Source of the DNA: Ascidiella aspersa
Lineage: Eukaryota
DNA: 64,000 nt
Direction of reading: 5' to 3'
Assembly (NCBI GenBank): GCA_963924565.1
Contig: OZ004613.1
Span: 10,602,001 to 10,666,000 of the forward strand
The translations under genes and the position numbers were made by a program. The notes under the pieces are model-generated. The model was not told the origin of the DNA, made no database searches, and worked only from the letters and a program-made list of their open reading frames with translations. This document shows, piece after piece, positions 1-64,000 of the stretch. Within the stretch, counting starts at the first letter, position 1; each line of letters begins with the position of its first letter.

Positions 1-120
1 GTAAAGAGATTCTATGTAAGTGAAGCATTACTTCGATTCTGTGCTGAAAAAAGCAAACAACAACAAAAGTGCTATAACTCCTTAAAAAACAATTTAAAAG
101 GAGCACAAATGACAAAAAGT

Positions 121-2139
121 TTATCTGAAGTCCTCCGCACTGAACATTCCCTTTGCTCTTCTCAGTATAGAGTCCTGAAAACAAATGAAAAAAACATATG
201 ACATTCCAAGACAAGATATTTTCTTGGTCAATTTCATTTAGACAGTGTTCAGCAAGTTAGCTTCATTGGGGTTTTCTTAGCAAAGAGATAAAAGAAAATA
301 TCCTATATTATTGTGTGTTTATTTAAGATTTTATTTTATTTTTTTATTTTTATTTTTTGAGTCCAAAGAGAAAAAGTAATTAACTCAATGACAGTAACCA
401 CTCTCCTGCTTAACCTGTGTTAACTGTTTTTTTTTCACACAAAACAAACACACTGCTAAAAAGGGGTAGTTTGTGTTGAGAAGGTCACATTCAACACTTA
501 TAAACTTAACTTCACTGTTTTCGTTACCCAGCAGAATAGTTGTGCTAGTCAATTGGCCTACAGGACTAGTAGGTCCTAGTAGGTCACCACCTATCTCTTT
601 AAGCATCAAATATCATATTTTATAGTAGTATTATGTACACTATTTTTAGCATTATATTCTTGTTGTTGATATACCAAAAATTTACATGATTGTTACCTTA
701 GAAGGGTCATATGGAGCATCCTTGGAGGGAATTTCCAGGATAGAAGGAATGGGATCAACATGCAGATCAATCACATGCCTCACAACATCCGCAATCGACT
801 GACTGATCAGAATAATAGCAATGTCTTGTCGATTCAAAAAAGCCCTGAAAAATAACAATTAGTTGTTCAGAAATTGCTATAAGTAAGTAGACCTCTATCC
901 CTATGAACGCAAGAGCAGTATATTAATGCCTTTATTTTTCCATCTATCAATATTATATAGTGGAAACGTACTACCATTACATCCAATTGAAAGCATAAAT
1001 TAGAAACTGGCCTTATTACACTTAATTGGACAAACAGCTTAAATGATTACTGCAATTGTTAGTAAAACCTAGAGATTATTTTATTTTATGTATTCCTTCT
1101 TTCTATAACATGATGAAGATCACTACTCGAAACAATGCTTTCTAATTGCTGAAATTCAATGCGTTTTATATCAGGTATTTTATTATATGTTATAACATGA
1201 TGCATAACATTTTTGGTGTAATATAACAAGACATAATTGCATGCTTTACAATCCTATATAGATGATTTGCAAGGTGAGGCATTTAAAATGTTGTTATTGG
1301 TATTTTTTATCTTATTTGGGTTGTATTTGGTTTAATTAAAACTGTATGATACGGAATAAAATACCACACTAAAATGCAGTTAAGGCTGCATGTGAGTCCA
1401 TATTATTACACTTGTCTGCTTGTTATGTATATTGACCAAATAATTAAACGTTCAACACTAGCATGGTTGACTAAGCAGGTCATTAGCAAGTAATAAAAAT
1501 GGATACAGTACAATGTCTTTGGTTCTAAAGATATTCTCCTTTTTGTGGAAAACAACCATATGACACCTATTTTATAAATCTGGCACTTTAAATATTTTAC
1601 AATCAACCAGACTAACTTTAAGGACAATTAATAAACTACAATGCCAATGATGCAGATCATGTAAATCATGGGAGGCCTACCTTTGACTCCTATAAAAAAA
1701 TTATTGTATATATTCTATAGTTCCCATCATTACATTTCATAAGCTTTGCCAGCATTATTTTATTGATTTTTTAATAATATTTGATGGATAACAATATGTG
1801 TTTATATATCTATTTACAAAACAACTTCTATTTATATTAATTTCAGAACATTTTTTAAAATTTTGCATGTTAACATGTACTGAAAGCAGTAACTCACAAC
1901 TGAACTTGATCAAAATCGCACAACGTTGCATTGTATTCCTTTTTAAATGTTATTTTGAAGATGTAGAAATATGCTTACTTTAATTGTTCCTCGATGTCCG
2001 ACGTTGCGGTCTCTTTGTCCACAACCATGAAGTTTGGTTGACGTTTCTTGTTCATTTCACCTATACCTCCCAACAAAAATCCCGTGCAGGTATCTTCGTC
2101 AGCGATTACCGCCAGAAGCTTTCCCCGTTGAGCAGCCAT
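121..2139 (-). CDS. ATP6V1F: V-type proton ATPase subunit F, 3 coding exons (2139-1979, 844-697, 174-121), 120 aa
   Basis: Manual splice translation: [120 protein letters not shown]. This matches the V-ATPase F family ([37 protein letters not shown]). GT-AG introns with consistent phases. Confidence 0.96.
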
Positions 2140-2650
2140 GATAAGTTATTGGCAAGTAAACAACGAATGCCACTAAAATTTGTGAAAAGTAGAAGATTAT
2201 TTGAAACTTCTTAAAAGTTGGTCGATTTATTTTTGGTCACGCCTGGTTGATTTCATTGACAATCACGGGACCGCCGATCAGCTGTTTATTTCCACAATGA
2301 TCAAAAATATATTCATGATTAAACCTATATATATTTAAAGTTAAAAATTAGATCGATTTAATATTTAATTATTTTGATGACAGTAATTTTTTTGTTGAAA
2401 TTCCCGAAATTAAAAACCTATAGGAAAATCATTTTCATTTTTGTACTTATTAAGCGTTTAATAACTAAATATTAAATTGTTGAAGCTATTAAAAATATTT
2501 AAGCATACTTTTTGTTTAATATCTAATAATAAACAAAATAGTGTTTTTTTTTACTTTTGTCCCCATTAAAATAAAATTGGCAACCAACGATTGCACCACT
2601 TTATGCTACGTCATTTAATCCGGGTTCTTCTGACAAATACTCTTAGTCAT
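2140..2650. promoter_or_regulatory. Short divergent (bidirectional) promoter region shared by ATP6V1F and RPL10
   Basis: Only ~510 bp separate the ATP6V1F ATG from the RPL10 pyrimidine-rich start. Contains an E-box ATCAGCTGTT (~2277-2286) and a CRE-like ACGTCATTTAAT (2608-2619). Confidence 0.6.
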
Positions 2651-2667
2651 CCTTTTCTACACAGCAG
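2651..2667 (+). promoter_or_regulatory. RPL10: RPL10 TCT initiator / 5'TOP non-coding exon 1
   Basis: CCTTTTCT pyrimidine start followed by a CAG|GTGAG donor at 2668. The matching acceptor TTTCAG ends at 2785, 5 nt before the ATG. Typical ribosomal-protein gene layout; the exact TSS is inferred. Confidence 0.7.
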
Positions 2668-2790
2668 GTGAGGAGTGTGCTGAAATATTTTTTATGAATA
2701 ATAATCTGTTAAAATCGGTTCGTAGTCTCCGAGTTCTGCACAGTTTTATCGCATTATAAAAACAGAACCTGCATTTGTGTTTCAGGCATC

Positions 2791-5700
2791 ATGGGGCGTC
2801 GACCTGCTCGTTGGTAAGTGATGTTATTGATTGATGTTGGGTTTTGTTTAATGTTATCAGCACCGTGATGAAACAATTGTGCTCTGTTTTACAATTGATG
2901 ATAAAACTCTCTCTTTCTGAGTGCTGATATTTTCTTACAACTATATATTATATCTTGGTATATCGAATGGTCGCTGGTCTAAAATCCTACCACAATTATT
3001 AAATCAACGCACAATATTTGGGTTAGGGTGCTGGTTAGCGTTAAGTGTGAGTCAAGTATTATTATATTCATTATTTAATAATAATACTTAACCCACTCTA
3101 AACCAAATAATTTGCGTTGTGGCAGGATTCTAGACCAGCGCCAAAATCCTACCCTTTTATTACAGTAATGAACAAGTTGTCAAGCTTAAAATGCTTGGAT
3201 GATATAAATATGGGAGAATAAAGATAATATTAATACTTGACACAAATGCTAACTCTCACCCTAACCCAAATGTAAGCAATTAACCTTTGGTATCCTGTTG
3301 AACCCATGTGTTATTCTGCAAGCTGAAAAATAATTTTATGCACACCAGTGCTTGGACTTGTTTCCTAGGACAGCGTTGAAATAATTGTTAAATTAACAAA
3401 CAATATTTGGGTTAGGGTGCTGGTTAGCAAGGTGGAAAAGTATTATTATATTTGTTCTGTTTACAATTTCAATTTGGACTAGTTTTGTTACTCCACCTAA
3501 CAAGTGGATCTTACAACAGCGCTAATAATATAAATTTGAATACCTTATCAAGCATAAAACATTAACTGTGTTCAGACACATATATGTGTTTATATGTAAA
3601 CCTGAATATCACATGATTCTTATATAAACAATTCATCGCCTATCTTTAGCTATAGATATTGCAAGAACAAGCCTTATCCCAAGTCTCGGTTCTGTCGTGG
3701 TGTACCCGACCCGAAGATCCGCATCTATGACTTGGGTCGAAAGAGGGCCGATGTAACAGAATTTCCGCTATGCATTCATATGGTGTCCGACGAATTGGAA
3801 CAACTGAGTGCGGAGGCTTTGGAGGCCGCTAGGATTTGCGCCAACAAGTGAGAACTTTTTGGAAGCCATGTCTAACTTACACAACAAATTACCTTGTTCT
3901 TTTTAGTATTCTAATGTTGTAGTAAACTAGGACATGAAGGCCTTTTGTTTACATAATTCCCATCCTTTTAAACTGCCATTTTGTACACACTGTAGAGTTA
4001 AGATGTAGTTTGTCTATAATTTTACCAGTAACACCATTACCACAATGTTTTACAATCTTTCTGGTGTTTACCAATAAATTTGTGCCTTAAAATCATTAAA
4101 AAAAAGTTTTTCAAAAAACCAAATATCTTTAGATTACAAAACAGTAATTTTGTCAGTTTATTATTAATTAATGAACTTTTTTTTTAATTTGACTGTTTAA
4201 GTAGGAATTTAACATGTCAAGATTTAAAATTGGTGCTAAATAACTACCTGTTTATCCAATATATTCTAAATACTTAAGAAATATAATTTTTATAGATACA
4301 TGACCAAATTCTGCGGAAAGGATGCATTTCACTTGAGGGTTAGAGTTCATCCTTTCCATGTTGTCAGAATCAATAAAATGTTGTCGTGTGCTGGAGCCGA
4401 TAGGTAAAGTAATTAAGTTTGCATTTTTATTTTCAATAAAACCTTATGCCTTTTTATCAATAGCAATTAATTGTATCTGTTTTGGCAGCCATGATGATGA
4501 TATTTTCATGTCTCTTCTCTGAACATTAACAAATGAAAAGAAAATATAGAAAAACACTGAATGGCTGATAAAACAATCAGGGTTACCACAAAGCACTTAA
4601 ATTAATTTGCTTATTGAGAAATTTTTAAAAAACACTTAAATTGAGTTTACTTTAGGTCTAGGTTAATTTATGTGATTTGAAATTGGCATTGTTAACCATT
4701 GCATTTAAATTGTCTTGTTTTTAATCTAATTTTAGGACTCTTAACACCTATAATTTTTTATTGACAAGTCTTGAAATTTTATTCATAGAAGGGTGTGGCA
4801 AACTTGGGAGATTAGACCCAACTTTAACCTAGGTATTCAGCTAGGTAATTGATTTCCAATTAACATTTTGTCTACATGGTACATTTTAGGCTCCAGACTG
4901 GTATGCGAGGTGCTTTTGGCAAACCACAGGGTTTGGTCGCTCGTGTTAAGATTGGCCAGCCAATCATGTCCATCAGATGCAAAGATGGAAACAAAAGCCG
5001 AGCTTACGAAGCACTCCGACGTGCCAAGTTCAAGTACCCTGGCAGACAAAAGGTAAATACATTAGGGTCCTACTAAAAATACACTGTTGAGGTGCTTTTA
5101 GGTTGTTTAATTAAATAAATTGTAATATTTGAATTGTTAAGTGCAACTGTGCAAATCTTGGGAGATTTTGCAGAACTGATTTTAAGACATGATTACTCAG
5201 ATAAATATGTTCAGGAGTTATTATGTGTTTAAATTAACTGTAGTAAATGTATTTGGTAACTTAGCAACACTTTTGTTTTTTTCTGTTTTCTGATTAACTA
5301 AAGTTAGTTGTTTGGATTAATTGCGCTCTGTAGCACTGTGTTTCAGTGGTTCTTGCATCGAAAGAGAAATGTTGTTTTAACGATCTGCAGCTCAATCTGT
5401 TTATTTTGCCTACAAACTTCCCATTATTAGTCAATGTAATAACAATAAGTATTGTAATGGTGTGACATTCAAAACATATATATAGCTAAGTAATGTTAAT
5501 GTGGTATTGAGGAAGAAATGCTGTTATTTAATTTTGCCTGTGAATCATATTGTATGACTGCGTTTAACATAGTGGTAAATGGCTTGTTTATCTTCACTTG
5601 TAGGCTACCCATTATATAAATACTTGTGCGCAATATATAACATTTTGATAGATCCACAGAAGAGGAATAATAAAGCACACACGTTTTCAACCTAAATATA

Positions 5701-6062
5701 CAACGTGAGCTTTTTGTGCTATGGTTGCCTTTTGTGGACGCTTGTTTTTAAAACTAGTTATGAAATATGATGATTTGTTCATGTCTCTTCTCTGAAAACA
5801 AACCATGACAAGAGAACAACGAAACGATCTGATTACAACCACAAGAGCAAAGAGGGCAATTGATTTCTAGTAGCATAAGGTGTTTTATTTTAGTTTCTTT
5901 AAATTCGAACAGATCTACGAGTCGCAGAAGTGGGGATTCACCAAGTGGAACCGCGAGGACTACCAGTCAATGTTGGCCGAAGGTCTTCTTATCCCGGACG
6001 GCGTCACCTGTCAGTACAAGCCCGACAAGGGCCCACTGCAAGCGTGGAAGAACCGCCAGTAG
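2791..6062 (+). CDS. RPL10: 60S ribosomal protein L10 (uL16/QM), coding exons 2791-2813, 3650-3847, 4296-4403, 4890-5052, 5913-6062, 213 aa
   Basis: Spliced translation: [39 protein letters not shown]...[62 protein letters not shown]...[23 protein letters not shown]...[11 protein letters not shown]. All introns GT-AG and in phase. Confidence 0.98.
2855..2929 (+). ncRNA. Intronic box C/D snoRNA with SNORD26(U26)-like guide
   Basis: 9-bp terminal stem TATCAGCAC/GTGCTGATA, box C GTGATGA 2865-2871, C' TTGATGA 2895-2901, box D CTGA 2917-2920. The guide AACTCTCTCTT before box D is complementary to the conserved 28S segment AAGAGAGAGUU. Confidence 0.85.
2972..3140. mobile_element. Fold-back MITE-like element in RPL10 intron
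   Basis: 24-bp terminal inverted repeat CGCTGGTCTAAAATCCTACCACAA / TTGTGGCAGGATTCTAGACCAGCG (2 mismatches), with further internal symmetry (TTTGGGTTAGGGTG..AAGTATTATTA / TAATAATACTTAACCCACTCTAAACCAAA). Confidence 0.6.
4486..4567 (+). ncRNA. Intronic box C/D snoRNA, SNORD111-like (copy A)
   Basis: Terminal stem CAGCCAT/ATGGCTG, box C ATGATGA 4494-4500, guide TTTCATGTCTCTTCT + D' CTGA 4519-4522, box D CTGA 4557-4560. The guide is complementary to 28S GAAGAGACAUGA. Confidence 0.88.
5762..5837 (+). ncRNA. Intronic box C/D snoRNA, SNORD111-like (copy B)
   Basis: Box C ATGATGA 5767-5773, the same guide TTCATGTCTCTTCT + D' CTGA 5792-5795, box D CTGA 5829-5832, ~80 nt upstream of the 3' splice site. 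The terminal stem is weak, so the ends are approximate. Confidence 0.82.
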
Positions 6063-6086
6063 AGCCACAACCCCGATTGGAAAATC

Positions 6087-6092
6087 AATAAA
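6087..6092 (+). terminator. RPL10 polyadenylation signal
   Basis: AATAAA 25 nt after the stop codon, followed by GT-rich downstream sequence. Confidence 0.75.
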
Positions 6093-6585
6093 TAGAAAAA
6101 AATCCCTTTGTACCGTGTGGTCTTGATTGTGTAAGTAGGGCCATGAGAAGTTCCCCCTTTTGTATTACCCCCTTTTATATAACAGTCCTGTAACCACTTG
6201 ACCCATGACTAGGATGCGCTAAATATTTTCGCCTTTCATAACAACAGTTGTCTCAGAAGTAAGTCGGTACTCTACGTAGATCCAATGTAGAGATGGTGAG
6301 GCGCATTTTTCTTCAAAATATGCCCGGCTGCATAATAATTATTATCCTCTTTCTTCCAACTTTACATCGCTGAATTTTTTAAGCTGGGCTACGCCAGCTC
6401 GTCTGCTCTAACATTTTTTTAACGGTACCCTTCTAATATGTAAAAGAATCCGTTAAATCTACTACGTTTTGAAAAAATTGTTGAAGAAAGTCCGGATGGG
6501 TACGTAGGATATATTGCAGTGCATTTGGTTAAGACTGGGTCATTTCAAAATAACTTGGAAATACTACGTAGCTGATCTATTCTAA

Positions 6586-7278
6586 CGCATTGACCTATAT
6601 CCATCGGGCGTGCGCGCAAAGCTCGGCAACAGGGGACGTGTCGTTATTTTGCAGAATGTAAACACATTTCAAACTGCCTTCAAAAATGTGCGCACATTTT
6701 AAAATGCCTTCAAAATTGGCGTACATGTTTAAATTAGAGTAAGTTTTTTTAGAGTTAGTAACTCTTAACCTAAAAATGTGCGCAAATTTTGAAGGCATTT
6801 TAATAGTGCGCAACTTGGAAAAAAAGCGCGCAGATTTTGGAAGGCTGTTTAAAATGGGCGAACATTGTGAAAAAAGTGCGCACATTTTTGAAGGCAGTTC
6901 AAAATGTGCGCACATATTTTAAGGCAGTTCATAATGTGCGCACATTGTTAAAAAAAGTACGCACATTTTGGAAGACAGTTTAAAATGTGCGCACATTGTT
7001 AAAAAAGTGAGCACATTTTTAAAGACATTTTAAAATGTGCACACATTTTTTGCATATTTTGGCGTGCACATTTTTTCGCACATTGTGCAAAATATGTTCG
7101 CATCCCCGCCTCGATCTCGGTGGAGCCTGAGATGTACAGGTTGTCCAAGGAGGAACGAACCGGGCCAGGCCCGTAAGGGAGCAGCCAAAAAATTCCCACG
7201 TCAATCAGTAGCGGGATAGCGCCTGTGAATAGGCAAGGTGTCGTAGCCCATTCAATACAGCAGGACCCAATTCTTTTT
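6586..7278 (+). pseudogene. Disrupted 7SL RNA relic (copy 0): 5' Alu domain missing, S domain split by an insertion
   Basis: 6586-6631 (CGCATTGACCTATATCCATCGGGCGTGCGCGCAAAGCTCGGC..) is a diverged match to the middle of the array 7SL. Homology resumes at 7113 (GATCTCGGTGGAGCCTGAG) and runs to the T5 terminator. Confidence 0.88.
6632..7107. mobile_element. Non-autonomous TIR element (MITE) with internal AATGTGCGCACATT subrepeats, inserted in 7SL copy 0
   Basis: Imperfect 28-bp TIRs: GGGGACGTGTCGTTATTTTGCAGAATGT vs reverse complement of the right end GGGGATGCGAACATATTTTGCACAATGT. The interior is many degenerate copies of palindromic AAAATGTGCGCACATTTT(GAAGGCA). No clean target-site duplication seen. 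Confidence 0.7.
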
Positions 7279-8230
7279 CAACTAATGTTTTACTGCATCA
7301 CTTCGAAATGTTTACACATTGATTATTTTTTTATGTCTTTAAGTCCGTCAGCCGTGTTGGTTTTAGTTAGTGCATTGAGTGTAAATTCCTTTTATTTTTC
7401 AAACAAAACAGAACAAAAACATTGATATTTTATCCACAATGATACCACTTTTTAGTTAGTTCATTATATACCGAATACATTCTGTTGTATTTGTTCAAGA
7501 TAAAATTAGAATGATATTTCGTTATTCTTCTATCTCACTGCAAACAGCTTGGTATCCATGACTGGATATCTTATCAAAAGGATCAATTGCCTTTGGTTAC
7601 TCACTTTAGATCAAGGAGGAATTCGTGTGAATTGCTTTGGTTCACTTTGCGTTGCAACTACTCACTAAAGATAAAACAATAATCAATCTGGCGAAGATTG
7701 AGTGTGTTGTTACGATGAGGCAGAAATAATTTCAAACGAGCATTATGTAAATCACGAGATATAACAGAGATGGTTCACGACAAAGATTTTTCCTCACACC
7801 TAACCATCGTCGATATATCAAAATGTAAGTTGGACAACGACAAACCACTTTTGGAAGACATTTTATAATGTATTATTTCTTAAGCTGTCGTTTTCAATTA
7901 AAATTGATAACTGTTTTAGAGACTGGTGAAAGTATATAATATACATTATGTGTTGCACCAAATTTTGGTGAGATTTTAATATTCGCAAATGCACCGATCC
8001 ACTCGGAATTTTGTATGCAGTTTTTCTCTTACCTGAAAAAAATATTTTTTCCTTGTCCGAAAGCTTCTTCCGATTAGTAGAACACGTGTGTGTTACAATT
8101 CACTAGATAATGAAGTGTCTAACAACTAATTACACCAATCAATTGTTTTAATTCGTGTTTACCATTAGTTGTTGATTTGTACAGCCAGTTCCGTAGCTTG
8201 AAAGTATACGTTGATCAGTCGGCTCATCTA

Positions 8231-8246
8231 ATGACGTCATTTAATA
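8231..8246 (+). promoter_or_regulatory. Upstream CRE/ATF palindrome + TATA-like element of 7SL gene (present in every unit, about -68 to -53)
   Basis: ATGACGTCAT TTAATA. An upstream ATF/CRE site is an established feature of human 7SL promoters. Copies 5, 6, 14 and 26 carry TAACGTCA instead. Confidence 0.7.
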
Positions 8247-8298
8247 GGGCTGCGCGTCTGCGGCCACATTGATAGGCCCAATTTCGACTCGCTTTTTC

Positions 8299-8600
8299 GC
8301 CGGGCTCGTGGGTGTGGGCCTCTAATCCGAACGACTTCGGAGGCTAGAGTTGGAGGACGGCTTGAGAATGGGAGTTCTGCGGCGCATTGACCTATGTCGA
8401 TCGGGCGTCCGCGCTAAGCTCGGCGTCAATATGGAGATCTCGGGGGAGTCTGAGATGTCCAGGTTGTCCGAGGAGGAACGAACCGGGTCAGGCCCGTATG
8501 GGAGCAGCCAAAAGTTCCCACGTCGTTCAGTAGCGGGATAGCGCCTGTGAATAGGCAAGGTGTCGTAGCCCATTCAATACAGCAGGACCCAATTCTTTTT
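8299..8600 (+). ncRNA. RN7SL: 7SL/SRP RNA copy 1 (divergent, possibly defective)
   Basis: Full-length, colinear with metazoan 7SL, but the Alu UGU motif is UCU, the helix-8 loop is GUAU, and there are other private changes. Confidence 0.8.
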
Positions 8601-9629
8601 CAACGAATGTTTTACTGCATCACTTCAAAATGTTTATGCACATTGATAATATTTTTATGTCTTCAAGTCCGTCAGCCGTGTTGGTTTCAATTAGTAGGCT
8701 ACATTGAGTGTAAATTCCTTTTATTTTTCCAACAAATCAAAACAAAAACATTGACATTTTATCCACAATGATACCCCTTTTAGTTAGTTCATTATAAACT
8801 GAATAAATTCTGTTTTTTTTGTTAAAGATAAAACTAGAGTGATATTTCGTTATTCTTCTATCTTACTACAAACAGCTTGGTATCCAAGACTGGCTATCTT
8901 ATCAAAAGGATCAATTGCCTTTGGTTACATACTTTAGATTAAGTAGGAATTCGTGTGATTAGCTTTGGTTCACTTTGCAATGAAACTACTCTCAAAAGAT
9001 AAAACAATAATCAATCTGGCGAAGATTGAGTGTGTTATTACGATAAAGAAGAAATAATTTCAAACGAGCATTATGTAAATCACGAGATACAACAGAGATG
9101 GTTCACGACAAAGTTTTTTTCCTCACACGTAACCATCGTCGATATATCAAAATGTAAGTTGGACAACGACAAACTACTTTTGGAAGACATTTTATAATGT
9201 ATTATTTCTTAAGCTGTCGTTTTCAATTAAAATTGATAACTCTTTTAGAGACTGGTGAAAGTATATAATATACATTATGTGTTGTACCAAATTTTGGTGT
9301 GATTTTATTATTCGTAAATGCACCGATCCACTCGGAAATATGTATGCAGTTTTTCTATTACCTGAAAAAATTATTTTTTCCTTGCCCGAGTGCTTAACTT
9401 CTGATTAGTAGAACACGTGTGTGTTGCAATTCACGAGATAATGAAGTGTCTAATAACTAATTACACCAATCAATTGTTTTAATTCGTTTTTACCATTAGT
9501 TGTTGATTTGTACAGCCAGTTCGGTAGCTTGAAAGTATACGTTGATCAGTCGGCTCATCTAATGACGTCATTTAATAGGGCTGCGCGTCTGCGGCCACAT
9601 TGATAGGCCCAATTTCGACTCGCTTTTTC

Positions 9630-9886
9630 GCCGGGCTTGTTGGTGTGGGCCTGTAATCCGAACGACTTCGGAGGCTAGAGTTGGAGGACGGCTTGAGAAT
9701 GGGAGTTCTGCGGCGCATTGACCTATGTCGATCTGGCGTCCGCGCTAAGCTCGGCGTCAATATGGAGATCTCGGGGGAGCCTGAGATGTCCAGGTTGTCC
9801 AAGGAGGAACGAACCGGGCCAGGCCCGTAAGGGAGCAGCCAAAAGTTCCCACGTCGTTCAGTAGCGGGATAGCGCCTGTGAATAGG
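9630..9886 (+). pseudogene. 7SL copy 2, 3'-deleted (43 nt including most of the terminator)
   Basis: GAATAGG joins directly to TTCAACGAATG. The 3' strand of helix 5 and the T5 run are lost. Confidence 0.85.
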
Positions 9887-10898
9887 TTCAACGAATGTTT
9901 AACTGCATCACTTCGAAATGTTTACACATTGATAATTGTTTTATGTCTTTAAGTCCGTCAGTCGTGTTGGTTTCATTTAGTGCATTGAGTGTAAATTCCT
10001 TTTCTTTTTCAAACAAAACAAAACAAAAATATTGATATTTTATCCACAATGATACCACTTTTTAGTTAGTTCATTATATACCGAATACATTCTGTTGTTT
10101 TTGTTGAAGATAAAATTTGAATGATATTTCGTTATTCTTCCATCTTACTGCAAACAGCTGGGTATCCAAGACTGGCTATCTTATCAAAAGGATCAATTGC
10201 CTTTGGTTACACACTTTAGATTAAGTAGGAATTCGTGTGAATAGCTTTGGTTCACTTTGCGTTGCAACTACTCTCAAAAGATAAAACAATAATCAATCTG
10301 GCGAAGATTGAGTGTGTTATTACGATAAAGAAGAAATAATTTCAAACGACATTATGTAAATCACGAGATACAACAGAGATGGTTCACGACAAATTTTTTC
10401 CTCACACGTAACCATCGTCGATGTAAGTTGGACAACGACAAGCTACTTTTGGAAGACATTTTATAATGTATTATTTCTTAAGCTGTCGTTTTCAATTGAA
10501 ATTGATAACTGCTTTAGAGACTGGTGAAAGTATATAACATACATTATGTGTTGTACCAAATTTTGGTGTGATTTTAATATTCGTAAATGCACCGATCCAC
10601 TCGGAATTTTGTATGCAGTTTTTCTATTACCTGAAAAAGTTATTTTTTTCTTGCCAGAGTGCTTAACTTCTGATTAGTAGAACACGTGTGTGTTGCAATT
10701 CACTAGATAATGAAGTGTCTAACAACTAATTACACCAATCAATTGTTTTAATTCGTGTTTACCATTAGTTGTTGATTTGTACAGCCAGTTCCGTAGCTTG
10801 AAAGTATATGTTGATCAATCGGCTCATCTAATGACGTCATTTAATAGGGCTGCGCGTCTGCGGCCACATTGATAGGCCCAATTTCGACTCGCTTTTTC

Positions 10899-11200
10899 GC
10901 CGGGCTCGTTGGTGTGGGCCTGTAATCCGAACGACTTCGGAGGCTAGAGTTGGAGGACGGCTTGAGAATGGGAGTTCTGCGGCGCATTGACCTATGTCGA
11001 TCGGGCGTCCGCGCTAAGCTCGGCGTCAATATGGAGATCTCGGGGGAGCCTGAGATGTCCAGGTTGTCCAAGGAGGAACGAACCGGGCCAGGCCCGTAAG
11101 GGAGCAGCCAAAAGTTCCCACGTCGTTCAGTAGCGGGATAGCGCCTGTGAATAGGCAAGGTGTCGTAGCCCATTCAATACAGCAGGACCCAATTCTTTTT
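10899..11200 (+). ncRNA. RN7SL: 7SL/SRP RNA copy 3 (GGAG loop)
   Basis: GCCGGGC 5' end, Alu helices 3/4 with UGU, helix 6 ATCTCGGG-GGAG-CCTGAGAT, helix 8 GGC-CAGG-CCC-GTAA-GGG-AGCA-GCC (SRP54 site), GAATGGG/CCCATTC pairing, T5 terminator. Confidence 0.95.
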
Positions 11201-12221
11201 CAACGAATGTTTAACTGCATCACTTCGAAATGTTTACACATTGATAATTTTTTTATGTCTTTAAGTCCGTCAGCCGTGTTGGTTTCATTTAGAGCATTGA
11301 GTGTAAATTACTTTTATTTTTCAAACAAAACAAAACAAAAATATTGATATTTTATCCACAATGATACCACTTTTTAGTTAGTTTATTATATCCCGAATAC
11401 ATTCTGTTGTTTTTGTTGAAGATAAAATTTGAATGATATTTCGTTATTCTTCCATCTTACTGCAAACAGCTGGGTATCCAAGACTGGCTATCTTATCAAA
11501 AGGATCAATTGCCTTTGGTTACACACTTTAGATTAAGTAGGAATTCGTGTTAATTGCTTTGGTTCACTTTGCGTTGCAACTACTCACTAAAGATAAAACA
11601 ATAATCAATCTGGCAAAGATTGGGTGTGTTGTTACGATAAGGCAGAAATAATTTCAAACGAGCATTATGTAAATCACGAGATACAACAGAGATGGTTCAC
11701 GACAAAGTTTTTTCCTCACACGTAACCATCGTCGATATATCAAAATGTAATTTGGACAACGACAAACCACTTTTGGAAGACATTTTATAAAGTATTATTT
11801 CTTAAGCTGTCGTTTTCAGATAAAATTGATAACTCTTTTAGAGACTGGTGAAAGTATATAATATACATTATGTGATCTACCAAATTTTGGTGAGATTTTA
11901 ATATTCGTAAATGCACTGATACACTCGGAATTTTGTATGCAGTTTTTCTATTACCTGAAAAAATATTTTTTCCTTGCCCGAGTGCTTAACTTCCGATTAG
12001 TAGAATACGTGTGTGTAAGAATTCACTAGATAATGAAGTGTTTAACAACTAATTACACCAATCAATTGTTTTAATTCGCGTTTACCATTAGTTGTTGATT
12101 TGTACAGCCAGTTCCATAGCTTGAATGTATACTTAGATCAGTCGGCTCATCTAATGACGTCATTTAATAGGGCTGCGCGTCTGCGGCCACATTGATAGGC
12201 CCAATTTCGACTCGCTTTTTC

Positions 12222-12523
12222 GCCGGGCTCGTTGGTGTGGGCCTGTAATCCGAACGACTTCGGAGGCTAGAGTTGGAGGACGGCTTGAGAATGGGAGTTC
12301 TGCGGCGCATTGACCTATGTCGATCGGGCGTCCGCGCTAAGCTCGGCGTCAATATGGAGATCTTGGGGAAGCCTGAGATGTCCAGGTTGTCCAAGGAGGA
12401 ACGAACCGGGCCAGGCCCGTAAGGGAGCAGCCAAAAGTTCCCACGTCGTTCAGTAGCGGGATAGCGCCTGTGAATAGGCAAGGTGTCGTAGCCCATTCAA
12501 TACAGCACGACCCAATTCTTTTT
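12222..12523 (+). ncRNA. RN7SL: 7SL/SRP RNA copy 4 (GAAG loop)
   Basis: Same hallmarks as copy 3. Confidence 0.93.
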
Positions 12524-13544
12524 CAACGAATGTTTTACTGCATCAATCACTTGTAAATGTATACACATTGATAATTTTTTTATGTATTTAAGTCCGTCAG
12601 TCGTGTTGGTTTCATTTAGAGCATTGAGTGTGAATTACTTTTATATTTCAAACAAAACAAAAATATTGATATTTTATCCACAATGATACCACTTTTTAGT
12701 TAGTTTATTATATCCCGAATACATTCTGTTGTTTTTGTTGAAGATAAAATTTGAATGATATTTCGTTATCCTTCCATCTTACTGCAAACAGCTGGGTATC
12801 CAAGACTGGCTATCTTATCAAAAGGATCAATTGCATTTGGTTACACACTTTAAATTAAGTAGGAATTCGTGTGAATTGCTTTGGTTCACTTTGCGTTGCA
12901 ACTACTCACTAAAGATAAAACAATAATCAATCTGGCGAAGATTGGGTGTGTTGTTACGATAAGGCAGAAATAATTTCAAACGAGCATTATGTAAATCACG
13001 AGATACAACAGAGATGGTTCACGACAAAGTTTTTCCTCACACGTAACCATCGTCGATATATCAAAATGTAAGTTGGACAACGACAAACCACTTTTGGAAG
13101 ACATTTTATAATGTATCATTTCTTAAGCTGTCGTTTTCAATTAAAATTGATAACTGTTTTAGAGACTGGTGAAAGTATATAATATACATTATGTATTGCA
13201 CCAAATTTTGGTGTGATTTTAATATTCGTAAATGCACCGATACACTCGGAATTTTGTATGCAGTTTTTCTATTACCTGAAAAAAATTATTTTTTCCTTGC
13301 CCGAGTGCTTAACTTCTGATTAGTAGAACACGTGTGTGTTGCAATTCACTAGATAATGAAGTGTCTAACAACTAATTACACCAATCAATTGTTTTAATTC
13401 GTTTTTACCATTAGTTGTTGATTTGTAAAGCCAGTTCCATAGCTTGAATGTATACTTAGATCAGTCGGCTCATCTAATAACGTCATTTAATAGGGCTGCG
13501 CGTCTGCGGCCACATTGATAGGCCCAATTTCGACTCGCTTTTTC

Positions 13545-13848
13545 GCCGGGCTCGTTGGTGTGGGCCTGTAATCCAAACGACTTCGGAGGCTAGAGTTGGA
13601 GGACGGCTTGAGAATGGGAGTTCTGCGGCGCATTGACCTATGTCGATCGGGCGTCCGCGCTAAGCTCGGCGTCAATATGGAGATCTCGGGGGAGCCTGAG
13701 ATGTCCAGGTTGTCCAAGGAGGAACGAACCGGGCCAGGCCCGTAAGGGAGCAGCCAAAAGTTCCCACGTCGTTCAGTAGCGGGATAGCGCCTGTGAATAG
13801 GCAAGGTGTCGTAGCCCATTCAATATACAGCAGGACCCAATTCTTTTT
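13545..13848 (+). ncRNA. RN7SL: 7SL/SRP RNA copy 5 (GGAG, 2-nt insertion near 3' end)
   Basis: Same hallmarks as copy 3. Confidence 0.9.
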
Positions 13849-14875
13849 CAACGAATGTTTTACTGCATCAATCACTTGTAAATGTTTACACATTGATAAT
13901 TTTTTTATGTCTTTAAGTCCGTCAGCCGTGTTGGTTTCATTTAGAGCATTGAGTGTAAATTACTTTTATTTTTCAAACAAAACAAAACAAAAATATTGAT
14001 ATTTTATCCACAATGATACCACTTTTTAGTTAGTTCATTATATACCGAATACATTCTGTTGTTTTTGTTGAAGATAAAATTAGAATGATATTTCGTTATT
14101 CTTCCATCTTACTGCAAACAGCTGGGTATCCAAGACTGGCTATCTTATCAAAAGGATCAATTGCCTTTGGTTACACACTTTAAATTAAGTAGGAATTCGT
14201 GTGAATTGCTTTGGTTCACTTTGCGTTGCAACTACTCACTAAAGATAAAACAATAATCAATCTGGCGAAGATTGGGTGTGTTGTTACGATAAGGCAGAAA
14301 TAATTTCAAACGAGCATTATGTAAATCACGAGATACAAAAGAGATGGTTCACGACAAAGTTTTTTCCTCACACGTAACCATCGTCGATATATCAAATTGT
14401 AAGTTGGACAACGACAAACCACTTTTGGAAGACATTTTATAATGTATTATTTCTTAAGCTGTCGTTTTCAATTAAAATTGATAATTGTTTCAGAGACTGG
14501 TGAAAGTATATAATATACATTATGTATTGCACCAAATTTTGGTGTGATTTTAATATTCGTAAATGCACCGATACACTCGGAATTTTGTATGCAGTTTTTC
14601 TATTACCTGAAAAAAATTATTTTTTCCTTGCCCGAGTGCTTAACTTCTGATTAGTAGAACACGTGTGTGTTGCAATTCACTAGATAATGAAGTGTCTAAC
14701 AACTAATTACACCAATCAATTGTTTTAATTCGTTTTTACCATTAGTTGTTGATTTGTAAAGCCAGTTCCATAGCTTGAATGTATACTTAGATCAGTCGGC
14801 TCATCTAATAACGTCATTTAATAGGGCTGCGCGTCTGCGGCCACATTGATAGGCCCAATTTCGACTCGCTTTTTC

Positions 14876-15177
14876 GCCGGGCTCGTTGGTGTGGGCCTGT
14901 AATCCAAACGACTTCGGAGGCTAGAGTTGGAGGACGGCTTGAGAATGGGAGTTCTGCGGCGCATTGACCTATGTCGATCGGGCGTCCGCGCTAAGCTCGG
15001 CGTCAATATGGAGATCTCGGGGGAGCCTGAGATGTCCAGGTTGTCCAAGGAGGAACGAACCGGGCCAGGCCCGTAAGGGAGCAGCCAAAAGTTCCCACGT
15101 CGTTCAGTAGCGGGATAGCGCCTGTGAATAGGCAAGGTGTCGTAGCCCATTCAATACAGCAGGACCCAATTCTTTTT
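14876..15177 (+). ncRNA. RN7SL: 7SL/SRP RNA copy 6 (GGAG)
   Basis: Same hallmarks as copy 3. Confidence 0.93.
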
Positions 15178-16202
15178 CAACGAATGTTTTACTGCATCAA
15201 TCACTTGTAAATGTTTACACATTGATAATTTTTTTATGTCTTTAAGTCCGTCAGCCGTGTTGGTTTCATTTAGAGCATTGAGTGTAAATTACTTTTATTT
15301 TTCAAACAAAACAAAACAAAAATATTGATATTTTATCCACAATGATACCACTTTTTAGTTAGTTCATTATATACCGAATACATTCTGTTGTTTTTGTTGA
15401 AGATAAAATTAGAATGATATTTCGTTATTCTTCCATCTTACTGCAAACAGCTGGGTATCCAAGACTGGCTATCTTATCAAAAGGATCAATTGCCTTTGGT
15501 TACACACTTTAGATTAAGTAGGAATTCGTGTGAATTGCTTTGGTTCACTTTGCGTTGCAACTACTCACTAAAGATAAAACAATAATCAATCTGGCGAAGA
15601 TTGGGTGTGTTGTTACGATAAGGCAGAAATAATTTCAAACGAGCATTATGTAAATCACGAGATACAAAAGAGATGGTTCACGACAAAGTTTTTTCCTCAC
15701 ACGTAACCATCGTCGATATATCAAAATGTAAGTTGGACAACGACAAACCACTTTTGGAAGACATTTTATAAAGTATTATTTCTTAAGCTGTCGTTTTCAG
15801 ATAAAATTGATAACTCTTTTAGAGACTGGTGAAAGTATATAATATACATTATGTGATCTACCAAATTTTGGTGTGATTTTAATATTCGTAAATGCACTGA
15901 TCCACTCGGAATTTTGTATGCAGTTTTTCTATTACCTGAAAAAATATTTTTTCCTTGCCCGAGTGCTTAACTTCCGATTAGTAGAATACGTGTGTGTAAG
16001 AATTCACTAGATAATGAAGTGTTTAACAACTAATTACACCAATCAATTGTTTTAATTCGTGTTTACCATTAGTTGTTGATTTGTACAGCCAGTTCCATAG
16101 CTTGAATGTATACTTAGATCAGTCGGCTCATCTAATGACGTCATTTAATAGGGCTGCGCGTCTGCGGCCACATTGATAGGCCCAATTTCGACTCGCTTTT
16201 TC

Positions 16203-16504
16203 GCCGGGCTCGTTGGTGAGGGCCTGTAATCCGAACGACTTCGGAGGCTAGAGTTGGAGGACGGCTTGAGAATGGGAGTTCTGCGGCGCATTGACCTATG
16301 TCGATCGGGCGTCCGCGCTAAGCTCGGCGTCAATATGGAGATCTTTGGGAAGCCTGAGATGTCCAGGTTGTCCAAGGAGGAACGAACCGGGCCAGGCCCG
16401 TAAGGGAGCAGCCAAAAGTTCCCACGTCGTTCAGTAGCGGGATAGCGCCTGTGAATAGGCAAGGTGTCGTAGCCCATTCAATACAGCAGGACCCAATTCT
16501 TTTT
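16203..16504 (+). ncRNA. RN7SL: 7SL/SRP RNA copy 7 (GAAG)
   Basis: Same hallmarks as copy 3. Confidence 0.93.
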
Positions 16505-17532
16505 CAACGAATGTTTTACTGCATCAATCACTTGTAAATGTATACACATTGATAATTTTTTTATGTATTTAAGTCCGTCAGCCGTGTTGGTTTCATTTAG
16601 AGCATTGAGTGTAAATTACTTTTATTTTTCAAACAAAACAAAACAAAAATATTGATATTTTATCCACAATGATACCACTTTTTAGTTAGTTCATTATATC
16701 CCGAATACATTCTGTTGTTTTTGTTGAAGGTAAAATTTGAATGATATTTCGTTATTCTTCCATCTTACTGCAAACAGCTGGGTATCCAAGACTGGCTATC
16801 TTATCAAAAGGATCAATTGCATTTGGTTACACACTTTAGATTAAGTAGGAATTCGTGTGAATTGCTTTGGTTCACTTTGCGTTGCAACTACTCACTAAAG
16901 ATAAAACAATAATCAATCTGGCGAAGATTGGGTGTGTTGTTACGATAAGGCAGAAATAATTTCAAACGAGCATTATGTAAATCACGAGATACAACAGAGA
17001 TGGTTCACGACAAAGTTTTTTCCTCACACGTAACCATCGTCGATATATCAAATTGTAAGTTGGACAACGACAAACCACTTTTGGAAGACATTTTATAATG
17101 TATTATTTCTTAAGCTGTCGTTTTCAATTAAAATTGATAATTGTTTCAGAGACTGGTGAAAGTATATAATATACATTATGTATTGCACCAAATTTTGGTG
17201 TGATTTTAATATTCGTAAATGCACCGATACACTCGGAATTTTGTATGCAGTTTTTCTATTACCTGAAAAAAATTATTTTTTCCTTGCCCGAGTGCTTAAC
17301 TTCTGATTAGTAGAATACGTGTGTGTTGCAATTTACTAGATAATGAAGTGTCTAACGACTAATTACACCAATCAATTGTTTTAATTCGTTTTTACCATTA
17401 GTTGTTGATTTGTAAAGCCAGTTCCATAGCTTGAATGTATTCTTAGATCAGTCGGCTCATCTAATGACGTCATTTAATAGGGCTGCGCGTCTGCGGCTAC
17501 ATTGATAGGCCCAATTTCGACTCGCTTTTTTC

Positions 17533-17834
17533 GCCGGGCTCGTTGGTGTGGGCCTGTAATCCAAACGACTTCGGAGGCTAGAGTTGGAGGACGGCTTGAG
17601 AATGGGAGTTCTGCGGCGCATTGACCTATGTCGATCGGGCGTCCGCGCTAAGCTCGGCGTCAATATGGAGATCTCGGGGGAGCCTGAGATGTCCAGATTG
17701 TCCAAGGAGGAACGAACCGGGCCAGGCCCGTAAGGGAGCAGCCAAAAGTTCCCACGTCGTTCAGTAGCGGGATAGCGCCTGTGAATAGGCAAGGTGTCGT
17801 AGCCCATTCAATACAGCAGGACCCAATTCTTTTT
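17533..17834 (+). ncRNA. RN7SL: 7SL/SRP RNA copy 8 (GGAG)
   Basis: Same hallmarks as copy 3. Confidence 0.93.
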
Positions 17835-18859
17835 CAACGAATGTTTTACTGCATCAATCACTTGTAAATGTTTACACATTGATAATTTTTTTATGTCTTT
17901 AAGTCCGTCAGCCGTGTTGGTTTCATTTAGAGCATTGAGTGTAAATTACTTTTATTTTTCAAACAAAACAAAACAAAAATATTGATATTTTATCCACAAT
18001 GATACCACTTTTTAGTTAGTTCATTGTATACCGAATACATTCTGTTGTTTTTGTTGAAGATAAAATTAGAATGATATTTCGTTATTCTTCCATCTTACTG
18101 CAAACAGCTGGGTATCCAAGACTGGCTATCTTATCAAAAGGATCAATTGCCTTTGGTTACACACTTTAGATTAAGTAGGAATTCGTGTGAATTGCTTTGG
18201 TTCACTTTGCGTTGCAACTACTCACTAAAGATAAAACAATAATCAATCTGGCGAAGATTGGGTGTGTTGTTACGATAAGGCAGAAATAATTTCAAACGAG
18301 CATTATGTAAATCACGAGATACAACAGAGATGGTTCACGACAAAGTTTTTTCCTCACACGTAACCATCGTCGATATATCAAAATGTAAGTTGGACAACGA
18401 CAAACAACTTTTGGAAGACATTTTATAAAGTATTATTTCTTAAGCTGTCGTTTTCAGATAAAATTGATAACTCTTTTAGAGACTGGTGAAAGTATATAAT
18501 ATACATTATGTGATCTACCAAATTTTGTTGTGATTTTAATATTCGTAAATGCACTGATCCACTCGGAATTTTGTATGCAGTTTTTCTATTACCTGAAAAA
18601 ATATTTTTTCCTTGCCCGAGTGCTTAACTTCCGATTAGTAGAATACGTGTGTGTAAGAATTCACTAGATAATGAAGTTTTTAACAACTAATTACACCAAT
18701 CAATTGTTTTAATTCGTGTTTGCCATTAGTTGTTGATTTGTACAGCCAGTTCCATAGCTTGAATGTATACTTAGATCAGTCGGCTCATCTAATGACGTCA
18801 TTTAATAGGGCTGCGCGTCTGCGGCCACATTGATAGGCCCAATTTCGACTCGCTTTTTC

Positions 18860-19161
18860 GCCGGGCTCGTTGATGTGGGCCTGTAATCCGAACGACTTCG
18901 GAGGCTAGAGTTGGAGGACGGCTTGAGAATGGGAGTTCTGCGGCGCATTGACCTATGTCGATCGGGCGTCCGCGCTAAGCTCGGCGTCAATATGGAGATC
19001 TTGGGGAAGCCTGAGATGTCCAGGTTGTCCAAGGAGGAACGAACCGGGCCAGGCCCGTAAGGGAGCAGCCAAAAGTTCCCACGTCGTTCAGTAGCGGGAT
19101 AGCGCATGTGAATAGGCAAGGTGTCGTAGCCCATTCAATACAGCAGGACCCAGTTCTTTTT
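18860..19161 (+). ncRNA. RN7SL: 7SL/SRP RNA copy 9 (GAAG)
   Basis: Same hallmarks as copy 3. Confidence 0.93.
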
Positions 19162-20188
19162 CAACGAATGTTTTACTGCATCAATCACTTGTAAATGTAT
19201 ACACATTGATAATTTTTTTATGTATTTAAGTCCGTCAGCCGTGTTGGTTTCATTTAGAGCATTGAGTGTAAATTACTTTTATTTTTCAAACAAAACAAAA
19301 CAAAAATATTGATATTTTATCCACAATGATACCACTTTTTAGTTAGTTCATTATATCCCGAATACATTCTGTTGTTTTTGTTGAATGTAAAATTTGAATG
19401 ATATTTCGTTATTCTTCCATCTTACTGCAAACAGCTGGGTATCCAAGACTGGCTATCTTATCAAAAGAATCAATTGCATGTGGTTACAAACTTTAGATTA
19501 AGTAGGAATTCGTGTGAATTGCTTTGGTTCACTTTGCGTTGCAACTACTCACTAAAGATAAAACAATAATCAATCTGGCGAAGATTGGGTGTGTCATTAC
19601 GATAAAGCAGAAATAATTTCAAACGAGCATTATGTAAATCACGAGATACAAACGAGATGGTTCACGACAAAGTTTTTTCCTCACACGTAACCATCGTCGA
19701 TATACCAAAATGTAAGTTGGACAACGACAAACCACTTTTGGAAGACATTTTATAATGTATTATTTCTTAAGCTCTCGTTTTCAATTGAAATTGATATCTC
19801 TTTTAGAGACTGGTGAAAGTATATAATATACATTATGTGTTGCACCAAATTTTGGTGTAATTTTAATATTCGTAAATGCACCGATCCACTCGGAATTATG
19901 TATGCAGTTTTTCTATTACCTGAAACAATTTTTTTTTTCCTTGCCCGAGTACTTGACTTCCGATTAGCAGAATACGTGTGTGTAATAATTCACCAGATAA
20001 TGAAGTGTTTAACAACTAATTACACCAATCAATTGTTTTAATTCGTGTTTACCATTAGTTGTTGATTTGTACAGCCAGTTCCGTAGCTTGAAAGTATACT
20101 TAGATCAGTCGGCTCATCTAATGACGTCATTTAATAGGGCTGCGCGTCTGCGGCCACATTGATAGGCCCAATTTCGACTCGCATTTTC

Positions 20189-20490
20189 GCCGGGCTCGTT
20201 GGTGTGGGCCTGTAATCCGAACGACTTCGGTGGCTAGAGTTGGAGGACGGCTTGAGAATGGGAGTTCTGCGGCGCATTGACCTATGTCGATCGGGCGTCC
20301 GCGCTAAGCTCGGCGTCAATATGGAGATCTCGGGGGAGCCTGAGATGTCCAGGTTGTCCAAGGAGGAACGAACCGGGCCAGGCCCGTAAGGGAGCAGCCA
20401 AAACTTCCCACGTCATTCAGTAGCGGGATAGCGCCTGTGAATAGGCAAGGTGTCGTAGCCCATTCAATACAGCAGGACCCAATTCTTTTT
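20189..20490 (+). ncRNA. RN7SL: 7SL/SRP RNA copy 10 (GGAG)
   Basis: Same hallmarks as copy 3. Confidence 0.93.
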
Positions 20491-21500
20491 CAACGAATGT
20501 TTAACTGCATCACTTCGAAATGTTTACACATTGATAATTGTTTTATGTCTTTAAGTCCGTCAGTCGTGTTGGTTTCATTTAGTGCATTGAGTGTAAATTC
20601 CTTTTCTTTTTCAAACAAAACAAAACAAAAATATTGATATTTTATCCACAATGATACCAGTTTTTATTTAGTTCATTATATCCCGAATACATTCTGTTGT
20701 TTTTGTTGAAGATAAAATTAGAATGATATTTCGTTATTCTTCCATCTTACTGCAAACAGCTGGGTATCCAAGACTGGCTATCTTATCAAAAGGATCAATT
20801 GCCTTTGGTTACACACTTTAGATTAAGTAGGAATTCGTGTGAATAGCTTTGGTTCACTTTGCGTTGCAACTACTCTCAAAAGATAAAACAATAATCAATC
20901 TGGCGAAGATTGAGTGTGTTATTACGATAAAGAAGAAATAATTTCAAACGACATTATGTAAATCACGAGATACAACAGAGATGGTTCACGACAAATTTTT
21001 TCCTCACACGTAACCATCGTCGATGTAAGTTGGACAACGACAAGCTACTTTTGGAAGACATTTTATAATGTATTATTTCTTAAGCTGTTGTTTTCAATTG
21101 AAATTGATAACTGCTTTAGAGACTGGTGAAAGTATATAACATACATTATGTGTTGTACCAAATTTTGGTGTGATTTTAATATTCGTAAATGCACCGATCC
21201 ACTCGGAATTTTGTATGCAGTTTTTCTATTACCTGAAAAAGTTATTTTTTTCTTGCCAGAGTGCTTAACTTCTGATTAGTAGAACACGTGTGTGTTGCAA
21301 TTCACTAGATAATGAAGTGTCTAACAACTAATTACACCAATCAATTGTTTTAATTCGTGTTTACCATTAGTTGTTGATTTGTACAGCCAGTTCCGTAGCT
21401 TGAAAGTATATGTTGATCAATCGGCTCATCTAATGACGTCATTTAATAGGGCTGCGCGTCTGCGGCCACATTGATAGGCCCAATTTCGACTCGCTTTTTC

Positions 21501-21801
21501 GCCGGGCTCGTTGGTGTGGGCCTGTAATCCGAACGACTTCGGAGGCTAGAGTTGGAGGACGGCTTGAGAATGGGAGTTCTGCGGCGCATTGACCTATGTC
21601 GATCGGGCGTCCGCGCTAAGCTCGGCGTTAATATGGAAATCCCGGGGAGCCTGAGATGTCCAGGTTGTCCAAGGAGGAACGAACCGGGCCAGGCCCGTAA
21701 GGGAGCAGCCAAAAGTTCCCACGTCGTTCAGTAGCGGGATAGCGCCTGTGAATAGGCAAGGTGTCGTAGCCCATTCAATACAGCAGGACCCAATTCTTTT
21801 T
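21501..21801 (+). ncRNA. RN7SL: 7SL/SRP RNA copy 11 (helix-6 stem variant GAAATCCCGGGGAG)
   Basis: Same hallmarks as copy 3; altered, 1-nt shorter helix 6. Confidence 0.88.
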
Positions 21802-22822
21802 CAACGAATGTTTAACTGCATCACTTCGAAATGTTTACACATTGATAATTTTTTATGTCTTTAAGTCCGTCAGCCGTGTTGGTTTCATTTAGAGCATTGA
21901 GTGTAAATTACTTTTATTTTTCAAACAAAACAAAACAAAAATATTGATATTTTATCCACAATGATACCACTTTTTAGTTAGTTTATTATATCCCGAATAC
22001 ATTCTGTTGTTTTTGTTGAAGATAAAATTTGAATGATATTTCGTTATTCTTCCATCTTACTGCAAACAGCTGGGTATCCAAGACTGGCTATCTTATCAAA
22101 AGGATCAATTGCCTTTGGTTACACACTTTAGATTAAGTAGGAATTCGTGTTAATTGCTTTGGTTCACTTTGCGTTGCAACTACTCACTAAAGATAAAACA
22201 ATAATCAATCTGGCGAAGATTGGGTGTGTTGTTACGATAAGGCAGAAATAATTTCAAACGAGCATTATGTAAATCACGAGATACAACAGAGATGGTTCAC
22301 GACAAAGTTTTTTCCTCACACGTAACCATCGTCGATATATCAAAATGTAATTTGGACAACGACAAACCACTTTTGGAAGACATTTTATAATGTATTATTT
22401 CTTAAGCTGTTGTTTTCAATTGAAATTGATAACTGCTTTAGAGACTGGTGAAAGTATATAACATACATTATGTGTTGTACCAAATTTTGGTGTGATTTTA
22501 ATATTCGTAAATGCACCGATCCACTCGGAATTTTGTATGCAGTTTTTCTATTACCTGAAAAAGTTATTTTTTTCTTGCCAGAGTGCTTAACTTCTGATTA
22601 GTAGAACACGTGTGTGTTGCAATTCACTAGATAATGAAGTGTCTAACAACTAATTACACCAATCAATTGTTTTAATTCGTGTTTACCATTAGTTGTTGAT
22701 TTGTACAGCCAGTTCCGTAGCTTGAAAGTATATGTTGATCAATCGGCTCATCTAATGACGTCATTTAATAGGGCTGCGCGTCTGCGGCCACATTGATAGG
22801 CCCAATTTCGACTCGCTTTTTC

Positions 22823-23123
22823 GCCGGGCTCGTTGGTGTGGGCCTGTAATCCGAACGACTTCGGAGGCTAGAGTTGGAGGACGGCTTGAGAATGGGAGTT
22901 CTGCGGCGCATTGACCTATGTCGATCGGGCGTCCGCGCTAAGCTCGGCGTTAATATGGAAATCCCGGGGAGCCTGAGATGTCCAGGTTGTCCAAGGAGGA
23001 ACGAACCGGGCCAGGCCCGTAAGGGAGCAGCCAAAAGTTCCCACGTCGTTCAGTAGCGGGATAGCGCCTGTGAATAGGCAAGGTGTCGTAGCCCATTCAA
23101 TACAGCAGGACCCAATTCTTTTT
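22823..23123 (+). ncRNA. RN7SL: 7SL/SRP RNA copy 12 (same variant as copy 11)
   Basis: Same hallmarks as copy 3; altered helix 6. Confidence 0.88.
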
Positions 23124-24144
23124 CAACGAATGTTTAACTGCATCACTTCGAAATGTTTACACATTGATAATTTTTTTATGTCTTTAAGTCCGTCAGCCGT
23201 GTTGGTTTCATTTAGAGCATTGAGTGTAAATTACTTTTATTTTTCAAACAAAACAAAACAAAAATATTGATATTTTATCCACAATGATACCACTTTTTAG
23301 TTAGTTTATTATATCCCGAATACATTCTGTTGTTTTTGTTGAAGATAAAATTTGAATGATATTTCGTTATTCTTCCATCTTACTGCAAACAGCTGGGTAT
23401 CCAAGACTGGCTATCTTATCAAAAGGATCAATTGCCTTTGGTTACACACTTTAGATTAAGTAGGAATTCGTGTTAATTGCTTTGGTTCACTTTGCGTTGC
23501 AACTACTCACTAAAGATAAAACAATAATCAATCTGGCGAAGATTGGGTGTGTTGTTACGATAAGGCAGAAATAATTTCAAACGAGCATTATGTAAATCAC
23601 GAGATACAACAGAGATGGTTCACGACAAAGTTTTTTCCTCACACGTAACCATCGTCGATATATCAAAATGTAATTTGGACAACGACAAACCACTTTTGGA
23701 AGACATTTTATAAAGTATTATTTCTTAAGCTGTCGTTTTCAGATAAAATTGATAACTCTTTTAGAGACTGGTGAAAGTATATAATATACATTATGTGATC
23801 TACCAAATTTTGGTGAGATTTTAATATTCGTAAATGCACTGATACACTCGGAATTTTGTATGCAGTTTTTCTATTACCTGAAAAAATATTTTTTCCTTGC
23901 CCGAGTGCTTAACTTCCGATTAGTAGAATACGTGTGTGTAAGAATTCACTAGATAATGAAGTGTTTAACAACTAATTACACCAATCAATTGTTTTAATTC
24001 GCGTTTACCATTAGTTGTTGATTTGTACAGCCAGTTCCATAGCTTGAATGTATACTTAGATCAGTCGGCTCATCTAATGACGTCATTTAATAGGGCTGCG
24101 CGTCTGCGGCCACATTGATAGGCCCAATTTCGACTCGCTTTTTC

Positions 24145-24446
24145 GCCGGGCTCGTTGGTGTGGGCCTGTAATCCGAACGACTTCGGAGGCTAGAGTTGGA
24201 GGACGGCTTGAGAATGGGAGTTCTGCGGCGCATTGACCTATGTCGATCGGGCGTCCGCGCTAAGCTCGGCGTCAATATGGAGATCTTGGGGAAGCCTGAG
24301 ATGTCCAGGTTGTCCAAGGAGGAACGAACCGGGCCAGGCCCGTAAGGGAGCAGCCAAAAGTTCCCACGTCGTTCAGTAGCGGGATAGCGCCTGTGAATAG
24401 GCAAGGTGTCGTAGCCCATTCAATACAGCACGACCCAATTCTTTTT
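24145..24446 (+). ncRNA. RN7SL: 7SL/SRP RNA copy 13 (GAAG)
   Basis: Same hallmarks as copy 3. Confidence 0.93.
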
Positions 24447-25467
24447 CAACGAATGTTTTACTGCATCAATCACTTGTAAATGTATACACATTGATAATTT
24501 TTTTATGTATTTAAGTCCGTCAGTCGTGTTGGTTTCATTTAGAGCATTGAGTGTGAATTACTTTTATATTTCAAACAAAACAAAAATATTGATATTTTAT
24601 CCACAATGATACCACTTTTTAGTTAGTTTATTATATCCCGAATACATTCTGTTGTTTTTGTTGAAGATAAAATTTGAATGATATTTCGTTATCCTTCCAT
24701 CTTACTGCAAACAGCTGGGTATCCAAGACTGGCTATCTTATCAAAAGGATCAATTGCATTTGGTTACACACTTTAAATTAAGTAGGAATTCGTGTGAATT
24801 GCTTTGGTTCACTTTGCGTTGCAACTACTCACTAAAGATAAAACAATAATCAATCTGGCGAAGATTGGGTGTGTTGTTACGATAAGGCAGAAATAATTTC
24901 AAACGAGCATTATGTAAATCACGAGATACAACAGAGATGGTTCACGACAAAGTTTTTCCTCACACGTAACCATCGTCGATATATCAAAATGTAAGTTGGA
25001 CAACGACAAACCACTTTTGGAAGACATTTTATAATGTATCATTTCTTAAGCTGTCGTTTTCAATTAAAATTGATAACTGTTTTAGAGACTGGTGAAAGTA
25101 TATAATATACATTATGTATTGCACCAAATTTTGGTGTGATTTTAATATTCGTAAATGCACCGATACACTCGGAATTTTGTATGCAGTTTTTCTATTACCT
25201 GAAAAAAATTATTTTTTCCTTGCCCGAGTGCTTAACTTCTGATTAGTAGAACACGTGTGTGTTGCAATTCACTAGATAATGAAGTGTCTAACAACTAATT
25301 ACACCAATCAATTGTTTTAATTCGTTTTTACCATTAGTTGTTGATTTGTAAAGCCAGTTCCATAGCTTGAATGTATACTTAGATCAGTCGGCTCATCTAA
25401 TAACGTCATTTAATAGGGCTGCGCGTCTGCGGCCACATTGATAGGCCCAATTTCGACTCGCTTTTTC

Positions 25468-25769
25468 GCCGGGCTCGTTGGTGTGGGCCTGTAATCCAAA
25501 CGACTTCGGAGGCTAGAGTTGGAGGACGGCTTGAGAATGGGAGTTCTGCGGCGCATTGACCTATGTCGATCGGGCGTCCGCGCTAAGCTCGGCGTCAATA
25601 TGGAGATCTCGGGGGAGCCTGAGATGTCCAGGTTGTCCAAGGAGGAACGAACCGGGCCAGGCCCGTAAGGGAGCAGCCAAAAGTTCCCACGTCGTTCAGT
25701 AGCGGGATAGCGCCTGTGAATAGGCAAGGTGTCGTAGCCCATTCAATACAGCAGGACCCAATTCTTTTT
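25468..25769 (+). ncRNA. RN7SL: 7SL/SRP RNA copy 14 (GGAG)
   Basis: Same hallmarks as copy 3. Confidence 0.93.
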
Positions 25770-26794
25770 CAACGAATGTTTTACTGCATCAATCACTTGT
25801 AAATGTTTACACATTGATAATTTTTTTATGTCTTTAAGTCCGTCAGCCGTGTTGGTTTCATTTAGAGCATTGAGTGTAAATTACTTTTATTTTTCAAACA
25901 AAACAAAACAAAAATATTGATATTTTATCCACAATGATACCACTTTTTAGTTAGTTCATTGTATACCGAATACATTCTGTTGTTTTTGTTGAAGATAAAA
26001 TTAGAATGATATTTCGTTATTCTTCCATCTTACTGCAAACAGCTGGGTATCCAAGACTGGCTATCTTATCAAAAGGATCAATTGCCTTTGGTTACACACT
26101 TTAAATTAAGTAGGAATTCGTGTGAATTGCTTTGGTTCACTTTGCGTTGCAACTACTCACTAAAGATAAAACAATAATCAATCTGGCGAAGATTGGGTGT
26201 GTTGTTACGATAAGGCAGAAATAATTTCAAACGAGCATTATGTAAATCACGAGATACAAAAGAGATGGTTCACGACAAAGTTTTTTCCTCACACGTAACC
26301 ATCGTCGATATATCAAAATGTAAGTTGGACAACGACAAACCACTTTTGGAAGACATTTTATAAAGTATTATTTCTTAAGCTGTCGTTTTCAGATAAAATT
26401 GATAACTCTTTTAGAGACTGGTGAAAGTATATAATATACATTATGTGATCTACCAAATTTTGGTGTGATTTTAATATTCGTAAATGCACTGATCCACTCG
26501 GAATTTTGTATGCAGTTTTTCTATTACCTGAAAAAATATTTTTTCCTTGCCCGAGTGCTTAACTTCCGATTAGTAGAATACGTGTGTGTAAGAATTCACT
26601 AGATAATGAAGTGTTTAACAACTAATTACACCAATCAATTGTTTTAATTCGTGTTTACCATTAGTTGTTGATTTGTACAGCCAGTTCCATAGCTTGAATG
26701 TATACTTAGATCAGTCGGCTCATCTAATGACGTCATTTAATAGGGCTGCGCGTCTGCGGCCACATTGATAGGCCCAATTTCGACTCGCTTTTTC

Positions 26795-27096
26795 GCCGGG
26801 CTCGTTGGTGTGGGCCTGTAATCCAAACGACTTCGGAGGCTAGAGTTGGAGGACGGCTTGAGAATGGGAGTTCTGCGGCGCATTGACCTATGTCGATCGG
26901 GCGTCCGCGCTAAGCTCGGCGTCAATATGGAGATCTCGGGGGAGCCTGAGATGTCCAGGTTGTCCAAGGAGGAACGGACCGGGCCAGGCCCGTAAGGGAG
27001 CAGCCAAAAGTTCCCACGTCGTTCAGTAGCGGGATAGCGCCTGTGAATAGGCAAGGTGTCGTAGCCCATTCAATACAGCAGGACCCAATTCTTTTT
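26795..27096 (+). ncRNA. RN7SL: 7SL/SRP RNA copy 15 (GGAG)
   Basis: Same hallmarks as copy 3. Confidence 0.93.
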
Positions 27097-28120
27097 CAAC
27101 GAATGTTTTACTGCATCAATCACTTGTAAATGTTTTCACATTGATAATTTTTTTATGTCTTTAAGTCCGTCAGCCGTGTTGGTTTCATTTAGAGCATTGA
27201 GTGTAAATTACTTTTATTTTTCAAACAAAACAAAACAAAAATATTGATATTTTATCCACAATGATACCACTTTTTAGTTAGTTCATTATATACCGAATAC
27301 ATTCTGTTGTTTTTGTTGAAGATAAAATTAGAATGATATTTCGTTATTCTTCCATCTTACTGCAAACAGCTGGGTATCCAAGACTGGCTATCTTATCAAA
27401 AGGATCAATTGCCTTTGGTTACACACTTTAGATTAAGTAGGAATTCGTGTGAATTGCTTTGGTTCACTTTGCGTTGCAACTACTCACTAAAGATAAAACA
27501 ATAATCAATCTGGCGAAGATTGGGTGTGTTGTTACGATAAGGCAGAAATAATTTCAAACGAGCATTATGTAAATCACGAGATACAAAAGAGATGGTTCAC
27601 GACAAAGTTTTTTCCTCACACGTAACCATCGTCGATATATCAAAATGTAAGTTGGACAACGACAAACCACTTTTGGAAGACATTTTATAAAGTATTATTT
27701 CTTAAGCTGTCGTTTTCAGATAAAATTGATAACTCTTTTAGAGACTGGTGAAAGTATATAATATACATTATGTGATCTACCAAATTTTGGTGTGATTTTA
27801 ATATTCGTAAATGCACTGATCCACTCGGAATTTTGTATGCAGTTTTTCTATTACCTGAAAAAATATTTTTTCCTTGCCCGAGTGCTTAACTTCCGATTAG
27901 TAGAATACGTGTGTGTAAGAATTCACTAGATAATGAAGTGTTTAACAACTAATTACACCAATCAATTGTTTTAATTCGTGTTTACCATTAGTTGTTGATT
28001 TGTACAGCCAGTTCCATAGCTTGAATGTATACTTAGATCAGTCGGCTCATCTAATGACGTCATTTAATAGGGCTGCGCGTCTGCGGCCACATTGATAGGC
28101 CCAATTTCGACTCGCTTTTT

Positions 28121-28421
28121 GCGGGCTCGTTGGTGAGGGCCTGTAATCCGAACGACTTCGGAGGCTAGAGTTGGAGGACGGCTTGAGAATGGGAGTTCTG
28201 CGGCGCATTGACCTATGTCGATCGGGCGTCCGCGCTAAGCTCGGCGTCAATATGGAGATCTTTGGGAAGCCTGAGATGTCCAGGTTGTCCAAGGAGGAAC
28301 GAACCGGGCCAGGCCCGTAAGGGAGCAGCCAAAAGTTCCCACGTCGTTCAGTAGCGGGATAGCGCCTGTGAATAGGCAAGGTGTCGTAGCCCATTCAATA
28401 CAGCAGGACCCAATTCTTTTT
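28121..28421 (+). ncRNA. RN7SL: 7SL/SRP RNA copy 16 (GAAG; 5' end GCGGGC, small deletions)
   Basis: Same hallmarks as copy 3; two single-C losses at the start may be real or a sequencing error. Confidence 0.88.
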
Positions 28422-29448
28422 CAACGAATGTTTTACTGCATCAATCACTTGTAAATGTATACACATTGATAATTTTTTTATGTATTTAAGTCCGTCAGCC
28501 GTGTTGGTTTCATTTAGAGCATTGAGTGTAAATTACTTTTATTTTTCAAACAAAACAAAACAAAAATATTGATATTTTATCCACAATGATACCACTTTTT
28601 AGTTAGTTCATTATATCCCGAATACATTCTGTTGTTTTTGTTGAAGGTAAAATTTGAATGATATTTCGTTATTCTTCCATCTTACTGCAAACAGCTGGGT
28701 ATCCAAGACTGGCTATCTTATCAAAAGGATCAATTGCATTTGGTTACACACTTTAGATTAAGTAGGAATTCGTGTGAATTGCTTTGGTTCACTTTGCGTT
28801 GCAACTACTCACTAAAGATAAAACAATAATCAATCTGGCGAAGATTGGGTGTGTTGTTACGATAAGGCAGAAATAATTTCAAACGAGCATTATGTAAATC
28901 ACGAGATACAACAGAGATGGTTCACGACAAAGTTTTTTCCTCACACGTAACCATCGTCGATATATCAAATTGTAAGTTGGACAACGACAAACCACTTTTG
29001 GAAGACATTTTATAATGTATTATTTCTTAAGCTGTCGTTTTCAATTAAAATTGATAATTGTTTCAGAGACTGGTGAAAGTATATAATATACATTATGTAT
29101 TGCACCAAATTTTGGTGTGATTTTAATATTCGTAAATGCACCGATACACTCGGAATTTTGTATGCAGTTTTTCTATTACCTGAAAAAAATTATTTTTTCC
29201 TTGCCCGAGTGCTTAACTTCTGATTAGTAGAATACGTGTGTGTTGCAATTCACTAGATAATGAAGTGTCTAACGACTAATTACACCAATCAATTGTTTTA
29301 ATTCGTTTTTACCATTTGTTGTTGATTTGTAAAGCCAGTTCCATAGCTTGAATGTATTCTTAGATCAGTCGGCTCATCTAATGACGTCATTTAATAGGGC
29401 TGCGCGTCTGCGGCTACATTGATAGGCCCAATTTCGACTCGCTTTTTC

Positions 29449-29750
29449 GCCGGGCTCGTTGGTGTGGGCCTGTAATCCAAACGACTTCGGAGGCTAGAGT
29501 TGGAGGACGGCTTGAGAATGGGAGTTCTGCGGCGCATTGACCTATGTCGATCGGGCGTCCGCGCTAAGCTCGGCGTCAATATGGAGATCTCGGGGGAGCC
29601 TGAGATGTCCAGGTTGTCCAAGGAGGAACGAACCGGGCCAGGCCCGTAAGGGAGCAGCCAAAAGTTCCCACGTCGTTCAGTAGCGGGATAGCGCCTGTGA
29701 ATAGGCAAGGTGACGTAGCCCATTCAATACAGCAGGACCCAATTCTTTTT
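29449..29750 (+). ncRNA. RN7SL: 7SL/SRP RNA copy 17 (GGAG)
   Basis: Same hallmarks as copy 3. Confidence 0.93.
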
Positions 29751-30777
29751 CAACGAATGTTTTACTGCATCAATCACTTGTAAATGTATACACATTGATA
29801 ATTTTTTTATGTATTTAAGTCCGTCAGCCGTGTTGGTTTCATTTAGAGCATTGAGTGTAAATTACTTTTATTTTTCAAACAAAACAAAACAAAAATATTG
29901 ATATTTTATCCACAATGATACCACTTTTTAGTTAGTTCATTATATCCCGAATACATTCTGTTGTTTTTGTTGAAGGTAAAATTTGAATGATATTTCGTTA
30001 TTCTTCCATCTTACTGCAAACAGCTGGGTATCCAAGACTGGCTATCTTATCAAAAGGATCAATTGCATTTGGTTACACACTTTAGATTAAGTAGGAATTC
30101 GTGTGAATTGCTTTGGTTCACTTTGCGTTGCAACTACTCACTAAAGATAAAACAATAATCAATCTGGCGAAGATTGGGTGTGTTGTTACGATAAGGCAGA
30201 AATAATTTCAAACGAGCATTATGTAAATCACGAGATACAACAGAGATGGTTCACGACAAAGTTTTTTCCTCACACGTAACCATCGTCGATATATCAAATT
30301 GTAAGTTGGACAACGACAAACCACTTTTGGAAGACATTTTATAATGTATTATTTCTTAAGCTGTCGTTTTCAATTAAAATTGATAATTGTTTCAGAGACT
30401 GGTGAAAGTATATAATATACATTATGTATTGCACCAAATTTTGGTGTGATTTTAATATTCGTAAATGCACCGATACACTCGGAATTTTGTATGCAGTTTT
30501 TCTATTACCTGAAAAAAATTATTTTTTCCTTGCCCGAGTGCTTAACTTCTGATTAGTAGAATACGTGTGTGTTGCAATTCACTAGATAATGAAGTGTCTA
30601 ACGACTAATTACACCAATCAATTGTTTTAATTCGTTTTTACCATTTGTTGTTGATTTGTAAAGCCAGTTCCATAGCTTGAATGTATTCTTAGATCAGTCG
30701 GCTCATCTAATGACGTCATTTAATAGGGGTGCGCGTCTGCGGCTACATTGATAGGCCCAATTTCGACTCGCTTTTTC

Positions 30778-31079
30778 GCCGGGCTCGTTGGTGTGGGCCT
30801 GTAATCCAAACGACTTCGGAGGCTAGAGTTGGAGGACGGCTTGAGAATGGGAGTTCTGCGGCGCATTGACCTATGTCGATCGGGCGTCCGCGCTAAGCTC
30901 GGCGTCAATATGGAGATCTCGGGGGAGCCTGAGATGTCCAGGTTGTCCAAGGAGGAACGAACCGGGCCAGGCCCGTAAGGGAGCAGCCAAAAGTTCCCAC
31001 GTCGTTCAGTAGCGGGATAGCGCCTGTGAATAGGCAAGGTGACGTAGCCCATTCAATACAGCAGGACCCAATTCTTTTT
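30778..31079 (+). ncRNA. RN7SL: 7SL/SRP RNA copy 18 (GGAG)
   Basis: Same hallmarks as copy 3. Confidence 0.93.
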
Positions 31080-32104
31080 CAACGAATGTTTTACTGCATC
31101 AATCACTTGTAAATGTTTACACATTGATAATTTTTTTATGTCTTTAAGTCCGTCAGCCGTGTTGGTTTCATTTAGAGCATTGAGTGTAAATTACTTTTAT
31201 TTTTCAAACAAAACAAAACAAAAATATTGATATTTTATCCACAATGATACCACTTTTTAGTTAGTTTATTATATACCGAATACATTCTGTTGTTTTTGTT
31301 GAAGATAAAATTTGAATGATATTTCGTTATTCTTCCATCTTACTGCAAACAGCTGGGTATCCAAGACTGGCTATCTTATCAAAAGGATCAATTGCCTTTG
31401 GTTACACACTTTAGATTAAGTAGGAATTCGTGTGAATTGCTTTGGTTCACTTTGCGTTGCAACTACTCACTAAAGATAAAACAATAATCAATCTGGCGAA
31501 GATTGGGTGTGTTGTTACGATAAGGCAGAAATAATTTCAAACGAGCATTATGTAAATCACGAGATACAACAGAGATGGTTCACGACAAAGTTTTTTCCTC
31601 ACACGTAACCATCGTCGATATATCAAAATGTAAGTTGGACAACGACAAACAACTTTTGGAAGACATTTTATAAAGTATTATTTCTTAAGCTGTCGTTTTC
31701 AGATAAAATTGATAACTCTTTTAGAGACTGGTGAAAGTATATAATATACATTATGTGATCTACCAAATTTTGTTGTGATTTTAATATTCGTAAATGCACT
31801 GATCCACTCGGAATTTTGTATGCAGTTTTTCTATTACCTGAAAAAATATTTTTTCCTTGCCCGAGTGCTTAACTTCCGATTAGTAGAATACGTGTGTGTA
31901 AGAATTCACTAGATAATGAAGTTTTTAACAACTAATTACACCAATCAATTGTTTTAATTCGTGTTTGCCATTAGTTGTTGATTTGTACAGCCAGTTCCAT
32001 AGCTTGAATGTATACTTAGATCAGTCGGCTCATCTAATGACGTCATTTAATAGGGCTGCGCGTCTGCGGCCACATTGATAGGCCCAATTTCGACTCGCTT
32101 TTTC

Positions 32105-32406
32105 GCCGGGCTCGTTGATGTGGGCCTGTAATCCGAACGACTTCGGAGGCTAGAGTTGGAGGACGGCTTGAGAATGGGAGTTCTGCGGCGCATTGACCTA
32201 TGTCGATCGGGCGTCCGCGCTAAGCTCGGCGTCAATATGGAGATCTTGGGGAAGCCTGAGATGTCCAGGTTGTCCAAGGAGGAACGAACCGGGCCAGGCC
32301 CGTAAGGGAGCAGCCAAAAGTTCCCACGTCGTTCAGTAGCGGGATAGCGCATGTGAATAGGCAAGGTGTCGTAGCCCATTCAATACAGCAGGACCCAATT
32401 CTTTTT
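32105..32406 (+). ncRNA. RN7SL: 7SL/SRP RNA copy 19 (GAAG)
   Basis: Same hallmarks as copy 3. Confidence 0.93.
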
Positions 32407-33433
32407 CAACGAATGTTTTACTGCATCAATCACTTGTAAATGTATACACATTGATAATTTTTTTATGTATTTAAGTCCGTCAGCCGTGTTGGTTTCATTT
32501 AGAGCATTGAGTGTAAATTACTTTTATTTTTCAAACAAAACAAAACAAAAATATTGATATTTTATCCACAATGATACCACTTTTTAGTTAGTTCATTATA
32601 TCCCGAATACATTCTGTTGTTTTTGTTGAATGTAAAATTTGAATGATATTTCGTTATTCTTCCATCTTACTGCAAACAGCTGGGTATCCAAGACTGGCTA
32701 TCTTATCAAAAGAATCAATTGCATGTGGTTACAAACTTTAGATTAAGTAGGAATTCGTGTGAATTGCTTTGGTTCACTTTGCGTTGCAACTACTCACTAA
32801 AGATAAAACAATAATCAATCTGGCGAAGATTGGGTGTGTCATTACGATAAAGCAGAAATAATTTCAAACGAGCATTATGTAAATCACGAGATACAAACGA
32901 GATGGTTCACGACAAAGTTTTTTCCTCACACGTAACCATCGTCGATATACCAAAATGTAAGTTGGACAACGACAAACCACTTTTGGAAGACATTTTATAA
33001 TGTATTATTTCTTAAGCTCTCGTTTTCAATTGAAATTGATATCTCTTTTAGAGACTGGTGAAAGTATATAATATACATTATGTGTTGCACCAAATTTTGG
33101 TGTAATTTTAATATTCGTAAATGCACCGATCCACTCGGAATTATGTATGCAGTTTTTCTATTACCTGAAACAATTTTTTTTTTCCTTGCCCGAGTACTTG
33201 ACTTCCGATTAGCAGAATACGTGTGTGTAATAATTCACCAGATAATGAAGTGTTTAACAACTAATTACACCAATCAATTGTTTTAATTCGTGTTTACCAT
33301 TAGTTGTTGATTTGTACAGCCAGTTCCGTAGCTTGAAAGTATACTTAGATCAGTCGGCTCATCTAATGACGTCATTTAATAGGGCTGCGCGTCTGCGGCC
33401 ACATTGATAGGCCCAATTTCGACTCGCATTTTC

Positions 33434-33734
33434 GCCGGGCTCGTTGGTGTGGGCCTGTAATCCGAACGACTTCGGTGGCTAGAGTTGGAGGACGGCTTGA
33501 GAATGGGAGTTCTGCGGCGCATTGACCTATGTCGATCGGGCGTCCGCGCTAAGCTCGGCGTCAATATGGAGATCTCGGGGGAGCCTGAGATGTCCAGGTT
33601 GTCCAAGGAGGAACGAACCGGGCCAGGCCCGTAAGGGAGCAGCCAAAACTTCCCACGTCATTCAGTAGCGGGATAGCGCCTGTGAATAGGCAAGGTGTCG
33701 TAGCCCATTCAATACAGCAGGACCCAATTCTTTT
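33434..33734 (+). ncRNA. RN7SL: 7SL/SRP RNA copy 20 (GGAG, T4 terminator)
   Basis: Same hallmarks as copy 3. Confidence 0.93.
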
Positions 33735-34743
33735 CAACGAATGTTTAACTGCATCACTTCGAAATGTTTACACATTGATAATTGTTTTATGTCTTTAAGT
33801 CCGTCAGTCGTGTTGGTTTCATTTAGTGCATTGAGTGTAAATTCCTTTTCTTTTTCAAACAAAACAAAACAAAAATATTGATATTTTATCCACAATGATA
33901 CCAGTTTTTATTTAGTTCATTATATCCCGAATACATTCTGTTGTTTTTGTTGAAGATAAAATTAGAATGATATTTCGTTATTCTTCCATCTTACTGCAAA
34001 CAGCTGGGTATCCAAGACTGGCTATCTTATCAAAAGGATCAATTGCCTTTGGTTACACACTTTAGATTAAGTAGGAATTCGTGTGAATAGCTTTGGTTCA
34101 CTTTGCGTTGCAACTACTCTCAAAAGATAAAACAATAATCAATCTGGCGAAGATTGAGTGTGTTATTACGATAAAGAAGAAATAATTTCAAACGACATTA
34201 TGTAAATCACGAGATACAACAGAGATGGTTCACGACAAATTTTTTCCTCACACGTAACCATCGTCGATGTAAGTTGGACAACGACAAGCTACTTTTGGAA
34301 GACATTTTATAATGTATTATTTCTTAAGCTGTCGTTTTCAATTGAAATTGATAACTGCTTTAGAGACTGGTGAAAGTATATAACATACATTATGTGTTGT
34401 ACCAAATTTTGGTGTGATTTTAATATTCGTAAATGCACCGATCCACTCGGAATTTTGTATGCAGTTTTTCTATTACCTGAAAAAGTTATTTTTTCTTGCC
34501 AGAGTGCTTAACTTCTGATTAGTAGAACACGTGTGTGTTGCAATTCACTAGATAATGAAGTGTCTAACAACTAATTACACCAATCAATTGTTTTAATTCG
34601 TGTTTACCATTAGTTGTTGATTTGTACAGCCAGTTCCATAGCTTGAATGTATACTTAGATCAGTCGGCTCATCTAATGACGTCATTTAATAGGGCTGCGC
34701 GTCTGCGGCCACATTGATAGGCCCAATTTCGACTCGCTTTTTC

Positions 34744-35045
34744 GCCGGGCTCGTTGGTGAGGGCCTGTAATCCGAACGACTTCGGAGGCTAGAGTTGGAG
34801 GACGGCTTGAGAATGGGAGTTCTGCGGCGCATTGACCTATGTCGATCGGGCGTCCGCGCTAAGCTCGGCGTCAATATGGAGATCTTTGGGAAGCCTGAGA
34901 TGTCCAGGTTGTCCAAGGAGGAACGAACCGGGCCAGGCCCGTAAGGGAGCAGCCAAAAGTTCCCACGTCGTTCAGTAGCGGGATAGCGCCTGTGAATAGG
35001 CAAGGTGTCGTAGCCCATTCAATACAGCAGGACCCAATTCTTTTT
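34744..35045 (+). ncRNA. RN7SL: 7SL/SRP RNA copy 21 (GAAG)
   Basis: Same hallmarks as copy 3. Confidence 0.93.
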
Positions 35046-36072
35046 CAACGAATGTTTTACTGCATCAATCACTTGTAAATGTATACACATTGATAATTTT
35101 TTTATGTATTTAAGTCCGTCAGCCGTGTTGGTTTCATTTAGAGCATTGAGTGTAAATTACTTTTATTTTTCAAACAAAACAAAACAAAAATATTGATATT
35201 TTATCCACAATGATACCACTTTTTAGTTAGTTCATTATATCCCGAATACATTCTGTTGTTTTTGTTGAAGGTAAAATTTGAATGATATTTCGTTATTCTT
35301 CCATCTTACTGCAAACAGCTGGGTATCCAAGACTGGCTATCTTATCAAAAGGATCAATTGCATTTGGTTACACACTTTAGATTAAGTAGGAATTCGTGTG
35401 AATTGCTTTGGTTCACTTTGCGTTGCAACTACTCACTAAAGATAAAACAATAATCAATCTGGCGAAGATTGGGTGTGTTGTTACGATAAGGCAGAAATAA
35501 TTTCAAACGAGCATTATGTAAATCACGAGATACAACAGAGATGGTTCACGACAAAGTTTTTTCCTCACACGTAACCATCGTCGATATATCAAATTGTAAG
35601 TTGGACAACGACAAACCACTTTTGGAAGACATTTTATAATGTATTATTTCTTAAGCTGTCGTTTTCAATTAAAATTGATAATTGTTTCAGAGACTGGTGA
35701 AAGTATATAATATACATTATGTATTGCACCAAATTTTGGTGTGATTTTAATATTCGTAAATGCACCGATACACTCGGAATTTTGTATGCAGTTTTTCTAT
35801 TACCTGAAAAAAATTATTTTTTCCTTGCCCGAGTGCTTAACTTCTGATTAGTAGAATACGTGTGTGTTGCAATTCACTAGATAATGAAGTGTCTAACGAC
35901 TAATTACACCAATCAATTGTTTTAATTCGTTTTTACCATTTGTTGTTGATTTGTAAAGCCAGTTCCATAGCTTGAATGTATTCTTAGATCAGTCGGCTCA
36001 TCTAATGACGTCATTTAATAGGGCTGCGCGTCTGCGGCTACATTGATAGGCCCAATTTCGACTCGCTTTTTC

Positions 36073-36374
36073 GCCGGGCTCGTTGGTGTGGGCCTGTAAT
36101 CCAAACGACTTCGGAGGCTAGAGTTGGAGGACGGCTTGAGAATGGGAGTTCTGCGGCGCATTGACCTATGTCGATCGGGCGTCCGCGCTAAGCTCGGCGT
36201 CAATATGGAGATCTCGGGGGAGCCTGAGATGTCCAGGTTGTCCAAGGAGGAACGAACCGGGCCAGGCCCGTAAGGGAGCAGCCAAAAGTTCCCACGTCGT
36301 TCAGTAGCGGGATAGCGCCTGTGAATAGGCAAGGTGACGTAGCCCATTCAATACAGCAGGACCCAATTCTTTTT
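36073..36374 (+). ncRNA. RN7SL: 7SL/SRP RNA copy 22 (GGAG)
   Basis: Same hallmarks as copy 3. Confidence 0.93.
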
Positions 36375-37399
36375 CAACGAATGTTTTACTGCATCAATCA
36401 CTTGTAAATGTTTACACATTGATAATTTTTTTATGTCTTTAAGTCCGTCAGCCGTGTTGGTTTCATTTAGAGCATTGAGTGTAAATTACTTTTATTTTTC
36501 AAACAAAACAAAACAAAAATATTGATATTTTATCCACAATGATACCACTTTTTAGTTAGTTTATTATATCCCGAATACATTCTGTTGTTTTTGTTGAAGA
36601 TAAAATTTGAATGATATTTCGTTATTCTTCCATCTTACTGCAAACAGCTGGGTATCCAAGACTGGCTATCTTATCAAAAGGATCAATTGCCTTTGGTTAC
36701 ACACTTTAGATTAAGTAGGAATTCGTGTGAATTGCTTTGGTTCACTTTGCGTTGCAACTACTCACTAAAGATAAAACAATAATCAATCTGGCGAAGATTG
36801 GGTGTGTTGTTACGATAAGGCAGAAATAATTTCAAACGAGCATTATGTAAATCACGAGATACAACAGAGATGGTTCACGACAAAGTTTTTTCCTCACACG
36901 TAACCATCGTCGATATATCAAAATGTAAGTTGGACAACGACAAACAACTTTTGGAAGACATTTTATAAAGTATTATTTCTTAAGCTGTCGTTTTCAGATA
37001 AAATTGATAACTCTTTTAGAGACTGGTGAAAGTATATAATATACATTATGTGATCTACCAAATTTTGTTGTGATTTTAATATTCGTAAATGCACTGATCC
37101 ACTCGGAATTTTGTATGCAGTTTTTCTATCACCTGAAAAAATATTTTTTCCTTGCCCGAGTGCTTAACTTCCGATTAGTAGAATACGTGTGTGTAAGAAT
37201 TCACTAGATAATGAAGTTTTTAACAACTAATTACACCAATCAATTGTTTTAATTCGTGTTTGCCATTAGTTGTTGATTTGTACAGCCAGTTCCATAGCTT
37301 GAATGTATACTTAGATCAGTCGGCTCATCTAATGACGTCATTTAATAGGGCTGCGCGTCTGCGGCCACATTGATAGGCCCAATTTCGACTCGCTTTTTC

Positions 37400-37701
37400 G
37401 CCGGGCTCGTTGATGTGGGCCTGTAATCCGAACGACTTCGGAGGCTAGAGTTGGAGGACGGCTTGAGAATGGGAGTTCTGCGGCGCATTGACCTATGTCG
37501 ATCGGGCGTCCGCGCTAAGCTCGGCGTCAATATGGAGATCTTGGGGAAGCCTGAGATGTCCAGGTTGTCCAAGGAGGAACGAACCGGGCCAGGCCCGTAA
37601 GGGAGCAGCCAAAAGTTCCCACGTCGTTCAGTAGCGGGATAGCGCATGTGAATAGGCAAGGTGTCGTAGCCCATTCAATACAGCAGGACCCAATTCTTTT
37701 T
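37400..37701 (+). ncRNA. RN7SL: 7SL/SRP RNA copy 23 (GAAG)
   Basis: Same hallmarks as copy 3. Confidence 0.93.
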
Positions 37702-38728
37702 CAACGAATGTTTTACTGCATCAATCACTTGTAAATGTATACACATTGATAATTTTTTTATGTATTTAAGTCCGTCAGCCGTGTTGGTTTCATTTAGAGC
37801 ATTGAGTGTAAATTACTTTTATTTTTCAAACAAAACAAAACAAAAATATTGATATTTTATCCACAATGATACCACTTTTTAGTTAGTTCATTATATCCCG
37901 AATACATTCTGTTGTTTTTGTTGAATGTAAAATTTGAATGATATTTCGTTATTCTTCCATCTTACTGCAAACAGCTGGGTATCCAAGACTGGCTATCTTA
38001 TCAAAAGAATCAATTGCATGTGGTTACAAACTTTAGATTAAGTAGGAATTCGTGTGAATTGCTTTGGTTCACTTTGCGTTGCAACTACTCACTAAAGATA
38101 AAACAATAATCAATCTGGCGAAGATTGGGTGTGTCATTACGATAAAGCAGAAATAATTTCAAACGAGCATTATGTAAATCACGAGATACAAACGAGATGG
38201 TTCACGACAAAGTTTTTTCCTCACACGTAACCATCGTCGATATACCAAAATGTAAGTTGGACAACGACAAACCACTTTTGGAAGACATTTTATAATGTAT
38301 TATTTCTTAAGCTCTCGTTTTCAATTGAAATTGATATCTCTTTTAGAGACTGGTGAAAGTATATAATATACATTATGTGTTGCACCAAATTTTGGTGTAA
38401 TTTTAATATTCGTAAATGCACCGATCCACTCGGAATTATGTATGCAGTTTTTCTATTACCTGAAACAATTTTTTTTTTCCTTGCCCGAGTACTTGACTTC
38501 CGATTAGCAGAATACGTGTGTGTAATAATTCACCAGATAATGAAGTGTTTAACAACTAATTACACCAATCAATTGTTTTAATTCGTGTTTACCATTAGTT
38601 GTTGATTTGTACAGCCAGTTCCGTAGCTTGAAAGTATACTTAGATCAGTCGGCTCATCTAATGACGTCATTTAATAGGGCTGCGCGTCTGCGGCCACATT
38701 GATAGGCCCAATTTCGACTCGCATTTTC

Positions 38729-39030
38729 GCCGGGCTCGTTGGTGTGGGCCTGTAATCCGAACGACTTCGGTGGCTAGAGTTGGAGGACGGCTTGAGAATG
38801 GGAGTTCTGCGGCGCATTGACCTATGTCGATCGGGCGTCCGCGCTAAGCTCGGCGTCAATATGGAGATCTCGGGGGAGCCTGAGATGTCCAGGTTGTCTA
38901 AGGAGGAACGAACCGGGCCAGGCCCGTAAGGGAGCAGCCAAAACTTCCCACGTCATTCAGTAGCGGGATAGCGCCTGTGAATAGGCAAGGTGTCGTAGCC
39001 CATTCAATACAGCAGGACCCAATTCTTTTT
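38729..39030 (+). ncRNA. RN7SL: 7SL/SRP RNA copy 24 (GGAG)
   Basis: Same hallmarks as copy 3. Confidence 0.93.
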
Positions 39031-40039
39031 CAACGAATGTTTAACTGCATCACTTCGAAATGTTTACACATTGATAATTGTTTTATGTCTTTAAGTCCGT
39101 CAGTCGTGTTGGTTTCATTTAGTGCATTGAGTGTAAATTCCTTTTCTTTTTCAAACAAAACAAAACAAAAATATTGATATTTTATCCACAATGATACCAG
39201 TTTTTATTTAGTTCATTATATCCCGAATACATTCTGTTGTTTTTGTTGAAGATAAAATTAGAATGATATTTCGTTATTCTTCCATCTTACTGCAAACAGC
39301 TGGGTATCCAAGACTGGCTATCTTATCAAAAGGATCAATTGCCTTTGGTTACACACTTTAGATTAAGTAGGAATTCGTGTGAATAGCTTTGGTTCACTTT
39401 GCGTTGCAACTACTCTCAAAAGATAAAACAATAATCAATCTGGCGAAGATTGAGTGTGTTATTACGATAAAGAAGAAATAATTTCAAACGACATTATGTA
39501 AATCACGAGATACAACAGAGATGGTTCACGACAAATTTTTTCCTCACACGTAACCATCGTCGATGTAAGTTGGACAACGACAAGCTACTTTTGGAAGACA
39601 TTTTATAAAGTATTATTTCTTAAGCTGTCGTTTTCAGATAAAATTGATAACTCTTTTAGAGACTGGTGAAAGTATATAATATACATTATGTGATCTACCA
39701 AATTTTGGTGAGATTTTAATATTCGTAAATGCACTGATACACTCGGAATTTTGTATGCAGTTTTTCTATTACCTGAAAAAATATTTTTTCCTTGCCCGAG
39801 TGCTTAACTTCCGATTAGTAGAATACGTGTGTGTAAGAATTCACTAGATAATGAAGTGTTTAACAACTAATTACACCAATCAATTGTTTTAATTCGCGTT
39901 TACCATTAGTTGTTGATTTGTACAGCCAGTTCCATAGCTTGAATGTATACTTAGATCAGTCGGCTCATCTAATGACGTCATTTAATAGGGCTGCGCGTCT
40001 GCGGCCACATTGATAGGCCCAATTTCGACTCGCTTTTTC

Positions 40040-40341
40040 GCCGGGCTCGTTGGTGTGGGCCTGTAATCCGAACGACTTCGGAGGCTAGAGTTGGAGGACG
40101 GCTTGAGAATGGGAGTTCTGCGGCGCATTGACCTATGTCGATCGGGCGTCCGCGCTAAGCTCGGCGTCAATATGGAGATCTTGGGGAAGCCTGAGATGTC
40201 CAGGTTGTCCAAGGAGGAACGAACCGGGCCAGGCCCGTAAGGGAGCAGCCAAAAGTTCCCACGTCGTTCAGTAGCGGGATAGCGCCTGTGAATAGGCAAG
40301 GTGTCGTAGCCCATTCAATACAGCACGACCCAATTCTTTTT
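40040..40341 (+). ncRNA. RN7SL: 7SL/SRP RNA copy 25 (GAAG)
   Basis: Same hallmarks as copy 3. Confidence 0.93.
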
Positions 40342-41367
40342 CAACGAATGTTTTACTGCATCAATCACTTGTAAATGTATACACATTGATAATTTTTTTA
40401 TGTATTTAAGTCCGTCAGTCGTGTTGGTTTCATTTAGAGCATTGAGTGTGAATTACTTTTATATTTCAAACAAAACAAAACAAAAATATTGATATTTTAT
40501 CCACAATGATACCACTTTTTAGTTAGTTTATTATATCCCGAATACATTCTGTTGTTTTTGTTGAAGATAAAATTTGAATGATATTTCGTTATCCTTCCAT
40601 CTTACTGCAAACAGCTGGGTATCCAAGACTGGCTATCTTATCAAAAGGATCAATTGCATTTGGTTACACACTTTAAATTAAGTAGGAATTCGTGTGAATT
40701 GCTTTGGTTCACTTTGCGTTGCAACTACTCACTAAAGATAAAACAATAATCAATCTGGCGAAGATTGGGTGTGTTGTTACGATAAGGCAGAAATAATTTC
40801 AAACGAGCATTATGTAAATCACGAGATACAACAGAGATGGTTCACGACAAAGTTTTTCCTCACACGTAACCATCGTCGATATATCAAAATGTAAGTTGGA
40901 CAACGACAAACCACTTTTGGAAGACATTTTATAATGTATCATTTCTTAAGCTGTCGTTTTCAATTAAAATTGATAACTGTTTTAGAGACTGGTGAAAGTA
41001 TATAATATACATTATGTATTGCACCAAATTTTGGTGTGATTTTAATATTCGTAAATGCACCGATACACTCGGAATTTTGTATGCAGTTTTTCTATTACCT
41101 GAAAAAAATTATTTTTTCCTTGCCCGAGTGCTTAACTTCTGATTAGTAGAACACGTGTGTGTTGCAATTCACTAGATAATGAAGTGTCTAACAACTAATT
41201 ACACCAATCAATTGTTTTAATTCGTTTTTACCATTAGTTGTTGATTTGTAAAGCCAGTTCCATAGCTTGAATGTATACTTAGATCAGTCGGCTCATCTAA
41301 TAACGTCATTTAATAGGGCTGCGCGTCTGCGGCCACATTGATAGGCCCAATTTCGACTCGCTTTTTC

Positions 41368-41669
41368 GCCGGGCTCGTTGGTGTGGGCCTGTAATCCAAA
41401 CGACTTCGGAGGCTAGAGTTGGAGGACGGCTTGAGAATGGGAGTTCTGCGGCGCATTGACCTATGTCGATCGGGCGTCCGCGCTAAGCTCGGCGTCAATA
41501 TGGAGATCTCGGGGGAGCCTGAGATGTCCAGGTTGTCCAAGGAGGAACGAACCGGGCCAGGCCCGTAAGGGAGCAGCCAAAAGTTCCCACGTCGTTCAGT
41601 AGCGGGATAGCGCCTGTGAATAGGCAAGGTGTCGTAGCCCATTCAATACAGCAGGACCCAATTCTTTTT
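41368..41669 (+). ncRNA. RN7SL: 7SL/SRP RNA copy 26 (GGAG)
   Basis: Same hallmarks as copy 3. Confidence 0.93.
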
Positions 41670-42694
41670 CAACGAATGTTTTACTGCATCAATCACTTGT
41701 AAATGTTTACACATTGATAATTTTTTTATGTCTTTAAGTCCGTCAGCCGTGTTGGTTTCATTTAGAGCATTGAGTGTAAATTACTTTTATTTTTCAAACA
41801 AAACAAAACAAAAATATTGATATTTTATCCACAATGATACCACTTTTTAGTTAGTTCATTATATACCGAATACATTCTGTTGTTTTTGTTGAAGATAAAA
41901 TTAGAATGATATTTCGTTATTCTTCCATCTTACTGCAAACAGCTGGGTATCCAAGACTGGCTATCTTATCAAAAGGATCAATTGCCTTTGGTTACACACT
42001 TTAGATTAAGTAGGAATTCGTGTGAATTGCTTTGGTTCACTTTGCGTTGCAACTACTCACTAAAGATAAAACAATAATCAATCTGGCGAAGATTGGGTGT
42101 GTTGTTACGATAAGGCAGAAATAATTTCAAACGAGCATTATGTAAATCACGAGATACAAAAGAGATGGTTCACGACAAAGTTTTTTCCTCACACGTAACC
42201 ATCGTCGATATATCAAAATGTAAGTTGGACAACGACAAACCACTTTTGGAAGACATTTTATAAAGTATTATTTCTTAAGCTGTCGTTTTCAGATAAAATT
42301 GATAACTCTTTTAGAGACTGGTGAAAGTATATAATATACATTATGTGATCTACCAAATTTTGGTGTGATTTTAATATTCGTAAATGCACTGATCCACTCG
42401 GAATTTTGTATGCAGTTTTTCTATTACCTGAAAAAATATTTTTTCCTTGCCCGAGTGCTTAACTTCCGATTAGTAGAATACATGTGTGTAAGAATTCACT
42501 AGATAATGAAGTGTTTAACAACTAATTACACCAATCAATTGTTTTAATTCGTGTTTACCATTAGTTGTTGATTTGTACAGCCAGTTCCATAGCTTGAATG
42601 TATACTTAGATCAGTCGGCTCATCTAATGACGTCATTTAATAGGGCTGCGCGTCTGCGGCCACATTGATAGGCCCAATTTCGACTCGCTTTTTC

Positions 42695-42996
42695 GCCGGG
42701 CTCGTTGGTGAGGGCCTGTAATCCGAACGACTTCGGAGGCTAGAGTTGGAGGACGGCTTGAGAATGGGAGTTCTGCGGCGCATTGACCTATGTCGATCGG
42801 GCGTCCGCGCTAAGCTCGGCGTCAATATGGAGATCTTTGGGAAGCCTGAGATGTCCAGGTTGTCCAAGGAGGAACGAACCGGGCCAGGCCCGTAAGGGAG
42901 CAGCCAAAAGTTCCCACGTCGTTCAGTAGCGGGATAGCGCCTGTGAATAGGCAAGGTGTCGTAGCCCATTCAATACAGCAGGACCCAATTCTTTTT
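42695..42996 (+). ncRNA. RN7SL: 7SL/SRP RNA copy 27 (GAAG)
   Basis: Same hallmarks as copy 3. Confidence 0.93.
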
Positions 42997-44023
42997 CAAC
43001 GAATGTTTTACTGCATCAATCACTTGTAAATGTATACACATTGATAATTTTTTTATGTATTTAAGTCCGTCAGCCGTGTTGGTTTCATTTAGAGCATTGA
43101 GTGTAAATTACTTTTATTTTTCAAACAAAACAAAACAAAAATATTGATATTTTATCCACAATGATACCACTTTTTAGTTAGTTCATTATATCCCGAATAC
43201 ATTCTGTTGTTTTTGTTGAAGGTAAAATTTGAATGATATTTCGTTATTCTTCCATCTTACTGCAAACAGCTGGGTATCCAAGACTGGCTATCTTATCAAA
43301 AGGATCAATTGCATTTGGTTACACACTTTAGATTAAGTAGGAATTCGTGTGAATTGCTTTGGTTCACTTTGCGTTGCAACTACTCACTAAAGATAAAACA
43401 ATAATCAATCTGGCGAAGATTGGGTGTGTTGTTACGATAAGGCAGAAATAATTTCAAACGAGCATTATGTAAATCACGAGATACAACAGAGATGGTTCAC
43501 GACAAAGTTTTTTCCTCACACGTAACCATCGTCGATATATCAAATTGTAAGTTGGACAACGACAAACCACTTTTGGAAGACATTTTATAATGTATTATTT
43601 CTTAAGCTGTCGTTTTCAATTAAAATTGATAATTGTTTCAGAGACTGGTGAAAGTATATAATATACATTATGTATTGCACCAAATTTTGGTGTGATTTTA
43701 ATATTCGTAAATGCACCGATACACTCGGAATTTTGTATGCAGTTTTTCTATTACCTGAAAAAAATTATTTTTTCCTTGCCCGAGTGCTTAACTTCTGATT
43801 AGTAGAATACGTGTGTGTTGCAATTCACTAGATAATGAAGTGTCTAACGACTAATTACACCAATCAATTGTTTTAATTCGTTTTTACCATTTGTTGTTGA
43901 TTTGTAAAGCCAGTTCCATAGCTTGAATGTATTCTTAGATCAGTCGGCTCATCTAATGACGTCATTTAATAGGGCTGCGCGTCTGCGGCTACATTGATAG
44001 GCCCAATTTCGACTCGCTTTTTC

Positions 44024-44325
44024 GCCGGGCTCGTTGGTGTGGGCCTGTAATCCAAACGACTTCGGAGGCTAGAGTTGGAGGACGGCTTGAGAATGGGAGT
44101 TCTGCGGCGCATTGACCTATGTCGATCGGGCGTCCGCGCTAAGCTCGGCGTCAATATGAAGATCTCGGGGGAGCCTGAGATGTCCAGGTTGTCCAAGGAG
44201 GAACGAACCGGGCCAGGCCCGTAAGGGAGCAGCCAAAAGTTCCCACGTCGTTCAGTAGCGGGATAGCGCCTGTGAATAGGCAAGGTGTCGTAGCCCATTC
44301 AATACAGCAGGACCCAATTCTTTTT
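44024..44325 (+). ncRNA. RN7SL: 7SL/SRP RNA copy 28 (GGAG)
   Basis: Same hallmarks as copy 3. Confidence 0.93.
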
Positions 44326-45350
44326 CAACGAATGTTTTACTGCATCAATCACTTGTAAATGTTTACACATTTATAATTTTTTTATGTCTTTAAGTCCGTC
44401 AGCCGTGTTGGTTTCATTTAGAGCATTGAGTGTAAATTACTTTTATTTTTCAAACAAAACAAAACAAAAATATTGATATTTTATCCACAATGATACCACT
44501 TTTTAGTTAGTTTATTATATCCCGAATACATTCTGTTGTTTTTGTTGAAGATAAAATTTGAATGATATTTCGTTATTCTTCCATCTTACTGCAAACAGCT
44601 GGGTATCCAAGACTGGCTATCTTATCAAAAGGATCAATTGCCTTTGGTTACACACTTTAGATTAAGTAGGAATTCGTGTGAATTGCTTTGGTTCACTTTG
44701 CGTTGCAACTACTCACTAAAGATAAAACAATAATCAATCTGGCGAAGATTGGGTGTGTTGTTACGATAAGGCAGAAATAATTTCAAACGAGCATTATGTA
44801 AATCACGAGATACAACAGAGATGGTTCACGACAAAGTTTTTTCCTCACACGTAACCATCGTCGATATATCAAAATGTAAGTTGGACAACGACAAACAACT
44901 TTTGGAAGACATTTTATAAAGTATTATTTCTTAAGCTGTCGTTTTCAGATAAAATTGATAACTCTTTTAGAGACTGGTGAAAGTATATAATATACATTAT
45001 GTGATCTACCAAATTTTGTTGTGATTTTAATATTCGTAAATGCACTGATCCACTCGGAATTTTGTATGCAGTTTTTCTATTACCTGAAAAAATATTTTTT
45101 CCTTGCCCGAGTGCTTAACTTCCGATTAGTAGAATACGTGTGTGTAAGAATTCACTAGATAATGAAGTTTTTAACAACTAATTACACCAATCAATTGTTT
45201 TAATTCGTGTTTGCCATTAGTTGTTGATTTGTACAGCCAGTTCCATAGCTTGAATGTATACTTAGATCAGTCGGCTCATCTAATGACGTCATTTAATAGG
45301 GCTGCGCGTCTGCGGCCACATTGATAGGCCCAATTTCGACTCGCTTTTTC

Positions 45351-45652
45351 GCCGGGCTCGTTGATGTGGGCCTGTAATCCGAACGACTTCGGAGGCTAGA
45401 GTTGGAGGACGGCTTGAGAATGGGAGTTCTGCGGCGCATTGACCTATGTCGATCGGGCGTCCGCGCTAAGCTCGGCGTCAATATGGAGATCTTTGGGAAG
45501 CCTGAGATGTCCAGGTTGTCCAAGGAGGAACGAACCGGGCCAGGCCCGTAAGGGAGCAGCCAAAAGTTCCCACGTCGTTCAGTAGCGGGATAGCGCCTGT
45601 GAATAGGCAAGGTGTCGTAGCCCATTCAATACAGCAGGACCCAATTCTTTTT
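45351..45652 (+). ncRNA. RN7SL: 7SL/SRP RNA copy 29 (GAAG)
   Basis: Same hallmarks as copy 3. Confidence 0.93.
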
Positions 45653-46679
45653 CAACGAATGTTTTACTGCATCAATCACTTGTAAATGTATACACATTGA
45701 TAATTTTTTTATGTATTTAAGTCCGTCAGCCGTGTTGGTTTCATTTAGAGCATTGAGTGTAAATTACTTTTATTTTTCAAACAAAACAAAACAAAAATAT
45801 TGATATTTTATCCACAATGATACCACTTTTTAGTTAGTTCATTATATCCCGAATACATTCTGTTGTTTTTGTTGAAGGTAAAATTTGAATGATATTTCGT
45901 TATTCTTCCATCTTACTGCAAACAGCTGGGTATCCAAGACTGGCTATCTTATCAAAAGGATCAATTGCATTTGGTTACACACTTTAGATTAAGTAGGAAT
46001 TCGTGTGAATTGCTTTGGTTCACTTTGCGTTGCAACTACTCACTAAAGATAAAACAATAATCAATCTGGCGAAGATTGGGTGTGTTGTTACGATAAGGCA
46101 GAAATAATTTCAAACGAGCATTATGTAAATCACGAGATACAACAGAGATGGTTCACGACAAAGTTTTTTCCTCACACGTAACCATCGTCGATATATCAAA
46201 TTGTAAGTTGGACAACGACAAACCACTTTTGGAAGACATTTTATAATGTATTATTTCTTAAGCTGTCGTTTTCAATTAAAATTGATAATTGTTTCAGAGA
46301 CTGGTGAAAGTATATAATATACATTATGTATTGCACCAAATTTTGGTGTGATTTTAATATTCGTAAATGCACCGATACACTCGGAATTTTGTATGCAGTT
46401 TTTCTATTACCTGAAAAAAATTATTTTTTCCTTGCCCGAGTGCTTAACTTCTGATTAGTAGAATACGTGTGTGTTGCAATTCACTAGATAATGAAGTGTC
46501 TAACGACTAATTACACCAATCAATTGTTTTAATTCGTTTTTACCATTTGTTGTTGATTTGTAAAGCCAGTTCCATAGCTTGAATGTATTCTTAGATCAGT
46601 CGGCTCATCTAATGACGTCATTTAATAGGGCTGCGCGTCTGCGGCTACATTGATAGGCCCAATTTCGACTCGCTTTTTC

Positions 46680-46981
46680 GCCGGGCTCGTTGGTGTGGGC
46701 CTGTAATCCAAACGACTTCGGAGGCTAGAGTTGGAGGACGGCTTGAGAATGGGAGTTCTGCGGCGCATTGACCTATGTCGATCGGGCGTCCGCGCTAAGC
46801 TCGGCGTCAATATGAAGATCTCGGGGGAGCCTGAGATGTCCAGGTTGTCCAAGGAGGAACGAACCGGGCCAGGCCCGTAAGGGAGCAGCCAAAAGTTCCC
46901 ACGTCGTTCAGTAGCGGGATAGCGCCTGTGAATAGGCAAGGTGTCGTAGCCCATTCAATACAGCAGGACCCAATTCTTTTT
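46680..46981 (+). ncRNA. RN7SL: 7SL/SRP RNA copy 30 (GGAG)
   Basis: Same hallmarks as copy 3. Confidence 0.93.
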
Positions 46982-48006
46982 CAACGAATGTTTTACTGCA
47001 TCAATCACTTGTAAATGTTTACACATTTATAATTTTTTTATGTCTTTAAGTCCGTCAGCCGTGTTGGTTTCATTTAGAGCATTGAGTGTAAATTACTTTT
47101 ATTTTTCAAACAAAACAAAACAAAAATATTGATATTTTATCCACAATGATACCACTTTTTAGTTAGTTTATTATATCCCGAATACATTCTGTTGTTTTTG
47201 TTGAAGATAAAATTTGAATGATATTTCGTTATTCTTCCATCTTACTGCAAACAGCTGGGTATCCAAGACTGGCTATCTTATCAAAAGGATCAATTGCCTT
47301 TGGTTACACACTTTAGATTAAGTAGGAATTCGTGTGAATTGCTTTGGTTCACTTTGCGTTGCAACTACTCACTAAAGATAAAACAATAATCAATCTGGCG
47401 AAGATTGGGTGTGTTGTTACGATAAGGCAGAAATAATTTCAAACGAGCATTATGTAAATCACGAGATACAACAGAGATGGTTCACGACAAAGTTTTTTCC
47501 TCACACGTAACCATCGTCGATATATCAAAATGTAAGTTGGACAACGACAAACAACTTTTGGAAGACATTTTATAAAGTATTATTTCTTAAGCTGTCGTTT
47601 TCAGATAAAATTGATAACTCTTTTAGAGACTGGTGAAAGTATATAATATACATTATGTGATCTACCAAATTTTGTTGTGATTTTAATATTCGTAAATGCA
47701 CTGATCCACTCGGAATTTTGTATGCAGTTTTTCTATTACCTGAAAAAATATTTTTTCCTTGCCCGAGTGCTTAACTTCCGATTAGTAGAATACGTGTGTG
47801 TAAGAATTCACTAGATAATGAAGTTTTTAACAACTAATTACACCAATCAATTGTTTTAATTCGTGTTTGCCATTAGTTGTTGATTTGTACAGCCAGTTCC
47901 ATAGCTTGAATGTATACTTAGATCAGTCGGCTCATCTAATGACGTCATTTAATAGGGCTGCGCGTCTGCGGCCACATTGATAGGCCCAATTTCGACTCGC
48001 TTTTTC

Positions 48007-48308
48007 GCCGGGCTCGTTGATGTGGGCCTGTAATCCGAACGACTTCGGAGGCTAGAGTTGGAGGACGGCTTGAGAATGGGAGTTCTGCGGCGCATTGACC
48101 TATGTCGATCGGGCGTCCGCGCTAAGCTCGGCGTCAATATGGAGATCTTGGGGAAGCCTGAGATGTCCAGGTTGTCCAAGGAGGAACGAACCGGGCCAGG
48201 CCCGTAAGGGAGCAGCCAAAAGTTCCCACGTCGTTCAGTAGCGGGATAGCGCATGTGAATAGGCAAGGTGTCGTAGCCCATTCAATACAGCAGGACCCAA
48301 TTCTTTTT
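48007..48308 (+). ncRNA. RN7SL: 7SL/SRP RNA copy 31 (GAAG)
   Basis: Same hallmarks as copy 3. Confidence 0.93.
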
Positions 48309-49333
48309 CAACGAATGTTTTACTGCATCAATCACTTGTAAATGTATACACATTGATAATTTTTTTATGTATTTAAGTCCGTCAGCCGTGTTGGTTTCAT
48401 TTAGAGCATTGAGTGTAAATTACTTTTATTTTTCAAACAAAACAAAACAAAAATATTGATATTTTATCCACAATGATACCACTTTTTAGTTAGTTCATTA
48501 TATCCCGAATACATTCTGTTGTTTTTGTTGAATGTAAAATTTGAATGATATTTCGTTATTCTTCCATCTTACTGCAAACAGCTGGGTATCCAAGACTGGC
48601 TATCTTATCAAAAGAATCAATTGCATGTGGTTACAAACTTTAGATTAAGTAGGAATTCGTGTGAATTGCTTTGGTTCACTTTGCGTTGCAACTACTCACT
48701 AAAGATAAAACAATAATCAATCTGGCGAAGATTGGGTGTGTCATTACGATAAAGCAGAAATAATTTCAAACGAGCATTATGTAAATCACGAGATACAAAC
48801 GAGATGGTTCACGACAAAGTTTTTCCTCACACGTAACCATCGTCGATATACCAAAATGTAAGTTGGACAACGACAAACCACTTTTGGAAGACATTTTATA
48901 ATGTATTATTTCTTAAGCTCTCGTTTTCAATTGAAATTGATATCTCTTTTAGAGACTGGTGAAAGTATATAATATACATTATGTGTTGCACCAAATTTTG
49001 GTGTAATTTTATTATTCGTAAATGCACCGATCCACTCGGAATTATGTATGCAGTTTTTCTATTACCTGAAACAATTTTTTTTTCCTTGCCCGAGTACTTG
49101 ACTTCCGATTAGCAGAATACGTGTGTGTAATAATTCACCAGATAATGAAGTGTTTAACAACTAATTACACCAATCAATTGTTTTAATTCGTGTTTACCAT
49201 TAGTTGTTGATTTGTACAGCCAGTTCCGTAGCTTGAAAGTATACTTAGATCAGTCGGCTCATCTAATGACGTCATTTAATAGGGCTGCGCGTCTGCGGCC
49301 ACATTGATAGGCCCAATTTCGACTCGCATTTTC

Positions 49334-49635
49334 GCCGGGCTCGTTGGTGTGGGCCTGTAATCCGAACGACTTCGGTGGCTAGAGTTGGAGGACGGCTTGA
49401 GAATGGGAGTTCTGCGGCGCATTGACCTATGTCGATCGGGCGTCCGCGCTAAGCTCGGCGTCAATATGGAGATCTCGGGGGAGCCTGAGATGTCCAGGTT
49501 GTCCAAGGAGGAACGAACCGGGCCAGGCCCGTAAGGGAGCAGCCAAAACTTCCCACGTCATTCAGTAGCGGGATAGCGCCTGTGAATAGGCAAGGTGTCG
49601 TAGCCCATTCAATACAGCAGGACCCAATTCTTTTT
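49334..49635 (+). ncRNA. RN7SL: 7SL/SRP RNA copy 32 (GGAG)
   Basis: Same hallmarks as copy 3. Confidence 0.93.
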
Positions 49636-50645
49636 CAACGAATGTTTAACTGCATCACTTCGAAATGTTTACACATTGATAATTGTTTTATGTCTTTAAG
49701 TCCGTCAGTCGTGTTGGTTTCATTTAGTGCATTGAGTGTAAATTCCTTTTCTTTTTCAAACAAAACAAAACAAAAATATTGATATTTTATCCACAATGAT
49801 ACCAGTTTTTATTTAGTTCATTATATACCGAATACATTCTGTTGTTTTTGTTGAAGATAAAATTAGAATGATATTTCGTTATTCTTCCATCTTACTGCAA
49901 ACAGCTGGGTATCCAAGACTGGCTATCTTATCAAAAGGATCAATTGCCTTTGGTTACACACTTTAGATTAAGTAGGAATTCGTGTGAATAGCTTTGGTTC
50001 ACTTTGCGTTGCAACTACTCTCAAAAGATAAAACAATAATCAATCTGGCGAAGATTGAGTGTGTTATTACGATAAAGAAGAAATAATTTCAAACGACATT
50101 ATGTAAATCACGAGATACAACAGAGATGGTTCACGACAAATTTTTTCCTCACACGTAACCAACGTCCATGTAAGTTGGACAACGACAAGCTACTTTTGGA
50201 AGACATTTTATAATGTATTATTTCTTAAGCTGTCGTTTTCAATTGAAATTGATAACTGCTTTAGAGACTGGTGAAAGTATATAACATACATTATGTGTTG
50301 TACCAAATTTTGGTGTGATTTTAATATTCGTAAATGCACCGATCCACTCGGAATTTTGTATGCAGTTTTTCTATTACCTGAAAAAGTTATTTTTTTCTTG
50401 CCAGAGTGCTTAACTTCTGATTAGTAGAACACGTGTGTGTTGCAATTCACTAGATAATGAAGTGTCTAACAACTAATTACACCAATCAATTGTTTTAATT
50501 CGTGTTTACCATTAGTTGTTGATTTGTACAGCCAGTTCCGTAGCTTGAAAGTATATGTTGATCAATCGGCTCATCTAATGACGTCATTTAATAGGGCTGC
50601 GCGTCTGCGGCCACATTGATAGGCCCAATTTCGACTCGCTTTTTC

Positions 50646-50947
50646 GCCGGGCTCGTTGGTGTGGGCCTGTAATCCGAACGACTTCGGAGGCTAGAGTTGG
50701 AGGACGGCTTGAGAATGGGAGTTCTGCGGCGCATTGACCTATGTCGATCGGGCGTCCGCGCTAAGCTCGGCGTCAATATGGAGATCTCGGGGGAGCCTGA
50801 GATGTCCAGGTTGTCCAAGGAGGAACGAACCGGGCCAGGCCCGTAAGGGAGCAGCCAAAAGTTCCCACGTCGTTCAGTAGCGGGATAGCGCCTGTGAATA
50901 GGCAAGGTGTCGTAGCCCATTCAATACAGCAGGACCCAATTCTTTTT
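50646..50947 (+). ncRNA. RN7SL: 7SL/SRP RNA copy 33 (GGAG)
   Basis: Same hallmarks as copy 3. Confidence 0.93.
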
Positions 50948-51964
50948 CAACGAATGTTTAACTGCATCACTTCGAAATGTTTACACATTGATAATTTTTT
51001 TATGTCTTTAAGTCCGTCAGCCGTGTTGGTTTCATTTAGAGCATTGAGTGTAAATTACTTTTATTTTTCAAACAAAACAAAACAAAAATATTGATATTTT
51101 ATCCACAATGATACCACTTTTTAGTTTATTATATCCCGAATACATTCTGTTGTTTTTGTTGAAGATAAAATTTGAATGATATTTCGTTATTCTTCCATCT
51201 TACTGCAAACAGCTGGGTATCCAAGACTGGCTATCTTATCAAAAGGATCAATTGCCTTTGGTTACACACTTTAGATTAAGTAGGAATTCGTGTTAATTGC
51301 TTTGGTTCACTTTGCGTTGCAACTACTCACTAAAGATAAAACAATAATCAATCTGGCGAAGATTGGGTGTGTTGTTACGATAAGGCAGAAATAATTTCAA
51401 ACGAGCATTATGTAAATCACGAGATACAACAGAGATGGTTCACGACAAAGTTTTTTCCTCACACGTAACCATCGTCGATATATCAAAATGTAATTTGGAC
51501 AACGACAAACCACTTTTGGAAGACATTTTATAAAGTATTATTTCTTAAGCTGTCGTTTTCAGATAAAATTGATAACTCTTTTAGAGACTGGTGAAAGTAT
51601 ATAATATACATTATGTGATCTACCAAATTTTGGTGAGATTTTAATATTCGTAAATGCACTGATACACTCGGAATTTTGTATGCAGTTTTTCTATTACCTG
51701 AAAAAATATTTTTTCCTTGCCCGAGTGCTTAACTTCCGATTAGTAGAATACGTGTGTGTAAGAATTCAATAGATAATGAAGTGTTTAACAACTAATTACA
51801 CCAATCAATTGTTTTAATTCGCGTTTACCATTAGTTGTTGATTTGTACAGCCAGTTCCATAGCTTGAATGTATACTTAGATCAGTCGGCTCATCTAATGA
51901 CGTCATTTAATAGGGCTGCGCGTCTGCGGCCACATTGATAGGCCCAATTTCGACTCGCTTTTTC

Positions 51965-52266
51965 GCCGGGCTCGTTGGTGTGGGCCTGTAATCCGAACGA
52001 CTTCGGAGGCTAGAGTTGGAGGACGGCTTGAGAATGGGAGTTCTGCGGCGCATTGACCTATGTCGATCGGGCGTCCGCGCTAAGCTCGGCGTCAATATGG
52101 AGATCTTGGGGAAGCCTGAGATGTCCAGGTTGTCCAAGGAGGAACGAACCGGGCCAGGCCCGTAAGGGAGCAGCCAAAAGTTCCCACGTCGTTCAGTAGC
52201 GGGATAGCGCCTGTGAATAGGCAAGGTGTCGTAGCCCATTCAATACAGCACGACCCAATTCTTTTT
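51965..52266 (+). ncRNA. RN7SL: 7SL/SRP RNA copy 34 (GAAG)
   Basis: Same hallmarks as copy 3. Confidence 0.93.
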
Positions 52267-53292
52267 CAACGAATGTTTTACTGCATCAATCACTTGTAAA
52301 TGTATACACATTGATAATTTTTTTATGTATTTAAGTCCGTCAGTCGTGTTGGTTTCATTTAGAGCATTGAGTGTGAATTACTTTTATATTTCAAACAAAA
52401 CAAAACAAAAATATTGATATTTTATCCACAATGATACCACTTTTTAGTTAGTTTATTATATCCCGAATACATTCTGTTGTTTTTGTTGAAGATAAAATTT
52501 GAATGATATTTCGTTATCCTTCCATCTTACTGCAAACAGCTGGGTATCCAAGACTGGCTATCTTATCAAAAGGATCAATTGCATTTGGTTACACACTTTA
52601 AATTAAGTAGGAATTCGTGTGAATTGCTTTGGTTCACTTTGCGTTGCAACTACTCACTAAAGATAAAACAATAATCAATCTGGCGAAGATTGGGTGTGTT
52701 GTTACGATAAGGCAGAAATAATTTCAAACGAGCATTATGTAAATCACGAGATACAACAGAGATGGTTCACGACAAAGTTTTTCCTCACACGTAACCATCG
52801 TCGATATATCAAAATGTAAGTTGGACAACGACAAACCACTTTTGGAAGACATTTTATAATGTATCATTTCTTAAGCTGTCGTTTTCAATTAAAATTGATA
52901 ACTGTTTTAGAGACTGGTGAAAGTATATAATATACATTATGTATTGCACCAAATTTTGGTGTGATTTTAATATTCGTAAATGCACCGATACACTCGGAAT
53001 TTTGTATGCAGTTTTTCTATTACCTGAAAAAAATTATTTTTTCCTTGCCCGAGTGCTTAACTTCTGATTAGTAGAACACGTGTGTGTTGCAATTCACTAG
53101 ATAATGAAGTGTCTAACAACTAATTACACCAATCAATTGTTTTAATTCGTTTTTACCATTAGTTGTTGATTTGTAAAGCCAGTTCCATAGCTTGAATGTA
53201 TACTTAGATCAGTCGGCTCATCTAATGACGTCATTTAATAGGGCTGCGCGTCTGCGGCCACATTGATAGGCCCAATTTCGACTCGCTTTTTC

Positions 53293-53594
53293 GCCGGGCT
53301 CGTTGGTGTGGGCCTGTAATCCAAACGACTTCGGAGGCTAGAGTTGGAGGACGGCTTGAGAATGGGAGTTCTGCGGCGCATTGACCTATGTCGATCGGGC
53401 GTCCGCGCTAAGCTCGGCGTCAATATGGAGATCTCGGGGGAGCCTGAGATGTCCAGGTTGTCCAAGGAGGAACGAACCGGGCCAGGCCCGTAAGGGAGCA
53501 GCCAAAAGTTCCCACGTCGTTCAGTAGCGGGATAGCGCCTGTGAATAGGCAAGGTGTCGTAGCCCATTCAATACAGCAGGACCCAATTCTTTTT
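53293..53594 (+). ncRNA. RN7SL: 7SL/SRP RNA copy 35 (GGAG)
   Basis: Same hallmarks as copy 3. Confidence 0.93.
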
Positions 53595-54619
53595 CAACGA
53601 ATGTTTTACTGCATCAATCACTTGTAAATGTTTACACATTGATAATTTTTTTATGTCTTTAAGTCCGTCAGCCGTGTTGGTTTCATTTAGAGCATTGAGT
53701 GTAAATTACTTTTATTTTTCAAACAAAACAAAACAAAAATATTGATATTTTATCCACAATGATACCACTTTTTAGTTAGTTCATTATATACCGAATACAT
53801 TCTGTTGTTTTTGTTGAAGATAAAATTAGAATGATATTTCGTTATTCTTCCATCTTACTGCAAACAGCTGGGTATCCAAGACTGGCTATCTTATCAAAAG
53901 GATCAATTGCATTTGGTTACACACTTTAGATTAAGTAGGAATTCGTGTGAATTGCTTTGGTTCACTTTGCGTTGCAACTACTCACTAAAGATAAAACAAT
54001 AATCAATCTGGCGAAGATTGGGTGTGTTGTTACGATAAGGCAGAAATAATTTCAAACGAGCATTATGTAAATCACGAGATACAACAGAGATGGTTCACGA
54101 CAAAGTTTTTTCCTCACACGTAACCATCGTCGATATATCAAATTGTAAGTTGGACAACGACAAACCACTTTTGGAAGACATTTTATAATGTATTATTTCT
54201 TAAGCTGTCGTTTTCAATTAAAATTGATAACTGTTTCAGAGACTGGTGAAAGTATATAATATACATTATGTATTGCACCAAATTTTGGTGTGATTTTAAT
54301 ATTCGTAAATGCACCGATACACTCGGAATTTTGTATGCAGTTTTTCTATTACCTGAAAAAATATTTTTTCCTTGCCCGAGTGCTTAACTTCCGATTAGTA
54401 GAATACGTGTGTGTAAGAATTCACTAGATAATGAAGTGTTTAACAACTAATTACACCAATCAATTGTTTTAATTCGTTTTTACCATTTGTTGTTGATTTG
54501 TAAAGCCAGTTCCATAGCTTGAATGTATTCTTAGATCAGTCGGCTCATCTAATGACGTCATTTAATAGGGCTGCGCGTCTGCGGCTACATTGATAGGCCC
54601 AATTTCGACTCGCTTTTTC

Positions 54620-54921
54620 GCCGGGCTCGTTGGTGTGGGCCTGTAATCCAAACGACTTCGGAGGCTAGAGTTGGAGGACGGCTTGAGAATGGGAGTTCTG
54701 CGGCGCATTGACCTATGTCGATCGGGCGTCCGCGCTAAGCTCGGCGTCAATATGGAGATCTCGGGGGAGCCTGAGATGTCCAGGTTGTCCAAGGAGGAAC
54801 GAACCGGGCCAGGCCCGTAAGGGAGCAGCCAAAAGTTCCCACGTCGTTCAGTAGCGGGATAGCGCCTGTGAATAGGCAAGGTGTCGTAGCCCATTCAATA
54901 CAGCAGGACCCAATTCTTTTT
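54620..54921 (+). ncRNA. RN7SL: 7SL/SRP RNA copy 36 (GGAG)
   Basis: Same hallmarks as copy 3. Confidence 0.93.
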
Positions 54922-55946
54922 CAACAAATGTTTTACTGCATCAATCACTTGTAAATGTTTACACATTGATAATTTTTTTATGTATTTAAGTCCGTCAGCC
55001 GTGTTGGTTTCATTTAGAGCATTGAGTGTAAATTACTTTTATTTTTCAAACAAAACAAAACAAAAATATTGATATTTTATCCACAATGATACCACTTTTT
55101 AGTTAGTTCATTATATACCGAATACATTCTGTTGTTTTTGTTGAAGATAAAATTAGAATGATATTTCGTTATTCTTCCATCTTTCTGCAAACAGCTGGGT
55201 ATCCAAGACTGGCTATCTTATCAAAAGGATCAATTGCCTTTGGTTACACACTTTAGATTAAGTAGGAATTCGTGTGAATTGCTTTGGTTCACTTTGCGTT
55301 GCAACTACTCACTAAAGATAAAACAATAATCAATCTGGCGAAGATTGGGTGTGTTGTTACGATAAGGCAGAAATAATTTCAAACGAGCATTATGTAAATC
55401 ACGAGATACAAAAGAGATGGTTCACGACAAAGTTTTTTCCTCACACGTAACCATCGTCGATATATCAAAATGTAAGTTGGACAACGACAAACCACTTTTG
55501 GAAGACATTTTATAAAGTATTATTTCTTAAGCTGTCGTTTTCAGATAAAATTGATAACTCTTTTAGAGACTGGTGAAAGTATATAATATACATTATGTGA
55601 TCTACCAAATTTTGGTGTGATTTTAATATTCGTAAATGCACTGATCCACTCGGAATTTTGTATGCAGTTTTTCTATTACCTGAAAAAATATTTTTTCCTT
55701 GCCCGAGTGCTTAACTTCCGATTAGTAGAATACGTGTGTGTAAGAATTCACTAGATAATGAAGTGTTTAACAACTAATTACACCAATCAATTGTTTTAAT
55801 TCGTGTTTACCATTAGTTGTTGATTTGTACAGCCAGTTCCATAGCTTGAATGTATACTTAGATCAGTCGGCTCATCTAATGACGTCATTTAATAGGGCTG
55901 CGCGTCTGCGGCCACATTGATAGGCCCAATTTCGACTCGCTTTTTC

Positions 55947-56248
55947 GCCGGGCTCGTTGGTGAGGGCCTGTAATCCGAACGACTTCGGAGGCTAGAGTTG
56001 GAGGACGGCTTGAGAATGGGAGTTCTGCGGCGCATTGACCTATGTCGATCGGGCGTCCGCGCTAAGCTCGGCGTCAATATGGAGATCTTTGGGAAGCCTG
56101 AGATGTCCAGGTTGTCCAAGGAGGAACGAACCGGGCCAGGCCCGTAAGGGAGCAGCCAAAAGTTCCCACGTCGTTCAGTAGCGGGATAGCGCCTGTGAAT
56201 AGGCAAGGTGTCGTAGCCCATTCAATACAGCAGGACCCAATTCTTTTT
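55947..56248 (+). ncRNA. RN7SL: 7SL/SRP RNA copy 37 (GAAG)
   Basis: Same hallmarks as copy 3. Confidence 0.93.
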
Positions 56249-57275
56249 CAACGAATGTTTTACTGCATCAATCACTTGTAAATGTATACACATTGATAAT
56301 TTTTTTATGTATTTAAGTCCGTCAGCCGTGTTGGTTTCATTTAGAGCATTGAGTGTAAATTACTTTTATTTTTCAAACAAAACAAAACAAAAATATTGAT
56401 ATTTTATCCACAATGATACCACTTTTTAGTTAGTTCATTATATCCCGAATACATTCTGTTGTTTTTGTTGAAGGTAAAATTTGAATGATATTTCGTTATT
56501 CTTCCATCTTACTGCAAACAGCTGGGTATCCAAGACTGGCTATCTTATCAAAAGGATCAATTGCATTTGGTTACACACTTTAGATTAAGTAGGAATTCGT
56601 GTGAATTGCTTTGGTTCACTTTGCGTTGCAACTACTCACTAAAGATAAAACAATAATCAATCTGGCGAAGATTGGGTGTGTTGTTACGATAAGGCAGAAA
56701 TAATTTCAAACGAGCATTATGTAAATCACGAGATACAACAGAGATGGTTCACGACAAAGTTTTTTCCTCACACGTAACCATCGTCGATATATCAAATTGT
56801 AAGTTGGACAACGACAAACCACTTTTGGAAGACATTTTATAATGTATTATTTCTTAAGCTGTCGTTTTCAATTAAAATTGATAATTGTTTCAGAGACTGG
56901 TGAAAGTATATAATATACATTATGTATTGCACCAAATTTTGGTGTGATTTTAATATTCGTAAATGCACCGATACACTCGGAATTTTGTATGCAGTTTTTC
57001 TATTACCTGAAAAAAATTATTTTTTCCTTGCCCGAGTGCTTAACTTCTGATTAGTAGAATACGTGTGTGTTGCAATTCACTAGATAATGAAGTGTCTAAC
57101 GACTAATTACACCAATCAATTGTTTTAATTCGTTTTTACCATTTGTTGTTGATTTGTAAAGCCAGTTCCATAGCTTGAATGTATTCTTAGATCAGTCGGC
57201 TCATCTAATGACGTCATTTAATAGGGCTGCGCGTCTGCGGCTACATTGATAGGCCCAATTTCGACTCGCTTTTTC

Positions 57276-57577
57276 GCCGGGCTCGTTGGTGTGGGCCTGT
57301 AATCCAAACGACTTCGGAGGCTAGAGTTGGAGGACGGCTTGAGAATGGGAGTTCTGCGGCGCATTGACCTATGTCGATCGGGCGTCCGCGCTAAGCTCGG
57401 CGTCAATATGGAGATCTCGGGGGAGCCTGAGATGTCCAGGTTGTCCAAGGAGGAACGAACCGGGCCAGGCCCGTAAGGGAGCAGCCAAAAGTTCCCACGT
57501 CGTTCAGTAGCGGGATAGCGCCTGTGAATAGGCAAGGTGTCGTAGCCCATTCAATACAGCAGGACCCAATTCTTTTT
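57276..57577 (+). ncRNA. RN7SL: 7SL/SRP RNA copy 38 (GGAG)
   Basis: Same hallmarks as copy 3. Confidence 0.93.
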
Positions 57578-58602
57578 CAACAAATGTTTTACTGCATCAA
57601 TCACTTGTAAATGTTTACACATTGATAATTTTTTTATGTCTTTAAGTCCGTCAGCCGTGTTGGTTTCATTTAGAGCATTGAGTGTAAATTACTTTTATTT
57701 TTCAAACAAAACAAAACAAAAATATTGATATTTTATCCACAATGATACCACTTTTTAGTTAGTTTATTATATCCCGAATACATTCTGTTGTTTTTGTTGA
57801 AGATAAAATTTGAATGATATTTCGTTATTCTTCCATCTTACTGCAAACAGCTGGGTATCCAAGACTGGCTATCTTATCAAAAGGATCAATTGCCTTTGGT
57901 TACACACTTTAGATTAAGTAGGAATTCGTGTGAATTGCTTTGGTTCACTTTGCGTTGCAACTACTCACTAAAGATAAAACAATAATCAATCTGGCGAAGA
58001 TTGGGTGTGTTGTTACGATAAGGCAGAAATAATTTCAAACGAGCATTATGTAAATCACGAGATACAACAGAGATGGTTCACGACAAAGTTTTTTCCTCAC
58101 ACGTAACCATCGTCGATATATCAAAATGTAAGTTGGACAACGACAAACAACTTTTGGAAGACATTTTATAAAGTATTATTTCTTAAGCTGTCGTTTTCAG
58201 ATAAAATTGATAACTCTTTTAGAGACTGGTGAAAGTATATAATATACATTATGTGATCTACCAAATTTTGTTGTGATTTTAATATTCGTAAATGCACTGA
58301 TCCACTCGGAATTTTGTATGCAGTTTTTCTATTACCTGAAAAAATATTTTTTCCTTGCCCGAGTGCTTAACTTCCGATTAGTAGAATACGTGTGTGTAAG
58401 AATTCACTAGATAATGAAGTTTTTAACAACTAATTACACCAATCAATTGTTTTAATTCGTGTTTGCCATTAGTTGTTGATTTGTACAGCCAGTTCCATAG
58501 CTTGAATGTATACTTAGATCAGTCGGCTCATCTAATGACGTCATTTAATAGGGCTGCGCGTCTGCGGCCACATTGATAGGCCCAATTTCGACTCGCTTTT
58601 TC

Positions 58603-58904
58603 GCCGGGCTCGTTGGTGTGGGCCTGTAATCCGAACGACTTCGGAGGCTAGAGTTGGAGGACGGCTTGAGAATGGGAGTTCTGCGGCGCATTGACCTATG
58701 TCGATCGGGCGTCCGCGCTAAGCTCGGCGTCAATATGGAGATCTTGGGGAAGCCTGAGATGTCCAGGTTGTCCAAGGAGGAACGAACCGGGCCAGGCCCG
58801 TAAGGGAGCAGCCAAAAGTTCCCACGTCGTTCAGTAGCGGGATAGCGCCTGTGAATAGGCAAGGTGTCGTAGCCCATTCAATACAGCAGGACCCAATTCT
58901 TTTT
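58603..58904 (+). ncRNA. RN7SL: 7SL/SRP RNA copy 39 (GAAG)
   Basis: Same hallmarks as copy 3. Confidence 0.93.
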
Positions 58905-59931
58905 CAACGAATGTTTTACTGCATCAATCACTTGTAAATGTATACACATTGATAATTTTTTTATGTATTTAAGTCCGTCAGCCGTGTTGGTTTCATTTAG
59001 AGCATTGAGTGTAAATTACTTTTATTTTTCAAACAAAACAAAACAAAAATATTGATATTTTATCCACAATGATACCACTTTTTAGTTAGTCCATTATATC
59101 CCGAATACATTCTGTTGTTTTTGTTGAAGGTAAAATTTGAATGATATTTCGTTATTCTTCCATCTTACTGCAAACAGCTGGGTATCCAAGACTGGCTATC
59201 TTATCAAAAGGATCAATTGCCTTTGGTTACACACTTTAGATTAAGTAGGAATTCGTGTGAATTGCTTTGGTTCACTTTGCGTTGCAACTACTCACTAAAG
59301 ATAAAACAATAATCAATCTGGCGAAGATTGGGTGTGTTGTTACGATAAGGCAGAAATAATTTCAAACGAGCATTATGTAAATCACGAGATACAACAGAGA
59401 TGGTTCACGACAAAGTTTTTTCCTCACACGTAACCATCGTCGATATATCAAAATGTAAGTTGGACAACGACAAACCACTTTTGGAAGACATTTTATAATG
59501 TATTATTTCTTAAGCTGTCGTTTTCAATTAAAATTGATAATTGTTTTAGAGACTGGTGAAAGTGTATAATATACATTATGTATTGCACCAAATTTTGGTG
59601 TGATTTTAATATTCGTAAATGCACCGATACACTCAGAATTTTGTATGCAGTTTTTCTATTACCTGAAAAAATTTATTTTTTCCTTGCCCGAGTGCTTAAC
59701 TTCTGATTAGTAGAACACGTGTGTGTTGCAATTCACTAGATTATGAAGTGTCTAACAACTAATTACACCAATCAATTGTTTTAATTCGTTTTTGGCATTA
59801 GTTGTTGATTTGTACAGCCAGTTCCGTAGCTTGAAAGTATACTTAGATCAGTCGGCTCATCTAATGACGTCATTTAATAGGGCTGCGCGTCTGCGGCCAC
59901 ATTGATAGGCCCAATTTCGACTCGCTTTTTC

Positions 59932-60232
59932 GCCGGGCTCGTTGGTGTGGGCCTGTAATCCGAACGACTTCGGAAGCTAGAGTTGGAGGACGGCTTGAGA
60001 GTGGGAGTTCTGCGGCGCATTGACCTATGTCGATCGGGCGTCCGCGCTAAGCTCGGCGTCAATATGGAGATCTCGGGGGGCCTGAGATGTCCAGGTTGTC
60101 CAAGGAGGAACGAACCGGCCCAGGCCCATAAGGGAGCAGCCAAAAGTTTCCACGTCGTTCAGTAGCGGGATAGCGCCTGTGAATAGGCAAGGTGTCGTAG
60201 CCCATTCAATACAGCAGGACCCAATTCTTTTT
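59932..60232 (+). ncRNA. RN7SL: 7SL/SRP RNA copy 40 (probably defective)
   Basis: Full length, but the helix-6 loop A is deleted (CGGGGGGCC), the helix-8 loop is AUAA (not GNRA), and there is a helix-8 stem mismatch. Confidence 0.8.
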
Positions 60233-61238
60233 CAACGAATGTTTTACTGCATCAATCACTTGTAAATGTTTTCACATTGATAATTTTTTTATGTCTTTAA
60301 GTCCGTCAGCCGTGTTGGTTTCATTTAGACCATTGAGTGTAAATTACTTTTATTTTTCAAACAAAACAAAACAAAAATATTGATATTTTATCCACAATGA
60401 TACCACTTTTTAGTTAGTTTATTATATCCCGAATACATTCTGTTGTTTTTGTTGAAGATAAAATTTGAATGCTATTTCGTTATTCTTCCATCTTACTGCA
60501 AACAGCTGGGTATCCAAGACTGGCTATCTTATCAAGAGGATCAATTGCCTTTGGTTACGCACTTTAGATTAAGTAGGAATTCGTGTGAATTGCTTTGGTT
60601 CACTTTGCGTTGCAACTACTCATTAAAGATAAAACAATAATCAATCTGGCGAAGATTGGGTGTGTTGTTACGATAAGGCAGAAATAATTTCAAACGAGCA
60701 TTATGTAAATCACGAGATACAACAGAGATGGTTCACGACAAAGTTTTTTCCTCACACGTAACCATCGTCGATATATCAAAATGTAAGTTGGACAACGACA
60801 AACCACTTTTGGAAGACATTTTATAATGTATTATTTCTTAAGCTGTCGTTTTCAATTAAAATTGATAACTCTTTCAGAGACTGGTGAAAGTATATAATAT
60901 ACATTATGTGTTCTACCAAATTTTGGTGTGATTTTAATATTCGTAAATGCACCGATCCACTCGGAATTTTGTATGCAGATTTTCTATTACCTGAAAAAAA
61001 TATTATTTCCTTGCCCAAGTGCTTAACTTCCGATTAGTAGAATACGTGTGTGTAAGAATTCACTAGATAATCAAGTGTTTAACAACTAATTACACCAATC
61101 AATTGTTTTAATTCGTGTTTACCATTAGTTGTTGATCTTGAAAGTATACTTAGATCAATCGGGTCATCTAATGACGTCATTTAATAGTGCTGCGCGTCTG
61201 CGGCCACATTGATAGGCCCAATTTCGACTCGCTTTTTC

Positions 61239-61540
61239 GCCGGGCTCGTTGGTGTGGGCCTGTAATCCGAACGACTTCGGAAGCTAGAGTTGGAGGACGG
61301 CTTGAGAATGGGAGTTCTGCGGCGCATTGACCTATGTCGATCGGGCGTCCGCGCTAAGCTCGGCGTCAATATGGAGATCTTGGGGAAGCCTGAGATGTCC
61401 AGGTTGTCCAAGGAGGAACGAACGGGGCCAGGCCCGTAAGGGAGCAGCCAAAAGTTCCCACGTCGTTCAGTAGCGGGATAGCGCCTGTGAATAGGCAAGG
61501 TGTCGTAGCCCATTCAATACAGCAGGACCCAATTCTTTTT
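61239..61540 (+). ncRNA. RN7SL: 7SL/SRP RNA copy 41 (GAAG)
   Basis: Same hallmarks as copy 3. Confidence 0.92.
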
Positions 61541-62546
61541 CAACGAATGTTTTACTGCATCAATCACTTGTAAATGTATACACATTGATAATTTTTTTAT
61601 GTATTTAAGTCCGTCAGTCGTGTTGGTTTCATTTAGAGCATTGAGTGTAAATTACTTTTATATTTCAAACAAAACAAAACAAAAATATTGATATTTTATC
61701 CACAATGATACCACTTTTTAGTTAGTTTATTATATCCCGAATACATTCTGTTGTTTTTGTTGAAGATAAAATTTGAATGATATTTCGTTATCCTTCCATC
61801 TTACTGCAAACGGCTGGGTATCCAAGACTGGCTATCTTATCAAAAGGATCAATTGCATTTGGTTACACACTTTAGATTAAGTAGGAATTCGTGTGAATTG
61901 CTTTGGTTCACTTTGCGTTGCAACTACTCACTAAAGATAAAACAATAATCAATCTGGCGAAGATTGGGTGTGTTGTTACGATAAGGCAGAAATAATTTCA
62001 AACGAGCATTATGTAAATCACGAGATACAACAGAGATGGTTCACGACAAAGTTTTTTCCTCACACGTAACCATCGTCGATATATCAAAATGTAAGTTGGA
62101 CAACGACAAACCACTTTTGGAAGACATTTTATAATGTATTATTTCTTAAGCTGTCGTTTTCAATTAAAATTGATAACTCTTTCAGAGACTGGTGAAAGTA
62201 TATAGTATACATTATGTGTTCTACCAAATTTTGGTGTGATTTTAATATTCGTAAATGCACCGATCCACTCGGAATTTTGTATGCAGATTTTCTATTACCT
62301 GAAAAAAATATTTTTTCCTTGCCCAAGTGCTTAACTTCCGATTAGTAGAATACGTGTGTGTAAGAATTCACTAGATAATGAAGTGTTTAACAACTAATTA
62401 CACCAATCAATTGTTTTAATTCGTGTTTACCATTAGTTGTTGATCTTGAAAGTATACTTAGATCAATCGGGTCATCTAATGACGTCATTTAATAGGGCTG
62501 CGCGTCTGCGGCCACATTGATAGGCCCAATTTCGACTCGCTTTTTC

Positions 62547-62848
62547 GCCGGGCTCGTTGGTGTGGGCCTGTAATCCGAACGACTTCGGAGGCTAGAGTTG
62601 GAGGACGGCTTGAGAATGGGAGTTCTGCGGCGCATTGACCTATGTCGATCGGGCGTCCGCGCTAAGCTCGGCGTCAATATGGAGATCTTGGGGAAGCCTG
62701 AGATGTCCAGGTTGTCCAAGGAGGAACGAACCGGGCCAGGCCCGTAAGGGAGCAGCCAAAAGTTCCCACGTCGTTCAGTAGCGGGATAGCGCCTGCGAAT
62801 AGGCAAGGTGTCGTAGCCCATTCAATACAGCAGGACCCAATTCTTTTT
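62547..62848 (+). ncRNA. RN7SL: 7SL/SRP RNA copy 42 (GAAG)
   Basis: Same hallmarks as copy 3. Confidence 0.92.
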
Positions 62849-63875
62849 CAACGAATGTTTTACTGCATCAATCACTTGTAAATGTATACACATTGATAAT
62901 TTTTTTATGTATTTAAGTCCGTCAGCCGTGTTGGTTTCATTTAGAGCATTGAGTGTAAATTACTTTTATTTTTCAAACAAAACAAAACAAAAATATTGAT
63001 ATTTTATCCACAATGATACCACTTTTTATTTAGTTCATTATATCCCGAATACATTCTGTTGTTTTTGTTGAAGGTAAAATTTGAATGATATTTCGTTATT
63101 CTTCCATCTTACTGCAAACAGCTGGGTATCCAAGACTGGCTATCTTATCAAAAGGATCAATTGCCTTTGGTTACACACTTTAGATTAAGTAGGAATTCGT
63201 GTGAATTGCTTTGGTTCACTTTGCGTTGCAACTACTCACTAAAGATAAAACAATAATCAATCTGGCGAAGATTGGGTGTGTTGTTACGATAAGGCAGAAA
63301 TAATTTCAAACGAGCATTATGTAAATCACGAGATACAACAGAGATGGTTCACGACAAAGTTTTTTCCTCACACGTAACCATCGTCGATATATCAAAATGT
63401 AAGTTGGACAACGACAAACCACTTTTGGAAGACATTTTATAATGTATTATTTCTTAAGCTGTCGTTTTCAATTAAAATTGATAATTGTTTTAGAGACTGG
63501 TGAAAGTATATAATATACATTATGTATTGCACCAAATTTTGGTGTGATTTTAATATTCGTAAATGCACCGATACACTCAGAATTTTGTATGCAGTTTTTC
63601 TATTACCTGAAAAAAATTATTTTTTCCTTGCCCGAGTGCTTAACTTCTGATTAGTAGAACACGTGTGTGTTGCAATTCACTAGATAATGAAGTGTCTAAC
63701 AACTAATTACACCAATCAATTGTTTTAATTCGTTTTTAGCATTAGTTGTTGATTTGTACAGCCAGTTCCGTAGCTTGAAAGTATACTTAGATCAGTCGGC
63801 TCATCTAATGACGTCATTTAATAGGGCTGCGCGTCTGCGGCCACATTGATAGGCCCAATTTCGACTCGCTTTTTC

Positions 63876-64000
63876 GCCGGGCTCGTTGGTGTGGGCCTGT
63901 AATCCGAACGACTTCGGAAGCTAGAGTTGGAGGACGGCTTGAGAGTGGGAGTTCTGCGGCGCATTGACCTATGTCGATCGGGCGTCCGCGCTAAGCTCGG
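63876..64000 (+). ncRNA. RN7SL: 7SL/SRP RNA copy 43 (partial, cut by window end)
   Basis: 5' 125 nt present; shares the CGGAAG and GAGTGGG variants with copy 40. Confidence 0.88.

What the first reader, a model, noticed from the sequence alone, without database searches (positions are those of the whole stretch)
6586..64000. rDNA/5S-style tandem array of >=43 signal recognition particle (7SL) RNA genes, >57 kb and still continuing
Seen: each ~1.33 kb unit has a full 7SL with its own upstream CRE/TATA-like element and T5 terminator, so these are amplified genes, not retroposed copies (no poly-A tails or target-site duplications). Differences from human 7SL preserve the pairing (GAAUGGG/CCCAUUC, CUGCGGCGC/GUGUCGUAG, GGAAC/GUUCC, CCC-GUAA-GGG, Alu loop-loop GUUG/CGAC). 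Established: human and Drosophila have only about 2-3 true 7SL genes. Inference: a dosage-amplified SRP RNA locus under concerted evolution, perhaps for oocyte stockpiling or heavy secretion. I cannot verify whether it has been described.
Basis: partly seen in the sequence, partly recalled or inferred. Interest (0 to 1): 0.8.

Follow-up and report, generated by a model that had tools for sequence, protein, structure and literature searches.

The report
Tandem 7SL RNA gene array, sea squirt
A sea-squirt chromosome carries about 57 head-to-tail copies of the gene for the signal recognition particle RNA, each with its own promoter, alongside one lone copy on another chromosome, an arrangement so far reported only in zebrafish, where the array feeds the egg.

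Summary
Rfam finds 42 full-length Metazoa_SRP genes in the window (187-263 bits, period about 1.33 kb), plus a broken first copy at 6586-7275 and a copy cut by the window end. The array runs 20 kb further and ends at window coordinate about 84263: 57 genes plus one broken copy, 77.7 kb.

A whole-genome census finds only two other loci. One is an intact solo gene on contig C3 (265.5 bits, 8 fixed substitutions). The other is a promoter-bearing 92-nt relic on C1.

Array and solo gene share a conserved upstream block (TGACGTCA at -67/-60, CATTGATA at -32/-25) and no other flank.

In one stranded RNA run, reads cover the gene and leave 15 of 17 downstream spacer bins empty. About half carry the solo-gene letters and half the array letters, including array subtypes. 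The array is therefore transcribed, but per copy far less than the solo gene in that sample.

Pair-breaking variants in array genes are half the neutral expectation (16 against 32.2), so selection still acts on them. Even so, 42 of 57 copies carry some flaw.

Zebrafish has the same layout (67 clustered maternal copies, one somatic gene), so this is a new member of a known kind. The scan had no earlier 7SL note. An oocyte role is untested.

The parts
6586..6627 (+). Left edge of the array: fragment of a 7SL gene (unit positions 85-126, 90% identical)
   Evidence: blastn of one unit against the window plus downstream DNA
6640..7100 (.). Insertion that splits the first copy. It consists of tandem, partly palindromic repeats built on AAAATGTGCGCACATTTT (periods 50, 81 and 131).
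   Evidence: Tandem Repeats Finder rows at 6773-7050; sequence read
7113..8298 (+). Rest of the broken first unit: the 3' part of the gene to 7275, then spacer and the promoter of the next gene. 94.9% identical to the reference unit.
   Evidence: sequence
8299..63875 (+). 42 complete head-to-tail units of about 1327 bases. Each holds a 300-nt 7SL gene, a spacer of about 950 bases and a promoter block of about 75 bases. Gene starts are listed.
   Evidence: 42 of 42 RF00017 matches, 186.5-262.9 bits; mean pairwise identity 97.2%, gene 98.5%, spacer 96.8%, and 22 distinct gene sequences among 42.
10832..10839 (+). CRE/ATF-type octamer TGACGTCA at -67/-60 of the gene at 10899 (a representative consensus unit)
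   Evidence: present in 53 of 57 copies and in the solo C3 gene
10867..10874 (+). TATA-like box CATTGATA at -32/-25 of the gene at 10899
   Evidence: present in 57 of 57 copies and in the solo gene
10899..11198 (+). 7SL (SRP RNA) gene identical to the array consensus (0 substitutions)
   Evidence: 262.8 bits
11196..11200 (+). T5 run, the Pol III terminator at the gene end
   Evidence: tail TCTTTTTCAA; at least 4 T in 56 of 57 copies
14876..15175 (+). 7SL gene used as the reference for laying reads. Stranded RNA reads cover it, 15 of the 17 spacer bins downstream of it have zero depth, and only 2 reads run into the last two bins.
   Evidence: tables 2 and 3
9630..9930 (+). Damaged copy: the gene is cut after position 257 (last 43 bases deleted, terminator lost)
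   Evidence: 186.5 bits; pairwise alignment
63876..64000 (+). Start of the 43rd gene, cut by the window end. Beyond the window it carries a 102-base internal duplication.
4876..6062 (+). Left neighbour: last exons of ribosomal protein L10/uL16 (4876-5076 and 5880-6062)
   Evidence: Pfam PF00252 at E 7.5e-12 for the first exon, no Pfam match for the second
682..2139 (-). V-ATPase subunit F exons (1975-2139 and 682-858)
   Evidence: Pfam PF01990 at E 3e-6 and 5.3e-13

Best explanation
This is a genuine tandem array of RNA polymerase III genes for the signal recognition particle RNA. It spans 77.7 kb and holds 57 genes plus one broken edge copy.

Each unit of about 1.33 kb is a self-contained transcription unit. 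It has a conserved upstream block (CRE-type TGACGTCA at -67/-60, a GC-rich block, a TATA-like CATTGATA at -32/-25), a 300-nt gene that folds as a canonical metazoan 7SL, and a T5 terminator.

The array arose by DNA duplication. Unequal crossing-over keeps it alike, leaving blocks of near-identical units, a terminal two-unit higher-order repeat and more divergent edge units.

It coexists with one intact solo 7SL gene on another chromosome. That gene differs at 8 fixed positions and shares only the promoter block.

Shown: both kinds are transcribed. In the one RNA run examined they give about equal amounts of RNA, so the solo gene is far more active per copy.

Shown: selection still removes structure-breaking changes from array copies, but weakly. 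Most copies carry a flaw.

Inferred: the array is a second, differently regulated 7SL gene set whose large copy number serves a stage of very high demand. Oogenesis is the most likely such stage, as in zebrafish.
For: Identity and extent:
- 42 of 42 RF00017 matches in the window.
- 15 more genes and the array end in the fetched downstream DNA.

Whole-genome census:
- A 22-base 3' motif with up to 2 mismatches hits 61 places in the array and 1 on C3. The reversed control gives 0.
- A 29-base 5' motif with up to 3 mismatches hits 57 places in the array, 1 on C3 and 1 on C1.

Promoter:
- The array consensus and the solo gene differ in 10 of 302 gene columns but in 16 of 75 columns at -75..-1 (Fisher p = 1.5e-6). 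They differ in 17 of 29 columns further upstream and 21 of 40 downstream, which is effectively unalignable.
- CRE and the TATA-like box are kept in both. Mammalian 7SL genes have CRE at -51/-44 and a TATA-like box at -31/-24 (PMC7279448, passages read).

Transcription:
- RNA run X24 laid 43 reads, all with the first mate on the minus strand.
- Depth is 1-33 in the bins over the gene. It is 0 in 15 of 17 spacer bins downstream and in 5 of 5 bins upstream.
- Letters fixed in the solo gene and absent from all array copies make up 16 of 33, 16 of 33, 15 of 29 and 14 of 22 reads at 15074, 15103, 15134 and 15153. The rest are array letters.
- Array-only variants also appear: 148A in 4 of 17 reads (23 of 57 gene copies), 219T in 5 of 33 (7 of 57) and 250C in 4 of 29 (1 of 57).
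- An independent oyster metatranscriptome (X16) holds an array-type contig with 0 differences (depth 21.7) and a solo-type contig with the 5 linked differences (depth 13.2).

Selection (56 units, spacer base-specific spectrum as the neutral model):
- Variant alleles in the gene: 41 observed against 63.2 expected (P = 0.002).
- Pair-breaking: 16 against 32.2 (P = 0.0013).
- Pair-keeping: 10 against 12.2.
- Unpaired sites: 12 against 11.5.
- Promoter: 8 against 15.1 (P = 0.036).

Other:
- Of the 8 fixed array-versus-solo differences, none is clearly disruptive. One pair is better in each direction.
- The unit-type string shows unequal-crossover blocks.
Against: - Only 15 of 57 copies are free of all the flaws scored: a pair-breaking change, an indel, loss of the CRE, or loss of the first G of the helix-8 tetraloop. 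Three copies have a 102-base internal duplication and one lacks 43 bases at the 3' end.
- One solo gene equals the whole array in RNA output in X24, so most array copies may be weakly active or silent there.
- The RNA evidence is thin. It rests on 43 reads from about 6% of one run of unknown tissue, from another individual than the assembly, plus contigs of one metatranscriptome. The reads tool drops human-like reads without notice, which may explain the low depth over the Alu domain.
- Raw counts of segregating sites differ little between gene and spacer (41 of 300 against 167 of 953, p = 0.13). The selection signal appears only after correcting for base composition.
- Copy number was not checked by read depth: X22 laid 0 reads.
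Confidence: 0.82

Rival explanations
1. A decaying 7SL-derived satellite. The solo C3 gene is the working SRP RNA gene. The array is a mostly silent by-product of unequal crossing-over, and a few leaky copies give the array-type reads.
For: - 42 of 57 copies are flawed.
- Per-copy output is about 1/57 of the solo gene in X24.
- The solo gene has the best Rfam score, 265.5 against at most 262.9 bits.
- 250C, present in 1 of 57 copies, is seen in 4 of 29 reads. This could mean that a few copies dominate.
Against: - Array-type RNA is about half of all 7SL reads and includes at least three array subtypes.
- Pair-breaking variants are half the neutral expectation.
- The array consensus differs from the solo gene in only 10 of 302 gene columns, while the shared promoter differs in 16 of 75 and the flanks cannot be aligned.
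- All 57 copies keep the TATA-like box and 53 keep the CRE.
Confidence: 0.13
2. Assembly artefact: a few real copies were over-expanded by the assembler.
For: - No read-depth check succeeded (X22, 0 reads).
- Some units are identical at lags of 2 to 21 units.
Against: - Units are distinct: 26 unit types among 56 at a threshold of 4 or fewer differences, and 22 distinct gene sequences among 42.
- Both array edges are anchored in unique flanks, and private insertions sit at each end.
- The assembly is chromosome-scale, with 75 contigs.
- The unit including its spacer is held by 8 runs with word shares of 0.27 or more, from 7 studies.
Confidence: 0.03
3. Retroposed 7SL pseudogenes or a 7SL-derived SINE family.
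For: None found.
Against: - Copies are full length, head to tail and share one spacer.
- Each has an upstream promoter block, and there is no A-tail.
- The genome holds only three 7SL loci.
Confidence: 0.01

Closest known systems
Zebrafish maternal-type SRP RNA gene clusters (bioRxiv 10.1101/869651; section 14 read in full)
   Same: Many complete 7SL copies are clustered on one chromosome (67 there, 57 here). A solitary gene with a few percent sequence difference sits on another chromosome, and there is a third locus that contributes little. Differences lie in both the Alu and S domains. Clustered and solo types are both transcribed.
   Different: Zebrafish copies lie in three clusters with at least 91% mutual identity and differ by about 7% from the somatic gene. 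Here there is one uninterrupted array at about 97% identity, about 3% from the solo gene. In zebrafish the egg-to-adult switch is shown with staged RNA. Here no stage or tissue is known. The host here is a tunicate, not a vertebrate.
Oocyte/maternal versus somatic 5S rRNA gene systems of Xenopus and zebrafish (PMC5340908; only the abstract in a search listing was seen)
   Same: A Pol III gene is present as a large tandem array of one type and as few copies of another type. Arrays are kept alike by unequal exchange.
   Different: A different RNA. 5S arrays run to thousands of copies and use an internal TFIIIA-dependent promoter. This array uses an upstream CRE/TATA-like block.
Mammalian 7SL genes RN7SL1/2/3 (PMC7279448; passages read)
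   Same: Same RNA family. The promoter has the same logic, an upstream CRE-type TGACGTCA plus a TATA-like box near -30, and the gene ends in a T-run terminator.
   Different: The CRE here lies at -67/-60 instead of -51/-44.
7SL-derived SINEs (Alu, B1)
   Same: Many copies of 7SL-related sequence in one genome.
   Different: SINEs are dispersed, centrally deleted, A-tailed retrocopies without the upstream promoter. None of this applies to the array. The C1 relic is centrally truncated, but it kept the promoter and is single.

Membership tests
Metazoan SRP RNA (Rfam RF00017) | Covariance-model score above the curated cut-off over the full model | tested here: met
   42 of 42 in-window copies score 186.5-262.9 bits against 70, over model positions 1-299. 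The solo gene scores 265.5 bits.
Metazoan SRP RNA (Rfam RF00017) | Alu domain with the UGUAAU motif, and an S domain with tetraloop-capped helices 6 and 8 | tested here: met
   The alignment shows CCUGUAAUCC. Helix 6 has loop GGAG or GAAG, and helix 8 has loop GUAA in 49 of 57 copies, AUAA in 7 and GUAU in 1.
Metazoan SRP RNA (Rfam RF00017) | Made as a stable RNA of gene length | tested here: met
   Stranded reads are confined to the gene, with both array and solo letters. Exact ends were not resolved.
Tandem Pol III gene array under concerted evolution (5S-rDNA-like) | Head-to-tail units, each with a gene, promoter and terminator | tested here: met
Tandem Pol III gene array under concerted evolution (5S-rDNA-like) | Units more alike within the array than to the paralogue elsewhere, with signs of unequal exchange | tested here: met
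   There are 8 fixed differences to the solo gene. Seven occur in 0 of 57 array copies and one occurs in 1 of 57. Recurring blocks and a terminal YQ dimer repeat are seen. Edge units are 94-95% identical against about 97% inside.
Maternal/somatic dual small-RNA gene system (zebrafish type) | A clustered multi-copy type plus a solitary type with fixed sequence differences | tested here: met
Maternal/somatic dual small-RNA gene system (zebrafish type) | Both types transcribed | tested here: met
   (X24 reads, X16 contigs)
Maternal/somatic dual small-RNA gene system (zebrafish type) | The clustered type predominates in egg and early embryo and is replaced by the solo type in adult tissue | not testable with these tools
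   The single read-laying run was used on one run of unknown tissue. No staged data could be consulted.
7SL-derived SINE or retropseudogene | Dispersed copies with an A-tail and target-site duplications, and no upstream promoter | tested here: not met

The most novel reading that the evidence does not exclude
The array is the oocyte (maternal) type and the C3 gene the somatic type of SRP RNA in a tunicate.

The same genome also has a two-type 5S layout: dispersed clusters scoring 116 bits and a region of about 0.5 Mb on C4 scoring 104-109 bits. It also has a 7SK cluster.

Together these would extend the 'dual translation system' of zebrafish beyond vertebrates. The system would then be either old in the tunicate-vertebrate lineage or repeatedly invented wherever large eggs must be stocked quickly.
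Probability: 0.35. Interest if true: 0.7.

Novelty: new member of a known kind. Interest (0 to 1): 0.5.

Why it matters
SRP RNA is usually treated as a gene of one to a few copies. The only large clustered set found in print here is zebrafish's, described in a preprint as part of a maternal-specific translation system.

An array of 57 promoter-bearing copies beside a solo gene in a tunicate gives a second, distant case with clean diagnostic positions. One staged RNA experiment can therefore ask whether maternal and somatic SRP RNAs exist outside vertebrates.

The locus is also a compact natural example of how selection acts on a redundant structured-RNA array. Structure-breaking changes are halved, but most copies are still flawed.

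Tried and rejected
Tools that gave nothing useful:
- Tandem Repeats Finder cannot see the 1.33-kb period because its longest period is 500. It reported only the small palindromic repeats in the insertion at 6773-7050.
- Read depth as a copy-number check failed. The raw DNA run X22 laid 0 reads, apparently because it is another organism, and the oligo-dT run X19 laid nothing.
- ARAGORN found no tRNA gene in the window.
- The longest open frame in a doubled unit is 110 codons. It was not pursued as coding.

Readings rejected:
- The retroposition/SINE reading, on anatomy.

Literature. I found no report of a 7SL array in tunicates or in any invertebrate. The only precedent found is the zebrafish preprint. 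The searches were:
- '7SL / tandem array / SRP RNA'
- '7SL RNA genes / tandemly repeated'
- 'ascidian / 7SL'
- 'SRP RNA / Ciona / copies'
- 'maternal-type / somatic-type / SRP RNA'
- '7SL / tandem repeats / multigene family / snRNA'
- 'SRP RNA genes / copies / cluster'

A draft Didemnum genome reported one SRP RNA copy (PMC5006418, passages), but a short-read draft would collapse an array. Passages on 7SL in PMC12054243 and PMC10062562 were irrelevant. Supplementary tables of the zebrafish preprint (ST3) were not seen. They may hold cluster coordinates and unit sizes that bear on the comparison.

Earlier scan notes: nothing near the window and nothing on 7SL.

The species was not identified. 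'Tunicate' rests on earlier scan notes and on my finding of a cellulose-synthase domain and a GH6 domain 3 kb apart on one strand of C5. That this pairing is the tunicate hallmark is recalled, not taken from a call. The marine, seawater and oyster labels of the runs are consistent with it.


Full report
WHAT IS THERE

The Rfam scan of the whole window found 42 matches, all to Metazoa_SRP (RF00017). All are on the + strand and cover the full model, scoring 186.5-262.9 bits against a cut-off of 70. Gene starts are 1269-1331 bases apart.

The 42 units are 97.2% identical on average (minimum 93.7%). The gene part is 98.5% identical and the spacer 96.8%, and there are 22 distinct gene sequences.

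At 6586-6627 lies a fragment matching unit positions 85-126. An insertion of about 485 bases follows, made of partly palindromic tandem repeats. The rest of that unit runs from 7113. A further gene starts at 63876 and is cut by the window end.

EXTENT AND GENOME CENSUS

The window is C7:10602001-10666000 of a 308.6-Mb, 75-contig assembly. I fetched 200 kb downstream.
- The array continues for 15 more genes and ends at window coordinate about 84263.
- The last spacer holds an insertion of about 890 bases with inverted ends.
- The total is 57 genes plus the broken edge copy, over 77.7 kb.
- Three of the genes beyond or at the window end carry a 102-base internal duplication.

A 22-base motif from the 3' part, with up to 2 mismatches, occurs 61 times in the array and once on C3. 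The reversed control gives 0. A 29-base motif from the 5' part, with up to 3 mismatches, occurs 57 times in the array, once on C3 and once on C1.

The genome therefore has three 7SL loci:
- The array.
- An intact solo gene at C3:22387914-22388213 on the minus strand (265.5 bits).
- A 92-nt relic on C1 (29.5 bits, below the cut-off). It keeps the upstream promoter block but lacks about 207 central positions.

ANATOMY OF A UNIT

Upstream of each gene lie TGACGTCA at -67/-60 and CATTGATA at -32/-25. The first is present in 53 of 57 copies and the second in 57 of 57. A run of at least 4 T ends 56 of 57 genes. The exception, at 9630, has lost its last 43 bases.

Mammalian 7SL genes use a CRE TGACGTCA at -51/-44 and a TATA-like box at -31/-24, both shown to matter for Pol III transcription (PMC7279448, passages read). 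The layout here is the same apart from a CRE 16 bases further out.

No tRNA gene and no other Rfam family above threshold lies in the unit.

ARRAY VERSUS SOLO GENE

The solo gene differs from the array consensus by 8 substitutions, at positions 33, 48, 171, 199, 228, 259, 278 and 295, and by two extra T in the terminator. Seven of the eight letters occur in 0 of 57 array copies, and one (171T) occurs in 1 of 57.

None of the eight is clearly harmful:
- Three lie in unpaired positions, one of them the free second position of the helix-8 tetraloop.
- Two keep a pair.
- One mismatch stays a mismatch.
- One pair is better in the array and one is better in the solo gene.

Divergence between the two loci:

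| Region | Columns differing | Note |
|---|---|---|
| Gene | 10 of 302 | |
| -75..-1 | 16 of 75 | Fisher p = 1.5e-6 against the gene |
| Further upstream | 17 of 29 | about chance |
| Downstream | 21 of 40 | about chance |

The two loci are thus old paralogues that kept the gene and a patchwork of promoter blocks. Had the array drifted freely, its gene would be expected to have diverged several-fold more than it has.

IS THE ARRAY USED?

I laid four runs on one unit (14650-15900).

The raw RNA run X24 has the same organism label as runs that hold 0.60-0.66 of the unit's words.
- It laid 43 reads from about 6% of the run, all with the first mate on the minus strand.
- Depth is 1-33 in the bins over the gene. 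It is 0 in the 5 bins upstream and in 15 of the 17 bins downstream. Two reads run off the far end.
- The solo-gene letters make up 8 of 22, 16 of 33, 16 of 33, 15 of 29 and 14 of 22 reads at the five diagnostic places covered. That is about half, and these counts share reads. The rest are array letters.
- Array-only variants are also seen (copy counts): 148A in 4 of 17 reads (23 of 57 copies), 219T in 5 of 33 (7 of 57) and 250C in 4 of 29 with only 2 start places (1 of 57).

Contigs of an oyster metatranscriptome (X16) include an array-type piece with no differences (depth 21.7). They also include a 147-base piece with exactly the five solo-gene letters (depth 13.2). Thousands of 43-base pieces with 3 differences come from other organisms' 7SL.

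X22 (DNA) and X19 laid nothing.

The array is therefore transcribed, from more than one subtype. One solo gene nevertheless matches 57 array genes in output in that sample.

Limits: few reads, unknown tissue, another individual than the assembly, and a tool that silently drops human-like reads.

SELECTION WITHIN THE ARRAY

Raw counts of segregating sites barely differ: 41 of 300 in the gene against 167 of 953 in the spacer, p = 0.13. The gene is GC-rich, however, and in the spacer G and C change about twice as often as A and T.

With the spacer's base-specific spectrum as the neutral model (56 units):

| Class | Observed | Expected | P |
|---|---|---|---|
| All variant alleles in the gene | 41 | 63.2 | 0.002 |
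| Pair-breaking | 16 | 32.2 | 0.0013 |
| Pair-keeping | 10 | 12.2 | not significant |
| Unpaired sites | 12 | 11.5 | not significant |
| Promoter block | 8 | 15.1 | 0.036 |

This is the pattern expected if structure-breaking changes are removed, but inefficiently. Only 15 of 57 copies are free of a pair-breaking change, an indel, CRE loss or loss of the tetraloop G.

Two main gene subtypes exist: C143/G148 in 33 copies and T143/A148 in 23. The change is a wobble-preserving one plus helix-6 loop GGAG to GAAG.

TURNOVER

When units are grouped at 4 or fewer differences, the array reads ABCDEFGHIJKCDFFGLMINGMIODFGMGMIJCDPFGMQRSQTUVWXYQYQYQYQZ. It shows recurring short blocks and a terminal two-unit higher-order repeat, as unequal crossing-over produces. 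Edge units are the most divergent, at 94-95%.

CONTEXT

- The left neighbours are V-ATPase subunit F and ribosomal protein L10.
- To the right lies a lipoxygenase-like gene, judged by eye from open frames.
- The genome is a tunicate's according to earlier scan notes. I found a cellulose-synthase domain and a GH6 domain 3 kb apart on one strand of C5. From memory, this pairing is the tunicate cellulose synthase layout.
- Earlier notes also reported a two-type 5S layout and a 7SK cluster. I confirmed the outlines. 5S genes of 116 bits lie in small clusters on C2, C3, C5, C6 and C9, and 5S genes of 104-109 bits lie across C4:23.39-23.92 Mb. There are 14 7SK matches on C7 at 20.57-21.80 Mb, 13 of them within 21.50-21.80 Mb.

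COMPARISON WITH WHAT IS KNOWN

A zebrafish preprint (bioRxiv 10.1101/869651, section 14 read) reports three SRP-RNA gene sets:
- 67 complete copies in three clusters on chromosome 11, which dominate in egg and early embryo.
- A single gene on chromosome 3, 93% identical to the chromosome-11 consensus, which takes over in adults.
- A nearly silent single copy on chromosome 20.

The layout here is the same in kind. The stage-specific use, which defines that system, could not be tested. The seven literature searches listed under Tried and rejected found no report for tunicates or any invertebrate.

VERDICT

The dosage purpose is not shown, and the solo gene changes the picture.

This is a new member of a known kind. 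It is of moderate interest mainly because it makes a maternal/somatic SRP RNA question testable in a non-vertebrate chordate.

Noticed in passing
L033 2738-2899 (G000:C1:728738-728899, + strand): A third 7SL locus. It keeps an array-like upstream promoter block (TGACGTCA..GCGCGTCTGC, with part of the TATA-like region deleted), followed by only about 70 bases of the Alu-domain 5' part, a short 3' piece and CTCTTT. About 207 central positions are missing. It scores 29.5 bits, below the Rfam cut-off. It is a single, promoter-bearing, centrally deleted 7SL derivative, formally like the first step towards an Alu-type element. Expression is unknown.
   Followed up: partly
L001 1501-1800 (-), with L031/L032 (G000:C3:22378001-22398000): The solo 7SL gene lies about 220 bases upstream of, and on the same strand as, an open frame that looks like the first exon of an ALG1-type mannosyltransferase. 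Asparagine-synthetase-like exons lie 4-8 kb away on the other strand. Both were judged by eye from open frames only.
   Followed up: no
window 6640-7100: The insertion that breaks the first array copy is a block of tandem, partly palindromic repeats built on AAAATGTGCGCACATTTT (periods 50, 81 and 131). Its origin is unknown.
   Followed up: no
L012 9296-10000 and L013 1-184 (window coordinates about 83296-84184): An insertion of about 890 bases with inverted ends (GGGTCGGCAACC ... GGTTGCCGACCCC) sits in the last spacer of the array and looks like a MITE. The array sequence resumes for 80 bases after it and then ends.
   Followed up: no
L013 about 3000-4900 (-), G000:C7:10689000-10691000: The right-hand neighbour of the array has open frames that look like lipoxygenase exons. 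This was judged by eye and not scanned.
   Followed up: no
G000:C4:23.39-23.92 Mb, versus C2, C3, C5, C6 and C9: 5S rRNA genes fall into two score classes. Small dispersed clusters score 116 bits, and a region of about 0.5 Mb on C4 scores 104-109 bits. The first look gave 15992 rough candidates. This fits the two-type 5S layout reported in earlier scan notes.
   Followed up: partly
G000:C7:20.57-21.80 Mb: There are 14 matches to 7SK (RF00100, 40-54 bits) on the same contig as the 7SL array, 13 of them within 21.50-21.80 Mb, plus single matches on C4 and C9. Amplification of Pol III small-RNA genes seems a theme of this genome.
   Followed up: partly
G000:C5:19610700-19614090 (+): A cellulose-synthase domain (27.5 bits) and a glycosyl-hydrolase-6 domain (28.1 bits) lie 3 kb apart on one strand. 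From memory this is the layout of tunicate cellulose synthase. I used it only as a check on the taxon.
   Followed up: partly
window 15826-15900: Two RNA reads of X24 lie in the spacer about 300 bases upstream of the next gene, on the same strand as the 7SL RNA. They could be read-through, an upstream start or noise.
   Followed up: no
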